A stretch of 40,643 bases of DNA from Candidatus Nomurabacteria bacterium RIFCSPLOWO2_01_FULL_41_18 (GTDB taxonomy: Bacteria; Patescibacteriota; Minisyncoccia; Phycocordibacterales; UBA9973). A program made the position numbers and the translations under genes. The notes beneath the pieces were generated by a model. It searched no databases, had not been told where the DNA came from, and saw only the letters and a list, made by a program, of their open reading frames with translations. This document shows positions 1-40,643 of the stretch, piece by piece. Each line of letters starts with the position of its first letter. Within the stretch, counting starts at the first letter, position 1. The stretch covers positions 1 to 40,643 of the forward strand of contig MFUZ01000006.1 of the NCBI GenBank assembly GCA_001785865.1. The letters run 5' to 3'.

Positions 1-540
1 GTCAGTTCGTGGTTTGAATTGTACCCTTAAGTGGGCTAACGAACGCAACCCTCGTTGTGTGTTACAAGTGTCACACGAGACCGCCCCCTCTCATGCACGT
101 AAATAAAGTTTTATATTTTTTAGTGATATTTTAATTCATGATATTTTCACTAAAGTAATAAATTTTGTTTGCATGAGAGGGGGAGGAAGGAGAGGATGAC
201 GCCAGGTCAGCATGTCCCTTTGATACCCTGGGCTACACACATAATACAATCGCCATTACAACGCGTTGCGACGAGGTAACTCTGAGCTAATCGTTTAAAA
301 ATGGCGTCAGTTCGGATTGAAGGCTGCAACTCGCCTTCATGAAGCTGGAATTGCTAGTAATCGCAGGTCAGCTAAACTGCGGTGAATACGTTCTCAAGTC
401 TTGTACTCACCGCCCGTCAAGTCAAGGGAGCCGGGAGTACCCGAAGTATCCGCATAAGCGGGTCCTAAGGTAAGCTCGGTGACAGGGACTAAGTCGTAAC
501 AAGGCACGGGTAGCGGAAGCTGCTCGTGGAATAATTCAAT
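1..540 (+). rRNA. rrs: 16S rRNA, 3' part (truncated by window start; 3' end approximate)
   Basis: Conserved 16S motifs AACGAACGCAACCC, GGAGGAAGG..GGATGACG, GGAATTGCTAGTAATCG, CTTGTACTCACCGCCCGTCA and AAGTCGTAACAAGG; helix 45 CACGGGTAGC-GGAA-GCTGCTCGTG at 505-528. Confidence 0.97.
84..183 (+). other. AT-rich hairpin insertion (intervening/expansion segment) in 16S helix 40
   Basis: CCCCCTCTCATGCA (84-97) pairs with TGCATGAGAGGGGG (170-183) and replaces the short helix normally found just before GGAGGAAGG. Confidence 0.85.
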
Positions 541-766
541 TTGAAAAACGTCCCTCACATGCTCGCATGTGAGGGGTAAAATGTCCCTCACTAATTTTTA
601 AATTGGTGAGGGACGTGAGTCGGTATTGCACGCCTCAATTGAGCGTGTAATGGACAATAATAGAATGTCCTAAAAACTATTTGACAGAGAGGAAAGACTC
701 TTAAGTTATAGAACGAAACAAAATAAAGGACAGTTCACTCCGCCTATTTCAGGCGGGGCAAGCTAC

Positions 767-795
767 AAAATACCTCGTAAAAACGGGGTATTTTT
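767..795 (+). terminator. Intrinsic terminator after 16S
   Basis: AAAATACCTCGT-aaaa-ACGGGGTATTTTT stem-loop with T tract. Confidence 0.7.
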
Positions 796-804
796 GCGTT
801 TAGA

Positions 805-833
805 TTGACAAAAATCGCAAATGGGTGTATAAT
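805..833 (+). promoter_or_regulatory. Consensus sigma70 promoter
   Basis: TTGACA (805-810), 17 nt, TATAAT (828-833). Confidence 0.85.
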
Positions 834-845
834 GAGGAGATAGGT

Positions 846-922
846 CAGTTCTTTTAAATTGTTGCCAAATTCGCTAGAGCAGAAAGCATCTTGTTGTCTA
901 AGATTTTTTCTGTTCTAGCGAA
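846..922 (+). promoter_or_regulatory. Leader element A: boxA-like motif plus 23-bp hairpin
   Basis: CAGTTCTTTTAAA, then TTCGCTAGAGCAGAAAGCATCTT/AAGATTTTTTCTGTTCTAGCGAA (870-922). Confidence 0.6.
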
Positions 923-957
923 AAAAATGTTGGTCAACTTAAGAAAAGGAATTCAAA

Positions 958-1149
958 ATGAAGACAATTATACCAAATTGGAGTGATGTCAGTTTCGAAG
1001 TCGTCGTGGCACGTGGTTCGTTGAGGCGCCCTTCCGTTCTTTACGATGCGGGAATCAATAGGTGCCCTAAAGATCCTCCCTTCTGGAAACCGAATCCCGA
1101 TCCTCAGTTCGTGATTACGCCATGGGGATTGAGGATTGTACGAAAGTAA
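958..1149 (+). CDS. Small hypothetical protein (63 aa)
   Basis: Has its own promoter, AAAGGA 7 nt before the ATG, and a GC hairpin terminator at 1163-1201. Confidence 0.6.
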   Translation: MKTIIPNWSDVSFEVVVARGSLRRPSVLYDAGINRCPKDPPFWKPNPDPQFVITPWGLRIVRK

Positions 1150-1222
1150 TCAGAAGTAATCTAGTCGGCCGGCGGTCCCTTTGGACTCGCCGGCCGATTT
1201 TCGTTTATGGTATAATTTTTCC

Positions 1223-2146
1223 ATGGATTCAGTTTCTAAAAAAAGAGTTGGAGTGTTGCGAGGTGGCACTGGGGCACTGTATGAAAGATCGCTCAAGCGA
1301 GGAGGGGAGATCATCTCCCATATTTTTGAAAATTTGTCCGACAAATATAAAATTGTGGATATTTTGATCGATAAGGACGGGGTCTGGCACGTAAATGGCC
1401 TCCCTATTGTGCCAGCAGACCTGGGCTCGAAAGTAGATGTGGCTTGGAATGCAGCACATCCGTCTCTTTCGGCTATTTTGGATGATTTTTCTATCCCGAA
1501 TGTGGGCCAGGGGCACTTTTCTTTTGTGCTCGAGAATAGCCGAGAGATGCTTCGAGAACATATGAAAAAAATCAATGTCAGCATGCCTCGGCGGATCGTG
1601 TTCCCGGTATATCAGAAAGATTTCGACGGCCCGAGAGAAAGATATGCCATCAAAAAAGCCAAAGAAGTCTTCGAAAAATTCTCTTCGCCTTGGATAGTGA
1701 AATCCTTCACTCCGAACTTGAACATGGGAATCCATCTCGCAAAGACTTTCAATGAATTAGTGGCGGCGATAGAGGACGGAGTGAGGAACGAGAAGAGTAT
1801 TTTAGTGGAAGAATTTATCACTGGGAAAGTCGCGTCTATGCATTCTGTTTCAGATTTCCGTGGGCAAGATTTTTATATTTTTCCAGCAACAAATGTTTCT
1901 GGGAACTTATCTGTGAGTGAGAAAGAGAAATTAGATTATTTAATAAAAGAATTACATAAGCATATAGGTGCAAAACATTACTTGAAATCCAACTTTGTTT
2001 TGAATAAAAGAGGAAAAGTTTATTTATTAGATTTAGAATCTACCCCAGATCTAAGGCTAGACTCACATTTCTCTAAAGTCTGTGAATCTGTGGGCGCAAA
2101 AATGCATGATGTAGTGGGGCATATGATAGAAAAAGTCTTAAAATAA
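1223..2146 (+). CDS. D-Ala-D-Ala ligase-like ATP-grasp protein (divergent)
   Basis: RVGVLRGG N-terminus, PWIVK, ILVEEFITG; start moved to ATG 1223, 6 nt after TGnTATAAT. Confidence 0.75.
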   Translation: MDSVSKKRVGVLRGGTGALYERSLKRGGEIISHIFENLSDKYKIVDILIDKDGVWHVNGLPIVPADLGSKVDVAWNAAHPSLSAILDDFSIPNVGQGHFSFVLENSREMLREHMKKINVSMPRRIVFPVYQKDFDGPRERYAIKKAKEVFEKFSSPWIVKSFTPNLNMGIHLAKTFNELVAAIEDGVRNEKSILVEEFITGKVASMHSVSDFRGQDFYIFPATNVSGNLSVSEKEKLDYLIKELHKHIGAKHYLKSNFVLNKRGKVYLLDLESTPDLRLDSHFSKVCESVGAKMHDVVGHMIEKVLK

Positions 2147-2147
2147 G

Positions 2148-2891
2148 ATGGAATTAGTAATCATATTTGTCACAACTCTGATAGCTTCTCTTCTTAGTTC
2201 TATGTCTGGGGGAGGTACAGCCATTATAAATATTCCTGTTTTTTTGTCTTTAGGATTTTCTGTTCCTCTTGCCCTTGCGACCATTTCACTTAACAATGTT
2301 TTCTGGGTTTTACTTGCTTCTAGAAATTATCTTAAGGGTAGAAATATTGACTGGAAATTTATAATTTTATTTTCGGCTATAGGTGTTATTGGTTCATACA
2401 TTAGTATTCAATTTGTCACCGGTATAAGCACAAGAACTTATCAACTACTCGTTGGTCCATTACTTTTAGCTCTTGTTGCGTATACCTATTTAAAAAGAGA
2501 TTTAGGTTTACAACAACAAAAAGTTTACTCAAAAACACGACAAATGCTGGCTTACCCCTTTGCTCTTTTGCTGGGATTTTATGAAAGCGCTTTTGCTGCC
2601 GGCAACGCGATTTTATTTTCAATTGTAAGTTTTTATACAAAGGGCTTTGATTTTATTTCTGCACTTGGTTATTATTACGCAGTTGCGTTTGCGTGGGTTT
2701 TGATAAGCGCACTATTATTAATATGTAAAGGATATTATGATCTAAAAATTATGCCAGTAGCGATTGCTGGCTCTGTAGTCGGTGCTTATATTGGTTCGAA
2801 ATACGGGCGTTACAAGGGAAATAAGTTTATCAAAATTACTTTTGTGGTTATTGGTGGTATTCTAGGCTTTAAATTATTGTTTGGATTATAA
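2148..2891 (+). CDS. TSUP / sulfite exporter TauE/SafE family membrane protein
   Basis: SMSGGG motif, about 8 TM helices, GSVVGAYIGS. Confidence 0.8.
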   Translation: MELVIIFVTTLIASLLSSMSGGGTAIINIPVFLSLGFSVPLALATISLNNVFWVLLASRNYLKGRNIDWKFIILFSAIGVIGSYISIQFVTGISTRTYQLLVGPLLLALVAYTYLKRDLGLQQQKVYSKTRQMLAYPFALLLGFYESAFAAGNAILFSIVSFYTKGFDFISALGYYYAVAFAWVLISALLLICKGYYDLKIMPVAIAGSVVGAYIGSKYGRYKGNKFIKITFVVIGGILGFKLLFGL

Positions 2892-2901
2892 AAAATATAC
2901 T

Positions 2902-2972
2902 GGGCCTGTAGTATAGTAGTAATACGCGTCCATGGCATGGACGAGTCAGGAGTGCGATCCTCCTCAGGTCCA
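2902..2972 (+). tRNA. tRNA-Ala(GGC)
   Basis: Acceptor GGGCCTG/CAGGTCC with G3:U70; anticodon loop ATGGCAT. Confidence 0.9.
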
Positions 2973-3008
2973 CAAGCAGTAAAAATTAAACTGCTTTAAC
3001 TTTTTGTT

Positions 3009-3090
3009 GGGCATGTGGCGGAATTGGTATACGCGTACGCTTCAGGAGCGTATGTCGCAAGACTTGGGAGTTCAAATCTCCCCATGCCCA
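3009..3090 (+). tRNA. tRNA-Leu(CAG)
   Basis: Acceptor GGGCATG/CATGCCC; anticodon loop TTCAGGA; long variable arm. Confidence 0.95.
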
Positions 3091-3110
3091 CCTTTTTTAG
3101 AGTTAAGCGG

Positions 3111-3141
3111 GTTTACCCGCCGAAGCTTTAGCGAAGGCGGG
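3111..3141. repeat. Short palindromic element abutting the tRNA-Pro 5' end
   Basis: TTTACCCGCCGAAGCTTTAGCGAAGGCGGG, with GCGGG repeated directly on both sides. Confidence 0.6.
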
Positions 3142-3208
3142 CCGTAGTATACCGGTAGTACGCATCCTTCGGGAGGACGTAGACTGGGTTCGATTCCCAG
3201 CGGCCCGA
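3138..3208 (+). tRNA. tRNA-Pro(CGG)
   Basis: Acceptor CGGGCCG/CGGCCCG; anticodon loop TTCGGGA; T arm GGGTTCGATTCCC. Confidence 0.9.
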
Positions 3209-3326
3209 ATTTTTGCTATAATTACAACTGAATAAATTATTTTTATCTGTAGCGGGTGGTCGCACTCACATAGGCACATATGTTGGAGTTTCGCCATCAC
3301 CCGCTTCAAATGAAAATAATTAGCTT

Positions 3327-3429
3327 AACACGTCATAAAGATTTTGGAGTACAAATATTTTTCTACTGAAAAATTTTTCCTGCTCGGCTCGCCAGCCTGC
3401 GCAAGCCTCCAAAATCTTTGTGACGTGTT
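3327..3429. repeat. MITE-like element with 23-bp terminal inverted repeats
   Basis: AACACGTCATAAAGATTTTGGAG (3327-3349) matches the reverse complement of 3407-3429 at 22/23 positions. Confidence 0.65.
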
Positions 3430-3585
3430 TTTAGTTATCCACAGTTTTATAAAAAAAAGTATTGTGTTATGTTTTTATATGCGAGATAATTAAATTGTAA
3501 GTGCAATAATTATTGGAAATATTTTTTTAATTTTTTCAGGTCGTTTTATTGCAAACTATATTTAGAAAATTAATTTACAAAAACT

Positions 3586-3678
3586 ATGGCAAAGAAAAAA
3601 AAGCGAGCAGCAAAGAGAGGAAAGAGAAAGGCAGCTAAAAAAGGAAAAAAGCGAAAAGCTGCAAAGAGACGAAGATAG
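3586..3678 (+). CDS. 30-aa Lys/Arg-rich basic peptide (histone-tail/protamine-like)
   Basis: MAKKKKRAAKRGKRKAAKKGKKRKAAKRRR; below the ORF-track cutoff; followed by terminator AAAAAACTCCCC..GGGGAGTTTTTT (3692-3723). Confidence 0.7.
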   Translation: MAKKKKRAAKRGKRKAAKKGKKRKAAKRRR

Positions 3679-3779
3679 CATTTTGCTTTCTAAAAAAACT
3701 CCCCAAAAACGGGGAGTTTTTTTGTTTCTTGCCCCGTCCCGAGCTTCGCTCTGGTGCGGGTGTATGCTAATATATATTT

Positions 3780-6341
3780 ATGTCTTTATTTGGCAAAATG
3801 TTCGGTAATGAGAGTTCTAAATTCATTGGAAACACATCAGGAATAGTGGCTAAAATCAACGCTTTTGAAGCGGATATTTCAAAGTTAAAAGATGAGGATT
3901 TTCCTAAAAAAACAGAAGGGTTTAAGGATAGACTAGCAAAAGCAGAGAATAAAGAAGAAATTCTGAATGAAATATTGCCTGAAGCTTTTGCTCTAGTGCG
4001 AGAAGCTGCCAAAAGGAATTTGGGTGAGAGACACTATGACGTCCAATTGATCGGAGGTATAGCACTTCACAGCGGAAAAATTGCCGAAATGCGAACTGGT
4101 GAGGGAAAAACTTTGGTGGCTGTTCTCCCAGCATATTTAAATGCATTAGTAGGGGAAGGGGTGCATATTGTTACTGTGAACGATTATCTTTCTCGTATCG
4201 GGGTAGTACTCATGGGTCAAGTTTATAATTTCTTAGGACTCACTGTTGGGGTTATTAATTCTAATAATGTTTCTTATTTATACGATGCCACGCACAAAGA
4301 AGAAGACAAGGAACGAGATGTAGTCGGAGAATTTAAAGTTGTTTATGATTTTTTAAAACCTTGTTCTCGCAAAGAGGCTTATCAAACAGATGTGACTTAT
4401 GGTACAAATCACGAATATGGTTTTGATTATTTGCGAGACAATTTAGCCACTTCAGTGGCGGATTTGGTTCAGCGTGGACATTATTATGCAATTGTTGACG
4501 AAGTGGACTCCATTTTGATAGATGAAGCGCGTACCCCGCTTATTATTTCTTCGGCATCCGGAGATTCTGGAGATTTTTATATTAAATTTTATCAAATCGC
4601 TAAACAGCTCAAAAGAGATACTGATTATGAAGTGGATGAAAAATTAAAAGCTATAACTTTGACTGATGTGGGTATCACGAAAGCTGAACAACTTTTAGGA
4701 GTACAAAATATTTATACAGAAAAAGGTATTAAATATGTTCATCACTTGGAAACGGCAGTAAAAGCACAAGCTATTTTTGAAAAAGATAAAGATTATGTAG
4801 TAAAAGAAGGGGAAGTGGTAATTGTGGATCCTTTTACTGGGCGTCTTCAGCCCGGACGTCGTTGGTCTGAAGGAATTCATCAAGCCATAGAGGCAAAAGA
4901 GGGTGTAAAGATAGAAAAAGAAACTCGTTCATCCGGGTCTATCACTTTCCAGAATTATTTTAGATTTTATAAAAAACTTTCAGGTATGACGGGTACTGCA
5001 GAGACTTCGGCAGAAGAATTTCTAAAAGTTTATGGTTTAGATGTGATAGTTATTCCGACCAATCGTCCTGTTGTGCGTAAAGATCACAATGATTTAATTT
5101 TTCAAACTGAAAAAGGAAAGTTTCAGGCTATTGCCAAAAAAGTGAAAGAATTAAATATGAAAGGGGAGCCAGTTTTGATCGGCACTATTTCAATTGAGAA
5201 AAATGAACTTCTTTCTGCATACCTCAAACAAGAAGGCGTGCCACATGTGATTTTGAATGCAAAGAATCACGAAAAAGAAGGAGAAATTATTGCACAAGCA
5301 GGAAAAAGAGGTGCAGTGACTATAGCTACAAACATGGCAGGACGTGGAATAGATATAAAACTCGGGGGTAACCCAATAATCAAGCCCGAATATGAATTTG
5401 TGAAGAGCGTCGGTGGGCTTTTTGTTTTAGGAACAGAGAGACATGAGGCAAGGAGAATAGACAACCAGCTAAGGGGGCGCTCTGGTAGACAAGGAGACCC
5501 AGGTGAGACGCAATTTTATGTTTCCCTCGAGGATGATTTGATGCGAGTGTTCGGTTCGGAACGGATCAAGACTATGATGGGGCGTTTCGGTATACCAGAA
5601 GATCAACCTATTGAGAATAGATTTATTGGCAGGACGCTAGAAGGAGCGCAAACAAAAATAGAAGGTTTTCATTTTGACGCTCGCAAACACACGCTTGAGT
5701 ACGATGACGTGATGAATCATCAACGTAAAATTATTTACGAGAGACGTCAGAAAATGCTTCAGGCGGATAAGAAGGGTATCGAAGACCTGATCTTGGATGT
5801 GGTCTCTGGAAAAGAAGGTGGGGACTCCGCCAAAGGGGACGGGGCAAGCAAGATAGTCGAGGAAAAAAGGAAAAAATTAGGAGGAGAGGCATTCCTAGAG
5901 GTTGTCCGTCGCATAGCACTGTATACTACAGATACGCTTTGGATGGAACATCTTGAAGCGATGGATTATTTGCGTAGTTCGGTCAATCTGCGTGCTTATG
6001 GTCAGAGGGAGCCTATCGTCGAATACAAAAAAGACGGGCTTATGATGTTTAAGGAAATGGAAGCAACTTTCAAAGAGCAAGTATTTTCCCTAATCGGTAC
6101 TATACAAGAGCCTGCCAAAGCGGAAGAGAATGCGCCAAAGCAGACTTTAATCACGAGCCATACAGAGTCCTCAGAGCTCGGAGGAAAGAAGGACGCCAGT
6201 CTGCCCAAAACAGACCTAGATATTGGCCGCAATGATCCGTGCCCTTGCGGAGCTATCAATCCGGCTACTGGCGAAGTATACAAATACAAGAAATGCGGCC
6301 TCATAAATGCGCCACAGCACAGAAAGTCGTTGATTAATTAA
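3780..6341 (+). CDS. secA: Preprotein translocase ATPase SecA
   Basis: MRTGEGKT, IVDEVDSILIDEARTPLIIS, ATNMAGRG, RRIDNQLRGRSGRQGDPG, C-terminal GRNDPCPC. Confidence 0.99.
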   Translation: MSLFGKMFGNESSKFIGNTSGIVAKINAFEADISKLKDEDFPKKTEGFKDRLAKAENKEEILNEILPEAFALVREAAKRNLGERHYDVQLIGGIALHSGKIAEMRTGEGKTLVAVLPAYLNALVGEGVHIVTVNDYLSRIGVVLMGQVYNFLGLTVGVINSNNVSYLYDATHKEEDKERDVVGEFKVVYDFLKPCSRKEAYQTDVTYGTNHEYGFDYLRDNLATSVADLVQRGHYYAIVDEVDSILIDEARTPLIISSASGDSGDFYIKFYQIAKQLKRDTDYEVDEKLKAITLTDVGITKAEQLLGVQNIYTEKGIKYVHHLETAVKAQAIFEKDKDYVVKEGEVVIVDPFTGRLQPGRRWSEGIHQAIEAKEGVKIEKETRSSGSITFQNYFRFYKKLSGMTGTAETSAEEFLKVYGLDVIVIPTNRPVVRKDHNDLIFQTEKGKFQAIAKKVKELNMKGEPVLIGTISIEKNELLSAYLKQEGVPHVILNAKNHEKEGEIIAQAGKRGAVTIATNMAGRGIDIKLGGNPIIKPEYEFVKSVGGLFVLGTERHEARRIDNQLRGRSGRQGDPGETQFYVSLEDDLMRVFGSERIKTMMGRFGIPEDQPIENRFIGRTLEGAQTKIEGFHFDARKHTLEYDDVMNHQRKIIYERRQKMLQADKKGIEDLILDVVSGKEGGDSAKGDGASKIVEEKRKKLGGEAFLEVVRRIALYTTDTLWMEHLEAMDYLRSSVNLRAYGQREPIVEYKKDGLMMFKEMEATFKEQVFSLIGTIQEPAKAEENAPKQTLITSHTESSELGGKKDASLPKTDLDIGRNDPCPCGAINPATGEVYKYKKCGLINAPQHRKSLIN

Positions 6342-6342
6342 A

Positions 6343-6849
6343 ATGCAACTAGTTAAACCTTCTGTTGAATATAAAGATAGTTTTTTAGAAGCCAAAAAAG
6401 AATATGAGGCTAATGGTGAAAGTATATACCTTCATGGACATAAACCTGACGATGATTTTGATAAACATCTTCTTAAGATTAAAGAAAGAGCAGAAGGAGT
6501 AAATCTACCTGCAGACAGAGTTCCGCAGACGGAATTATGGCTCATAGAAAATGGTAAATTTATAGGTTGGACCAAGATCAGGCACAAGCTCAATGAAAAT
6601 TTGCTTTTACAGGGTGGGCATATAGGATATTCCATAAGGCCCTCAATGCGAAATAAGGGCTATGGAACAAAAATACTAGAGTTGGCTTTAGATGAGGCAA
6701 AAAAACTAGGAATTGAAAAAGCATTACTGACTTGTGAAGATGACAACATAAATTCAGCTAAAGTTATAGAAAAGAATGGCGGTGTTTTGGAAAATAAAGT
6801 TACAGGCGATAGAAAACTTAAACGTAGGTATTGGATTGAAAATAAATAA
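6343..6849 (+). CDS. GNAT family acetyltransferase
   Basis: GGHIGYSIRPSMRNKGYG acetyl-CoA motif; NINSAKVIEKNGG. Confidence 0.9.
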   Translation: MQLVKPSVEYKDSFLEAKKEYEANGESIYLHGHKPDDDFDKHLLKIKERAEGVNLPADRVPQTELWLIENGKFIGWTKIRHKLNENLLLQGGHIGYSIRPSMRNKGYGTKILELALDEAKKLGIEKALLTCEDDNINSAKVIEKNGGVLENKVTGDRKLKRRYWIENK

Positions 6850-6850
6850 A

Positions 6851-7078
6851 ATGGAAAATAAAGTAAAACTAGGCACATATAAGCATTTTAAGGGGCATTT
6901 AGTTAAAGTTATTGGTGTTGCAAAACATACAGAAGATCCAGAAAAAGAATTTGTAGTTTATGAACATACTTACGAAGATGGTAAAATGCAACTCTGGATT
7001 AGACCAAAAGAAATGTTTTTAGAAGAAGTCGAAAGAGATGGTTATAAAGGTCCGAGGTTTGAGTATGTTGGAGAATAG
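6851..7078 (+). CDS. DUF1653 family protein
   Basis: GTYKHFKG..VVYE..WIRPKEMFLE..RF; start set at ATG 6851. Confidence 0.85.
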   Translation: MENKVKLGTYKHFKGHLVKVIGVAKHTEDPEKEFVVYEHTYEDGKMQLWIRPKEMFLEEVERDGYKGPRFEYVGE

Positions 7079-7082
7079 AATT

Positions 7083-7718
7083 ATGCAGAATATTAAATCA
7101 ATTATTTTTGATGTAGATGGAGTTTTGATTGATTCATTGGAAGGCAATCATAAGTTCTATACTGACTTAATGAAAAAGTTTGGTTATGAATTTATGAAAT
7201 TAGAAGAATTTATCTCTCATTTTCACCTAACAACGAAGGACGTTATAAGACATTCCACTAAACTTACAGATGAAAAGGAAATTGAGAAAATATGGTTGGC
7301 AGGCAAAAATCGGGAAGTACCTTATCCTGAAGAACTTTTAGGAATTCCAAAAAATTTAAAAAATACGATTGAAGCACTAAGTAAGAAATATGTTCTTGGT
7401 GTAGCCACGAGTCGTACACTTACTCCTTTTTCAATTACTCAATTAATCGATCTAGAAAAATATTTTAAAGCAGAAGTTATATATGGTGACACTAAAAATC
7501 ACAAACCTCATCCTGAACCGCTCATTTTGGCTGCACAGAAGCTAGGTTTAAAGCCGGAAGAATGTGTTTATGTGGGAGATTCAGCAACGGATTTAATGGC
7601 TGCTCGTGATGCAGGCATGAAATGTATTATAATTGAATCACACGGAAGAAACATAAAAGGCGCGGATGAAAATATTTCTTCCTTTGAAGGATTAATTAAA
7701 ACAGTGGATTCTTTATAA
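7083..7718 (+). CDS. HAD-superfamily hydrolase (phosphoglycolate phosphatase-like)
   Basis: FDVDGVLIDS, KPHPEP, YVGDS..D motifs. Confidence 0.9.
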   Translation: MQNIKSIIFDVDGVLIDSLEGNHKFYTDLMKKFGYEFMKLEEFISHFHLTTKDVIRHSTKLTDEKEIEKIWLAGKNREVPYPEELLGIPKNLKNTIEALSKKYVLGVATSRTLTPFSITQLIDLEKYFKAEVIYGDTKNHKPHPEPLILAAQKLGLKPEECVYVGDSATDLMAARDAGMKCIIIESHGRNIKGADENISSFEGLIKTVDSL

Positions 7719-7738
7719 TTTAATTTTATATAAAATTT

Positions 7739-8251
7739 ATGCAAGATGAAGAATTGGTAGACATTGTTGACGAAAATATGAATTTCTTGAAGATTGCACC
7801 AAAAAAGGATGCACATATTGAAGGTTTATTACATAAGGCAGTTATAGCCAATGTTATAGATTCTCAAGGACGTTATCTTTTAACAAAACCATCTAAGGGT
7901 AGGCAGGATGCTTCTCAATATGTATTTCCTGCGGGTGGACATGTTAGCGCAGGAGAGGGTGAGGATGATGCTCTAAAGAGGGAAGTTTTTGAAGAGTTGG
8001 GTCTTAAAGATTTTAAGTTTGAATTTGTAGGTCGTGCGATTTTTAATCGCGAAGTCATAGGACGTAAAGAGAATCACTTTTTTAATTTATATAAAGTTTT
8101 TTCTGATCAAGAACCCAATATTGGACATGAGCACGAAGATTATAAGTATTTTTCTGAGACAGAACTAAGAAAAGAACTCAAAGAAAACCCCGAAAACTTT
8201 GGAGGCGCTTTTCACTTTGTTGTAAATAACTTTTTCCCAAATTTATTATGA
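7739..8251 (+). CDS. NUDIX hydrolase (IPP isomerase-like)
   Basis: GGHVSAGE..ALKREVFEELG Nudix box; N-terminal VDIVDE..H..GLLH. Confidence 0.85.
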   Translation: MQDEELVDIVDENMNFLKIAPKKDAHIEGLLHKAVIANVIDSQGRYLLTKPSKGRQDASQYVFPAGGHVSAGEGEDDALKREVFEELGLKDFKFEFVGRAIFNREVIGRKENHFFNLYKVFSDQEPNIGHEHEDYKYFSETELRKELKENPENFGGAFHFVVNNFFPNLL

Positions 8252-9549
8252 AAAACATTAATTACAAAAATCTTAGAAGACGTTTTATAAATAATCTCTT
8301 GGGGTTTCACTTTTTTTATCCATATAAAAAATTAAAAATAATAGGGGTAACGGGCACAAATGGTAAAACTACTACAGCCACTCTCCTTTACCGTATTGCA
8401 ACTTCGCTCGGTTACAGGGCAGGTCTTATAAGCACAGTTGAACACATAATTGCAGGAGAATTAAAGATAGCAGAAGGCAATAAACCATCAACTTCGCCTG
8501 ATCTACCCTACTTGAATAAATTGTTGAGAGAAATAGTTGATAAAAAATGTCAGTATGTTTTTATGGAGGTTACTTCAATTGCCTTAGATCAAAATAGAAC
8601 AGCAGGAATAAAATTTACTGGTGGGATTTTTACGAATTTAACTCAAGACCATCTAGACTACCATAAGGATATGGAGGAATATTTTCAGGCGAAAAAGAAA
8701 TTTTTCAAAATGTTGTCTAAAGATGCTTTCGCACTAACGAACATTGATGATGAATATGGTTTGAAAATGTTGGAGGGGATTCAGACTAAAAAGTCTACTT
8801 ATTCTTTTCCTGCCCGCAATGCTTCCAGCATAGCTAATGCAGGCGGGGAAAATAACTCTGATTTTCAAGGAGAAATTAAAAAATTAGATTTCAACGGGCT
8901 TGAACTAGATTTCAACGGTAATCAAATAAAATCTAAATTACTTGGTAAGTTTAACGCTTATAATTTGCTTGCGGCCTGGAGCACATGTCAAATGCTTGGA
9001 TTTGACATGAAAAATGTAAATAAAATTTTGGAAAGCATAGCGCCGCCGGTGGGGAGGTTCGATCATTTTATGTCGAAGTCTGGAGTGCTGGTGATCGTGG
9101 ACTATGCTCACACCCCGGACGCATTGCAGAAAGTGCTTTTGACGATAGAGGAGATAAAAAGCAAAGAAGGTTTACCCCGCTTTGACGGGCGGGGCAGGAT
9201 AATTTCTGTGTTTGGCTGTGGGGGAGATCGTGATGTATCAAAACGCTCAAAGATGGGGAGAATCGGAGTCGCTCTATCAGACATCGCTATCTTTACCTCG
9301 GACAATCCTCGAAGCGAAGATCCAAATAAGATTATCGCTGACATGGCGGCCGAACTTACTTCGAAAGATATGCAAAAAGTGAAAAGAATTGAAAATAGAA
9401 GTGAAGCAATAAAAGAAGCAGTAAAGTCGGCACAAAGAGGAGATATAATTCTTTGCGCTGGCAAAGGCCATGAAGACTATCAAGAAATCAATGGTGTAAA
9501 AAGTCACTTTAATGATATGGAAGAGCTCAAAAAAGCTTTTTCTGTATAA
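8248..9549 (+). CDS. murE: UDP-MurNAc-Ala-Glu:meso-DAP ligase MurE (lacks N-terminal domain)
   Basis: GVTGTNGKTT, FTNLTQDHLDYH, VDYAHTPD, GCGGDRD, DNPR (DAP-type), AGKGHE. Confidence 0.95.
   Translation: MKNINYKNLRRRFINNLLGFHFFYPYKKLKIIGVTGTNGKTTTATLLYRIATSLGYRAGLISTVEHIIAGELKIAEGNKPSTSPDLPYLNKLLREIVDKKCQYVFMEVTSIALDQNRTAGIKFTGGIFTNLTQDHLDYHKDMEEYFQAKKKFFKMLSKDAFALTNIDDEYGLKMLEGIQTKKSTYSFPARNASSIANAGGENNSDFQGEIKKLDFNGLELDFNGNQIKSKLLGKFNAYNLLAAWSTCQMLGFDMKNVNKILESIAPPVGRFDHFMSKSGVLVIVDYAHTPDALQKVLLTIEEIKSKEGLPRFDGRGRIISVFGCGGDRDVSKRSKMGRIGVALSDIAIFTSDNPRSEDPNKIIADMAAELTSKDMQKVKRIENRSEAIKEAVKSAQRGDIILCAGKGHEDYQEINGVKSHFNDMEELKKAFSV
8809..8847 (+). repeat. 39-nt palindromic element, in frame in murE ([13 protein letters not shown])
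   Basis: CCTGCCCGCAATGCTTCCAGCATAGCTAATGCAGGCGGG; near-identical copies at 20228 and 33967. Confidence 0.9.
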
Positions 9550-9566
9550 TGTGCTAGTATTATTTT

Positions 9567-12008
9567 ATGGTTCCACAAGCTAGCCTTTTCAGGTTTCTGG
9601 GTTATAAAATAAACGCAAAAGAGCGAAAAATAGTCTTCAAATACAGTATAGAATTTAAAAATACTTCTGCTCTTTCGTTTTCTGAAACTATAATCTTGCC
9701 TAAAAAAACCGAGAATTTAAACAAAGAATACGTTCACAAATTTCTTGAGCCCCTTAGTCTTATTTTGGGTATAAGTTATTATAAAATTTATTTTCCACCT
9801 CGAATATCAATTTCATTCAAGCTTTCCAAAGAAGAAGCACAATTTTGGAATGTCGTTTACAGAAAAGGTCTCGGAGAATTTTTGTATAAAAATAAACTTG
9901 ATCCTAAAAATCTGGCGAAATTTCCATACTCAAAAAAACAATCCGAACCTGTTAGAATAAATACAAATGACTCCATTTTGCTCGGCATAGGGGGAGGTAA
10001 AGATTCTATTGTCTCTCTGGAGCTTCTAAAGAATTTCCAGACTTCTCTGTTTTCTATTGAAACAATGCGTCTTGATAATATTTCTCGAAATGTCATAAAA
10101 AAATCAGGAAAAAGTTCCCTGACGCTAAATAGGATGCTTGACTCAAAAATTTTCCAACTACAAGATACATACAAAGGGCATATTCCCATATCGGCCATAT
10201 ATGCATTTCTGGGGACACTATCTTGTTTTTTATATGGACATAAATATTTTGTAGTTAGTAATGAATATAGTAGTAATTTCGGTAATTTAAAATATAAAGG
10301 TGCAGTTATCAATCATCAATGGAGTAAATCTGCTGAATTTGAAGTTTTGCTTCAAGAATATATCAAAAAATTCATCACTTCCGATATCACCTATTTTTCA
10401 TTACTTCGCCAATTTCATGAAATCAGAATCGCTAAAATGTTTGCCAATTACGAGAAATATTTTCATTTATTTGCTAGCTGTAATAGAAATTTTAATGTTT
10501 TAGGCGAAAGACAGAAAACCCTTTGGTGTGGAGAATGCCCAAAGTGCGCCTTTGTTTTCCTGATGCTTGCTCCATTTATTGAAAGAAACAAACTCACTTG
10601 GATTTTTGGCAAAAACTTGTTAAATGATCCTTCTCTTCTACCTCTTTATAATGACATATTAGGTTATGGCAAAATGAAGCCTTTTGACTGTGTTGGCACT
10701 TTTGAAGAATCCAGAGTTGCTCTCTTTCTTGCCTCGAAAAAGTTTAAACAGGATGTAGTGATGCTAGCGTTACTGCCTAAAATAAAAAATATAAAACAAA
10801 GTCTAGGTAAAGTTTTTCAAGTTTTTTCTGCACCGACACTTCCATCCAGATTTAAATTACTTGGTTTAGAAAAAGTGGGCATCTTGGGTTATGCTAGAGA
10901 AGGAAAAGTTACAGAGAAGTATCTAAAAAAGAATTATCCCCATCTTAAAATTAAAATATTAGACCAAGCTCGCGACAAGAATTATTTAGAAGAGCAAATG
11001 AACTTGGAATTTCTTATCAAAACTTCGGGTATTCCCAAAAGTAAAGTAAAAATTCCTTATACTACTGCCACCAATTTGTTCTTTTCAGAAAATAAAAATT
11101 TTACCATAGGAGTCACTGGTAGTAAGGGTAAAAGTACCACTGCAAGTCTAATATATGAAATTTTAAAGAGTGCTGGTAAAAAAGTCCGACTTCTTGGGAA
11201 TATAGGTAACCCTATGCTCGAAATTTCTTTTCAGAAACCTAAACCAGATGAAATTTTTATAATAGAACTTTCAAGCTATATGCTAGAAGACATAGAATAT
11301 TCTCCAAACATCGCAGTTTTGCTCAATCTTTTTCCAGACCACATGAATTATCATGAGGGAATAGAGAATTATTACAAAGCTAAAAACAACATTTTTAAAT
11401 TTCAGAAGCTAGGTGACATTGCCCTGCGTCCGCCTTTTATTGAAAAGATTCCCATGAAAGCGTCTGAAGTTCCTCTTCTGGGTGGGCATAATCTCACAAA
11501 TGTAAAAGCTGCTGTAAAGACTGCTAGAATTTTAGGAATATCTGACGAAAAAATAAGAAAAGCCATTCTAAATTTCAAGAGTCTTCCGCATCGATTGGAA
11601 AAGGTCGGAGAATTTAAAGGAATAAAGTTTTACGACGATGCAATATCTACTACCCCAGAGTCCACTATTGCGGCCATCGAGGCGCTCCCTAAAACGAGCA
11701 CGATAATGCTGGGCGGGGAGGACCGTGGCTATGATTTTACCAAGCTGGAAAAATTATTAAGGAAGAAAAAAATAAAAAATATAGTATTATTCCCGGAAAG
11801 CGGAAAAAGGATCTTGAAATCAAAAAAAGGATTTAATATCTTAGAGACGGATAAAATGGATGAGGCAGTTCATTTTGCCTTTCGAAATACAAGGGCAGGC
11901 GAGATCTGTCTTTTATCCACCGCCTCGCCTTCGTATTCTCTTTGGAAGAACTTCGAAGAAAAAGGGGATTCTTTTAAATTTTTTGTAAAAAAATATGCAA
12001 AACTTTGA
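9567..12008 (+). CDS. MurL (UDP-MurNAc-L-Ala-L-Glu epimerase)-MurD ligase fusion
   Basis: N-terminal half: GGGKDS, GHIP, NHQWSKS, SCNRNF, WCGECPKC, KPFDCVG (MurL-like). C-terminal half: GVTGSKGKSTT, LLGNIG, IELSSY, PDHMNYH, LPHRLE, DDAIST, GGEDRG, SPSYS (MurD). Confidence 0.85.
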   Translation: MVPQASLFRFLGYKINAKERKIVFKYSIEFKNTSALSFSETIILPKKTENLNKEYVHKFLEPLSLILGISYYKIYFPPRISISFKLSKEEAQFWNVVYRKGLGEFLYKNKLDPKNLAKFPYSKKQSEPVRINTNDSILLGIGGGKDSIVSLELLKNFQTSLFSIETMRLDNISRNVIKKSGKSSLTLNRMLDSKIFQLQDTYKGHIPISAIYAFLGTLSCFLYGHKYFVVSNEYSSNFGNLKYKGAVINHQWSKSAEFEVLLQEYIKKFITSDITYFSLLRQFHEIRIAKMFANYEKYFHLFASCNRNFNVLGERQKTLWCGECPKCAFVFLMLAPFIERNKLTWIFGKNLLNDPSLLPLYNDILGYGKMKPFDCVGTFEESRVALFLASKKFKQDVVMLALLPKIKNIKQSLGKVFQVFSAPTLPSRFKLLGLEKVGILGYAREGKVTEKYLKKNYPHLKIKILDQARDKNYLEEQMNLEFLIKTSGIPKSKVKIPYTTATNLFFSENKNFTIGVTGSKGKSTTASLIYEILKSAGKKVRLLGNIGNPMLEISFQKPKPDEIFIIELSSYMLEDIEYSPNIAVLLNLFPDHMNYHEGIENYYKAKNNIFKFQKLGDIALRPPFIEKIPMKASEVPLLGGHNLTNVKAAVKTARILGISDEKIRKAILNFKSLPHRLEKVGEFKGIKFYDDAISTTPESTIAAIEALPKTSTIMLGGEDRGYDFTKLEKLLRKKKIKNIVLFPESGKRILKSKKGFNILETDKMDEAVHFAFRNTRAGEICLLSTASPSYSLWKNFEEKGDSFKFFVKKYAKL

Positions 12009-13293
12009 TGTAAAAAAAATTAAAAAAGTTTTTTTTATCGGTATTGGCGGTATCGGTATTTCTGCCTTGGCCAAAATGGCTCTTTCCCGTGGAATGGAAG
12101 TTTTGGGGGTGAATGACGAAGAAAGTTCAAAAACTATTGATCCTCTCCGTGAAGCGGGGGCTGTTATTTTTTACCTGACTGCGCAGGCAGGCCAGAACGA
12201 ATTAAAAGAATTGCCAGATGCTGATCTATACATTTTCAGTGATGCATGGATCTATCGTGGGCCGGAAATTATCATTGAAGCGCGGAAGCGAGGCGTTCCA
12301 GTGTTGAGTTATTTTGAGGCTTTGGGTGTGTTTGCAAAAGAATACAAAGTTATCGCAATTGCCGGTACTCATGGCAAGACCACTACGACTGCCATGATTG
12401 CAGAAATGTTGGTAAGTGCCGGGCTAGATCCTACTGTCGTTGTAGGTTCTTTTGTAAAAAAATTTGGGAGTAATTTTAGAAAAGGTAATAGCGACCCACG
12501 CCAAGGCGGGGCAAGCTATTTAGTCGTAGAGGCAGACGAGTATAATAGGCACTTCTTAAATTTCAATCCATTTATCGGAGTTGTGACGAATGTTGAAGCA
12601 GATCATCTAGACTGTTATAAAGATTTAAAGGATATACAAAATGCATTTGATAAATTTATTTCCCAGAGCGAACATAAAGTTTTAGATTACTCTAAATATT
12701 TAGAAAAAGTTCCGAAACTTTCTGTGCCCGGGTTGCACAATAGGATGAATGCCGCCGCCGCTCTTGCCGTCGCGGATATTTTGAATATTAACATGGAGAA
12801 TGCCGCAAAATCCCTTGCGGAATTTTCTGGGACTTGGCGCAGGCTGGAAAAAAAAGGAGAAACGAAGGAAGGCGCTATCGTTTATGATGATTATGCTCAT
12901 CATCCGACTGAAATTAAAGCGAGTTTGCAAGCTTTGCGCGATCTTTATCAGAAGGGAGGGGAGAAAAACAAAATCATCACTGTTCTTTTTCAGCCACACC
13001 TCTACAGCCGGACTCGGGCGTTTTTTGACGATTTTTCTAAAAGCTTCAATGAAGCTGATAGGGTGTTTCTTCTGCCTATCTATTTTGCACGAGAAGACAA
13101 AGATGAAAGCATCTCTAGCGAAAAATTGGCTCTAGCTATCGGCAAAGTTGGAGGCAATGTGGAAGCATATCCTGATTTCGAATCGGCTGAAGATGCTGTT
13201 AAGGCCTTGAAGTTGGGGCCTAAAGACGTATTTGTAACTATGGGGGCGGGTGAAGCTTACAAAGTCGCTGATAAAGTGCTCAAACTAGTCTAG
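11995..13293 (+). CDS. murC: UDP-N-acetylmuramate:L-alanine ligase MurC
   Basis: IGIGGIGISALA, AGTHGKTTTT, VEADE, DHLD, DDYAHHPTEI, FQPH, MGAG. Confidence 0.95.
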   Translation: MQNFDVKKIKKVFFIGIGGIGISALAKMALSRGMEVLGVNDEESSKTIDPLREAGAVIFYLTAQAGQNELKELPDADLYIFSDAWIYRGPEIIIEARKRGVPVLSYFEALGVFAKEYKVIAIAGTHGKTTTTAMIAEMLVSAGLDPTVVVGSFVKKFGSNFRKGNSDPRQGGASYLVVEADEYNRHFLNFNPFIGVVTNVEADHLDCYKDLKDIQNAFDKFISQSEHKVLDYSKYLEKVPKLSVPGLHNRMNAAAALAVADILNINMENAAKSLAEFSGTWRRLEKKGETKEGAIVYDDYAHHPTEIKASLQALRDLYQKGGEKNKIITVLFQPHLYSRTRAFFDDFSKSFNEADRVFLLPIYFAREDKDESISSEKLALAIGKVGGNVEAYPDFESAEDAVKALKLGPKDVFVTMGAGEAYKVADKVLKLV

Positions 13294-13416
13294 CCACTTA
13301 TAAACTGCGCTAAACTACTCATATTTCACCCTTCTTTGTCAAAGGATATTTCGCAAAATACCCCTATTTTACAAGCTTTTTTAAGCTTGACAGATAATTT
13401 AAAAGTTGTCTAACTA

Positions 13417-13445
13417 TTGACATTTGGGTTAGAATATGCTAGTAT
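13417..13445 (+). promoter_or_regulatory. sigma70 promoter
   Basis: TTGACA, 17 nt, TAGTAT with extended -10 TG. Confidence 0.65.
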
Positions 13446-13549
13446 TAAAGTATATCCTTATTGTATAGGTGCAAGCCTATTAAATAAGGGTTTTTTTGTT
13501 CCAGAGGCACATCAGCCTTTGGCTGAAGTTTAAAAATAGCCCAAAATAT

Positions 13550-14164
13550 ATGAAAAATAAACAAATAATTCGATTCGTAGAATCATTCATTCTTTTACCA
13601 GGTTTGGCAATGTCATCTATGCCTGTGGGGTCTCTTTCACAAGCTGTGGTGAGTGTTGTTAATACTCCATCAGTTGTGATGTCAGAAAAACAAAGCAAAG
13701 AAACTGCTGAACTTTTAGCTCTTAATCAAGCTAAAGATCAAAAGCTTAAGGCGGATGCTATCGATACTTATTTCAACGATCGTAATATGCCTCTTAAAGG
13801 TATGGGTATGAAGATGGTTCAGGAAGCCGAAAAGAATGATCTTGATTGGAGACTTTTAGCTGCGATAGCAGTGCGAGAATCTACCGGAGGAAAACATGCT
13901 TGTAAAAAAGCGACCTTTAACTCTTTCGGTTGGGGTTCTTGTAAGATCAACTTTAGCTCAAATGAAAAAGCTATCGAGACTGTAGCCCGCAACTTGGGCG
14001 GTAATAACCCAAATACCGATCATCACTATGCCGAGAAGACAACTGTGCAAATTTTGCGCGCTTACAATCCTCCTTCTATCGTGCCTCGTTATGCCGAGCA
14101 AGTGATAGCGATCATGGATACAATCGGTGGAGAAGAAATGGTGCTCGCAGTCGCTAATAAATAA
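13550..14164 (+). CDS. Exported lysozyme-fold protein (glucosaminidase/SLT-like peptidoglycan hydrolase)
   Basis: N-terminal hydrophobic segment; DWRLLAAIAVRESTGG (catalytic ES), NSFGWG, AYNP..YAEQV; terminator at 14176-14203. Confidence 0.65.
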   Translation: MKNKQIIRFVESFILLPGLAMSSMPVGSLSQAVVSVVNTPSVVMSEKQSKETAELLALNQAKDQKLKADAIDTYFNDRNMPLKGMGMKMVQEAEKNDLDWRLLAAIAVRESTGGKHACKKATFNSFGWGSCKINFSSNEKAIETVARNLGGNNPNTDHHYAEKTTVQILRAYNPPSIVPRYAEQVIAIMDTIGGEEMVLAVANK

Positions 14165-14208
14165 TTTACTAACTAAAAAAATCCCCCGTGTGGGGGATTT
14201 TTTTGTGT

Positions 14209-16035
14209 CTATTCTTTCTTTTTTCCAACAAGTTCTGACCAACTTTTCCAGCCTTTGTCTTTATATTTTCGATCTGGGTCAGATGGCCATTTCCAATGTT
14301 GTGGACTTTCAGAAAAATACCACTTTTGCACACTACCTTTCCCCGGATATAAAGCTATAACTTCAGATTGAAAATTCTCAAAAGAAAGAAATTCTTTTTT
14401 TGTACGGTTCTCTCTCCCCACCAACTCCGGCCATCCCTGCCAACCCTCTTCTTTATATTTTCGATCCGGCTTATAAGGCCAATCAGAATGTTTTAATATT
14501 TCTTCATCATACCATTCACCTATGTTATCTTTGCCAGTGTAGACAGCTCTTACTTCGGTTTGAAAATTTTGAAAGGAGGGGTACTCTTTCTTTTTAACAT
14601 TCTCTATACCCACTAACTCTGGCCATCCTTGCCAAACTTTATCCCCGTAAACTCTTTGTGGATCAGAATACCAATTCCTATGTTTCTTTTTCTCCTTCAT
14701 GTACCATGTGATTACACTACCTTCTCCAGGATACAATGCTCTGACTTCTGACTGAAAATCAGCAAAGGAGAGATGTTCTTTCCTATACATATTTTCTTTT
14801 CCAACCAACTCCGGCCACCCTACCCAACCTTTATCTTTGTAGATTCTATAAGGAGCAGATGGCCAGTTTATGTGTTTTGTTCTCTCTTTCTCATACCAAG
14901 CTCCAATTTCACCTTCTCCTGGATATAAATTAATAATTTCTACCTGAAAATCTTCAAAAGAAGGATAATCTTTAAAGCGATTTTCTTTACCTACTAATTC
15001 TGACCACCCTATCCAACCTCTATGCTTGTACTTATCATTTGGAGCAGAAGGCCAATTTGTATGGTTTGGTCTTTCCGATCTGTACCATTCTATAATTCTT
15101 CCTTCTCCCGGATATAAAGCTTTGACTTCTCTCTGAAAATCCTCAAAAGCAAGAAAATTCTTCTTCTCTTTTTTTGTGAATTCTGAAACAGGTAGCTCCG
15201 AAGTTTTTGTTGTAGTATAAGTTTCAGGAATCTGATTCTCCAATAATTCTGCTATGTTTACCCTCCAGTACTTGGTTTGTATAATTCTTGCTCCAATTCC
15301 TGGATGTTTAGCAATAAGTTCGTTCATATTTCCTTTATCTTCAAGATCTAAATTTTCTGTGGTAATCCCAGCCCCTTTTAATTTTTCTGCATCAAAAACA
15401 TAACTTGCATTACCTTCTTCATCACAAATATAGACTGTTCTTTCTAAATCTTCCACTTCAACACGAACATAAGGAGTCTTGCGCACCATTTCAGGAATGA
15501 CTTTTCCTTCGGTGATTTTTACCTGCTCTTTTTGAATATCGAAATCAGATTCAAGAATGTAAAGTAGGGTAATCAGGCGTGGAATCAGTTTTTTTTGTTC
15601 AATACCTGTTCCTGTGCCATTTTTTATTGAAAGAGGGGAATCATGTTGCGGAGGAATGACCACTTTGTTCGTTACGATATTACTTTCGTTTATATATTTT
15701 CCAAGAGCATCTATTCTACTTTTAACATCAATAATTGATTGTAATATTTCACTTATATTTGGCAGACCCAAAATTGCAAAAGCTTCATTTTCTTGGACTT
15801 GTTTATCTAGAGGTATTTGATTTGGGTAAAGATTAGGATTTTCCCTGTATTCATTTAACACATCATCGGTTAATTTAACAGTTTCAGATAGGGCTTCGTT
15901 CGCAAAAGTTTCAATGTTTTCTACAGTTAATTGCTTACCTAAAATAACATCCAATTTTTGTTTGAATGTTAGTTTTAAGGATTCTAAAGATTTATGTGGT
16001 TGTGCTGGTTTAGGTGACCAAGTGTCTGAAGGCAT
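14209..16035 (-). CDS. Protein with five ~64-aa Trp-rich repeats (Integrase_2/PF14882-like repeat)
   Basis: Repeat F..FQ.EV..LYPG.G.I..WY......H..WPS.P...YK..GW.GW.ELVG x5 in the C-terminal half. Confidence 0.75.
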   Translation of the reverse strand: MPSDTWSPKPAQPHKSLESLKLTFKQKLDVILGKQLTVENIETFANEALSETVKLTDDVLNEYRENPNLYPNQIPLDKQVQENEAFAILGLPNISEILQSIIDVKSRIDALGKYINESNIVTNKVVIPPQHDSPLSIKNGTGTGIEQKKLIPRLITLLYILESDFDIQKEQVKITEGKVIPEMVRKTPYVRVEVEDLERTVYICDEEGNASYVFDAEKLKGAGITTENLDLEDKGNMNELIAKHPGIGARIIQTKYWRVNIAELLENQIPETYTTTKTSELPVSEFTKKEKKNFLAFEDFQREVKALYPGEGRIIEWYRSERPNHTNWPSAPNDKYKHRGWIGWSELVGKENRFKDYPSFEDFQVEIINLYPGEGEIGAWYEKERTKHINWPSAPYRIYKDKGWVGWPELVGKENMYRKEHLSFADFQSEVRALYPGEGSVITWYMKEKKKHRNWYSDPQRVYGDKVWQGWPELVGIENVKKKEYPSFQNFQTEVRAVYTGKDNIGEWYDEEILKHSDWPYKPDRKYKEEGWQGWPELVGRENRTKKEFLSFENFQSEVIALYPGKGSVQKWYFSESPQHWKWPSDPDRKYKDKGWKSWSELVGKKKE

Positions 16036-16169
16036 ACAAAGAGTATATATAAAAAGGCGATGAATCGCAAAAACTTGTCAACCTCGCAGGTCGACAAGTT
16101 GGTTGTGATAACGTAATAGCAACGGCCGTGTCCATTACGTTATTAAGTGAAAAAGTAAAAGATAGATAT

Positions 16170-17291
16170 CTACTCCAAATGCACCAGAGTCATCTTTTGG
16201 TCTTTTGGTTCGAAAAGGGTGATTTGGAAATTATAATTCTTTCCAAGTTCTAGTTTTTCGCGAAGTTTTGTTTCAGAAGGGAAGGTGGAATTGTGCACAA
16301 GTCCAGCCACACCTTCCTTTATGGAGATGAGCGCGCCGTGCTTGTTGTATTTGATTACGACTCCTTTGATGATGTCGCCTTTTTTCAGTTTCCCTTCGAA
16401 TTCTTTCCAGGGATTTTCCTTTAGAGCCTTGACTGAAAGGGAGATTTTCCCATCTTTGATTTCAATAACTTTAGTACGGATCTTGTCACCTATCTTGAAC
16501 ATGGTGCGAGGATTTTCTACCAAGCCCCAATCGAGCTCCGAAATATGCACCAGGCCTTCGAGTCCGTCTTCGAGCTTCACGAATACTCCGAAATCAACTA
16601 TTCCGGCGACAGTGCAGTCGATGTCTTCGCCGACGGAATATTTGCTCAAAATTTCCTTTTTCTCTTCAGGATTGTTGTCCTTCTCTGAGAATATGAGCTT
16701 GCCTTCTTTTGGCAAAGTTGAAATTATCATCACAGACATGTGCTGTCCGACCAGCTTTTTGAGCTCCTTCAGTATTTTGTCTTTGTCGGAATCGAGTACA
16801 CGAGGATAATGGTCGGCTTTGAGCTGGGAGGCAGGTAGGAATCCCTGTATGCCTTGCCAATCCAAAATGAGTCCGCCCTTATTGGCATCCTTGATTTCCA
16901 GGCTCATGACTATCTTTTCTTTTTTGGCTTTCTCCGCTTCGTTCCAAGTGAGCGCCTGCTTGGCTTCCTTGAGTGAGAGTTCTATATAACCCTCTTCATT
17001 TTCAGTTTCAACGACTTTAGCCTTGATGATATCGCCGATGCTGATCTTTTTGATGATATCCTTGGCGTTGATGAATTCACGGCCATAAATGATACCTGTG
17101 CCGTATGGCGCCAAGTCTACGTAGACTGCAGCTTTCTTCAAGCTGATGACTGATCCCTCTACTAGAGTATCTACCTCTGGTTTGCTAATAGTGCGGTCGA
17201 CAATGGATTTTAGGACAACGTTTTCGACTACCGGATCGACTATGTTCTGATCAGTGACGATAGGTTTTGCTGCTGTGTCTTGTTTTGTCAT
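16170..17291 (-). CDS. rpsA: 30S ribosomal protein S1 (four S1 domains)
   Basis: GFLPASQL, FGVFV..GLEGLVHISELDW, ISLSVKAL; start set at ATG 17291. Confidence 0.9.
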   Translation of the reverse strand: MTKQDTAAKPIVTDQNIVDPVVENVVLKSIVDRTISKPEVDTLVEGSVISLKKAAVYVDLAPYGTGIIYGREFINAKDIIKKISIGDIIKAKVVETENEEGYIELSLKEAKQALTWNEAEKAKKEKIVMSLEIKDANKGGLILDWQGIQGFLPASQLKADHYPRVLDSDKDKILKELKKLVGQHMSVMIISTLPKEGKLIFSEKDNNPEEKKEILSKYSVGEDIDCTVAGIVDFGVFVKLEDGLEGLVHISELDWGLVENPRTMFKIGDKIRTKVIEIKDGKISLSVKALKENPWKEFEGKLKKGDIIKGVVIKYNKHGALISIKEGVAGLVHNSTFPSETKLREKLELGKNYNFQITLFEPKDQKMTLVHLE

Positions 17292-17479
17292 AATGTTAAT
17301 AAAAAAATAAAATCCGCTCAAATAAGAAATTATGGAGCGGATATAAGGCTTAGGTTCTAAGGAAGCTATTTACCCCGCCAAGTGGGGCGGCGGCGAGCCT
17401 TCCTAGGGTTACCCTAAATCCTGCTACTTATTAAGTGCTTCTCTTTCAGACTAGCAAATAATATGCTAGAATGCAACCG

Positions 17480-18106
17480 ATGATAATCACATATTTCGGC
17501 AAACAATTTTTCAAGATCCAACGAGGAGAAACCGTACTTTCCTTCAATCCCGTCAGTAAAAGTTCTAAGACGGGAATAAATGCTCATTTTGGAGCGGATA
17601 TTGCATTGTCTACGACCAACCATCCGGATTATAATGGTCTAGAGCAGCTCTCACACGGCGAACGTGTGCCTTTTGCTATCACAGGTCCGGGGGACTATGA
17701 AGTCAAAGAAATTTTCATCAAAGGTGTGCTTTCTGAAGCGGTTATCAGTGACAAAAAATACATCAACACTATTTATATATTTTCCTTAGACAATATTAAC
17801 GTCGTATTTCTTGGGGCTTTATCTAATGGAGAAATTTCGAAAGAAGCGCATGAAGACATAAATAGCCCCGATATCCTTTTTATTCCGATTGGAGGGAAAG
17901 GTCTATTAGATGCTAAAATGGCCGCAAAACTTGCATCTTCATTCGAACCAAAAATGATTATACCTATGGACTACGATGACGCTTCCCTCAAAATGTTCCT
18001 CAAAGAAATAGGGGAAGAAAAAGCGGAAGTGGTGGATAAATTGACTCTTAAATTAAAAGATCTGGATGGCAAGGAAGGGGAAGTGGTAGTATTAAAAGCG
18101 GTATAA
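17480..18106 (+). CDS. MBL-fold metallo-hydrolase-like protein (Lactamase_B_3 type)
   Basis: MIITYFG..FKI, GPGDYEV, DILFIPIGG, EPKMIIPM. Confidence 0.75.
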   Translation: MIITYFGKQFFKIQRGETVLSFNPVSKSSKTGINAHFGADIALSTTNHPDYNGLEQLSHGERVPFAITGPGDYEVKEIFIKGVLSEAVISDKKYINTIYIFSLDNINVVFLGALSNGEISKEAHEDINSPDILFIPIGGKGLLDAKMAAKLASSFEPKMIIPMDYDDASLKMFLKEIGEEKAEVVDKLTLKLKDLDGKEGEVVVLKAV

Positions 18107-18126
18107 ACCATTCAGAAAATAAAACC

Positions 18127-18360
18127 ATGAAAAAAATAATTCATCATTTAAGAAGTCAGCCCGAAGAAGTTCGCAGACATATACTGCATGTTTCGACTAT
18201 TGTAGCTGGAATTATTCTCGTACTACTCTGGATCTATTCCTTAGGGACGAGCCTCTCGGATCCCGACAAACAAGCAAAGACAAATAATGACTTGAAGCCC
18301 TTTTCAGCATTAAAAGCGAATTTGATTGGTGGTTATCAAAGTATTTCCGATCCTGAATAA
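18127..18360 (+). CDS. Small single-TM hypothetical protein
   Basis: One hydrophobic helix; lies in an operon position before gyrA. Confidence 0.65.
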
Positions 18361-18361
18361 T

Positions 18362-20875
18362 ATGAAAAAAAATACAGACCCAAAAAACGAACCTGATAAT
18401 AATATCGATAAGATTTTGCCAGTTGATGTCGTCTCGGAAATGAAGGAATCCTATTTGGCGTATGCCATGTCGGTCATTACTTCCCGAGCCCTGCCGGATG
18501 TGAGAGACGGGCTCAAGCCGGTGCATCGCAGAATATTATTTGCTATGCATGAAATGGGGCTCACTTCGACCGCGCGCTTTCGAAAGTCCGCTACGGTAGT
18601 CGGAGATGTGCTCGGAAAATATCATCCGCACGGAGATGTGGCAGTCTATGAATCTATGGTGGGTATGGTGCAGGACTTTTCTTATCGCTATCCGCTTGTG
18701 TTAGGCCAAGGAAATTTCGGTTCGATCGACGGAGACAATGCGGCTGCGCATCGTTATACTGAGGCCAAGATGTCCCGAATTTCGAGCGAGCTTTTACGAG
18801 ACCTTGAAAAAGAAACTGTGGATTTTCGTCCGAACTACGATCAGACGCGCAAGGAGCCCGTCGTGTTGCCTTCTTCTGTCCCAGCGCTTCTTTTGAACGG
18901 TACTCTCGGTATAGCCGTCGGTATGGCCACCAACATACCTTCGCACAATCTGGCGGAGGTGCTCGATGCCACGACCCATCTGATCGAAAACGAAGATGCG
19001 ACGACCGAAGACCTAATGCAACATATTAAAGGGCCGGATTTTCCTACCGGAGGCATCGCTTACGGCTACAAAGATATGCTACATGCATATTCGAGCGGGC
19101 GTGGCGGAGTAGTTTGCCGAGGCGAGGCAGAGATAGTCGAACAAAAACCTGCCCGACCGGACGGTCGTTCGGGCGGGGATGGGAATTTTTCTATCATCAT
19201 TACCTCCATTCCTTTTCGGGTGAACAAATCGAATCTGATCGTGGCTATTGCCGAACTGGTGCAAGAAAAAAAGTTGGAAGGTATCAAGGGCTTGCGCGAT
19301 GAATCCGCAAAAGATATCCGGATCGTGATCGATCTCAAGTCGAGCGCTCATCCGGAAAAAGTGCTCAATTATATTTATAAGAACACCCAGCTCGAATCCA
19401 ATTTCAATTTCAACATAGTCGCGCTGGTGGACGGAGTGCCTCAGACGCTCTCGCTCAAATCTATTCTGGAGCAATTCATCCTGCACCGAAAGGACGTAGT
19501 CAAGAGAAGGAGTGCATATGACCTCCGCAAGGCCGAAGAGAGGGAGCACATACTGCTCGGCTTGAAGAAAGCCCTCGACAAGATCGACCGGGTGATCTCG
19601 ATCATCCGCGGGTCTAAGAATTCCCAGATCGCGAAAGTAAATTTGATGAAAGAATTCAAGTTTTCCGACCTGCAGGCGACGGCGATTCTCGAGATGAAGC
19701 TGTCGAAACTGGCGGGGCTCGAGAGGCAGGCGGTAGAGGACGAGCTTAAAGAAAAACAGAAATTCATTGCAGAAATGAAAGATCTTTTGGCTAGCCCGAA
19801 GAAGATACTGAAGATCATTGCGGGAGAATTGGCGGAGATCCGGACCAAATACGCGGATGAGCGCCGAACAAAAATAGTAAAAGGCGGAGTCAAGGAAATT
19901 TCGGATGAAGATTTGGTTCCAGAAAAAGAGACGATGCTAGTGCTCACCGCCGGCGGATATGTCAAATGCACCGATCCTTCCGAATACCGTGCTCAGAAGC
20001 GGGGCGGTGTGGGAGTGATAGACCTCGAGACCAAGGAGGAAGATTTCGTGACTATGCTTGTTTCCGGTTCGACGCACAGCAATTTACTCTTCTTCACAAA
20101 TTTGGGGAAGGTCTATCAAATGAAAATGTACGAAATTCCAGAGGGTCGTAGGGCGACAAAAGGTAAGTCCATTATGAATTTCTTGTCTTTGTCAGGAGAA
20201 GAAAAGGTAAATTCTATTTTAGCAATGCCTGCCCGCAATGTTTCTAGCATAGCTAATGCAGGCGGGCCTAAAGAATCGCTCATGCTGGTCACCAAGAATG
20301 GCACAGCGAAAAAAATGTCCTCCGAAAGCTTCAAAGACGTGCGCCGAAGCGGGATTATCGCTATCCGCCTCGATAAAGACGACCAGCTAATTTCCGCGCT
20401 CATTACTGAAAAAGGCGATGAGGTGATGATCGCGACAGGCGACGGACAGTCCATTCGATTCAAAGAGTCTGATGTCCGGGAAATGGGCAGGACCGCAGGC
20501 GGAGTGAGTGGTATAAAATTAGGAAAAGGAGACCTAGTCATCGGAGTCGACGTGGTTAAAAAAGACCAAAAGGCAGGTGCATTTCTTACCATGAGCGCAA
20601 ACGGCTTTGGTAAGAAGACGGACCTCAAAGAATACAAAGTACAAAGGCGAGGAGGTTCCGGAATAAAAACTGCGAAGATAACTTCGAAGACAGGTAAACT
20701 CATTGTGGCCAAGGTGCTCACTGATGGCGAAGAAGAACTAATCGCCATGTCAAAGAAGGGCCAAGTCATCCGAACTTCCCTCAAGGATATTTCCTCTCTC
20801 GGCAGGCAGACCCAGGGCGTGACCGTCATGAGGCTTCGAGCCGGCGATGGCATAGCGTCTCTAGCCTGCATATAA
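18362..20875 (+). CDS. gyrA: DNA gyrase subunit A
   Basis: [25 protein letters not shown], GyrA box QKRGGVG, beta-pinwheel repeats. Confidence 0.98.
19148..19177 (+). repeat. 30-nt palindromic in-frame insertion in gyrA ([10 protein letters not shown])
   Basis: CCTGCCCGACCGGACGGTCGTTCGGGCGGG. Confidence 0.75.
20228..20266 (+). repeat. 39-nt palindromic element, in frame in gyrA ([13 protein letters not shown])
   Basis: Copy of the 8809-8847 element. Confidence 0.9.
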
Positions 20876-20962
20876 CCACTTCGCCTTCGGCACTCCTCCT
20901 TAATTAAGGCGGAGAGGATACTAGATTTCTCCCCTCCTTGTAGAGGAGGGGCAAGGGGTGGT
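20875..20962. repeat. REP/REPIN-like paired-hairpin element
   Basis: ACCAC..CTCCTCCTTAATTAAGGCGGAG..CCCCTCCTTGTAGAGGAGGGG..GTGGT. Confidence 0.6.
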
Positions 20963-20982
20963 GATTATGTTATAATATATCT

Positions 20983-21498
20983 ATGTTTACCGACCCGGAA
21001 AAAAATTTAAAGTTTTTTGGCCTCCGCGAGGACAGCATTGTTGCCGACCTCGGGGCGGGAACCGGATTCTATTCCGTGGCTGCCGGGCATATCGCTGCTA
21101 GGGGCAAGGTCTATGCCGTCGAAATATCAAAAGATTTTCTCGCCACGATCAAACACAAAGTGGAGGAAGCGCACCTGTCGAATGTGGAAATCATCTGGGG
21201 GAATGTCGAAAAGCGGGGCGGAACGAAGATAGGAGACGGGATCGTGGATTCGGTCATAGCTTCTAATGTGTTATTTCAGATAGAGGATAAGGAAATGTTT
21301 ATAGAGGAAGTGAGGAGGATCTTGAAGCCAAATGGCCGAGTGCTTCTAATCGACTGGTCGGAGGCGTCCATCCTTGGCGCGAAAACTATTTTCCCAAAGA
21401 ATAAAGCCCGAGCCATGTTTGAGAAAAAAGGGTTTATTTTCGATAGAGAGTTGAATACAGGTGAGCACCATTATGGTATGATATTAATAAAGAAATGA
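20983..21498 (+). CDS. Class I SAM-dependent methyltransferase
   Basis: VADLGAGTG, VYAVE, RILKPNG. Confidence 0.9.
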   Translation: MFTDPEKNLKFFGLREDSIVADLGAGTGFYSVAAGHIAARGKVYAVEISKDFLATIKHKVEEAHLSNVEIIWGNVEKRGGTKIGDGIVDSVIASNVLFQIEDKEMFIEEVRRILKPNGRVLLIDWSEASILGAKTIFPKNKARAMFEKKGFIFDRELNTGEHHYGMILIKK

Positions 21499-21542
21499 CC
21501 CGTTCGACAGACTCAGGGTCATGGTGAATAATAAATTAAACC

Positions 21543-22838
21543 ATGAAAGGAAATTTTCAGCTTATAATTATAATCATTTTCATTGCTTTGGCGGTTTTTG
21601 GAGTCTTGGTTTTTTCCGGAGCGATACCCCTCGGTAAAAAGACCGAACCTGGAAGCCTGGGCACTGTCGTCTTATGGGGCACAGAGAGCGGAGCCACTAT
21701 GGCGCCCCTAGTGGAAGGATTCAACACAGCCAATCCTGCTTTTATTGTGCAATATGTACCGAAATCTCCGGAGAATTTCGATAAGGATCTGCTCGAAGCA
21801 CTGGCCGTGGGTCGAGGCCCGGATATAGTTTTTCTGCCCGACAATCTGGCATTCCATTATGCCAATAAGATAGTCACCATACCGTATGAGAGCTATTCGC
21901 GGACGGCGTTCAAGAATAATTACGCCGGTGCAGGGGAAGTGTTTATGATTTCGGGAGGAATTTTAGCTTTCCCGCTCACTATCGATCCGCTCATGATGTA
22001 TTACAATCGTAGCCATATGGATGCGAGCGGTGTCATCTACCCTCCGGTTTTTTGGGACGAAATGCCTACTTTTGTTCCACTACTGACTAAAAAGAACGAT
22101 TCGAACAAAATAATAAAGAGTGCAGTTGCTTTGGGTCATTTTTCAAACATTGCCAATGCTAAAGATATTTTGTCGGCTCTTTTCATGCAGGGAGGCAATA
22201 GTATTGTGACCGAGAAAGATGGAGTCTTCAGTTCTAGTCTCGGAGCTTTCTCGACTAATCCGACATATGACCTGCCGGCGATCTTGAAATTCTACACGAA
22301 TTTCGCTGATCCCAATCAAGAGGTATATTCTTGGAATAGATCTTTCCCAAATTCACGAGATGCTTTTTCGAGAGAAGACCTGACTTTGTATTTCGGATTT
22401 GCGAGCGAGCTGGTGCCTTTGGTGAATAAAAATCCGAATCAAAATTTCTCGGTCGCGTCTATTCCACAGATCAAAAATTCCGGCTTTAAATCAACTGGCG
22501 CGCGAGTTACAGGAATAGCCATCTTATCATCTACCAAAAACTTCAACACGGCTTTTACGGCGGCTAGCCTCATGGCTACCGGGAATTTTGCTTATCAGTA
22601 TGCGCTCACGACCGGGGTGGCTCCGGCAAGGCGGGACCTCCTATCTATCAAGCCGACTGACGCCTACTCTCCGATCTTCTACGACTCTGCTCTCTACGCG
22701 AGGTCTTGGCTCGACCCATCGGAAGCAGATACCAACAATATTTTCCGCAACATGATCGACGGAGTGCTCTCAAACAGCATGACTCCCGAAAATGCAATAT
22801 CCGACGCCAATTCCAAACTCAACTTATTATTGAGGTAG
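21543..22838 (+). CDS. Membrane-anchored extracellular solute-binding protein (family 1, sugar-type)
   Basis: N-terminal TM, VLWG, GRGPDI, PLTIDPLMMYYN. Confidence 0.8.
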   Translation: MKGNFQLIIIIIFIALAVFGVLVFSGAIPLGKKTEPGSLGTVVLWGTESGATMAPLVEGFNTANPAFIVQYVPKSPENFDKDLLEALAVGRGPDIVFLPDNLAFHYANKIVTIPYESYSRTAFKNNYAGAGEVFMISGGILAFPLTIDPLMMYYNRSHMDASGVIYPPVFWDEMPTFVPLLTKKNDSNKIIKSAVALGHFSNIANAKDILSALFMQGGNSIVTEKDGVFSSSLGAFSTNPTYDLPAILKFYTNFADPNQEVYSWNRSFPNSRDAFSREDLTLYFGFASELVPLVNKNPNQNFSVASIPQIKNSGFKSTGARVTGIAILSSTKNFNTAFTAASLMATGNFAYQYALTTGVAPARRDLLSIKPTDAYSPIFYDSALYARSWLDPSEADTNNIFRNMIDGVLSNSMTPENAISDANSKLNLLLR

Positions 22839-22864
22839 TTGATAATTATAAAGTTCGTAAAGCG

Positions 22865-23350
22865 ATGCAAAAAATTAAAAAATTAATAATTCCTAATCTC
22901 ATATTCGTAATTGTTTTCATGATGCTTGTGGCGCCCGTTTTTTCTTTTGCGCAGACAGCAATAGATACCGATAAACCTGACCGAAGCTTTGCAGAGGGGA
23001 AAAGTCTAGTGCCTTGTGGTAATGACAGAACTCCGATTGTTAAAGATGCCAATGGTAAAGAAACGGGAGGAGATATAGTCAATCCTTGCAGTTTCAAGGA
23101 TGCGATGACTCTCATCAACACCGTTATCAGATTTATTTTCATTTATTTGGCCGTACCTATTGCCGCGATCATGTTTTTCTATGCCGGCTTTAAAATGGTG
23201 ACCTCCGGGGGCAGTACGGAAGCGAGAGGGACAGCCAAGAAAGTTTTCACCAATGCCGTCCTTGGGCTAGTAATTGCGGCCGGGGCATGGCTGATTATTA
23301 GGACATTATTATCAATTCTGGGCTATAAGGACATTGGAACATTTTTCTAA
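22865..23350 (+). CDS. VirB2/TrbC-like (CPR T4SS-type) pilin
   Basis: Signal peptide, Cys pair, TM-YAGFKMVTSGG..AKK..NAVLGLVI-TM. Confidence 0.75.
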   Translation: MQKIKKLIIPNLIFVIVFMMLVAPVFSFAQTAIDTDKPDRSFAEGKSLVPCGNDRTPIVKDANGKETGGDIVNPCSFKDAMTLINTVIRFIFIYLAVPIAAIMFFYAGFKMVTSGGSTEARGTAKKVFTNAVLGLVIAAGAWLIIRTLLSILGYKDIGTFF

Positions 23351-23369
23351 TCTGTTATACAATTACTCT

Positions 23370-23744
23370 ATGCAATTTATAAAGAAGAATTTATATAAAA
23401 TTATTTTAGTGGCTTTTTTGGTTATAGTTCCAGTTCTTTCTTTTGCTCAACAAAATCTTGATCCTAAATGCGACCCCACCAGCGGTAAAATTTGTAATCC
23501 GATAAATGCAAAAAGCATCCCAGAATTTGTAGGTACTCTACTGGAGGGCGCGCTCAAGATAGGCATACCAGTCATCGCTCTTGCTATCATTTATTCTGGT
23601 TTTCTTTTTGTCGCTGCTAGGGGAAATTCGGAAAAGTTAAGCAAAGCCAAAAGCGCCCTCTTGTATACTCTTATCGGCGCGGCGATACTTTTGGGGTCGT
23701 GGGCTATCGCGAAGCTCATATCCGAAACCGTGGGTGCATTATAA
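23370..23744 (+). CDS. VirB2/TrbC-like pilin
   Basis: ICNPI, IIYSGFLFVAARGNSEKLSKAK..LYTLIGAAILLG. Confidence 0.75.
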   Translation: MQFIKKNLYKIILVAFLVIVPVLSFAQQNLDPKCDPTSGKICNPINAKSIPEFVGTLLEGALKIGIPVIALAIIYSGFLFVAARGNSEKLSKAKSALLYTLIGAAILLGSWAIAKLISETVGAL

Positions 23745-23781
23745 TTAACACAGGCCTTAGGCTCTAGGTGTATTAGCAAAT

Positions 23782-24555
23782 ATGAAAAAAATAAAAAAAT
23801 ACATATCTTATATCCTGATACTAATTGCCTTGGTTGGAGTTTTTAGTCCGATAGTTAGTGTAAATGCGCAATACGACGACTCTCCCGACTCAACAGGGGA
23901 TAGCTGGACTCCAGGGGCGGATGATGAAACCACCAATACTAATGCATGTGCATCTTTGGATGGTATAGGAGCAATAATCTGCAAGATTCACCAAATTTTA
24001 AATACTATCGTGCCAGTCTTGGTAGCTCTCGGGGTAGTTTGGTTCGTCTGGGGAGTCGTCACTTATATGATTGGGGGTGATGAAGAGTCTAAAAAGAAAG
24101 GAAAGAGCAGAATAGTTTACGGTATTATTGGCCTCGCTGTGATCGTGGGTTTGTGGGGTCTGGTCAATATAGTTGTAGAGACTTTTGATTTGAGTGGAGG
24201 TTATAAAAGTACTTCTGTACTAGTATCTCAACCTAAAGAATCTACTAAAGTCTTCATATGCGAGCTCGGTGATGACGGTGTAAAGATCCAGCATGTATTG
24301 CTCTACGGCGTGTGCATAATAAATAGTGCTGTCGTGCCTCTTATTTTTGCTTTAGCTGTCGCTATGTTTATCTGGGGTGTCGTGCAATATGTCATAAACA
24401 GTGATCAGGAAGCGAAAAAGGACAAAGGCAGACAGTTCATGATCTGGGGGATCATTGCCCTCGCGGTGATGATTTCGGTCTGGGGACTGGTCCGGATCCT
24501 CGGGAATTCGTTCGGTATTGATTACGCTGTGCCACAGGTCAAGGTGAATCGGTAG
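23782..24555 (+). CDS. Tandem two-domain VirB2/TrbC-like pilin
   Basis: Two copies of P....F.WGVV.Y.I....K..G...I.GII.LAV...WGLV. Confidence 0.75.
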   Translation: MKKIKKYISYILILIALVGVFSPIVSVNAQYDDSPDSTGDSWTPGADDETTNTNACASLDGIGAIICKIHQILNTIVPVLVALGVVWFVWGVVTYMIGGDEESKKKGKSRIVYGIIGLAVIVGLWGLVNIVVETFDLSGGYKSTSVLVSQPKESTKVFICELGDDGVKIQHVLLYGVCIINSAVVPLIFALAVAMFIWGVVQYVINSDQEAKKDKGRQFMIWGIIALAVMISVWGLVRILGNSFGIDYAVPQVKVNR

Positions 24556-24672
24556 CTTATCCTGGTAGTGAGGCTTGCCAAGCTCTACTACCGGGTAGTA
24601 TAATAGGGCAAGTATATTATTATTAAGTTTCCGCCAAAGGCGGATCAGCCTCAGGCTGAAATTATAAAAATT

Positions 24673-25074
24673 ATGAAAAAGAAATTAGTTGCATTGTCAG
24701 GTGTTCTATTTGGTTTGACTCCGGTTCTGGCGTTAGCGCAGGGGCTTTCGACCACCGGGGCTACTTCCGGAGGCTGTGTGCTAGGCCAAGGCAGTACGAT
24801 CATGGGGCTATTGTGTCGAATCGGGCAGATTTTGAATGCTATCGTGCCAGTCTTGATAGCTCTCGGAGTAGTTTACTTCGTTTGGGGAGTCATTAGTTAT
24901 ATGATCGGAGGCGACGAAGAGGCCAAGAAGAAAGGAAGAGATAAGATAATCTACGGCATCATCGGACTCGCTGTCATTGTCGCTGTCTGGGGACTTGTCG
25001 GCATCCTGACGAAAACGTTTGAGGTTGATAACAACTCTAGAATCACGCTTCCGACTGTTCCTGTAGTTCAATAA
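24673..25074 (+). CDS. VirB2/TrbC-like pilin
   Basis: Signal peptide ending ALA-Q, Cys pair, FVWGVISYMIGGDEEAKKKG..YGIIGLAV. Confidence 0.75.
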   Translation: MKKKLVALSGVLFGLTPVLALAQGLSTTGATSGGCVLGQGSTIMGLLCRIGQILNAIVPVLIALGVVYFVWGVISYMIGGDEEAKKKGRDKIIYGIIGLAVIVAVWGLVGILTKTFEVDNNSRITLPTVPVVQ

Positions 25075-25087
25075 TTTAGATAATTTA

Positions 25088-25444
25088 ATGATGGATTTAC
25101 TCTTTACCACCAAGGTAGCTTACGCGAGCGTAGACTCTTTCATTTCCAATGTGAGCAAGGAAATCATCAACCCTCTCATCCTGCTCTTATTTGCTCTAGC
25201 TCTCGCAATTTTTCTGTATGGCGTCTTGGAATTTATTCTAAATGCGGCCAATGACGAAAAAAAGACGATAGGTAAGAGTCACATGGTTTGGGGGATTATC
25301 GGGATAACTATCATGATGGGGGTCTGGACAATTCTCAGCATCGTACTAAATACCCTTGATATAAAAAAAGGAGAGATAGATCCGGAAGAGGGGAAAGTGA
25401 AATTATCTCCTTACACCCCGACTTATCCACCATTCAACAGATAA
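25088..25444 (+). CDS. VirB2/TrbC-like pilin
   Basis: IINPLI..FLYGVLEFI..GKSHMVWGIIGITIM. Confidence 0.7.
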   Translation: MMDLLFTTKVAYASVDSFISNVSKEIINPLILLLFALALAIFLYGVLEFILNAANDEKKTIGKSHMVWGIIGITIMMGVWTILSIVLNTLDIKKGEIDPEEGKVKLSPYTPTYPPFNR

Positions 25445-25454
25445 TAAAAACAAA

Positions 25455-25487
25455 AACAGCCGGGTTCCTTGCGGGACCCGGCTGTTT
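25455..25487. terminator. Bidirectional terminator between convergent units
   Basis: AAACAGCCGGGTTCC-ttgc-GGGACCCGGCTGTTT. Confidence 0.75.
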
Positions 25488-25539
25488 AGTTTTCTGATGT
25501 GTGCGTGGCGAACGCACGATTATCGCCATTTCCTTTCTT

Positions 25540-26061
25540 TTATTGCCACCAGCGGAAGTACACCTTTTCCTCCCCAAGTGGGTAGACGGTATACCTGCCC
25601 GGTGGCATGTTTTCCCATTCCTTCTGTTTTTCGTCCCTGCTTTTTTGATCAGGGCCGGAGTTGTTGTCGAAGTAGATACTTGTGTCTTCGACAAACACAT
25701 ACCTCGTTTGCTTTTTTGCCCGCAGGGAGGTTTTTTCAGGATCAAGGTACGCTTTGAGCCCGGCCTTTGTCGCGATGCCTGCGCCGGAAGTGGGATATTC
25801 CACCACGATCGGAGCCGGCGGATGAGCCCTGGCGTATTCTGCCACAGCTTGCGCTGCAGCCTCTTTCGCCTTGACTTTTTCACGCTTCTCCTTGACCCAA
25901 AGCACCACAAACAGTATTACGAGTGTGATACCAATCAATCGCAGAGCGCCTTTGATCCATCTGAGGGACTTTTGGCTCTCACTGACGATTGCTGGGTCCT
26001 TGGCACGGCTAACGTGTTCCTTGCCATGGCCCACATCCGTATGGCTTAGTTGTGTGCTCAT
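25540..26061 (-). CDS. Orphan single-TM membrane protein
   Basis: GGAGGT SD 5 nt before the ATG; ATGA overlap with the upstream SPFH gene; one TM helix. Confidence 0.75.
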   Translation of the reverse strand: MSTQLSHTDVGHGKEHVSRAKDPAIVSESQKSLRWIKGALRLIGITLVILFVVLWVKEKREKVKAKEAAAQAVAEYARAHPPAPIVVEYPTSGAGIATKAGLKAYLDPEKTSLRAKKQTRYVFVEDTSIYFDNNSGPDQKSRDEKQKEWENMPPGRYTVYPLGEEKVYFRWWQ

Positions 26062-26948
26062 GATTTACCTCCACGGAATGCTTTGACAATGCTGGCAATG
26101 GCTGGTCCAAGGCCTTCAATTTCAAAGATGGTTTTTTTGGTTTGCTGATGGATGATCATTGACGCATTGAGTGCATCCTTGTCATCAATGTTTGGATGAG
26201 CAGTTTTGATTTCCTTAGCTGTCTGCTGTATCCGCCTAGAAACTTCCTGGCTGGATCGTGCCTGTTGGACGCTGGTATCGAAGTCAACGTCGGCGAGGGC
26301 TACTCTGTCAACCCTTATTCCATAGAGTACAAGAGGAGTTGGTGAAGATTCCTTAAACTTCCTCAAGAGCGCTTCCTCGATTTCCCCTTGTTTAACTTTG
26401 CAATTATCTCCGGTCTCTTTTGCAATCTCTGCCGAGAGTACGCTGCTTCCTGTACCCCTCAAACCCGTCTTGATGGTGTTGTCATCGGCCGAGATGTAGC
26501 ACGGGAGACCCTCCAGAGTAGGGGTGTACTGGAATATCCATTCTACTTGCATCAATGAATCCTTCGACGGGTAAGTTTCCGTGATTGTTTCCGTTATCTG
26601 CCGAAGGTTGATGTAGTTGCCCTGTTTGACCTGTTCCCAAGGATACCGAAAGTAAAGTCCGGTGCCGTAGGGAACGAGTGCCTCCATTCCATTTTTTAGT
26701 ACGTTGATGGCGAGGAGTCCTGTGATTTCAGGCACTGAAACCATGAAGGGCTGGATGACTGCGGAGAGGGCAAAGAGCCCTATTGAGAGACCGAGGAGCC
26801 ATGAGTGCGTGATGAAGACCCCTAGTCCGGTAAAGAAGATCAGAGTTGCGGACCAACAAAGTAGCGCAAACCCTACTCTTCCCATTTTGTCATCTATCAC
26901 GGGCTCCATACACTGCCCGAGTTTCCTGCACATTTCTTTTGGATGCAT
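26058..26948 (-). CDS. SPFH/Band-7 (prohibitin-like) membrane protein
   Basis: Two N-terminal TMs, VSVPE..GTGLYFRYPWEQV, YGIRVDRVALADVDF..VQQA coiled segment. Confidence 0.7.
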   Translation of the reverse strand: MHPKEMCRKLGQCMEPVIDDKMGRVGFALLCWSATLIFFTGLGVFITHSWLLGLSIGLFALSAVIQPFMVSVPEITGLLAINVLKNGMEALVPYGTGLYFRYPWEQVKQGNYINLRQITETITETYPSKDSLMQVEWIFQYTPTLEGLPCYISADDNTIKTGLRGTGSSVLSAEIAKETGDNCKVKQGEIEEALLRKFKESSPTPLVLYGIRVDRVALADVDFDTSVQQARSSQEVSRRIQQTAKEIKTAHPNIDDKDALNASMIIHQQTKKTIFEIEGLGPAIASIVKAFRGGKS

Positions 26949-27009
26949 TTTTCCTTTCCATTGCGCTTTGGCGCAATTGTTCGATTGTTTTTGTGTTAAA
27001 TTAGTTTAG

Positions 27010-27148
27010 TTCGCCCATCAAAAAGCCAAAATATTCAGCTACTTGGTGGGCGAACCATGCCTATCTAACCCTGTTGTCAAAGGACAGCTTGCCCCGCCTA
27101 AGACGGGGTTTACATCTATACTATATCACAAAATACAGTAAAAGTCAA
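27010..27148 (-). promoter_or_regulatory. Leader element B: promoter, boxA-like motif and 21-bp hairpin
   Basis: TTGACT (27148-27143), 17 nt, TATAGT; CTGTCCTTTGACAA; hairpin 27010-27054; interrupted by a CCCCG..CGGGGCAAG palindrome (27088-27113). Confidence 0.7.
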
Positions 27149-27200
27149 TACAAAAAGTCCCTCACCTAAAATTAAGGTGAAGGACTTTTTGCTTTAGTTT

Positions 27201-27911
27201 TTAATCGTGTTTGAGAGGAACAGCGTGATATTTTCTATCTGCGCCGTAGATCCTGCGCACAAGGATGACAATAAGGAGAACTAGGATGGCTACGAATATC
27301 CACTGGATAATGCCGGAAGGCAAGACACCGTTTGCGCCAAAGATGGCTCCCGAAACGAGGTCGCTATATTCTCCTCTGACTTCACCTGTCTCTAGGTCGG
27401 TGAAATTTGTGCTGGTATCCGTCTCGGGATTCGCCGTTGCACCTGCGCCCGAAGGGGCAGGGCCAGCAATAGTGAAGAATTTAGCATTTGAATATCCTCC
27501 GCCCGGAGCACCATTAAATACTGTTATGAAGAATCCGCCATTACTATGGAACTTGAACGTGTCGCTACCGGTGATCTGCATCAAGAGGTGAGAGCGGTCT
27601 ACGAAAGTAGTCGGCCTGTTTGATCCATTTATTCTAGCTACAGAACTCGGGACAAACTTTTCTCCAATGATGGTGATAGTCTTCGTACCTGTGCCGACAC
27701 TGCTTCTCTCGGGAGTGATCGAGTCAATTTCTGGTTTTGGATTATCTTCTCTCACAGTAGCAGGCCTGGTGTAAGTATTGTAAATCGTATTACAACCACC
27801 CTCGCCGCAAGTCACAGCCGAGCTCGAAGCTGGCATTAACATGATTCCGAAAGCCAAAATTGCTAATATTTTAATGCTTAGAATTATTGATTTGTTGTTT
27901 ATTTTAAACAT
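27201..27911 (-). CDS. IPT/TIG (Ig-like) domain surface protein with C-terminal anchor
   Basis: Signal peptide, NPKPEIDSITP..ITIIGEKF..TTFVDRSHL..ITVFNGAPGGGYSN, C-terminal TM; TTGACA-17-TATACT-6-ATG. Confidence 0.75.
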   Translation of the reverse strand: MFKINNKSIILSIKILAILAFGIMLMPASSSAVTCGEGGCNTIYNTYTRPATVREDNPKPEIDSITPERSSVGTGTKTITIIGEKFVPSSVARINGSNRPTTFVDRSHLLMQITGSDTFKFHSNGGFFITVFNGAPGGGYSNAKFFTIAGPAPSGAGATANPETDTSTNFTDLETGEVRGEYSDLVSGAIFGANGVLPSGIIQWIFVAILVLLIVILVRRIYGADRKYHAVPLKHD

Positions 27912-28037
27912 ATATATAGTATAGCATATCTCATTATAAATGTCAAGTAAAAAGAAAAGGCGTCGGTGGAGGCCTTTTCCGGCTCACACAGACGCCTTTG
28001 ATTGTTATTACTTACTACTTCCACCGACGCTTTCCAG

Positions 28038-28487
28038 TTAGTTGCTGAAAACGGTGTTGACACCGCCTTCACCGGAACTGGTGACTACAGTGCCACGTGG
28101 GTGGTGGCCCATGTCGCCGCGGTTGTAGTTATGGGTGGGGTAGTAGGAGCCAGAAGGATATCCTCCGTACCCACCGCCGTAGCTGGTGGTTGGGACGTAC
28201 AAGGAAGGCCTTTTGGCTTCCTGGACGCTGGCTTTGGTTTGCCCTTTGAGCTCCGTCATGCGGAGCTCTTTCTGTGACGCTTCGGGGGTCTCGTCCAATT
28301 CGACCATCGTGATGTTGGTCGAGTTGGAGGTCACAACCGTGGTCCTTTTCACGGACCTTACCTGACCCACATCTTTCATTGGGTCAAGTGTTGTCGTCGC
28401 CGGGCCGACCCTTGGGGTTCCGCACCCGACCAACACTAACGCTGTCATGATTAAGCCCATGGCATAAGCTATTGTTGTTTTTTTCAT
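28038..28487 (-). CDS. Orphan putative lipoprotein
   Basis: MKK-hydrophobic-LVGC lipobox; AGGAG SD; Gly/Tyr-rich tail; terminator hairpin at about 27957-27999. Confidence 0.7.
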   Translation of the reverse strand: MKKTTIAYAMGLIMTALVLVGCGTPRVGPATTTLDPMKDVGQVRSVKRTTVVTSNSTNITMVELDETPEASQKELRMTELKGQTKASVQEAKRPSLYVPTTSYGGGYGGYPSGSYYPTHNYNRGDMGHHPRGTVVTSSGEGGVNTVFSN

Positions 28488-28517
28488 TTGTTCTCCTGGT
28501 TTCAGTGTTTATGTATG

Positions 28518-28645
28518 TTTTCCCGTAATAGCAACCCAGAAAGGCTAATTTCTAAGCTATTATTACGAGAAAACCCAGGAAAATATAGAAGGAACAGTCC
28601 ATTTATTACTCTACATAGTATATCATATTCTACCTAAAAAGTCAA
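28518..28645 (-). promoter_or_regulatory. Leader element C
   Basis: TTGACT-17-TATACT; CTGTTCCTTCTAT; hairpin CGTAATAATAGCTTAGAAA/TTTCTGGGTTGCTATTACG. Confidence 0.75.
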
Positions 28646-28706
28646 TAGCGCCGGGCAGCAAGCTGCACGGCGCTAAAGTGATTGATTTCGGCCCGGATTT
28701 CCAGGC

Positions 28707-29651
28707 TTATTTTGGAGGCGGGAACAGATCCCGCATCCAGTAGGGTTTTTCGCCGGGGGGATGAGGTGGAAGCTGGCGGTCGTGGACCACCAACGTGTTG
28801 TTGTTATGGATGACCAGCCCTTGGGCTGGTGAGGTATAAGCCCTTGCAGCGGATTGCGCCGGAAGGACGTTGTTCACCACCAACAGGTTGTTGTTTGTCA
28901 CCCCGGAGGGTGAAGTCCCAGCGATCGCAGTCGGTGTCGCCGTTGCCTTTGTAACCGCAGCGGGACAAGGTACGACCGGGGCCGGCGGAACATTCGTCAA
29001 GGTGAGTAGCCGTCGGAACGGTTCCATCGCCTGTAGCAATTTTTCGGTGACGATCACGTTCACAAGGTCCGGGATTTCCGCCCGGATGGCGGCGTTGTCT
29101 GCGGCCATTTCGGAGCCTAGGTCTCGCATCCGCGCCGACAGCAACACTTGGTTACTGCTGACCAGTCCGACAATTGCATTGAGTTCACCAGTAGTTCTCG
29201 CCAGGTTGTCGCTCATGCTCGTCGTGGCTTCAGACACCAATTTCCGTAGCTCACATGACGTTTTCGCCAGGTTGTTGCTCATGACGTTTTCGCTCCGCTC
29301 CATTCTGGCATTCGAGGCCACAAGCAATTTTGTGATTGCTTGCAACTCATTGCTGAATGTTGCAACATCGCTTCGGCGGGGAGGTGTCACCACCACTGCC
29401 GTTTTGTTGTCTTGCTCGCAAACCGTCACCGCTTCTTCCTCGTCAGTTAGAACAGGAGCGACGGTCGTCGTGTCATCAAATGACGTGCAGATTGACGCTA
29501 GGGTACGGTGACCCCAGTCTGTCATCAACATAATACATCCAAGGAGGATGACGGCTCCCAAGCCAACGATGCTCCCAAATATCAGCTTGCCCTTCAGGGT
29601 AAGGCGTTTCCGTAACTTACGTTCAGTGGCTTCTGGTTGTGTTTCGTTCAT
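28707..29651 (-). CDS. Orphan single-TM protein with coiled-coil and Pro/Thr-rich tail
   Basis: Basic N-terminus plus TM; internal repeat MS(N/D)NLA(K/R)T..EL; terminator hairpin at 28646-28675. Confidence 0.7.
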   Translation of the reverse strand: MNETQPEATERKLRKRLTLKGKLIFGSIVGLGAVILLGCIMLMTDWGHRTLASICTSFDDTTTVAPVLTDEEEAVTVCEQDNKTAVVVTPPRRSDVATFSNELQAITKLLVASNARMERSENVMSNNLAKTSCELRKLVSEATTSMSDNLARTTGELNAIVGLVSSNQVLLSARMRDLGSEMAADNAAIRAEIPDLVNVIVTEKLLQAMEPFRRLLTLTNVPPAPVVPCPAAVTKATATPTAIAGTSPSGVTNNNLLVVNNVLPAQSAARAYTSPAQGLVIHNNNTLVVHDRQLPPHPPGEKPYWMRDLFPPPK

Positions 29652-29701
29652 AGGTTTTCTTTCGTTAACTGACGTTGTTGTTTAGTTTTTCCTGCAGTTC
29701 C

Positions 29702-29834
29702 TCCTGCAAGATAGCAACCCAGAAAACTAATTTTCTAGGCTATTATCTTGCAAGAAAACAAAAACAAGAAAAAACATATAGAAAGAACAATCTTTTGCTA
29801 GATGTTGTATAACATATTTAGAAGAAAAAGTCAA
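29702..29834 (-). promoter_or_regulatory. Leader element D
   Basis: TTGACT-17-TATACA; TTGTTCTTTCTAT; hairpin GCAAGATAATAGCCTAGAAAA/TTTTCTGGGTTGCTATCTTGC. Confidence 0.75.
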
Positions 29835-29901
29835 GGGTTTAAAGGACGCATTTCGAAAATACTTGTTATTTAATCGTTTTTTACATATACTTTATTTCGT
29901 T

Positions 29902-29983
29902 GCCCGAGTGGCGGAATTGGTATACGCGCACGACTTAAAATCGTGTCTCGTAAGGGATGTGGGTTCGATTCCCACCTCGGGCA
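29902..29983 (+). tRNA. tRNA-Leu(TAA)
   Basis: GCCCGAG/CTCGGGC; anticodon loop CTTAAAA. Confidence 0.95.
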
Positions 29984-30014
29984 CTGGGTTAGTTGGAAAA
30001 TTAATATAATAATT

Positions 30015-30087
30015 GCGCCCATAGCTCAGCTGGTAGAGCAGATCCCTCTTAAGGATAAGGTCGAAGGTTCGATCCCTTCTGGGCGCA
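30015..30087 (+). tRNA. tRNA-Lys(CTT)
   Basis: GCGCCCA/TGGGCGC; anticodon loop CTCTTAA. Confidence 0.95.
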
Positions 30088-30192
30088 CAAAAGTACTTAA
30101 TGTACTTTTTGCGAGACGGAGCACGACGGTGCGAGTCCGGGTCGGGGAAGTTTTTAGTAAAAAACTATTCCTGACCACAAGTTTTCAAAATC

Positions 30193-30274
30193 GGGCGAGT
30201 GGCGGAATTGGTATACGCGTTAGTCTTAGGAACTAATGTCGCAAGACTTGGGGGTTCGAGTCCCCCCTCGCCCA
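30193..30274 (+). tRNA. tRNA-Leu(TAG)
   Basis: GGGCGAG/CTCGCCC; anticodon loop CTTAGGA. Confidence 0.95.
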
Positions 30275-30292
30275 CACAAAACAGAATAGTAC

Positions 30293-30340
30293 GGCCTGGT
30301 AGCCGAGTGGTGTGAGCGTAGCGAATATGCCATTCCTCTG
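30293..30340 (+). pseudogene. Interrupted duplicate of the tRNA-Cys 5' half
   Basis: GGCCTGGTAGCCGAGTGGT [GTGAGCGTAGCGAAT] ATGCCATTCCTCTG versus the intact GGCCTGGTAGCCAAGTGGT AAGGCATTCCTCTG. Confidence 0.8.
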
Positions 30341-30372
30341 AGCAGAGGCTTAAATTTTGTTTTTTTATGTTT

Positions 30373-30444
30373 GGCCTGGTAGCCAAGTGGTAAGGCATTC
30401 CTCTGCAAAAGGAATATACGGCGGTTCAATTCCGCCCCAGGCCT
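30373..30444 (+). tRNA. tRNA-Cys(GCA)
   Basis: GGCCTGG/CCAGGCC, U73 discriminator; anticodon loop CTGCAAA. Confidence 0.95.
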
Positions 30445-30457
30445 CAAGTTTGCAATA

Positions 30458-30781
30458 CTATTTTTCTCTAAGCAGTTCGTCAATTTTCTGCCTGTGTTTT
30501 TCTCCGAGGTCGATAGCGATGTCGATGAAAGGAATATTTTTGGTGGTCATGGTTTTTTTCAGGAATTCGCGCAATTCCGGTCTTTTACGCTTGGCGAACT
30601 CCAAGGCAGCTTTTTCTTTTGAGACTGGCATCACAGTGATAAACACGGTTGCGCGCTTCAGGTCCGGGGAGCAAGAGGCAGAAGTTACAGTGACAAGCGA
30701 AGTCCGGTTACTCTCTCTTCCCAGAAATTCCGCTGTCAGTTCTTTAATATGATTCGCTACTTTTTCGTTTCTCTCGCTCAT
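30458..30781 (-). CDS. rbfA: Ribosome-binding factor A
   Basis: R.EKVA..I, VTVT...SPDLKRATVFI; directly downstream of infB. Confidence 0.85.
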   Translation of the reverse strand: MSERNEKVANHIKELTAEFLGRESNRTSLVTVTSASCSPDLKRATVFITVMPVSKEKAALEFAKRKRPELREFLKKTMTTKNIPFIDIAIDLGEKHRQKIDELLREK

Positions 30782-30785
30782 TTTC

Positions 30786-32417
30786 TTATTTCTGCGCTAT
30801 GGAAAATAATTCGATCACATCACTAGGAGCGACTTCTATCTTGGATTCGATCATCATGCCGAACTCTTGTCCCTCTTCTACGGTGCCCGTCTTCACTTTA
30901 CTTTTTTCGAGGTTTACAATTTTTCCGCGTCCGATCTCAAATTCTCGGCGCATGATTCGTACGGTGCCGTTTAGGACCATAGCTCCCTCTATGACCTTGC
31001 CTCCGATGATCTGTCGCTCTTTGGTACGGCTGAAAGCGCGGATGATCTTCGCCCGTCCTGTGGTCTCGATCGTCTCTATTCTTGGCCTCCTTTTTTCCAT
31101 CTCTTCTTCGAGCCATTCAGTCATTTTGTAAATGATGTCAAAGAAAGAAATGGTGATCCCTCTTTTCTCGGCGATCTCGATCGCGCTCTTGTCGGCCTTT
31201 ACATTGAACCCGATAATAATTGCATTCTCGCTGTTCGAAATGTTCTTGATGTCGGACTCCGAAATAGAGCCCACACCCTTCGAGATGATCCTGAATTCCG
31301 CGTTCTTTACTTCCGCTTTACATTTTATTTTTAGTATTTCTTTTTCAATAGCTTCGAGAGAACCGGATACGTCGGCTCTGAGCAGTATAGGTATAATTTT
31401 TTTATTGCCGTCGGAGTCTTCTTTGGAGGCATTATTGGAAGCATCGCTAGGGGATAGTATCTTGTCGCAATTTTCTGCATAATCAAGGGCGTCCTGCTTT
31501 TTTTTGAAACTTTTAAACTTGGCGCCAACTTTTGGCATCTTGTCAAAACCGTAAAGACGTACAGGGGAGGAAGGTTCTGCCACATCTATCATCTCTCCTT
31601 TAAAATTTTGAATTATTCGCGTCGAGCAGATGGTGTCTTCTACTGCTACTGTCATTCCTTTTTTTAACGAGCCGTTCTTTATGATTAGGGTTGCTTGTAT
31701 TCCACGCTTTACGTCCAGATTCGCTTCGATGACGAAGCCAGAGGCGTCTTCTTCTACACTTGCGGTAAAGTTTTCCATTTCTGTCAAAATCAATATGAGG
31801 GAGAGCAGATTGTCGATTCCGGTGCCGACTTTGGCGGAAACTTCTACGAAGGGGATTTTCCCGCCGTAATTTTCCAGATAGATCTCGTTTTCGGCTAATT
31901 CTTGTTTTGTTTTTTCTACGTTGGCTCCTGGCTTGTCTATTTTGTTGATAGCGACGATGCTAGGGAGATTCATTTCGGTAATCGTTTTCCATGCTTCGAT
32001 AGTCTGTGGTTTTACTCCGTCCTCCGCGGACACTACCAAGATAGCGATGTCGGCGATGATTGCTCCGCGTTCACGCATCTTTGAAAAAGCTTCATGTCCG
32101 GGGGTATCCAAGAAAGTGATTCTGCGATTAGCAGAATCATCTCTTCGAGCCTGAGCCTCAGAGCCGATGGCCCGAGCTGGTCGAGGGATCCCTCGATTCT
32201 CTTCGTTCTCTCGGGATTTCGGTTCCTCTGAAGGAACCTCAACTTCATAAGCTGAAATTTTTTGGGTTATGCCGCCGGCTTCACCTTCGGTGACGTTTGT
32301 CTTGCGGATATAGTCGAGCAGAGTCGACTTGCCATGGTCGATATGCCCCATCACCACCACGACTGGTGGCCGAGGTATCGTATTTAGTTTTTTTTGTGTT
32401 GTCATGTTTTTGTTCAA
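30786..32417 (-). CDS. infB: Translation initiation factor IF-2 (short form; start 32417 or 32405)
   Basis: RPPVVVVMGHIDHGKS, EAGGITQ, FLDTPGHEAF, AINKID, IIGFNV. Confidence 0.97.
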   Translation of the reverse strand: MNKNMTTQKKLNTIPRPPVVVVMGHIDHGKSTLLDYIRKTNVTEGEAGGITQKISAYEVEVPSEEPKSRENEENRGIPRPARAIGSEAQARRDDSANRRITFLDTPGHEAFSKMRERGAIIADIAILVVSAEDGVKPQTIEAWKTITEMNLPSIVAINKIDKPGANVEKTKQELAENEIYLENYGGKIPFVEVSAKVGTGIDNLLSLILILTEMENFTASVEEDASGFVIEANLDVKRGIQATLIIKNGSLKKGMTVAVEDTICSTRIIQNFKGEMIDVAEPSSPVRLYGFDKMPKVGAKFKSFKKKQDALDYAENCDKILSPSDASNNASKEDSDGNKKIIPILLRADVSGSLEAIEKEILKIKCKAEVKNAEFRIISKGVGSISESDIKNISNSENAIIIGFNVKADKSAIEIAEKRGITISFFDIIYKMTEWLEEEMEKRRPRIETIETTGRAKIIRAFSRTKERQIIGGKVIEGAMVLNGTVRIMRREFEIGRGKIVNLEKSKVKTGTVEEGQEFGMMIESKIEVAPSDVIELFSIAQK

Positions 32418-32424
32418 GCAAGTC

Positions 32425-32904
32425 TTACAAAACTTGCCTTTCTTTTGCTTTTTCTAGCGCTTCTCTTTCTTCGACGCTCAATTCATATTCCGACTTGCTG
32501 TTTTTTATAGGTTTGGCGAATATACTCATTCGGTCCCTAGAGTACAAGCTCGACAGCACCACGCCGTCGCCTTCTTCATTCAACATGCCGATCGCAAAGC
32601 TCTGATTGCTACCTTGATCAGGAAAAGGGTTAAATCTTATTGTTTCGAGTCCACGGATGCTTTTTTTTAGTTTAGCATTTATTTCAGTAATATTTTTTTG
32701 GATTTCGCTTCTCGCACTTTTTAGTTCGGCGATGTCCTTTTCTAAACTCTCAATAGTATCTTCCAGGTCTTTGGCTTTTTTACCCAAGAAAAATCTTTTC
32801 AAACGTTTCTCGGTAACGATAACCCAAATAGCGCCAACCAAAATAGCAATAAAAGTAAAAACTAAAAAAGCCAAAATAAAAATGCCACCCTGCTTTATAT
32901 CCAT
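32425..32904 (-). CDS. DUF4446 family protein
   Basis: N-terminal TM and coiled coil; RFNPF..GSNQSFAI..GVVLSSLYSR..FAKPI..LS.EE. Confidence 0.8.
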   Translation of the reverse strand: MDIKQGGIFILAFLVFTFIAILVGAIWVIVTEKRLKRFFLGKKAKDLEDTIESLEKDIAELKSARSEIQKNITEINAKLKKSIRGLETIRFNPFPDQGSNQSFAIGMLNEEGDGVVLSSLYSRDRMSIFAKPIKNSKSEYELSVEEREALEKAKERQVL

Positions 32905-32928
32905 ATTGTTTCAATATATACTATTCTG

Positions 32929-34152
32929 ATGCCCAAATCAAACATAAAGACAAGCAAGGCGACGAAGAAAGTGTATATGGATTATGCATCATCCGCTCTT
33001 TCGGTTTCGGCAAATCCTGGGGCGATTCATTCTCTTGGCGTAGCGGAAAAAAATAAATTAGAGAAGTCGAGAGGGATAGTCGCTGGGATCTTGAATGCGC
33101 ACAGTTCCGAGATAGTATTTACTTCCGGAGCGACCGAGAGCAATAATTTAGCTATTTTAGGGTTAGTGAAGGCGGTAAAAATGCCGCATATAGTCACCAC
33201 AAACATAGAGCACGCTTCCGTTTTGGAAGTTTGCAAGCATTTAGAAAATACAAAACAAGCGGAGGTGACCTATGTGCCGGTCGATGCAAACGGGGTGGTG
33301 GATCCCCAAAAAATTAAAAAAGCTTTGAAAGCGAATACTATTTTAGTATCAGTGATGTATGCGAACAATGAAATAGGCACGATACAACCAATAAAAGAAA
33401 TAGCAAAAGAAATCAGGCACTTTGATAAAATAAATAATAAAAAAATATTTTTCCATACCGATGCCACACAAGCAGTAAATTACTTGCCAATAAGCATTCC
33501 TCAACTTGGTGTAGATCTGATGTCTTTCAATAGCGTAAAAATTTATGGACCGAAGGGAATAGGCGCTTTGTATGTGAAAAAAAATACACCTCTTACTCCA
33601 ATTATGTTTGGCGGAAATCAGGAGTTTGGGTTGCGACCTGGGACAGAAAACGTTTCTCTTGCTGTAGAACTTTCAAAAGCACTTCAGACTACGGAAAATA
33701 AAAAAGAAAAAGAAATAAAAAGATTAACTCAACTCAGGGATTATTTTATTAAAAAATTAAAAAGTAAAAATGTTGATTTTGTGTTGAATGGGGATTTAGA
33801 AAAAAGATTGCCGAATAATATAAATATTACTATTCCAAACATTCCAAGTGATCTGTTAGTTATAGAATTATCAACTAGGGGAATAATGGCTTCCACAAAA
33901 AGTGCTTGCAAAGCGGGGGACGGTAAAGCTTCACACGTTATCAAAGCCATTCGTTCAGAAATAAAACCTGCCCGCAATGCTTTCAGCATAGCTGATGCAG
34001 GCGAGGAAACAGATGGTTCAATAAGATTTTCATTAGGTAGACAGACAACCAAATCAGATATTGATTATACAGTAAAATCTCTATCCGAAATTTTGACTAA
34101 ATTAAAAAAGTGGTATACCCCCACACCTATTAATTTCTTTGACTTGAAATAG
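32929..34152 (+). CDS. Cysteine desulfurase (IscS/NifS family, class V PLP enzyme)
   Basis: YMDYAS, FTSGATESNN, IEHASV, ANNEIG, HTDATQ, KIYGPKG, RPGTEN, SAC. Confidence 0.92.
   Translation: MPKSNIKTSKATKKVYMDYASSALSVSANPGAIHSLGVAEKNKLEKSRGIVAGILNAHSSEIVFTSGATESNNLAILGLVKAVKMPHIVTTNIEHASVLEVCKHLENTKQAEVTYVPVDANGVVDPQKIKKALKANTILVSVMYANNEIGTIQPIKEIAKEIRHFDKINNKKIFFHTDATQAVNYLPISIPQLGVDLMSFNSVKIYGPKGIGALYVKKNTPLTPIMFGGNQEFGLRPGTENVSLAVELSKALQTTENKKEKEIKRLTQLRDYFIKKLKSKNVDFVLNGDLEKRLPNNINITIPNIPSDLLVIELSTRGIMASTKSACKAGDGKASHVIKAIRSEIKPARNAFSIADAGEETDGSIRFSLGRQTTKSDIDYTVKSLSEILTKLKKWYTPTPINFFDLK
33967..34005 (+). repeat. 39-nt palindromic element, in frame in the cysteine desulfurase (PARNAFSIADAGE)
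   Basis: Third copy of the 8809/20228 element. Confidence 0.9.
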
Positions 34153-34174
34153 GTGTGCGGGGTATAATTGAGAA

Positions 34175-34981
34175 ATGGATGTCAAAGACTTGAACAAAAC
34201 ACAACTTATACTGCTTGCAGTCCTTTTGTCTTTCGTTACCTCGATAGCGACTGGCATAACGACGGTGACTTTGATGCAGCAAGCGCCAGCATCGTTTACC
34301 GCTCCGGTGAACAATGTCATCAGGCAGACGATCGAAAAGATCCAGCAAGTAGAGGGCAAGACTACGGTGCAGACAGTGGTCGTGAAAGAAGAAGATTTGG
34401 TGGTGGATGCGATAGCAAAAAATAAATCCTCAATATTCGCTATCACAAAAGATGAGAACAATTCAGACCCCAGTTCTCCTCAGATTTCTGCTGGTGCGGG
34501 ATTTGTGGTTTCTACCCCCGGTGTCGTCGTAGCGGATGCCACGCTGGTTTTAGATAAAGGAACATATTATGTTGAAAATGATAGCGGAAAGTTTAAGGCA
34601 GATTTTATTTTTACCGACAAGAATGGATTTTCATTTTTGAAAATAGGCGCTTCAGTAAATGGCACAGACAAGCTCGTCTTTGCTGTACCTAGTTTCGGGG
34701 ACTTGGATAAAATGAAAATAGGGCAGAAGATCTTGGTTGTAGGCAAGAGCGTGTCCTCATTTATTTTTGATGGCAACAAGGATATCAAAGCAAGTCTTCC
34801 TTCCAGCAATCCCGGTGCGATAGTGCTTGATCTCGATGGCAACGTTCTCGGGATAGTCTTGTCCGGAGAAACGCTGTCGTTTGTCCCAATCGGAGTGATC
34901 ATGAGTACCTTAAAACTCTCTGGCACTACTGACTCTGCCAATAGTCTCCCGGCATCTCCTATACTTGCCCCTGCGGAATAG
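34175..34981 (+). CDS. Membrane-anchored trypsin-like (S1C/HtrA-like) protein, catalytically degenerate
   Basis: TM, GAGFVVS..GVVV, LKIG, KIGQKIL, VLDLDGNVLGI. Confidence 0.7.
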   Translation: MDVKDLNKTQLILLAVLLSFVTSIATGITTVTLMQQAPASFTAPVNNVIRQTIEKIQQVEGKTTVQTVVVKEEDLVVDAIAKNKSSIFAITKDENNSDPSSPQISAGAGFVVSTPGVVVADATLVLDKGTYYVENDSGKFKADFIFTDKNGFSFLKIGASVNGTDKLVFAVPSFGDLDKMKIGQKILVVGKSVSSFIFDGNKDIKASLPSSNPGAIVLDLDGNVLGIVLSGETLSFVPIGVIMSTLKLSGTTDSANSLPASPILAPAE

Positions 34982-35058
34982 TTCCCTAAAGACACTTGAC
35001 ACCAGGTGTATAATGGAAGTATGGGAAGGGGAAGTAATAGATAAATAATGAAAAATAT

Positions 35059-37800
35059 ATGCCACCATTAAATAGATTTACAACTAAATCAAAGGATGCT
35101 ATCAAAAAAGCTCATGAGCTCGCAATTGAGCGTGGGGTCAACCACGTTTCTTCGTTGCACCTACTCGCGGCGCTCCTTTTGCAGGAAGAGAGCATGGTAA
35201 ACTCCATCTTGGATAAATTGGAGATAGATACGATGCTCCTGACTGATTCTATCTTGGAGCTTATCGAATTGCCCGAAACGCGCAGCACTCTTTCTCCATC
35301 GTATCAGATCTATCTCAACCCTGACTTGGCGCAAGTGATAGAACAATCGGCCAAACTGGCAGAATCGATGAAAGATGATTTCGTTTCGACCGAGCATCTG
35401 TTTATTGCGATACTGGAAGTGACTTCCGAGGCGCGCGAAACTTTGGCGCGATTCAGGATTCACAAAGATTCTGTCATGAAAGTAGTGGAAGAATTGCGTA
35501 GCCAAAATATTACCGATGTGACCGAGCCGAAAAAATTTAAAACTCTATTAAAATTTACTCGCAATCTGACCAAGCTGGCGAAAGAAGACAAATTGGATCC
35601 AGTCATCGGTCGGGACAATGAAATAACGCGGATCATGCAGATACTTTCACGAAGGACTAAAAATAATCCTATCTTGATCGGCGAGGCCGGCACCGGGAAG
35701 ACGGCCGTAGTGGAAGGTCTGGCGCAGATGATCGTCAAAAATAATGTTCCAGAGTCTTTGAAAGACAAGGAACTTGTTTCGCTTGACCTGGGGCTTCTTG
35801 TAGCCGGTACAAAATATCGCGGAGAATTCGAAGAGCGACTGAAGAGTATCATGAAAGAGATCGAGCGCTCGGATGGCAAAGTGATCCTCTTTATCGACGA
35901 GATCCACACGATTGTCGGGGCCGGAGGCGCGGAAGGAACTATGGATGCTTCAAACATGCTCAAGCCTGCATTGTCTCGCGGAGAACTGCGGGCGATCGGT
36001 GCGACTACCCTACGAGAATATCAAAAACACATTGAAAAAGATCCTGCGCTCGCACGCCGTTTTCAGCCGGTATATATCGATGAACCGAGTGTTGAAGACG
36101 CTATCGCTATCTTGCGCGGACTCAAAGAAAAATATGAGCTTTTTCACGGTGTGCGTATTACCGACGACGCTATAGTTTCGGCCGTCAATCTCTCTGCACG
36201 CTATATCACCAACAGATTTTTGCCGGATAAAGCTGTGGACTTGATAGATGAGGCTTCTTCTTCACTTAAGATAATGTTGGAAAATAAGCCACCAGTTTTA
36301 GAAGATGCGCATAGAAAAATAATGCGTTTGGAAATAGAGAAAGAAGCATTAAAAAAAGAAATTGTTTCTTTGGGCGGGGAAACACACAAGGAAGAAAAGG
36401 AAAAAGCAAAAGAAAAAATTCACGAAATAAAAGACAGGCTCAAGGAAGTAGATAAAGAAATAGGTAATCTGCATGAAAAAACCAAAGAACTTGAATTGAA
36501 ATGGCAAAATGAAAAAAACATTGTAGTTGAAATTCGTGCGATCAAAAAAGATCTAGAAAGTTTGCGTCTAGAAGCCGAGAATGCAGAGATGAAGTCTGAT
36601 CTTTCCAGTGCTGCAGAAATAAGATATGGAAAAATACCCACATTAAAAAAAGAATTGGAAACAAAACTTCTAAGGTTAAAAAAGTTGCAAAAATCACGCC
36701 GAATTTTGAAAGAAGAAATCACCGCGGAAGATATTGCCGAGGTAGTGGCTCGCTGGACGGGAATACCGCTTACTAAGATGTTGGAAGAAGAACGTGAAAA
36801 ACTAGAGAAGATGGAACTCGAGTTAGAGAAGCGAGTGGTGGGCCAGAAGGAGGCCATAGGGCGTGTGTCAGACGTCATCAGACGTTCGCGCGCTGGAATC
36901 GGCGACCCAAATAGACCTATAGGTTCATTTATTTTCTTGGGTCCAACAGGAGTTGGTAAGACAGAGCTTACAAAAGCGTTGGGGCAGTTTATGTTCAATG
37001 ACGACAAGGCAGTTATCCGAGTGGACATGTCTGAATATATGGAAAGACATTCAGTTTCAAAACTGATTGGTTCTCCTCCCGGATATGTCGGTTATGATGA
37101 AGCGGGACAATTGACCGAATCCGTCCGACACAGGCCGTATGCGGTGATCCTGTTCGATGAGATAGAAAAAGCTCATCCGGAAGTTTTCAACATGCTTCTC
37201 TCGGTCATCGATGAGGGCAGGCTGACTGACGGAAAAGGCAGAGTGGTCAATTTCAAAAACACGATCATTATTCTCACTTCCAATATCGGTTCTCAATTCG
37301 TGGAAAAAATGGAATCGATCGGATTTTCGAACAATTCTAAGAAAACCGATTATGCCAACATGAAAGATAAAGTCATGGAAGCATTGAAGGACAGTTTCCG
37401 TCCAGAATTCTTGAATCGCTTGGATGAAATTATTGTATTCGATGTTTTGTCCGAGGAAGCGATAAAAGAAATAGTGAACTTGAGGATAAAAGTGGTCAGA
37501 GATCGCTTAGCTCTCAAAGGTATTGATCTTGAAATAAACGAAGAAGCTTTGTCTTATTTAGCAAAAGAAGGATACAATCCGCATTATGGTGCGAGACCAC
37601 TCAACCGTTTAATTCAAAATAAAATCTTGAATCCTGTAGCATCCTATATTATTTCAAATGGGGTGAAGAAAGGGGATATTGTTTCTGTGTCCGTTAAAGA
37701 AAACGGACTTCTAATTGAAACAAAAAAAGGCCCCGCCATAGGACGGGCAAGCAAAATAAAAAGCTCTATTAGTGTGCAGTCCAAGTCTAACGTGTTATAA
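35059..37800 (+). CDS. clpB: ClpB-type AAA+ chaperone
   Basis: [28 protein letters not shown], long middle coiled coil (AAEIRYG), [24 protein letters not shown]. Confidence 0.92.
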
Positions 37801-37938
37801 TCAAAATTATGAAGAAAATAAATATTTTAGAGAAAGTATTTCCACTTTAAATATTCACGGTTCATCTTATAATAAAAGAATTTCAGTTTTAGATGTTCGA
37901 GTGGAAAAACTCGAATCGAAAATATAATAATAAAATTT

Positions 37939-38418
37939 ATGCAACCACATCAACAACTGTACAGAGTCTTAGGGATTATATTCGGATTTACAATTGTGTG
38001 GAATATTTTTATTATTCTTGGATCTATTTTTGCTGCTGCGGTGTCACATACGCCTAAATTGTTCTGGTATGTATTGTGTGTTTGGATAATTATTATAACA
38101 ATTTGTTCCATTATTAAAAATAGAATTGAGTCAACTAATTACAAAAAAGGATCTCTAATTTTAACAATAATGATAGTCGCCGGTTTTTTACCAACATCCC
38201 TTTTCTTAATAATGCCTTCAATTATTGAAAATTATATTCCTAGTTGGGAAGCAGCGCATTGTGAGCAAATAGGGCAGACAGATAGTATTCCTCCGAGTGT
38301 GATAATGCGGTGTGATAATGGAGATCAGGTTGAAAGAACTTCAACACCCGAAGATATGAGAAGATTTTGGCAAGGAGGAGTAAAAAATACTCATTATCCT
38401 TACAGTTTTTTTTATTAA
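37939..38418 (+). CDS. Hypothetical membrane protein (3 TM)
   Basis: Three hydrophobic segments and a C-terminal Cys pair. Confidence 0.65.
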   Translation: MQPHQQLYRVLGIIFGFTIVWNIFIILGSIFAAAVSHTPKLFWYVLCVWIIIITICSIIKNRIESTNYKKGSLILTIMIVAGFLPTSLFLIMPSIIENYIPSWEAAHCEQIGQTDSIPPSVIMRCDNGDQVERTSTPEDMRRFWQGGVKNTHYPYSFFY

Positions 38419-38511
38419 AATTTCTTAATCATCATATGTTAGTGCAATTTTTTATGTTGCATGGTAGAGTGGTCAATTGTAATTTTGATTGTGCCATGTT
38501 ATTATTAAGTA

Positions 38512-39330
38512 ATGGCTAAACGCTGGACAAAAAGAGAAGAAGACAAATATCGTTCTGAACTTTTTAATCTTTATGTTAAACAGAATAAAAGTTTACGTGA
38601 AATTTCAAAAGTTTTAGGTATATCGGAACAAACAGTTTTTAAAAGATTGGGACGCTTAGGAATTAAAACAGAACCTAATCTGAAAAAGAATTACTTAAAA
38701 AAGCGAACTGATATAAAGATTCCAAAAAAATACTCTGAAGATCTAGCAGAATTCTTTGGTATTATGCTTGGCGATGGGCATGTAAGTCATTTTCAAGTTG
38801 TTGTTAGTTTAGGAACTAAAGAAGAAAAGTATGCAAAGTATGTTAAATTACTTATCCAAAGAATATTTAGTACAAATGTAAAAATTTCCGTTAATAAAAA
38901 AGGACACAGAGATGTTTATCTGGGCTCAGTAGATATAACGTCGTGGTTGTTGAAACAGGGTCTTGTTCACAATAAAGTAAAATCACAGGTTGATGTTCCA
39001 CGGTGGATATTTAGTAAAAATAATTTCACGAAACGTTTTCTCAGGGGTTTTTTTGATACTGACGGGTCTGTATATAAATTGAAATATGGTATCCAAATAT
39101 CTTTTTGCAACAGGTCTTTCCCAATACTTAAATCTTTACAATTGATGCTTAAAAAGTTAGAATACAGTCCATCAAGTATTAGTTTGTACAACATGTATCT
39201 TACAAAAAGAGGAGATGTGGAAAGGTTCTTTACAGAAATAAAACCATCTAACTTTAAGCATGTAAATCGATATTTGAGTTTCAAGAATAATTTGCGCCGG
39301 TCGTATAGTGGCAATTACACGACGCTGTAA
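38512..39330 (+). CDS. LAGLIDADG homing endonuclease with N-terminal HTH
   Basis: SLREISKVLGISEQTVFKRL (HTH); LAEFFGIMLGDG and FLRGFFDTDGS (two LAGLIDADG motifs). Confidence 0.92.
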   Translation: MAKRWTKREEDKYRSELFNLYVKQNKSLREISKVLGISEQTVFKRLGRLGIKTEPNLKKNYLKKRTDIKIPKKYSEDLAEFFGIMLGDGHVSHFQVVVSLGTKEEKYAKYVKLLIQRIFSTNVKISVNKKGHRDVYLGSVDITSWLLKQGLVHNKVKSQVDVPRWIFSKNNFTKRFLRGFFDTDGSVYKLKYGIQISFCNRSFPILKSLQLMLKKLEYSPSSISLYNMYLTKRGDVERFFTEIKPSNFKHVNRYLSFKNNLRRSYSGNYTTL

Positions 39331-39375
39331 ACGTCGCGGCTTCGGCCTCCGGGGGTTCGAGTCCCTCCCGGCGCA
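39294..39375 (+). tRNA. tRNA-Tyr(GTA)
   Basis: GCGCCGG/CCGGCGC; anticodon loop CTGTAAA; long variable arm. Confidence 0.93.
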
Positions 39376-39466
39376 CAAAACTTGTTGTTTTCTAAAAACT
39401 ATGTTATTATAAAGTAGCTTTTCGAAAGCTCTGATGTTTTTTTGGAGCTTTTTTATTTATAAAAAT

Positions 39467-39541
39467 ATGGAAATACGAAACCCCGAACGAAAGCCTTCGG
39501 CTTCATACGGGGCAGGTATAGCAATTAGTAAAGTTATATAA
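39467..39541 (+). pseudogene. Stranded duplicate of the typA 5' end with a palindromic insertion
   Basis: Translates as MEIRN-PERKPSASYGAG-IAI-SKVI-stop versus TypA MEIRNIAI. Confidence 0.75.
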
Positions 39542-39550
39542 ATATTATTT

Positions 39551-40643
39551 ATGGAAATTAGGAATATCGCTATTATCGCCCATGTGGATCATGGCAAGAC
39601 CACTTTGACCGATGCTTTAATGAAGCAAAACGGAGGTCTGCAGGATGAAGGAATTTCAATGGATTCAAACGCTCTCGAAAAAGAGCGGGGTATCACCATT
39701 TACTCAAAAAATACCTCTATCTATTATAAGGATACAAAAATAAATATAGTCGATACCCCGGGCCACGCGGACTTTGGTTCGGAAGTCGAACGGGTCCTGC
39801 GCGCTGTCGATTCAGTTTTATTGCTGGTAGATAGCGTCGAAGGGCCGATGCCTCAGACCAGATTCGTCTTAAAAAAATCTCTCGAGTTAGGCCTCAAGCC
39901 GATTGTGGTCATCAATAAGATCGACAAGCCTGCCGCGGAGCCGCATCGAGTGCATGATGAGATCCTAGGGCTTTTTTTTGAATTGAATGCAACCGAAGAA
40001 CAGGCGAATTTTGAAACTATTTACGCTATCGGACGCAAAGGACAGGCCTTCAGGCATTTAGATGACAAATCTGCAGATCTCTCTCCACTCCTCGATATGA
40101 TTTTGGAAAAGATTCCGCCTGCTTCGACCAAGCAAGACGAAAAAATGTCGGCGCAGGTCTTCAATTTGGGCTACGATAATTTCCTAGGCAGAATGGCCGT
40201 AATGAGAATTTATTCCGGTAAAATTTCTGCTGGAAGCACGATCGTCGTCAAAGGGGAAAATGGCACGCGCAAAGGCAAGATCACAAAACTTTTTTCCTTC
40301 GAAGGCATAGTCAGAAAGGAAGTGGAGTTTGCCACAGCGGGCGATATTGTCCTCCTCGCTGGAATTCCTGACATCTATATCGGTGAAACAGTCTGTGAAG
40401 ATGAGAGCGTCGAACCGCTTCCGCACATTGCGATCGATGAACCGACTCTTTCTCTGAACTTTTTAGTGAACGATTCTCCATTCGCGGGTAAAGAAGGAAA
40501 ATTTGTCACCTCTAGGCAAATAAAAGAGCGCTTGGAAAAAGAACTTGAAATAAACGTCGGGCTAAAAGTAGATTTTTCCCCGCCTGAAATAAGCGGGGCA
40601 AGCTCCCGACAAGGCCCGAACTTTTTCAAAGTGTACGGCCGGG
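39551..40643 (+). CDS. typA: Translational GTPase TypA/BipA (runs off window end)
   Basis: [68 protein letters not shown]. Confidence 0.97.

Follow-up and report, generated by a model that had tools for sequence, protein, structure and literature searches.

Single-strand transposition of the IS200/IS605 type involves hairpin ends, an adjacent tetranucleotide and seamless insertion, the two ends of the element being different, and yeast mitochondrial genes carry GC clusters and inserts that translation bypasses, which are GC-rich palindromes of short length set in a more AT-rich genome and for which no mobiliser is known. Rickettsia palindromic elements (RPEs) measure approximately 100–150 bp, and genomes as small as approximately 0.75 Mb are generally regarded as cleared of selfish DNA. 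According to Di Nocera et al. (2013), some REPs lie inside ORFs, their families can lack a resident transposase and their tetranucleotide is GTAG or CGTC; RPEs are inserted in frame into functional protein-coding genes, have a CGTC end and have no known transposase (PMC3733652).

Here we describe GC-rich palindromes of 18–39 nt that form a repeat family in the 750-kb genome of Candidatus Nomurabacteria bacterium RIFCSPLOWO2_01_FULL_41_18, as seen in a stretch of 40,643 nucleotides that was analysed at full length (the window). Intragenic REPs and RPEs being already known, these elements are a very small gene-dwelling variant of known palindromic repeats, and no account of comparable elements from the candidate phyla radiation turned up in the literature searched. 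They resemble REP/REPIN–RAYT systems in their anatomy (a 20–40-nt imperfect GC-rich palindrome with a tetranucleotide at one end), many scattered copies, coexistence of several families in a genome and lack of target duplication, but differ in their tag (CARG/CYTG), in units that go down to 18–21 nt and are single rather than inverted doublets, in being mostly intragenic where REPs are extragenic, and in having no associated RAYT gene, either beside the CARG-tagged family in the loci sampled or in this genome. With RPEs they share in-frame palindromic repeats that add residues at tolerant places and leave the genes intact, whereas RPEs (compared here by description, not by sequence) are several times longer, have another end and belong to an unrelated lineage. 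The hairpin, the adjacent tetranucleotide, the seamless ends and possibly a seamless loss (at a patchy clpB site) recall IS200/IS605 and its gene-less derivatives, yet here there is one hairpin and no enzyme gene, no strand bias was seen and no specific target tetranucleotide emerged. The elements do not match a MITE of a DDE transposon, in that six clean junctions lack a target-site duplication and the genome has no rve or DDE_Tnp_1 gene. The GC clusters of yeast mitochondria are likewise short GC-rich palindromes, sometimes within coding sequence, but are organellar.

Anatomy and distribution of the elements

Each element (Table 1) is a short GC-rich hairpin whose feet are conserved (CCCG...CGGG) and which bears the unpaired tetranucleotide CARG at one of its ends (CYTG when read on the opposite strand). 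At least three sub-families have ends of this CCCG...CGGG-CARG type. All seven coding hairpins listed in the initial annotation are present, and its gene names hold against NCBIfam. The murC element at 12174 and the gyrA element at 19148 are exceptions, belonging to sub-families other than CCCCGCC...GGCGGGG-CARG. Four of the intergenic relatives that it named (738, 3728, 27088 and 39481) stand, whereas the fifth, at 17369–17388, is doubtful and a decayed relative at most.

Table 1 Palindromic elements of the window
Feature	Position	Strand	Remarks
Hairpin + CAAG tag, 24 nt, secA (SAKGDGAS)	5825..5848	+	Variable-length loop; imperfect hairpin, z -1.2
Hairpin + CAGG, murE	9175..9198	+	Inserted 24 nt by alignment = 9169–9192 or 9171–9194
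Near-perfect 18-nt palindrome CCTGACTGCGCAGGCAGG, murC (LTAQAG, residues 61–66)	12174..12191	.	Separate sub-family
21-nt hairpin + CAAG, murC (PRQGGAS, residues 168–174)	12495..12515	+	Private to this genome
30-nt element, gyrA	19148..19177	-	Minus strand reads CCCGCC...CAGG
39-nt palindromic element PARNAFSIADAGE, class-V aminotransferase gene	33967..34005	-	Absent from the initial annotation
21-nt hairpin + CAAG, clpB C-terminal tail (PAIGRAS)	37731..37751	+	Old insertion
Hairpin + CAAG, typA (PPEISGAS)	40579..40602	+	Net +3–4 residues, variable loop
Intergenic copy	738..762	+	~200 nt downstream of 16S rRNA 3' end; z -4.2
Intergenic long-stem copy	3728..3760	-	Between tRNA cluster and secA
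Intergenic copy CCCCGTCTTAGGCGGGGCAAG (minus strand)	27088..27108	-	
Intergenic long-stem copy	39481..39516	+	Between tRNA-Tyr and typA
Doubtful CCCCG/TGGGG stem	17369..17388	.	5-bp stem, without CARG tag

The shared termini that had been predicted for a genome-wide census were recovered. The motif CGGGGCARG occurs eight times in the window against 0.34 expected, a number reached in 0 of 100 shuffles, and at 37 sites in the 750-kb genome, where it is the third commonest of the GC-rich 9-mers; GGGCARG-tagged hairpins number 47. Among the 832 flanks of 416 perfect GC-rich hairpins in the genome, CAGG (14) and CAAG (13) rank fourth and sixth of the tetranucleotides, approximately three of each being expected. 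A looser tag test (at least five pairs, one mismatch) gave no discrimination (183 hairpins for CAAG and CAGG together, a median of 63 per tetranucleotide and 352 for TTTT) and was set aside. An Rfam search of the window matched only tRNAs and 16S rRNA, leaving the elements unmatched.

The family is recognised by its shared ends and its empty sites; individual hairpins are weak (the fold strength of the secA and both murC hairpins is matched by 27–36 of 200 shuffles). This weakness, together with the position of the typA hairpin approximately 40 bases before a scaffold gap of 19 N that starts at window end +1, is what would suggest chance GC-rich hairpins or assembly errors, a reading that is barely credible in view of the shuffle and reversed-pattern controls and the presence of the families in many genomes. 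Contigs of other runs (X5 and X9), in which rare empty alleles may not show, also carry the same filled alleles with no indel or joint at the hairpins. No RNA run was among those listed for the stretch.

In the genus, 122 of 201 genomes contain the family (a reversed control pattern gave seven matches in total), as do 143 of 401 genomes of the phylum, and the inner stem pairs among the listed phylum copies are of several complementary types (AT/AT, AC/GT and TA/TA, read off the list and untallied). The same families occupy other sites in other genomes, three sites falling within 30 residues of MurC: gyrA-type elements are also found in clpB of one congener (G032), the palindrome type of murC 12174 recurs in secA of G045 and in another gene of G050, and one 20-nt variant is found in different genes and frames across genomes. 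Within this genome no two copies are identical, which gives no sign of recent movement, and the closest copy pair lies approximately 950 nt apart.

Filled and empty sites

Clean empty sites in congeners, with no target duplication at any of the six junctions, were obtained for both murC copies (murC-1, 12174–12191; murC-2, 12495–12515) and for murE, gyrA, secA and the class-V aminotransferase gene. The murC-2 insert occurs in 0 of 28 aligned congeners and is also missing in the closest relative, G067, whereas murC-1 is common only to this genome and G067, being absent in 26 of 28 congeners, with unrelated extra residues in the other two. The 24-nt murE insert is found in 0 of 10 congeners; the empty site in G067 reads ...aat ggc agg ata..., and the CAGG of murE is most simply native sequence, so that the tag may partly be target, whereas in gyrA, murC-2 and clpB the tag arrived with the insert. 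The gyrA element sits between caaaaa and gatggg at a site that is empty in 27 of 29 genomes, with a 27-nt homologue at the same site in G067 and a different palindrome two residues upstream of it in G056. SecA has eight extra residues relative to G013, G018 and G067, in a loop of variable length, and the aminotransferase site is empty in G045 (the sole congener compared), three similar copies lying elsewhere in the genome. In order of age, murC-1 and gyrA, common to G067, precede secA, murE and murC-2, which are private to this genome.

The initial annotation had proposed in-frame insertion with a plausible native sequence on removal, and this describes both murC copies, murE, gyrA and secA but not typA, in which the hairpin peptide is missing from 29 of 29 congeners and the net gain is only 3–4 residues, not 8. 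Its proposed alignment with orthologues likewise revealed empty sites for most copies, although the clpB insert is not private: among 29 genomes including this one (G000), with one truncated locus (L118) left out, the spot holds a 7-residue insert in 6 (mostly decayed) and 3–6 residues in 4, and is empty in 19. The ClpB single-gene tree, in which many forks are open, fits either one old insertion followed by repeated exact loss or repeated insertion at the same site.

An unbiased census that followed 25 genes of the window through as many as 10 genomes found 18 internal lineage-specific insertions of at least five residues. Eight of them, among which are all four of the clean insertions in this genome, show stronger folding than 98% of windows taken from the same gene. 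Two other patterns were considered and rejected: the murC inserts of G013 and G018, taken as opposite orientations at one site, proved on letter-by-letter alignment to be one orthologous, diverged insert, and copying of one arm backwards from the host flank is contradicted by gyrA, murC-2 and the aminotransferase gene, in which both arms lie inside the insert.

These filled and empty alleles show that the elements entered genes as whole 18–39-nt units, with the target not duplicated. The survivors are only copies of multiple-of-three length in tolerant loops, with the ORF kept, and the copies have been inherited, drifting, decaying or lost again.

Inserts within proteins

The frame is kept, with no stop codon, in every coding copy examined, and the inserts, which add 6–13 residues each, would be translated as such. 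Mapping onto structures, which had been suggested as a check, places them in predicted loops. In the MurC model, residues 61–66 form coil (mean pLDDT 61) and residues 168–174 lie between strands 159–162 and 175–179, the latter insert corresponding to an exact 7-residue gap against a solved MurC (9ir5_A); the gyrA insert corresponds to an 8-residue gap against a solved GyrA (9nx4_A). Together, the empty sites and these gaps uphold the earlier view of the hairpins as inserted multi-copy repeats that lengthen loops of conserved proteins. Because all copies keep frame, translation is more probable than bypass of the yeast mitochondrial type, and removal of the inserts before or during translation (by a tiny intron or ribosomal bypass), which would leave the proteins at their original length, is very improbable: the shared gyrA copy differs by 3 nt between G000 and G067 and the partial clpB remnants are 3–6 codons long, and frame keeping, the 3-nt length change and codon-sized remnants are as selection on a translated insert predicts.

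Among sampled copies, 27 of 30 lie inside ORFs that are 120 residues or longer, as do 9 of the 12 copies examined in this genome, against 85% of random windows (p 0.6). This lack of depletion from ORFs is odd for random insertion, as the most frequent lengths of hairpin plus tag are not divisible by three. Copies in sense orientation outnumber antisense ones 20 to 7 (p 0.02); all three frames and both orientations are in use among coding copies. An ORF frequency that chance placement predicts and a sense bias would agree with immobile hairpins that are kept for a DNA, RNA or protein function (as a signal for binding or uptake, as structured RNA or as a Pro/Gly/Ala loop) and that are alike through convergence or gene conversion, as would some orthologous copies, chosen by search pattern, that are letter-identical in two genomes despite differing flanks. 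We regard this as distinctly unlikely, given that orthologues differ by insertion of whole 18–39-nt units rather than by substitutions, that no frame or orientation is exclusive, that clpB copies decay freely and that the positions are unrelated loops of unrelated proteins.

Search for a mobiliser

The mobiliser was stated earlier to lie outside the window, and profile searches did not find it in the genome either. In this assembly, rated 100% complete, Y1_Tnp had no match at E up to 1, and TnpB, rve, DDE_Tnp_1 and DUF559 had no match. RAYT-like Y1 genes are present in 142 of 201 genomes of the genus. They are commonly bracketed by hairpins of their own, a single hairpin type recurring on either side of the gene at 25 of 40 loci by our reading, and in G045 the hairpin flanking one of its RAYT-like genes is also found in frame in a housekeeping gene. 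However, the suggestion that HUH/RAYT genes would be flanked by the present hairpins was not borne out in the loci sampled: the CCCG...CGGGG-CARG hairpin flanks 0 of 92 Y1 loci, drawn from 60-odd genomes as a sample of more than 570 matches. Conversely, the 1.5-kb surroundings of 30 family copies contain neither a Y1 nor a GIY-YIG homologue. Genomes that lack Y1 are as rich in copies as others (G000 12, G013 9 and G070 9). Contig C6, whose GC skew changes sign near 100 kb, showed no clear replication-strand bias: 11 copies run with the leading strand and 7 against it.

We consider it slightly better than an even prospect that these elements belong to a superfamily of palindromic insertion elements, miniature and REP-like, moved as hairpins cut by HUH Y1 enzymes and now orphans in this genome. 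Movement would have been in the form of single-stranded hairpins that a RAYT-like HUH Y1 enzyme of the kind common in the genus cut and rejoined, and the family's own enzyme may have acted in trans or since been lost, in which case the copies here are orphans and probably immobile now. The hairpin-plus-tag anatomy, the lack of duplication, the Y1 genes widespread in congeners, the hairpins that flank these genes and the G045 hairpin found both beside a RAYT-like gene and in a housekeeping gene favour the HUH step; against it stand the failure to find a cognate enzyme, the equal copy numbers of Y1-less genomes, a tag that is neither GTAG nor CGTC, and the lack of a clear strand bias.

Mobilisation by a non-Y1 enzyme, for example a small stand-alone GIY-YIG nuclease that nicks or cuts the hairpin or cruciform, with spread by repair, is unlikely in our view. 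This genome has five GIY-YIG genes (82–125 residues), the only selfish nuclease genes that can be recognised in it, and lacks all five of the transposase or nuclease families tested. Repeats that contain GC-rich palindromes of families known also from gene interiors bracket three of these GIY-YIG genes, G015 has the same arrangement, a family copy (C8:30516-30540) abuts one cassette, and GIY-YIG genes are present in 53 of 61 congeners. Yet a CARG-tagged hairpin on both sides was found at 0 of 25 further GIY-YIG loci and the CCTGxCTG...CAGxCAGG palindrome near only 2 of 34, and the cassette palindromes lie within duplicated fragments of tRNAs and may be no more than passengers there. With the 1.5-kb scan, these results leave a GIY-YIG link for the CARG hairpin family unsupported. 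A related proposal, in which CARG hairpins are a distinct, ultra-short and RAYT-independent mobile class with a preference for coding sequence and seamless exit, moved by an enzyme not so far classed as a transposase, for example small GIY-YIG nucleases, is similarly unlikely; the idea of seamless exit comes from the patchy clpB site, and that of a coding preference from the copies in ORFs and the favoured sense orientation.

Implications

Essential enzymes (GyrA, MurC, MurE, SecA, ClpB and TypA) of an ultra-small groundwater bacterium carry repeat insertions, which amount to a naturally occurring map of the loops that tolerate insertion in drug targets. For uncultivated bacteria, such lineage-specific indels can lead both alignment and gene prediction astray. 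Discovery of the mobiliser for this orphan family would extend what is known of how minimal a mobile element can be, down to 18–21 nt.

Hairpins with shared ends

The window opens contig C6 of a genome (G000) of 749,714 bases in 9 contigs, with about 40% G+C and an assembly completeness rating of 100%; it begins with the 3′ part of a 16S rRNA gene, holds eight tRNA genes and recurs in metagenome runs from groundwater, soil and sediment. NCBIfam upholds the identities of secA, murE, murC, gyrA, clpB and typA, and all seven coding hairpins that the initial annotation had placed in these genes lie where it put them, as do four of its five intergenic copies. The elements (hereafter the CARG family) are GC-rich hairpins with feet CCCG and CGGGG, followed by an unpaired CAAG or CAGG tag. 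The string CGGGGCARG occurs eight times in the window against 0.34 expected, a count that none of 100 shuffles reaches (26 against 8.9 with one mismatch allowed), and at 37 sites genome-wide, third among GC-rich 9-mers. In a motif-free genome census, CAGG and CAAG rank fourth and sixth among the tetranucleotides flanking 416 perfect GC-rich hairpins.

Hairpins ending in GGG directly before CARG number 47 in G000. A short form (CCCCGCC, a loop of 3–9, GGCGGGG, CARG) and long-stem forms have identical feet, and a third group, the CCCGCC...CGGGCAGG forms of 27–39 nt, includes both the gyrA and the class-V aminotransferase copies. The murC-1 copy belongs to a separate family, CCTGxCTGCGCAGGCAGG, with six copies in G000. 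Individually the hairpins are modest (folding z −0.8 to −4.2). G000 also has other palindrome families (for example, at the three locations in the table), among them TCCGCCnnnGGCGGA (26 copies, often followed by TCAGCCnnnGGCTGA), CCTCTCC-loop-GGAGAGG palindromes nested within ACCTCACCC arms (about 18 copies) and CCTCCCCCTT...AAGGGGGAGG (six copies).

Locations of the elements and associated genes (C2, C6 and C8, contigs of G000; L264, a fetched locus of the congener G015)
Feature	Location	Remark
secA copy	window 5825..5848
murE copy	window 9175..9198
murC-1 copy	window 12174..12191
murC-2 copy	window 12495..12515
gyrA copy	window 19148..19177
Aminotransferase copy	window 33967..34005	gene at 32929-34152
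clpB copy	window 37731..37751
typA copy	window 40579..40602
Mur ligase ORF	window 9567-12008	813 residues
IF-2 gene	window 30786-32417	minus strand
Other palindrome families	C6:129197, C8:48227, C2:28257	examples
GIY-YIG cassettes at tRNA genes (82-125 residues)	C2:35611-36007, C8:30541-30945, C6:307187-307645, L264:1415-1910	C6 cassette outside window
tRNA-like gene	C2:35968-36060

Occupied and empty sites

The hairpins had been read as in-frame insertions into conserved proteins. Orthologs fetched from congeners, and the empty sites in them, support this for both murC sites, murE, gyrA, secA (in a variable loop) and the aminotransferase gene (against one congener), and do so less cleanly for clpB and typA. 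The 21-nt murC-2 element (PRQGGAS) is present in G000 alone, with none among 28 aligned congeners, and the 18-nt murC-1 element (LTAQAG) is missing from 26 of 28 congeners, two having unrelated residues there. Further copies occur in the MurC of congeners: seven codons upstream lies one of 21 nt, diverged, which G013 and G018 have in common, and in between lies one of 24 nt in G033, giving MurC three insert sites inside 30 residues. The murE insert is found in none of ten congeners. The 30-nt gyrA element lies exactly between caaaaa and gatggg, and 27 of 29 congeners are empty, the exceptions being G067, with a 27-nt homologue, and G056, with a different palindrome nearby. SecA has eight more residues here than in the closest relatives, and the 39-nt aminotransferase insert is missing in G045, the sole congener compared. 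No target duplication was seen at any junction compared.

The 7-residue clpB insert, between KKG and KIKS, occurs in 6 of 29 genomes (L118, a truncated locus, being left out); the copies of G000 and G048 are well preserved and the other four have decayed. Remnants of 3–6 residues are left in a further four genomes, and 19 are empty. The typA hairpin peptide is found in none of 29 congeners, and the net gain there is 3–4 residues in a variable loop. A scaffold gap of 19 N (L031:1644-1662) starts one base past the window end (40643/40644), and the typA frame differs on either side of it because the gap length is arbitrary.

Two further features of the same genes may be recorded. Matches to the Mur ligase M and C domains are confined to the last 300 residues of the Mur ligase ORF, with which congeners align over about 370–390 residues only; the N-terminal part of the ORF is long. 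Residues 76–92 of IF-2 form a 17-residue lineage-specific insert (EEPKSRENEENRGIPRP; two congeners compared) with a DNA fold of −12.3 kcal/mol.

Mapping onto structures agrees with the suggestion that the hairpins add loops to proteins: the seven residues PRQGGAS correspond to an exact gap against the solved MurC structure 9ir5_A, and the GyrA insert to an 8-residue gap against 9nx4_A. In an AlphaFold2 model of MurC (23-sequence alignment A1, mean pLDDT 88.1), residues 61–77 are coil (block pLDDT 61) and residues 163–174 are a loop joining strands 159–162 and 175–179.

The closest relative found, G067, shares the gyrA element, at 27 nt versus 30 nt in G000, and murC-1, which in G067 is a perfect palindrome; it is empty at secA, murE and murC-2. 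The inserts private to G000 all belong to the CGGGG-CARG sub-family. In the ClpB tree, G000 (insert) clusters with G013 (insert) and G018 (empty) with support of 95/80, and other insert carriers have empty sisters. Judged from this single gene tree, the clpB site would have undergone either exact loss several times or repeated hits.

Distribution in the genus and phylum

The pattern CCCG-N5-14-CGGGGCARG is present in 122 of 201 genus genomes (the reversed control gave seven matches in total); at the level of the phylum, 143 of 401 genomes have it. The 12 copies in G000, nine of them within ORFs, are among the highest counts. Among the phylum copies listed, several kinds of complementary pairs form the inner stem, and feet and tag are constant (by eye, with no tally, the feet being set by the search pattern). 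When one copy per genome was sampled, 27 of 30 lay inside ORFs of at least 120 residues, as did 85% of random same-locus windows (p 0.6). The 27 ORF copies are oriented 20 sense versus 7 antisense (p 0.02); they occupy each of the three frames and read as PAxxGAS, PRHGGAS and TPPRRGK. Among 47 unique copies, 34 have AC immediately before CCCG, and spans of 19 and 20 nt are commonest. The genome tallies (Y1_Tnp, the CCCG/CARG pattern in genus and phylum, GIY-YIG and one of the ortholog sets) take in the unpublished genomes G072, G135, G143 and G366, on which alone no claim depends.

Candidate mobilisers

The initial annotation placed the mobiliser outside the window, and genome-wide searches of G000 for Y1_Tnp (E up to 1), the TnpB nuclease domain, rve, DDE_Tnp_1 and DUF559 gave no match. 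It also proposed a search for HUH/RAYT genes (tyrosine transposases) flanked by these same hairpins. CARG-family hairpins flank none of 92 Y1 loci, some below cut-off, out of more than 570 Y1 matches in 201 genomes, and the Y1-less G000, G013 and G070 have 9–12 copies each. In the genus, Y1_Tnp matches occur in 144 of 201 genomes (142 above cut-off), with a maximum of 14 in one genome; the ORFs concerned measure about 210–250 residues. An identical hairpin stands on both sides of the gene (the REPtron layout) at 25 of 40 Y1 loci, as judged by reading script output, and these hairpins are of mixed composition, of the type NNNNAGG-loop-CCTNNNN. RAYT-like Y1 genes (loci L158-L163, L168-L183 and L221-L241) are very common in the genus, with a clade-specific flanking hairpin, and are missing from G000, G013, G044, G050 and others. 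The G045 ortholog of the aminotransferase gene has a 36-nt in-frame insert, LKFWELSSQVGA, built from a TTTTGGGAGC-loop-GCTCCCAAAA hairpin that also flanks a RAYT-like gene elsewhere in G045 (L179); in these sequences we see one direct link between RAYT-like enzymes and in-frame insertion.

Of nuclease genes that look selfish, G000 has only five, all of them small stand-alone GIY-YIG genes. Three lie beside tRNA genes and between repeats that consist of a tRNA 5′ fragment and a GC-rich palindrome; this association does not hold for the CARG family. In the cassettes, direct repeats bracket the gene and the palindrome is inserted in or before the D-arm of the tRNA 5′ fragment, which looks like insertion into tRNA genes and restoration of them. 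Among 23 further GIY-YIG loci of the genus, nine have a tRNA or tmRNA gene no more than about 150 nt away. A tRNA-like gene right after tRNA-Ile(tat), not called by ARAGORN, has a 30-nt double hairpin in its D-loop and is either a disrupted copy or one with a tolerated insert.

Relation to known repeats and source of indels

Di Nocera et al. (PMC3733652) describe REPs tagged GTAG and CGTC, some wholly inside ORFs, point out that certain REP families have no transposase dedicated to them and mention the in-frame insertion of Rickettsia RPEs. The CARG elements behave like the REPs and RPEs of that text, yet differ from them in tag, size, single-copy layout and mostly intragenic location. In the literature searched, no article dealt with elements of this kind in the candidate phyla radiation; the supplementary lists of intragenic REPs in PMC3733652 may include elements with other tags. 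The palindromic feature is real and its insertions are well documented; the CARG elements are a variant of already known repeats.

A motif-independent census of 25 window genes, each in an alignment with syntenic congeners (nine at most), yielded 48 lineage-specific insertions of at least 3 residues. Among the 18 internal insertions of at least 5 residues in alignments of at least four genomes, eight (including those of G000 in murE, at both murC sites and in gyrA) fold better than 98% of equal-length windows of the same gene. Palindromic insertion is therefore a major source of indels in the genes of this window, across several genomes and several families.

What the first reader, a model, noticed from the sequence alone, without database searches (positions are those of the whole stretch)
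25455..29834. Orphan gene cassettes with a shared promoter-boxA-hairpin leader and SD sites in a cell lacking anti-SD
Seen: three minus-strand units (SPFH plus TM protein; lipoprotein; TM coiled-coil protein), plus the unit at 805-1201. Each has a 17-bp-spaced sigma70 promoter (three begin TTGACTTTT), a boxA-like motif (CTGTCCTTTGACA, CTGTTCCTTCTAT, TTGTTCTTTCTAT, CAGTTCTTTTAAA), a 20-23-bp imperfect hairpin and its own terminator. Most starts have SD-like sites (GGAGGT at 26061, AGGAG at 28487, AAAGGA at 26948 and 958; weak at 29651). Core genes are leaderless or have AT-rich leaders, and the 16S lacks CCUCC. The four proteins in this region are membrane or exported types and look GC-richer than most core genes. 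Known: boxA recruits NusB/NusE and protects untranslated RNA from termination; stems of this length are RNase III-sized. Inference (speculative): these are transcripts not translated by the cell's own ribosomes but tagged for processing and delivery to, or expression in, a host cell whose ribosomes read SD. The simpler alternative is recently acquired cassettes sharing a regulatory leader.
Basis: partly seen in the sequence, partly recalled or inferred. Interest (0 to 1): 0.9.

Follow-up and report, generated by a model that had tools for sequence, protein, structure and literature searches.

The report
Conserved boxA-hairpin mRNA leader family
The gene cassettes share a previously uncatalogued, structurally conserved RNA leader that is widespread in Parcubacteria-type ultrasmall bacteria and keeps a ribosome-binding-like motif although these cells' ribosomes have lost the matching sequence, which raises the open question of what reads that motif.

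Summary
Leaders A (SPFH operon), B (lipoprotein), C (coiled-coil protein) and D (805-1201) belong to one RNA family: a sigma-70 promoter, a boxA-like tract (GUUCUUU[A/G/U]A..), a 20-27 bp hairpin, then an AAGGAG-like tract 6-10 nt before the start. My model R2 finds at least 7 copies in this genome. It also finds copies in 47 of 150 other genomes of the order and in 19 genomes of other orders of the class. A first model, R1, finds it in 22 of 100 congeners. The hairpin covaries strongly (21 of 24 pairs). Rfam has no such family. The 16S tail lacks CCUCC in all 55 tails examined; this loss is already published for a Parcubacteria subgroup. Yet 49 of 75 leader genes carry an SD-like 4-mer, against 13% of this genome's genes. 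The cargo is GC-rich (27 of 29 loci) and is mostly one orphan ~200-aa family known only from Patescibacteria. The family also occurs in lineages that keep the anti-SD. Best reading: a lineage-wide cis-regulatory leader of nut/rrn type (boxA plus an RNase III-sized hairpin) on an accessory cassette pool. The purine tract would be an inherited SD and/or the pairing partner of boxA. Export to a host has no direct support.

The parts
806..834 (+). Promoter of unit D (TTGACA, 17 nt, TG-n-TATAAT)
   Evidence: Sequence. It is nearly identical to the promoters of leaders E and F (alignment A3).
834..957 (+). Leader D: boxA-like GTTCTTTTAAA at 848-858, hairpin at 870-922 (23 pairs), purine tract AAAGGAA at 945-951
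   Evidence: Model hits R1 90.1 bits and R2 73 bits. Hairpin scan. Fold z-score -5.66.
958..1149 (+). 63-aa ORF behind leader D, an orphan
   Evidence: No Pfam or PHROG family.
25454..25487 (-). Terminator hairpin closing the SPFH-TM operon, usable in both directions
   Evidence: 15 pairs. The T-run on the minus strand was read.
25540..26061 (-). 173-aa transmembrane protein. Its start overlaps the SPFH stop (ATGA), and GGAGG lies 7 nt upstream inside the SPFH frame
   Evidence: GC 0.525, 99th percentile.
26058..26948 (-). SPFH/Band 7 protein (296 aa; a public gene call starts 5 codons later)
   Evidence: Pfam PF01145, E 3.4e-7, above the cut-off. Found in 1 of 40 relatives searched. 26 other homologous protein clusters at 35-64% identity; the only taxon named is a Parcubacteria lineage.
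26949..27119 (-). Leader A: small hairpin plus CAAGCT at 27108-27086, boxA-like CTGTCCTTTGACA at 27087-27075, main hairpin at 27057-27007, second hairpin at 26976-26961, purine tract AAAGGA at 26957-26952
   Evidence: R2 29.0 bits, E 1.3e-4 with filters off. Fold z-score -4.77. An orthologous leader lies in the same slot in G018.
27120..27148 (-). Promoter of unit A (TTGACT, 17 nt, TATAGT)
   Evidence: 10 of 12 matches, with TG before the -10.
27150..27192 (-). Terminator of the TIG gene
   Evidence: 18 pairs followed by a T-rich tail.
27201..27946 (-). IPT/TIG-domain protein with its own promoter (27946-27918). It is leaderless (-10 ends 6 nt before the ATG at 27911), has no family leader, and sits inside the cassette row
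   Evidence: PF01833, E 5.8e-7. Sequence.
27951..27996 (-). Hairpin plus T-run after gene B, a likely terminator
   Evidence: Read by eye. The scan did not list it.
28038..28487 (-). 149-aa lipoprotein-like orphan (signal peptide with a Cys lipobox)
   Evidence: No Pfam family; a weak PHROG 'lipoprotein' match at E 0.006. GC 0.551, 100th percentile.
28488..28616 (-). Leader B: boxA-like CTGTTCCTTCTAT at 28597-28585, hairpin at 28577-28514 (27 pairs), AGGAG at 28497-28493
   Evidence: R2 34.0 bits, E 1.1e-5..
28617..28645 (-). Promoter of unit B
   Evidence: 10 of 12 matches, with TG.
28707..29651 (-). 314-aa transmembrane/coiled-coil orphan
   Evidence: GC 0.55, 100th percentile.
29652..29805 (-). 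Leader C: boxA-like TTGTTCTTTCTAT at 29790-29778, hairpin at 29758-29699 (27 pairs), purine tract GAAAGAA at 29663-29657
   Evidence: R2 25.5 bits, E 7.6e-4. Fold z-score -5.84. A near-identical leader lies next to the same tRNA-Leu in G018.
29806..29834 (-). Promoter of unit C (TTGACT, 17 nt, TATACA)
   Evidence: Read. Not listed by the scan.
1..541 (+). 3' part of the 16S rRNA gene; its tail lacks CCUCC
   Evidence: The same holds in 25 genus loci and 29 order loci.

Best explanation
The four units carry copies of one conserved, structured 5'-untranslated leader RNA. It is specific to Parcubacteria/Paceibacteria-type bacteria and heads a pool of GC-rich, fast-changing accessory gene cassettes.

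Shown: the family exists, its anatomy is conserved, the hairpin is kept by compensatory changes on the sense strand, and it sits between a strong promoter and a start codon.

Inferred mechanism:
- The 5'-proximal boxA-like tract is a NusB/S10 (Nus factor) site of the kind found in rRNA leaders, lambda nut sites and the E. coli suhB leader.
- The 20-27 bp hairpin is an RNase III-sized processing or stability element.
- Together they set how much of the downstream message is made, kept and translated.
- The AAGGAG-like tract is an SD inherited from ancestors or exchange partners that still have an anti-SD. In anti-SD-less cells it may be kept because it can pair with the boxA tract. That pairing would close the leader into a rod and make Nus binding and access to the start mutually exclusive.
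For: Family and structure.
- R1 finds the leader in 22 of 100 other genomes of the genus.
- R2 finds it in 47 of 150 other genomes of the order and in 19 genomes of other orders.
- With filters off, R2 hits A, B and C on the sense strand only among its top three matches.
- In 20 aligned leaders, 21 of 24 hairpin pairs show changes on both sides and 92.4% of cells are paired. 0 of 500 shuffles reach this, and slid controls give 41-57%.
- Two G-U pairs are conserved, in 17 of 20 and 15 of 20 leaders, which points to RNA rather than DNA.

boxA.
- E and F read GTTCTTTAAAA, an exact match to the consensus GYTCTTTAANA of PMC5725501 (passages seen).
- The core is GUUCUUU in 41 of 75 leaders.
- 16S leaders of 5 genomes of the genus carry CUUUGAYAA after a hairpin.
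- NusB and RNase III genes are present.
- The same paper shows that a 5'-UTR boxA can repress translation across up to 100 nt, and it compares this with the structured lambda N leader.

Purine tract.
- An SD-like 4-mer is present in 49 of 75 leader genes.
- It is present in 102 of 772 genes of this genome and in 3 of 39 control ORFs in the same loci.
- G peaks at 31-51% at -12..-8.

Ancestry.
- Leader-positive G281 and G363 have the canonical ACCUCCUUU tail.
- 12 of 12 class-level leaders have the tract (read by eye).

Pairing.
- MFE folds pair at least 5 nt of the pre-start window with the boxA window in 21 of 36 leaders (my count).
- The base 3' of boxA's YUU pairs with the base 5' of AAGG in 20 of 43 leaders, against 13.1 expected; permutation p 0.0017.

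Cassette pool.
- 46 of 78 leader genes form one ~200-aa family.
- The cargo is GC-richer than its surroundings in 27 of 29 loci.
- Leaders A and C are conserved in G018 while the cargo is unrecognisable or only marginally similar.
Against: - No binding, cleavage or expression data exist; no RNA run holds the region.
- Rho, the usual target of Nus antitermination, was not found with two models. The classical purpose of boxA is therefore missing.
- The rRNA-leader boxA of this genus (CUUUGAYAA) is only partly the same as the leader motif.
- The boxA/purine pairing is not supported by a global test. Cognate duplex energies are no better than non-cognate ones (p 0.89; p 0.73), and 21% of ordinary pre-start windows pair as well.
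- The flank covariation is not corrected for kinship and rests on perhaps four independent lineages.
- A perfect partner of GUUCUUU would be AAAGAAC, not AAGGAG. Pairing alone therefore does not explain why the tract looks so much like an SD at SD spacing.
- Ordinary long ORFs in the anti-SD-bearing relatives rarely have the motif either (2 of 36 and 2 of 16). 'Inherited SD' thus needs an older ancestor or a special status for these genes.
- Start codons were chosen by a simple rule, and some are surely wrong.
Confidence: 0.55

Rival explanations
1. Structure-only leader. The CU-rich tract is not a Nus site at all. It is simply the 5' strand of a closing helix whose 3' strand is the purine tract. 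The leader is a translational on/off switch (thermometer-like, or opened by a protein or small RNA) that hides the start region. The likeness to boxA and to SD is a by-product of a pyrimidine strand pairing with a purine strand.
For: The closing helix appears in the MFE folds of 21 of 36 leaders. There are individual compensatory cases, such as CUCCUUG with CAAGGAG and GCUCUUUA with UAAGGAGC. Flank covariation is 20 of 43 against 13.1 expected, p 0.0017. The mean pairing probability of -20..-1 is about 0.45.
Against: Permutation of cognate against non-cognate partners shows no advantage. Both tracts are conserved as sequences well beyond what pairing needs. The exact match to a published boxA consensus and the related tract in the genus's rRNA leaders would be coincidences.
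Confidence: 0.2
2. Relic signal on a horizontally exchanged gene pool. The cassettes circulate among Paceibacteria, including lineages that still have an anti-SD. Promoter, SD and GC content reflect that pool. In this genome the SD-like tract is functionless baggage.
For: The cargo is GC-rich against its surroundings in 27 of 29 loci and lies at the 91st-100th percentile here. The cargo differs between congeners behind orthologous leaders. The SPFH gene is found in 1 of 40 relatives. The family is present in anti-SD-bearing G281 and G363.
Against: The tract is kept across a whole order in which all 55 tails examined lack the anti-SD, while other genes show no such motif; neutral baggage should have decayed. 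Leaders A and C are syntenic in G018, so they are resident rather than fresh imports. There is no phage match for protein F. There is no match of a leader pattern in viral contigs; that pattern recovers only 13 of my roughly 90 leader loci. Only one tyrosine recombinase is found, far from any cassette.
Confidence: 0.15
3. First reader's idea. The cassettes are universal bacterial expression units (consensus promoter, boxA, SD) whose products are made by SD-reading ribosomes of a host cell, after transfer of RNA or DNA from the episymbiont.
For: Only indirect. A canonical SD at canonical spacing occurs in cells whose 16S cannot pair with it. The composition is foreign-like. Each unit has its own consensus sigma-70 promoter and terminator.
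Against: No transfer machinery, signal or precedent was found or tested. Many cargo proteins are ordinary-looking cytoplasmic, lipoprotein or membrane proteins of the cell itself. The leader family also lives in anti-SD-bearing relatives, where the cell's own ribosomes could read it. The boxA and RNase III logic needs the producer's own factors.
Confidence: 0.04
4. DNA-level element. The hairpins are recombination sites (integron attC-like) or operators that mark cassette borders, not RNA structures.
For: Conserved imperfect palindromes next to variable cargo, arranged in a row of cassettes.
Against: G-U pairs are conserved on the sense strand only. Antisense model scores are far lower: 30 against 90 bits for D. 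The hairpin always lies between a promoter and a start codon. The single tyrosine recombinase of the genome is on another contig.
Confidence: 0.04

Closest known systems
boxA elements of rRNA-operon leaders and lambdoid nut sites (NusB-S10/Nus factor antitermination)
   Same: A short GYUCUUUAA-type tract close to the 5' end of the transcript, next to a hairpin. NusB is encoded. The genus's own 16S leaders carry a related tract after a hairpin.
   Different: Here it sits on mRNAs for orphan proteins. The hairpin is a 20-27 bp rod, not a short boxB stem-loop. No Rho was found. No N-like protein is known. Binding is untested.
boxA in the 5' UTR of E. coli suhB (Baniulyte et al. 2017, PMC5725501; passages seen)
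   Same: A boxA upstream of a protein-coding gene acts on translation initiation at a distance (up to 100 nt of inserted RNA). The consensus GYTCTTTAANA is matched exactly by leaders E and F.
   Different: In suhB the outcome is Rho-dependent termination and autoregulation of a Nus factor. Here Rho is not found, and the cargo is an unrelated orphan family.
Lambda N leader (nutL, then a structured RNase III-sensitive region, then the N ribosome-binding site). It is mentioned in PMC5725501's discussion; the RNase III detail is recalled from memory
   Same: The same order of parts: promoter, boxA-containing site, long structured RNA, purine tract, start codon.
   Different: There is no sign of a phage context. 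There are many copies per genome, with variable cargo.
SD-sequestering leaders (RNA thermometers, translational riboswitches)
   Same: The purine tract just 5' of the start is predicted to pair with an upstream pyrimidine tract. A CCUC/CUCC element is enriched between the hairpin and the tract: 25 of 60 leaders against 11.2 expected.
   Different: The rRNA has no anti-SD to compete for. No Rfam family matches. The pairing is not supported by the permutation tests.
Loss of the anti-SD in a Parcubacteria subgroup (Tsurumaki et al. 2022, RNA 28:1041, PMC9297842; passages seen)
   Same: The same lineage-level trait. That paper detected the CCTCCT motif in 48% of Parcubacteria.
   Different: In the passages I read, the paper does not describe any gene set that keeps SD-like sites, nor the leader. 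Its supplements were not seen.

Membership tests
boxA (Nus factor binding site) | Sequence match to the boxA consensus (GYTCTTTAANA in gamma-proteobacteria) | tested here: met
   E and F read GTTCTTTAAAA, an exact match. D, A, B and C differ at 1-3 positions. The core is GUUCUUU in 41 of 75 leaders.
boxA (Nus factor binding site) | The same element is present in the organism's own rRNA leaders | tested here: inconclusive
   The 16S leaders of 5 genomes of the genus have CUUUGAYAA after a hairpin, and the 23S leader has ACUUUGAAAAC. The core is shared, but the 5' GYUC is not.
boxA (Nus factor binding site) | NusB and S10 encoded; Rho present as the target of antitermination | tested here: inconclusive
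   NusB is found. S10 was not searched. Rho was not found with PF07497 or TIGR00767.
boxA (Nus factor binding site) | Binding of NusB-S10 and a boxA-dependent effect on expression | not testable with these tools
Shine-Dalgarno site | Purine motif of GGAGG type 5-10 nt upstream of the start | tested here: met
   49 of 75 leader genes have it, and G peaks at -12..-8. The background is 13%.
Shine-Dalgarno site | Complementary CCUCC at the 3' end of the cell's 16S rRNA | tested here: not met
   The tail reads GGAAUAAUUCAAUU. At the canonical place, 0 of 55 tails (own, 25 genus, 29 order) read CCUCC. The tract cannot therefore be filed as a working SD in this cell.
RNase III substrate | About two helical turns (at least 20 bp) of mostly regular double-stranded RNA, and the enzyme encoded | tested here: met
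   Stems of 22-27 pairs. An RNase III gene lies at C2:74065-74460. Cleavage itself is not testable.
Any curated RNA family (Rfam 15) | Score at or above a family's gathering threshold | tested here: not met
   There are no matches at the leaders. E-value scans gave only chance-level hits, such as miRNA hairpins, far below threshold.
Intrinsic terminator / attenuator | Hairpin followed directly by a U-run on the transcribed strand | tested here: not met
   The main leader hairpins are followed by A-rich or mixed sequence.
SPFH/Band 7 (cargo of unit A) | Pfam PF01145 above its gathering score | tested here: met
   30.9 bits against a cut-off of 23.6. The homologs carry PF01145.
Integron-type cassette (attC plus integrase) | A tyrosine recombinase next to the array, and hairpins at the cassette 3' ends | tested here: not met
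   The only PF00589 match is on contig C9. The hairpins lie 5' of the ORFs, behind promoters.

The most novel reading that the evidence does not exclude
The cassettes are expression units built for ribosomes other than the cell's own bulk ribosomes. The other is that a still unknown factor or specialised ribosome in the Paceibacteria cell recognises AAGGAG in place of the lost 16S anti-SD. Either would mean that an SD-type signal is read without the canonical rRNA partner in a whole bacterial class.
Probability: 0.07. Interest if true: 0.95.

Novelty: new variant of a known kind. Interest (0 to 1): 0.66.

Why it matters
If the reading holds, this is a widespread and so far uncatalogued structured RNA leader of the Candidate Phyla Radiation. 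It occurs in up to 8 copies per genome and in about a third of sampled genomes of an order. It links rRNA-type boxA control to a pool of fast-evolving orphan genes.

It also gives a natural test case for translation initiation. A conserved, correctly spaced SD-like tract persists in lineages whose 16S rRNA has replaced the anti-SD by a small hairpin. Working out what reads or needs that tract (RNA pairing, Nus factors, another factor, or nothing) would show how ribosomes choose start sites in SD-less bacteria. It would also show how these ultrasmall symbionts regulate the variable genes most likely to mediate contact with hosts.

The covariance model and coordinates given here make the family directly searchable.

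Tried and rejected
- CsrA as reader of the GGA tract: no CsrA gene was found.
- Alternative anti-SD matching the new 16S tail (GAAUU-type motif): no positional enrichment upstream of starts.
- A canonical tail elsewhere in the genome: the one exact GATCACCTCCTT at C9:36404 lies antisense inside a gene.
- RF00177 search of the own genome returned no match although the window holds a partial 16S. I located the 5' half with a primer motif instead.
- Global pairing test of boxA against the pre-start tract: negative twice.
- Pairing of the purine tract with the CCUC/CUCC element: the MFE pairs them in only 4 of 19 leaders.
- Function of the ~200-aa cargo family:
  - Pfam: 1 weak hit in 46 members.
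  - PHROGs: none.
  - AlphaFold model (pLDDT 78.6): no PDB fold match at E <= 0.001.
  - Atlas: neighbours are unnamed Minisyncoccota clusters, with a TM 0.50 likeness to DUF5701.
- Phage origin:
  - No tblastn match of protein F in 50,697 phage records.
  - A leader pattern found nothing in viral contigs, but it recovers only 13 of my leader loci, so its sensitivity is low.
  - The search for related loci with A7 was not possible because the alignment is too diverse.
- Expression: no RNA holder is listed for the region.
- Supplements of PMC9297842 and PMC5725501 were not seen. They may list which lineages lack the anti-SD and which boxA sites are known.
- Literature searches for boxA or NusB together with Parcubacteria, Patescibacteria or CPR listed no relevant paper. 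The search for anti-Shine-Dalgarno plus Parcubacteria found only PMC9297842.

Unpublished genome G076 (locus L013):
- It is one of the 22 genus positives.
- It is one of the 20 rows of A6 and therefore part of R2.
- It is one leader gene in the counts.

Full report
**What the window is.** The window is the first 40.6 kb of contig C6 of a 749,714-base, 9-contig genome with 40-44% GC. It starts inside a 16S rRNA gene. A pattern taken from the 16S tail hits records titled Parcubacteria/Paceibacteria lineages: Nomura-, Kaiser-, Taylor- and Zambryskibacteria and 'Paceibacterota'. The organism is therefore a Paceibacteria-type member of the Candidate Phyla Radiation.

**Background claims.**
- In the covariance-model alignment the 16S ends GGAAUAAUUCAAUU where the bacterial consensus has GGAUCACCUCCUUU.
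- The same kind of tail, without CCUCC at the canonical place, is present in all 25 genus loci and all 29 order loci that I could read. It forms a small hairpin that covaries (UUCAA/UUGAA, UUCCA/UGGA, UUCCG/CGGAA).
- Two loci have CU-rich stretches further downstream in spacer hairpins. I do not count these as anti-SD.
- This loss is already in print. Tsurumaki et al. 2022 detected the anti-SD motif in only 48% of Parcubacteria (PMC9297842; passages seen).
- With my own crude gene caller (775 genes, 91% coding) there is no SD peak upstream of starts. G is depleted at -12..-4, and a TGnTAnAAT signal at -15..-7 shows many leaderless mRNAs.

**The units.**
- The leader folds are far more stable than shuffles: z-scores of -4.8 to -5.8, with 0 of 200 shuffles as good.
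- Leaders B and C are alike in sequence.
- A genome-wide hairpin scan and inspection turned up two further leaders. E lies at C3:10171-10347 and F at C8:4318-4480. They share promoter, boxA-like tract and hairpin with D (72% column identity).

**One family, widely spread.**
- A covariance model from D/E/F (R1) found D, E and F, and also A at E 0.08, in the own genome.
- R1 found matches in 22 of 100 other genomes of the genus.
- Twenty sense-strand matches were aligned (A6). In the 24-pair hairpin, 21 pairs show changes on both sides and 92.4% of cells are paired.
- 0 of 500 shuffles reach the observed values, and sliding the partner by 1-3 columns drops pairing to 41-57%. The alignment was fitted to the model, which favours the structure, but the margin is large.
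- Two positions keep G-U in 17 of 20 and 15 of 20 sequences. Together with much lower antisense scores, this argues for an RNA on the sense strand.
- The second model (R2) adds a seventh copy at C6:121967-122066.
- With filters off, R2 matches B (34.0 bits), A (29.0) and C (25.5) on the minus strand.
- R2 finds the family in 47 of 150 other genomes of the order, with matches in 44 of 131 genera (counts that include this genome) and up to 8 matches per genome.
- It also finds the family in 19 genomes of other orders of the class.
- Rfam 15 has nothing like it. My literature searches found no description.

**The boxA-like tract.**
- The family consensus right after the transcription start is ..GUUCUUU(A/G/U)A(A/U)A.., often followed by ACUUGCGA.
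- E and F read GTTCTTTAAAA. That equals the consensus GYTCTTTAANA, which Baniulyte et al. derived for functional boxA sites (PMC5725501; passages seen).
- The 16S leaders of five genomes of this genus have a hairpin followed by CUUUGAYAA, and the 23S leader has ACUUUGAAAAC. Leader A (UCCUUUGACAAC, preceded by a small hairpin) is the closest to that rRNA version.
- NusB and RNase III genes are present and lie next to each other on C2.
- Rho was not found with two models, so protection from Rho cannot be the purpose.
- The published suhB case shows that a 5'-UTR boxA can control translation over up to 100 nt. The authors compare it with the structured lambda N leader. That is the closest known architecture to promoter, boxA, long hairpin, purine tract, start.

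**The SD-like tract.**
- This is the surprising part, and it generalises.
- With a simple start rule, 24 of 40 leader genes had GGAG, GAGG or AGGA in -20..-1. The figures were 102 of 772 for genes of this genome and 3 of 39 for control ORFs in the same loci of relatives.
- With more loci and refined starts it is 49 of 75. G rises to 31-51% at -12..-8, which is SD spacing.
- All 12 class-level leaders that I printed have an AAGGAG-type tract 6-9 nt before the start (read by eye).
- The effect is positional, so it is not a by-product of GC content.

**What might the tract do?**
- Pairing with boxA, evidence for: MFE folds pair the tract with boxA in 21 of 36 leaders, closing the leader into a rod, and there are attractive single cases.
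- Pairing with boxA, evidence against: cognate partners pair no better than shuffled partners (p 0.89; p 0.73). About a fifth of ordinary pre-start windows pair as well.
- A narrower test is positive. The base 3' of boxA's YUU and the base 5' of AAGG form a pair in 20 of 43 leaders against 13.1 expected, with permutation p 0.0017. It is not corrected for kinship.
- A CCUC/CUCC element between the hairpin and the tract is enriched (25 of 60 against 11.2 expected) but is rarely its MFE partner (4 of 19).
- History: the family also lives in relatives with a canonical ACCUCCUUU tail (G281, G363) and in relatives with intermediate tails (UUCUCCUUUUAAGGAA in G275). The tract may therefore be an inherited SD.
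- Even in those two anti-SD-bearing genomes, however, ordinary long ORFs rarely have it (2 of 36 and 2 of 16; small samples).
- I therefore regard the role of the tract as open. The likeliest accounts are an inherited SD kept through a structural or regulatory role, then a relic, then something new.

**The cargo.**
- Of 78 leader genes, 46 form one BLASTP cluster of ~170-250-aa proteins that includes E and F. Seven form a second cluster, and the rest are singletons, including the window's A-D cargo.
- The big family has no Pfam domain. It has no PDB fold match for a model of pLDDT 78.6.
- In a 5.8-billion-protein search it has only 'hypothetical protein' relatives from Patescibacteria/Minisyncoccia and in the Atlas.
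- The SPFH protein has 26 other homologous clusters (35-64% identity). The only lineage named is a Parcubacteria one.
- Cargo genes are GC-rich: the 84th-100th percentile in this genome, and richer than their surroundings in 27 of 29 loci of relatives, 0.508 against 0.395.
- In congener G018 the same slot, between the left-flank genes and tRNA-Leu(taa)-tRNA-Lys, holds minus-strand cassettes headed by orthologs of leaders A and C.
- The proteins behind those leaders are unrelated to the window's (E 58) or only marginally similar (E 0.008 and 0.002).
- The leaders are therefore far better conserved than what they drive.
- I found no sign of phage or integron context. The viral scan has low sensitivity.

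**Verdict.**
The cassettes are resident and CPR-specific rather than fresh imports.
- The boxA and RNase III guesses are plausible and pass the sequence-level tests. They remain unproven, and the absence of Rho changes their likely purpose from antitermination to control of translation, processing or stability.
- The export-to-host inference has no direct support, but my data do not exclude it.
- The genuinely puzzling residue is a conserved, correctly spaced SD-like tract in cells without an anti-SD.

Noticed in passing
window 516-541 (and loci L049-L106, L273-L283): After helix 45 the 16S tail forms a small covarying hairpin (UUCAA/UUGAA, UUCCA/UGGA, UUCCG/CGGAA) in place of the single-stranded anti-SD. 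Across the class the tails grade from the canonical ACCUCCUUU, through UUCUCCUUUUAAGGAA and UUCUCUUUUAAGAGA, to AAUUCAAUUUGAA. This suggests stepwise loss through self-pairing.
   Followed up: partly
window 740-764, 12504-12517, 27108-27086; genome C8:30527; C4:15880-15915: A short GC hairpin followed by (G)GCAAG(C/U) recurs downstream of the 16S gene, inside leader A, in the 16S and 23S leaders and at other sites. Its function is unknown; it may be a boxB-like or processing element.
   Followed up: partly
window 553-612; genome C3:91299-91333: Hairpins of the type CCCTCACATGC..GCATGTGAGGG flank the 3' end of the 16S and the 5' end of the 23S gene. They may be rRNA processing stems.
   Followed up: no
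window 70-160: The 16S gene carries an 89-nt insertion relative to the bacterial model. 16S genes of several relatives are split by larger insertions.
   Followed up: no
window 27201-27946: An IPT/TIG-domain protein gene with a near-consensus promoter and no 5' leader (leaderless) sits in the middle of the leader-bearing cassettes. It is less GC-rich, at 0.46.
   Followed up: partly
genome C9:71981-72024 and C6:158663-158600 (outside the window): Two further leaders of another type: a GAGCUC..GAGCUC hairpin directly followed by GTTCTTTTACAACAGG, then a start 30-40 nt later, one with CAGGAG before it. Leader A resembles this type.
   Followed up: no
genome C4:8051-8102 and C4:9113-9164 (outside the window): Two identical 52-nt hairpins with about 60 nt of identical flanks on each side lie 1 kb apart. 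This is a repeat element of unknown kind.
   Followed up: no
genome C6:299153-299206 and C5:6819-6864 (outside the window): Near-perfect palindromes built from GTTACGTAATGTATTACGTAATACATTACGTAAC occur at two loci.
   Followed up: no
genome C6:48590-49024 (just outside the window): A motif recurs four times at exactly 141-nt spacing, which points to a tandem repeat, possibly inside a gene.
   Followed up: no
window 26933-26948: A public gene call for the SPFH protein is 291 aa, starting at the second ATG. If that is the true start, the AAAGGA tract lies about 20 nt upstream rather than 5.
   Followed up: no

Follow-up and report, generated by a model that had tools for sequence, protein, structure and literature searches.

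A probable intron-less LAGLIDADG homing cassette at the tRNA-Tyr gene of a Candidatus Nomurabacteria genome

Results

The window, by which we mean the whole stretch of 40,643 nt that was analyzed, comes from Candidatus Nomurabacteria bacterium RIFCSPLOWO2_01_FULL_41_18 (GCA_001785865.1, contig MFUZ01000006.1, positions 1-40,643). The source organism is a tiny groundwater bacterium. At the locus described here, an endonuclease gene runs into tRNA-Tyr and is preceded by a fragment resembling the 5' end of another tRNA-Tyr. The features are the following:

38442..38458, + strand, putative remnant of the original tRNA-Tyr promoter (GTGCAA ... TTTTATGTT), from alignment with empty-site relatives
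38462..38482, + strand, 5' stump of a displaced type A tRNA-Tyr, D-arm to approximately position 27-28, from 17/17 identity
38477..38511, + strand, predicted leaderless promoter of the endonuclease gene, from a promoter scan and an 18-locus alignment
38512..39330, + strand, free-standing gene for a single-chain LAGLIDADG homing endonuclease of 272 aa, from Pfam, AlphaFold2 and Foldseek
39294..39376, + strand, functional replacement tRNA-Tyr(GTA), type B', from ARAGORN and Rfam
39424..39452, + strand, terminator-like hairpin and T run, the first such site 3' of the promoter and a putative terminator

The 272-aa ORF matches PF14528 (LAGLIDADG_3) in two stretches, with an E value of 9e-15 and a score of 55.1 bits (cut-off, 22.5), and contains two LAGLIDADG motifs, LAEFFGIMLGDGH and FLRGFFDTDGSV. 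D88 and D184, which we take to be the residues that bind the catalytic metal, are invariant across 59 aligned orthologue sequences. A helix-turn-helix (HTH) lies at the N terminus (approximately residues 7-48), with every Pfam HTH match under its own cut-off; the codons of residues 262-272 lie within the tRNA. The AlphaFold2 model has a pLDDT of 92.9 and a pTM of 0.80, with a disordered tail. Its best matches in Foldseek are LAGLIDADG enzymes, i.e., the TliVMA intein endonuclease (E 2e-11) and I-Tsp061I (E 1e-9); further matches include I-AniI, I-DmoI and I-SceI, with WhiA structures at ranks 6, 7 and 15. We are confident that the predicted fold is pseudo-dimeric alpha/beta like that of solved LAGLIDADG members. 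The gene is present in one copy in the genome.

The tRNA-Tyr(GTA) extends over 39294..39376 according to ARAGORN and 39294..39375 according to Rfam (tRNA, 52.3 bits), has the D-arm TCGTATAGTGGCAATTACA and the T-loop TTCGAGTCC, and is the sole tRNA-Tyr among the 42 tRNAs of the genome. As stated in the initial annotation, and in agreement with the ARAGORN and Rfam coordinates, the ORF runs 37 nt into this gene, with its stop codon TAA (39328-39330) on anticodon positions 35-37. Among 60 orthologues, stop codons lie 6, 10, 15, 18, 22, 26, 31, 37/38 or 54 nt into the tRNA, and 12/60 have their own stop 2-14 nt ahead of it; a stop within the tRNA is thus dispensable. We therefore rejected the idea that a stop in the anticodon is a design feature, since its location varies and is set by the reading frame. 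Compensatory changes in the acceptor stem are found among orthologous loci. The overlap and the stump are genuine features rather than assembly or gene-calling errors, which is relevant for annotation.

The initial annotation had noted no room for a group I core and no intein motifs. In line with this, a search of 37800-39600 returned tRNA and no other Rfam family at E ≤ 1, and hence no matching group I or group II intron model. ARAGORN reports the tRNA-Tyr as contiguous, and the endonuclease ORF is free-standing, with a promoter-like site of its own ahead of it. A group I intron in the tRNA was accordingly rejected: no intron model matches, the tRNA is unsplit and the stump in the window lacks an acceptor strand.

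Two lines of evidence indicate that the upstream piece is a genuine stump, left over from a tRNA-Tyr that was displaced. First, the 17-mer TGGTAGAGTGGTCAATT at 38462-38478 is identical at 17/17 positions to tRNA-Tyr positions 8-24 of genus relatives that lack the endonuclease gene; we refer to the tRNA-Tyr of these relatives as type A. At ≤3 mismatches this 17-mer occurs at two sites in the window compared to 0.05 expected, and 0/100 shuffles reach two. Second, at one orthologous locus (L022), the stretch 5' of the endonuclease ORF runs colinear with that of 11 empty-site loci, beginning at the tRNA promoter and continuing to approximately tRNA position 27-28, and diverges beyond. The tRNA-like 5' piece that the initial annotation described as decayed is therefore corroborated, and its acceptor strand is indeed decayed in the window genome. 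Stump 38462..38482 is unique in its own genome save for a match in clpB (37236-37252). We attribute this match to coincidence in coding sequence: the peptide encoded is GRVVNF, and the genus clpB genes examined differ freely at synonymous sites.

Ahead of the stump, 38442..38458 aligns with AGATGCAAAAA..TTTTATGTTA, an element that lies directly 5' of tRNA-Tyr in empty-site relatives and also 5' of the stump in L022 and L023. From this alignment, we infer that 38442..38458 is the old tRNA-Tyr promoter, shortened in the window genome by a deletion of ∼18 nt ahead of the stump.

Behind the stump, a promoter-like site at 38477-38505 consists of the −35 hexamer TTGTAA, a 17-nt spacer and the TG-extended −10 hexamer TATTAT (38500-38505), followed by 6 nt to the ATG. 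The last six nucleotides of the stump, TTGTAA (38477-38482), double as the −35 hexamer, and TTGCAA is found at the stump end across orthologues. On its own, the promoter scan was not significant (9 sites compared to 5.4 ± 2.1 in shuffles). The proposed leaderless promoter gains support from 18 aligned loci, in which the consensus GTCAATTGCaA-N17-TATnAT-6-ATG is kept in a fixed register. No terminator-like site was found on the + strand within 38512-39376. Because the first such site 3' of the promoter lies at 39424..39452, the endonuclease gene and the tRNA are likely cotranscribed.

A close orthologue of the endonuclease is present in 5/101 genomes of the genus, and the order clpB - [gene] - tRNA-Tyr - (typA) is common to filled and empty genomes. 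Among 61 clpB-linked loci, all five gene-bearing genus members have a tRNA-Tyr of a second type (type B), and none of 41 type A genomes has the gene at this site. It had been predicted from the window that tRNA-Tyr of empty-site relatives would start like the remnant, and the 41 gene-less type A genomes agree with the stump. Between filled and empty sites in the genus, the entire tRNA differs, including the variable arm and the T-loop. The replaced part is thus usually the whole tRNA and not just the 5' half. The initial proposal that the element supplied a variant 5' half consequently holds in part: it fits the window, in which a 5' module was exchanged, and does not fit the difference between filled and empty sites over the whole tRNA. 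Specifically, positions 1-45 of the window tRNA-Tyr are identical to those of the relative G085, while the other 40 positions contain 11 differences, suggesting that the 5' module was exchanged at least once; the p value of 1e-4 for this mosaic is optimistic because the breakpoint was picked post hoc.

Five genus genomes contain a type B tRNA-Tyr without the gene, which looks like gene loss; in two of them (G114 and G096), a normal tRNA promoter lies directly ahead of the type B tRNA. Type B is thus not unique to carriers, and it is also found in gene-less genomes of other families (L005 and L019). Parsimony, which is not proof, suggests from these sequences that type B arrived with the cassette. 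In a clpB tree, the five carriers are scattered and require five changes, of which at least four are forced by well-supported branches; this tree is based on a single gene adjacent to the locus and a quick search, and 25/58 inner branches are unresolved. Two carriers have type A sisters, i.e., G116 is sister to G012 (support 100) and G054 to G115 (support 94). In global alignments of G116/G012, G054/G115 and G008/G010, the non-coding flanks are too diverged or rearranged to place the right-hand boundary of the exchange. No empty-site allele from the same population was found for 37500-40300 among short window-identical pieces in the contigs of four DNA runs. These contigs contained one low-support joint from 38778 to 39293 (one contig, side 28, likeness threshold 88), which most likely stems from another organism. 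None of the 20 sequencing runs listed for this DNA is an RNA run.

Beyond the genus, 60/66 orthologous loci (46-81% identity, many Patescibacteria lineages) adjoin tRNA-Tyr within −14..+54 nt, and three further loci end at contig edges. The stump motif (≤4/16 mismatches) is present in 36/66 of these loci compared to 0/63, 0/66 and 1/66 in control windows, and in 26 of the 36 stump-bearing loci it lies 47-49 nt ahead of the ATG. In 44/62 loci, the stump resembles type A more closely than the functional tRNA does. Five of 62 gene-bearing loci (L074, L081, L084, L110 and L111) have a functional tRNA with a type-A-like D-arm (≤4/16 mismatches). These loci clash with a simple rule of resistant D-arms unless the specificities differ or the enzymes are dead. 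The stump is kept down to ∼50% enzyme identity, which is better explained by its −35/promoter role than by repeated fresh insertion; its conservation thus carries little information on recent mobility. Two orthologues (L103 and L114) are broken, as expected from the life cycle of a homing gene.

Related endonuclease clades adjoin other tRNA genes, i.e., tRNA-Ser and, in CPR and DPANN, tRNA-Gln, and a 5' stump is also present in the tRNA-Gln loci. Separately, a second ORF family occupies the same tRNA-Tyr site in G085, G014 and L003. Of its two scanned members, L140 (from G085) has no Pfam family and L003 has weak HTH matches under the cut-off. The alignment of this family gives a weak profile match to that of the endonuclease (hhalign probability 57%, E 1e-4).

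Discussion

Here, we describe a locus that is probably an intron-less LAGLIDADG homing cassette homed on tRNA-Tyr and composed of a stump, a promoter, an endonuclease gene and a replacement tRNA. Sequence comparisons establish how the locus is built, that it is homologous to empty sites, that gene and tRNA type are linked, and that the element is patchily spread and widely conserved. From 5' to 3', the cassette consists of the putative promoter of the resident gene and its first ∼27 nt as a dead stump, followed by a predicted leaderless promoter with its −35 from the stump end, the endonuclease gene and, without a spacer, a functional tRNA-Tyr of a different type. Based on the junction at position ∼27-28, the enzyme would cut tRNA-Tyr genes of the common type A close to where the D-arm meets the anticodon stem. 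The break would be repaired from a cassette-bearing copy, bringing in the endonuclease gene together with the replacement tRNA, mostly as the whole tRNA gene and at times just as a 5' module. Because the D-arm of the replacement is unlike the target, it is presumably not cut. In this way, the cell would retain its single essential tRNA-Tyr without RNA or protein splicing. Since the tRNA lies 3' of the endonuclease gene and would share its transcript, the host would probably be unable to shut the gene off and still keep the tRNA. Moreover, with the stop codon inside the tRNA, processing by RNase P would leave a message lacking a stop codon and could in that way hold the enzyme level low. The presence of RNase P RNA (108.5 bits) and of tmRNA (113.6 bits) in the genome makes such a limit on expression possible.

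The alternative that fares best, and that we nevertheless regard as unlikely, is a fossil: a single ancient insertion into tRNA-Tyr, inherited vertically with many losses and now immobile, in which the promoter role saved the stump. The fixed-register stump and promoter kept across distant lineages are as this explanation would have them; the endonucleases are also 80, 78, 68 and 63% identical to that of the window, roughly in step with clpB identity (92, 90, 81 and 82%), and the gene-less type B alleles indicate that losses occur. However, simple gene loss would leave type B behind, and the sister genomes of carriers have type A, with differences along the full length of the tRNA, which argues against such a history. 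The same holds for the minimum of four changes forced on the clpB tree for five carriers, for the intact ORF with catalytic residues invariant in 59 aligned sequences, and for the mosaic tRNA that the window has in common with G085.

We consider it very improbable that the protein is a domesticated LAGLIDADG DNA-binding protein, i.e., a WhiA-like regulator or tRNA-linked factor for tRNA-Tyr transcription and not a mobile nuclease. The combination of an HTH with a LAGLIDADG fold, the WhiA structures among the Foldseek matches, and the location of the gene at an essential tRNA's promoter, where the stump could serve as an operator, would suit such a regulator. By contrast, the HTH of WhiA is C-terminal, unlike the N-terminal HTH here, and a gene in only 5 of the 101 genus genomes is too patchily distributed to be a housekeeping regulator. 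The two catalytic aspartates are invariant, broken copies exist, and the displaced stump is a sign of insertion, all of which also speak against this idea. Finally, it is hardly credible that an ordinary endonuclease gene lies beside a tRNA by chance, reads into it for want of stops in a GC-rich tRNA and is preceded by a chance 17-nt string: the stop position does depend solely on frame and tRNA sequence, and a similar 16-mer arose in clpB through coding coincidence, but such a chance neighborhood is refuted by the full match to relatives' tRNA, found where expected and flanked by colinear sequence, by the adjacency of 60/66 orthologues to tRNA-Tyr, and by the near absence of the stump motif from the control windows.

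The closest counterparts of the proposed homing cassette are the mORFs of fungal mitochondria, described for atp6, atp9, cox2 and nad3 of Glomus and atp6 of Allomyces macrogynus (as cited in PMC3630166). According to the account in PMC3630166, an mORF is an endonuclease ORF, often LAGLIDADG, that sits in a host gene and carries its own diverged version of the gene end it displaces, which keeps the host gene complete; the original end persists next to it as a dead copy that is nearer to relatives' alleles than the inserted end is, and the ORF may be in phase with the host gene. Similarly, the window contains stump 38462-38482 and an intact tRNA at 39294-39376 with a divergent functional 5' part, and the stump matches relatives' alleles (17/17 type A) while the functional D-arm is of type B'. 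However, the host gene is a bacterial (Patescibacteria) tRNA rather than a mitochondrial protein gene, and the polarity is mirrored, with the 5' end duplicated and the stump upstream, whereas it is the 3' end that is duplicated in the mORFs of that account. Also unlike mORFs, the stump is co-opted as the −35 of the endonuclease gene, and the whole tRNA is usually exchanged. By analogy, the cassette would work as an mORF, yet it is outside the described mORF set.

In the "intronless homing" of T-even phages (SegF; SegB in the T4 tRNA gene region), as presented in PMC13096335, the endonuclease gene also lies outside introns and inteins. The phage genes spread by a double-strand break with co-conversion of neighboring markers, and SegB reportedly cuts inside sequences that contain tRNAs (PMC13096335, with Belle et al. 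2002 in its reference list). By contrast, Seg enzymes belong to the GIY-YIG family, not LAGLIDADG; their genes are intergenic and do not overlap a tRNA; their spread takes place during phage coinfection rather than on a cellular chromosome; and the passages of PMC13096335 on these genes describe neither a stump of the target gene nor a rebuilt target, both of which are present in the window. In CPR bacteria, LAGLIDADG genes have been described in rRNA insertions (PMC11270868); the word tRNA is absent from the main text of that paper.

The window endonuclease shares its fold, two motifs and conserved acidic residues with intron- and intein-encoded LAGLIDADG enzymes (I-Tsp061I, I-DmoI, I-AniI and TliVMA). 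It differs from them by lacking a ribozyme or intein and by having an additional N-terminal HTH, and the host gene is spared through its replacement rather than through splicing. Integrase-driven islands and prophages also land in tRNA genes and carry the displaced part of the tRNA, so that it stays functional; they rely on tyrosine integrases, and it is the 3' end that they duplicate, in the form of short attachment repeats. The window cassette, by contrast, displaces the 5' part, and the replacement sequence differs. No integrase ORF was found among the immediate neighbors of the cassette that were read (clpB, a 159-aa ORF without a Pfam family, and typA).

More tentatively, the combined observations would allow a broader reading, which we put forward as a possibility with the odds somewhat against it, in which tRNA genes of the ultra-small CPR bacteria and of DPANN archaea are a general battlefield of an intron-less LAGLIDADG cassette superfamily, including self-protection and a competing ORF family. 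Each clade would replace one specific tRNA gene by a resistant allele of its own, in that way moving tRNA genes horizontally and driving D-arm diversification. The stump would be recycled as a promoter and possibly as an operator bound by the enzyme's own HTH or through half-site binding. With the only tRNA-Tyr placed downstream, silencing the endonuclease would amount to silencing the tRNA, and with RNase P trimming off the stop codon, the toxic enzyme would be made only from rare unprocessed transcripts. The second, unrelated-looking ORF family would compete for the site with the same 45-nt 5' module of the tRNA.

In the literature searched, we found no published description of such a tRNA-Tyr endonuclease cassette, and the arrangement, which recurs in many related genomes, seems to be previously undescribed. 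To our knowledge, homing endonucleases have been thought to persist in essential genes solely by means of self-splicing introns or inteins. The cassette represents an apparent third solution for an RNA gene, in which the replacement gene is brought along. If the enzyme cleaves as suggested, this would be a natural bacterial case of cutting the old allele and pasting in a resistant, working one, which is the logic of engineered cleave-and-rescue gene drives, and the family would be a source of new LAGLIDADG scaffolds whose target of 20-odd bp in a tRNA gene is known. Cleavage would also explain the odd tRNA-Tyr sequence types and the tRNA pseudo-fragments of Patescibacteria genomes, and it would imply that tRNA genes in these bacteria can be exchanged horizontally as the cargo of a selfish gene.

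Results

The endonuclease gene runs 37 nt into tRNA-Tyr, and its stop codon TAA occupies anticodon-loop positions 35 to 37 of the tRNA, as the initial annotation had described. The locus comprises the following features:

37939-38418, hydrophobic ORF of 159 aa between clpB and the stump
38462-38478, 17-mer of the stump, the 5' piece of a displaced tRNA-Tyr
38512-39330, + strand, LAGLIDADG endonuclease ORF, 272 aa
39294-39376, tRNA-Tyr(GTA), ARAGORN; Rfam 52.3 bits

The endonuclease protein matches Pfam LAGLIDADG_3 above the cut-off (E 9e-15) and, weakly, an N-terminal HTH. Both LAGLIDADG motifs and the aspartates D88 and D184 are kept in 59 aligned orthologues. AlphaFold2 predicts the structure with high confidence (pLDDT 92.9) except for the 11 tRNA-encoded residues, which are disordered (mean pLDDT 55 for block 261-270, below 50 for residues 268-272). 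Foldseek matches it to the TliVMA intein endonuclease domain, I-Tsp061I, I-AniI, I-DmoI and I-SceI, and also to WhiA; a profile search of PDB sequences returned the same intein domains. Within 37800-39600, tRNA is the only Rfam family at E ≤ 1; thus, there is no intron at the locus, and the proposed absence of a group I core holds. The gene is single-copy in the genome (750 kb, 9 contigs), and the tRNA-Tyr gene is the only one among 42 tRNAs and, therefore, presumably essential. tRNA-Asp is absent from ARAGORN's 42 tRNAs in this genome (G000), which is rated 100% complete; an interrupted or unusual gene, or one missing from the assembly, may account for this. The 159-aa ORF has no Pfam match and is missing from this position in most relatives, in which the tRNA promoter lies directly 3' of clpB.

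Several observations identify the upstream tRNA-like piece as a genuine remnant. First, type A tRNA-Tyr, the allele of gene-less genus relatives, begins GCGTCGG-TGGTAGAGTGGTCAATT-AC, and the 17-mer is identical to its positions 8-24; the tRNAs of empty-site relatives, thus, start like the remnant, as had been predicted. Second, in L022, a locus whose endonuclease is 80% identical to that of the window, the region 5' of the gene aligns colinearly with 11 empty-site loci, from a tRNA promoter-like element across the acceptor strand and D-arm to approximately position 27-28, and diverges beyond. Third, scanning a single genome from each species identified 119 relatives; 80 loci were retained, and 36 of the 66 loci of 46-81% identity have the type A D-arm 16-mer (≤4 mismatches) within 100 nt before the ATG, compared with 0/63, 0/66 and 1/66 in controls. 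The 16-mer lies 47-49 nt from the ATG in 26 of these 36 loci. Only 5 of 62 functional tRNAs are equally similar to type A (≤4 mismatches); the stump is closer to type A than the functional tRNA in 44 of 62 loci, equally close in 6 and further in 12. Some loci (e.g., L113, L077, L078 and L108) retain the full stump including the acceptor strand. The 17-mer is otherwise unique in the genome except for one near-copy in clpB (37236-37252; 15/16 of the type A D-arm motif), which we rejected as a second stump: it encodes GRVVNF and its synonymous sites vary freely among the genus relatives examined, marking it as a coding coincidence.

Among the same 66 loci, 60 abut tRNA-Tyr (within -14 to +54 nt), the ORF ending inside the tRNA in 48 and 2-14 nt short of it in 12; three are cut by contig ends, two have broken ORFs (L103 and L114) and one lies 140 nt from tRNA-Thr. 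The functional tRNA-Tyr of L077, L085, L087 and L088 has an odd GC-rich D-arm (GTAGACCCGTAGGGGGCGGGG), one among several very different D-arm variants beside this endonuclease family.

The clpB-linked region was obtained from 60 genus genomes, and 61 loci, the window included, were classified.

tRNA-Tyr types at the clpB-linked site (61 loci)
Type A, 41 loci, gene at the site in none
Type B with the gene, 5 loci: G000 (window), G062, G054, G008, G116
Type B without the gene, 5 loci: G114, G096, G097, G094, G108
Type B', second ORF family at the site, 1 locus: G085
Third tRNA type, 2 loci: G053; G014 (with the second ORF family)
tRNA-Tyr not found in the stretch, 7 loci

Types A and B differ over the entire gene, in the D-arm, variable arm and T-loop (TTCGAGTCC in type B versus TTCGAATCC in type A). 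Thus, of the proposal that the element supplies a variant 5' half, the association of the gene with a different tRNA-Tyr stands, but replacement normally appears to involve the whole tRNA rather than the 5' half alone. The window tRNA-Tyr is a mosaic, identical to that of G085 at positions 1-45 and different at 11 of the remaining 40 (Fisher p 1e-4, with the breakpoint picked after inspection).

The second ORF family (L140 of G085, 3602-4261; L180 of G014; L003, 891-1517) takes the same place in front of tRNA-Tyr and likewise reads into it. Its members are ~210-220 aa long, begin with an HTH domain and share the motifs YWAEGYK..ANSDP. Of two members scanned against Pfam, that of L140 matched no family and that of L003 gave weak HTH matches below the cut-off; hhalign gives a weak match (57%) to the endonuclease profile. 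In G085, the ORF terminates at the TAA of the anticodon, and its protein shares the tail ...RRSYSGNYTTL with the window protein. The G085 locus retains an ATTGCAACAG remnant, and TTGCAA-17-TATAAT precedes the ATG of the ORF.

Discussion

The tRNA-Tyr observation itself is confirmed, and comparison of the loci suggests that the interpretation in the initial annotation, an intron-less homing endonuclease that rebuilds the tRNA gene it invades, is right in its core while its details need correction.

The stump likely persists because it is used. Eighteen loci share the consensus AGAGtgGTCAATTGCaA-N17-TATnAT-6 nt-ATG in a fixed register, from which we infer that the stump end supplies the -35 hexamer and that the endonuclease message is probably leaderless, in line with the leaderless promoter proposed previously. 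Because this role gives the stump a functional reason for conservation, its conservation is no evidence of recent insertion. No terminator-like site lies between promoter and tRNA, the first being 3' of the tRNA. RNase P cleavage at 39294 would strip the stop codon from the endonuclease message, which could then be handled by tmRNA; RNase P RNA and tmRNA are both present in the genome. Such coupling to endonuclease expression is possible, but not general: in 12 of 60 orthologues, the ORF already ends short of the tRNA.

A close orthologue occurs in only 5 of the 101 genus genomes (a tally presumably including G076, a genome flagged as unpublished that underlies none of the claims). In a maximum-likelihood tree of clpB (61 rows, quick search, a single gene adjoining the locus), the five carriers require five changes, and well-supported branches force at least four; type A genomes are sisters of carriers in G116/G012 (support 100), G054/G115 (94) and G062 with G013 and G018 (92). 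Had the gene merely been lost, type B rather than type A would have been left behind; repeated gain is therefore the simpler reading of this scatter. Gene-less type B genomes fit a stage of loss: a crossover in the GCGTCGGT that the stump has in common with the new tRNA 5' end would place the usual tRNA promoter directly before a type B tRNA, which is the arrangement in G114 and G096.

Among known systems, the closest described logic is that of the fungal mitochondrial mORF, in which an endonuclease ORF brings a foreign copy of the C-terminal end of a gene and the native end is left behind (PMC3630166). SegB and other free-standing phage enzymes exemplify intron-less homing on tRNA gene regions (PMC13096335). 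LAGLIDADG genes of CPR bacteria are known from rRNA insertions, with tRNA unmentioned in the main text of that report (PMC11270868), and a 23S intron is the sole LAGLIDADG mention in PMC7143001. In the openly accessible main literature, our searches returned no description of CPR tRNA genes that a LAGLIDADG gene abuts or overwrites.

More distant genus homologues abut tRNA-Ser (TGA, GCT, GGA) and tRNA-Gln, others follow tRNA-Leu(CAA) and tRNA-Met, and the wide scan placed homologues beside several tRNA-Ser isoacceptors. Upstream of the tRNA-Ser(GCT)-linked genes of six genomes (L028, L030, L031, L032, L034 and L047) lies a well-formed, divergent type II tRNA (~956-1062, minus strand) with the ARAGORN anticodon ACT (loop TTACTAA), an unusual A34 serine tRNA. 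In the tRNA-Gln-linked genus loci L036 and L038, a tRNA-Gln-like 5' stump (..GATCGTCTAATGGTAGGAAATATGAT..) lies ~45 nt before the ATG and runs into a TG-extended -10, the architecture of the tRNA-Tyr locus in a different enzyme clade. The proposed gene-replacing homing mechanism at tRNA-Tyr is well supported by sequence comparison. On contigs of DPANN archaea (Woesearchaeota and Pacearchaeota; L123, L124, L127 and L128), homologues of 32-35% identity end 0-15 nt into tRNA-Gln; the habit of abutting tRNA genes, thus, spans bacteria and archaea.
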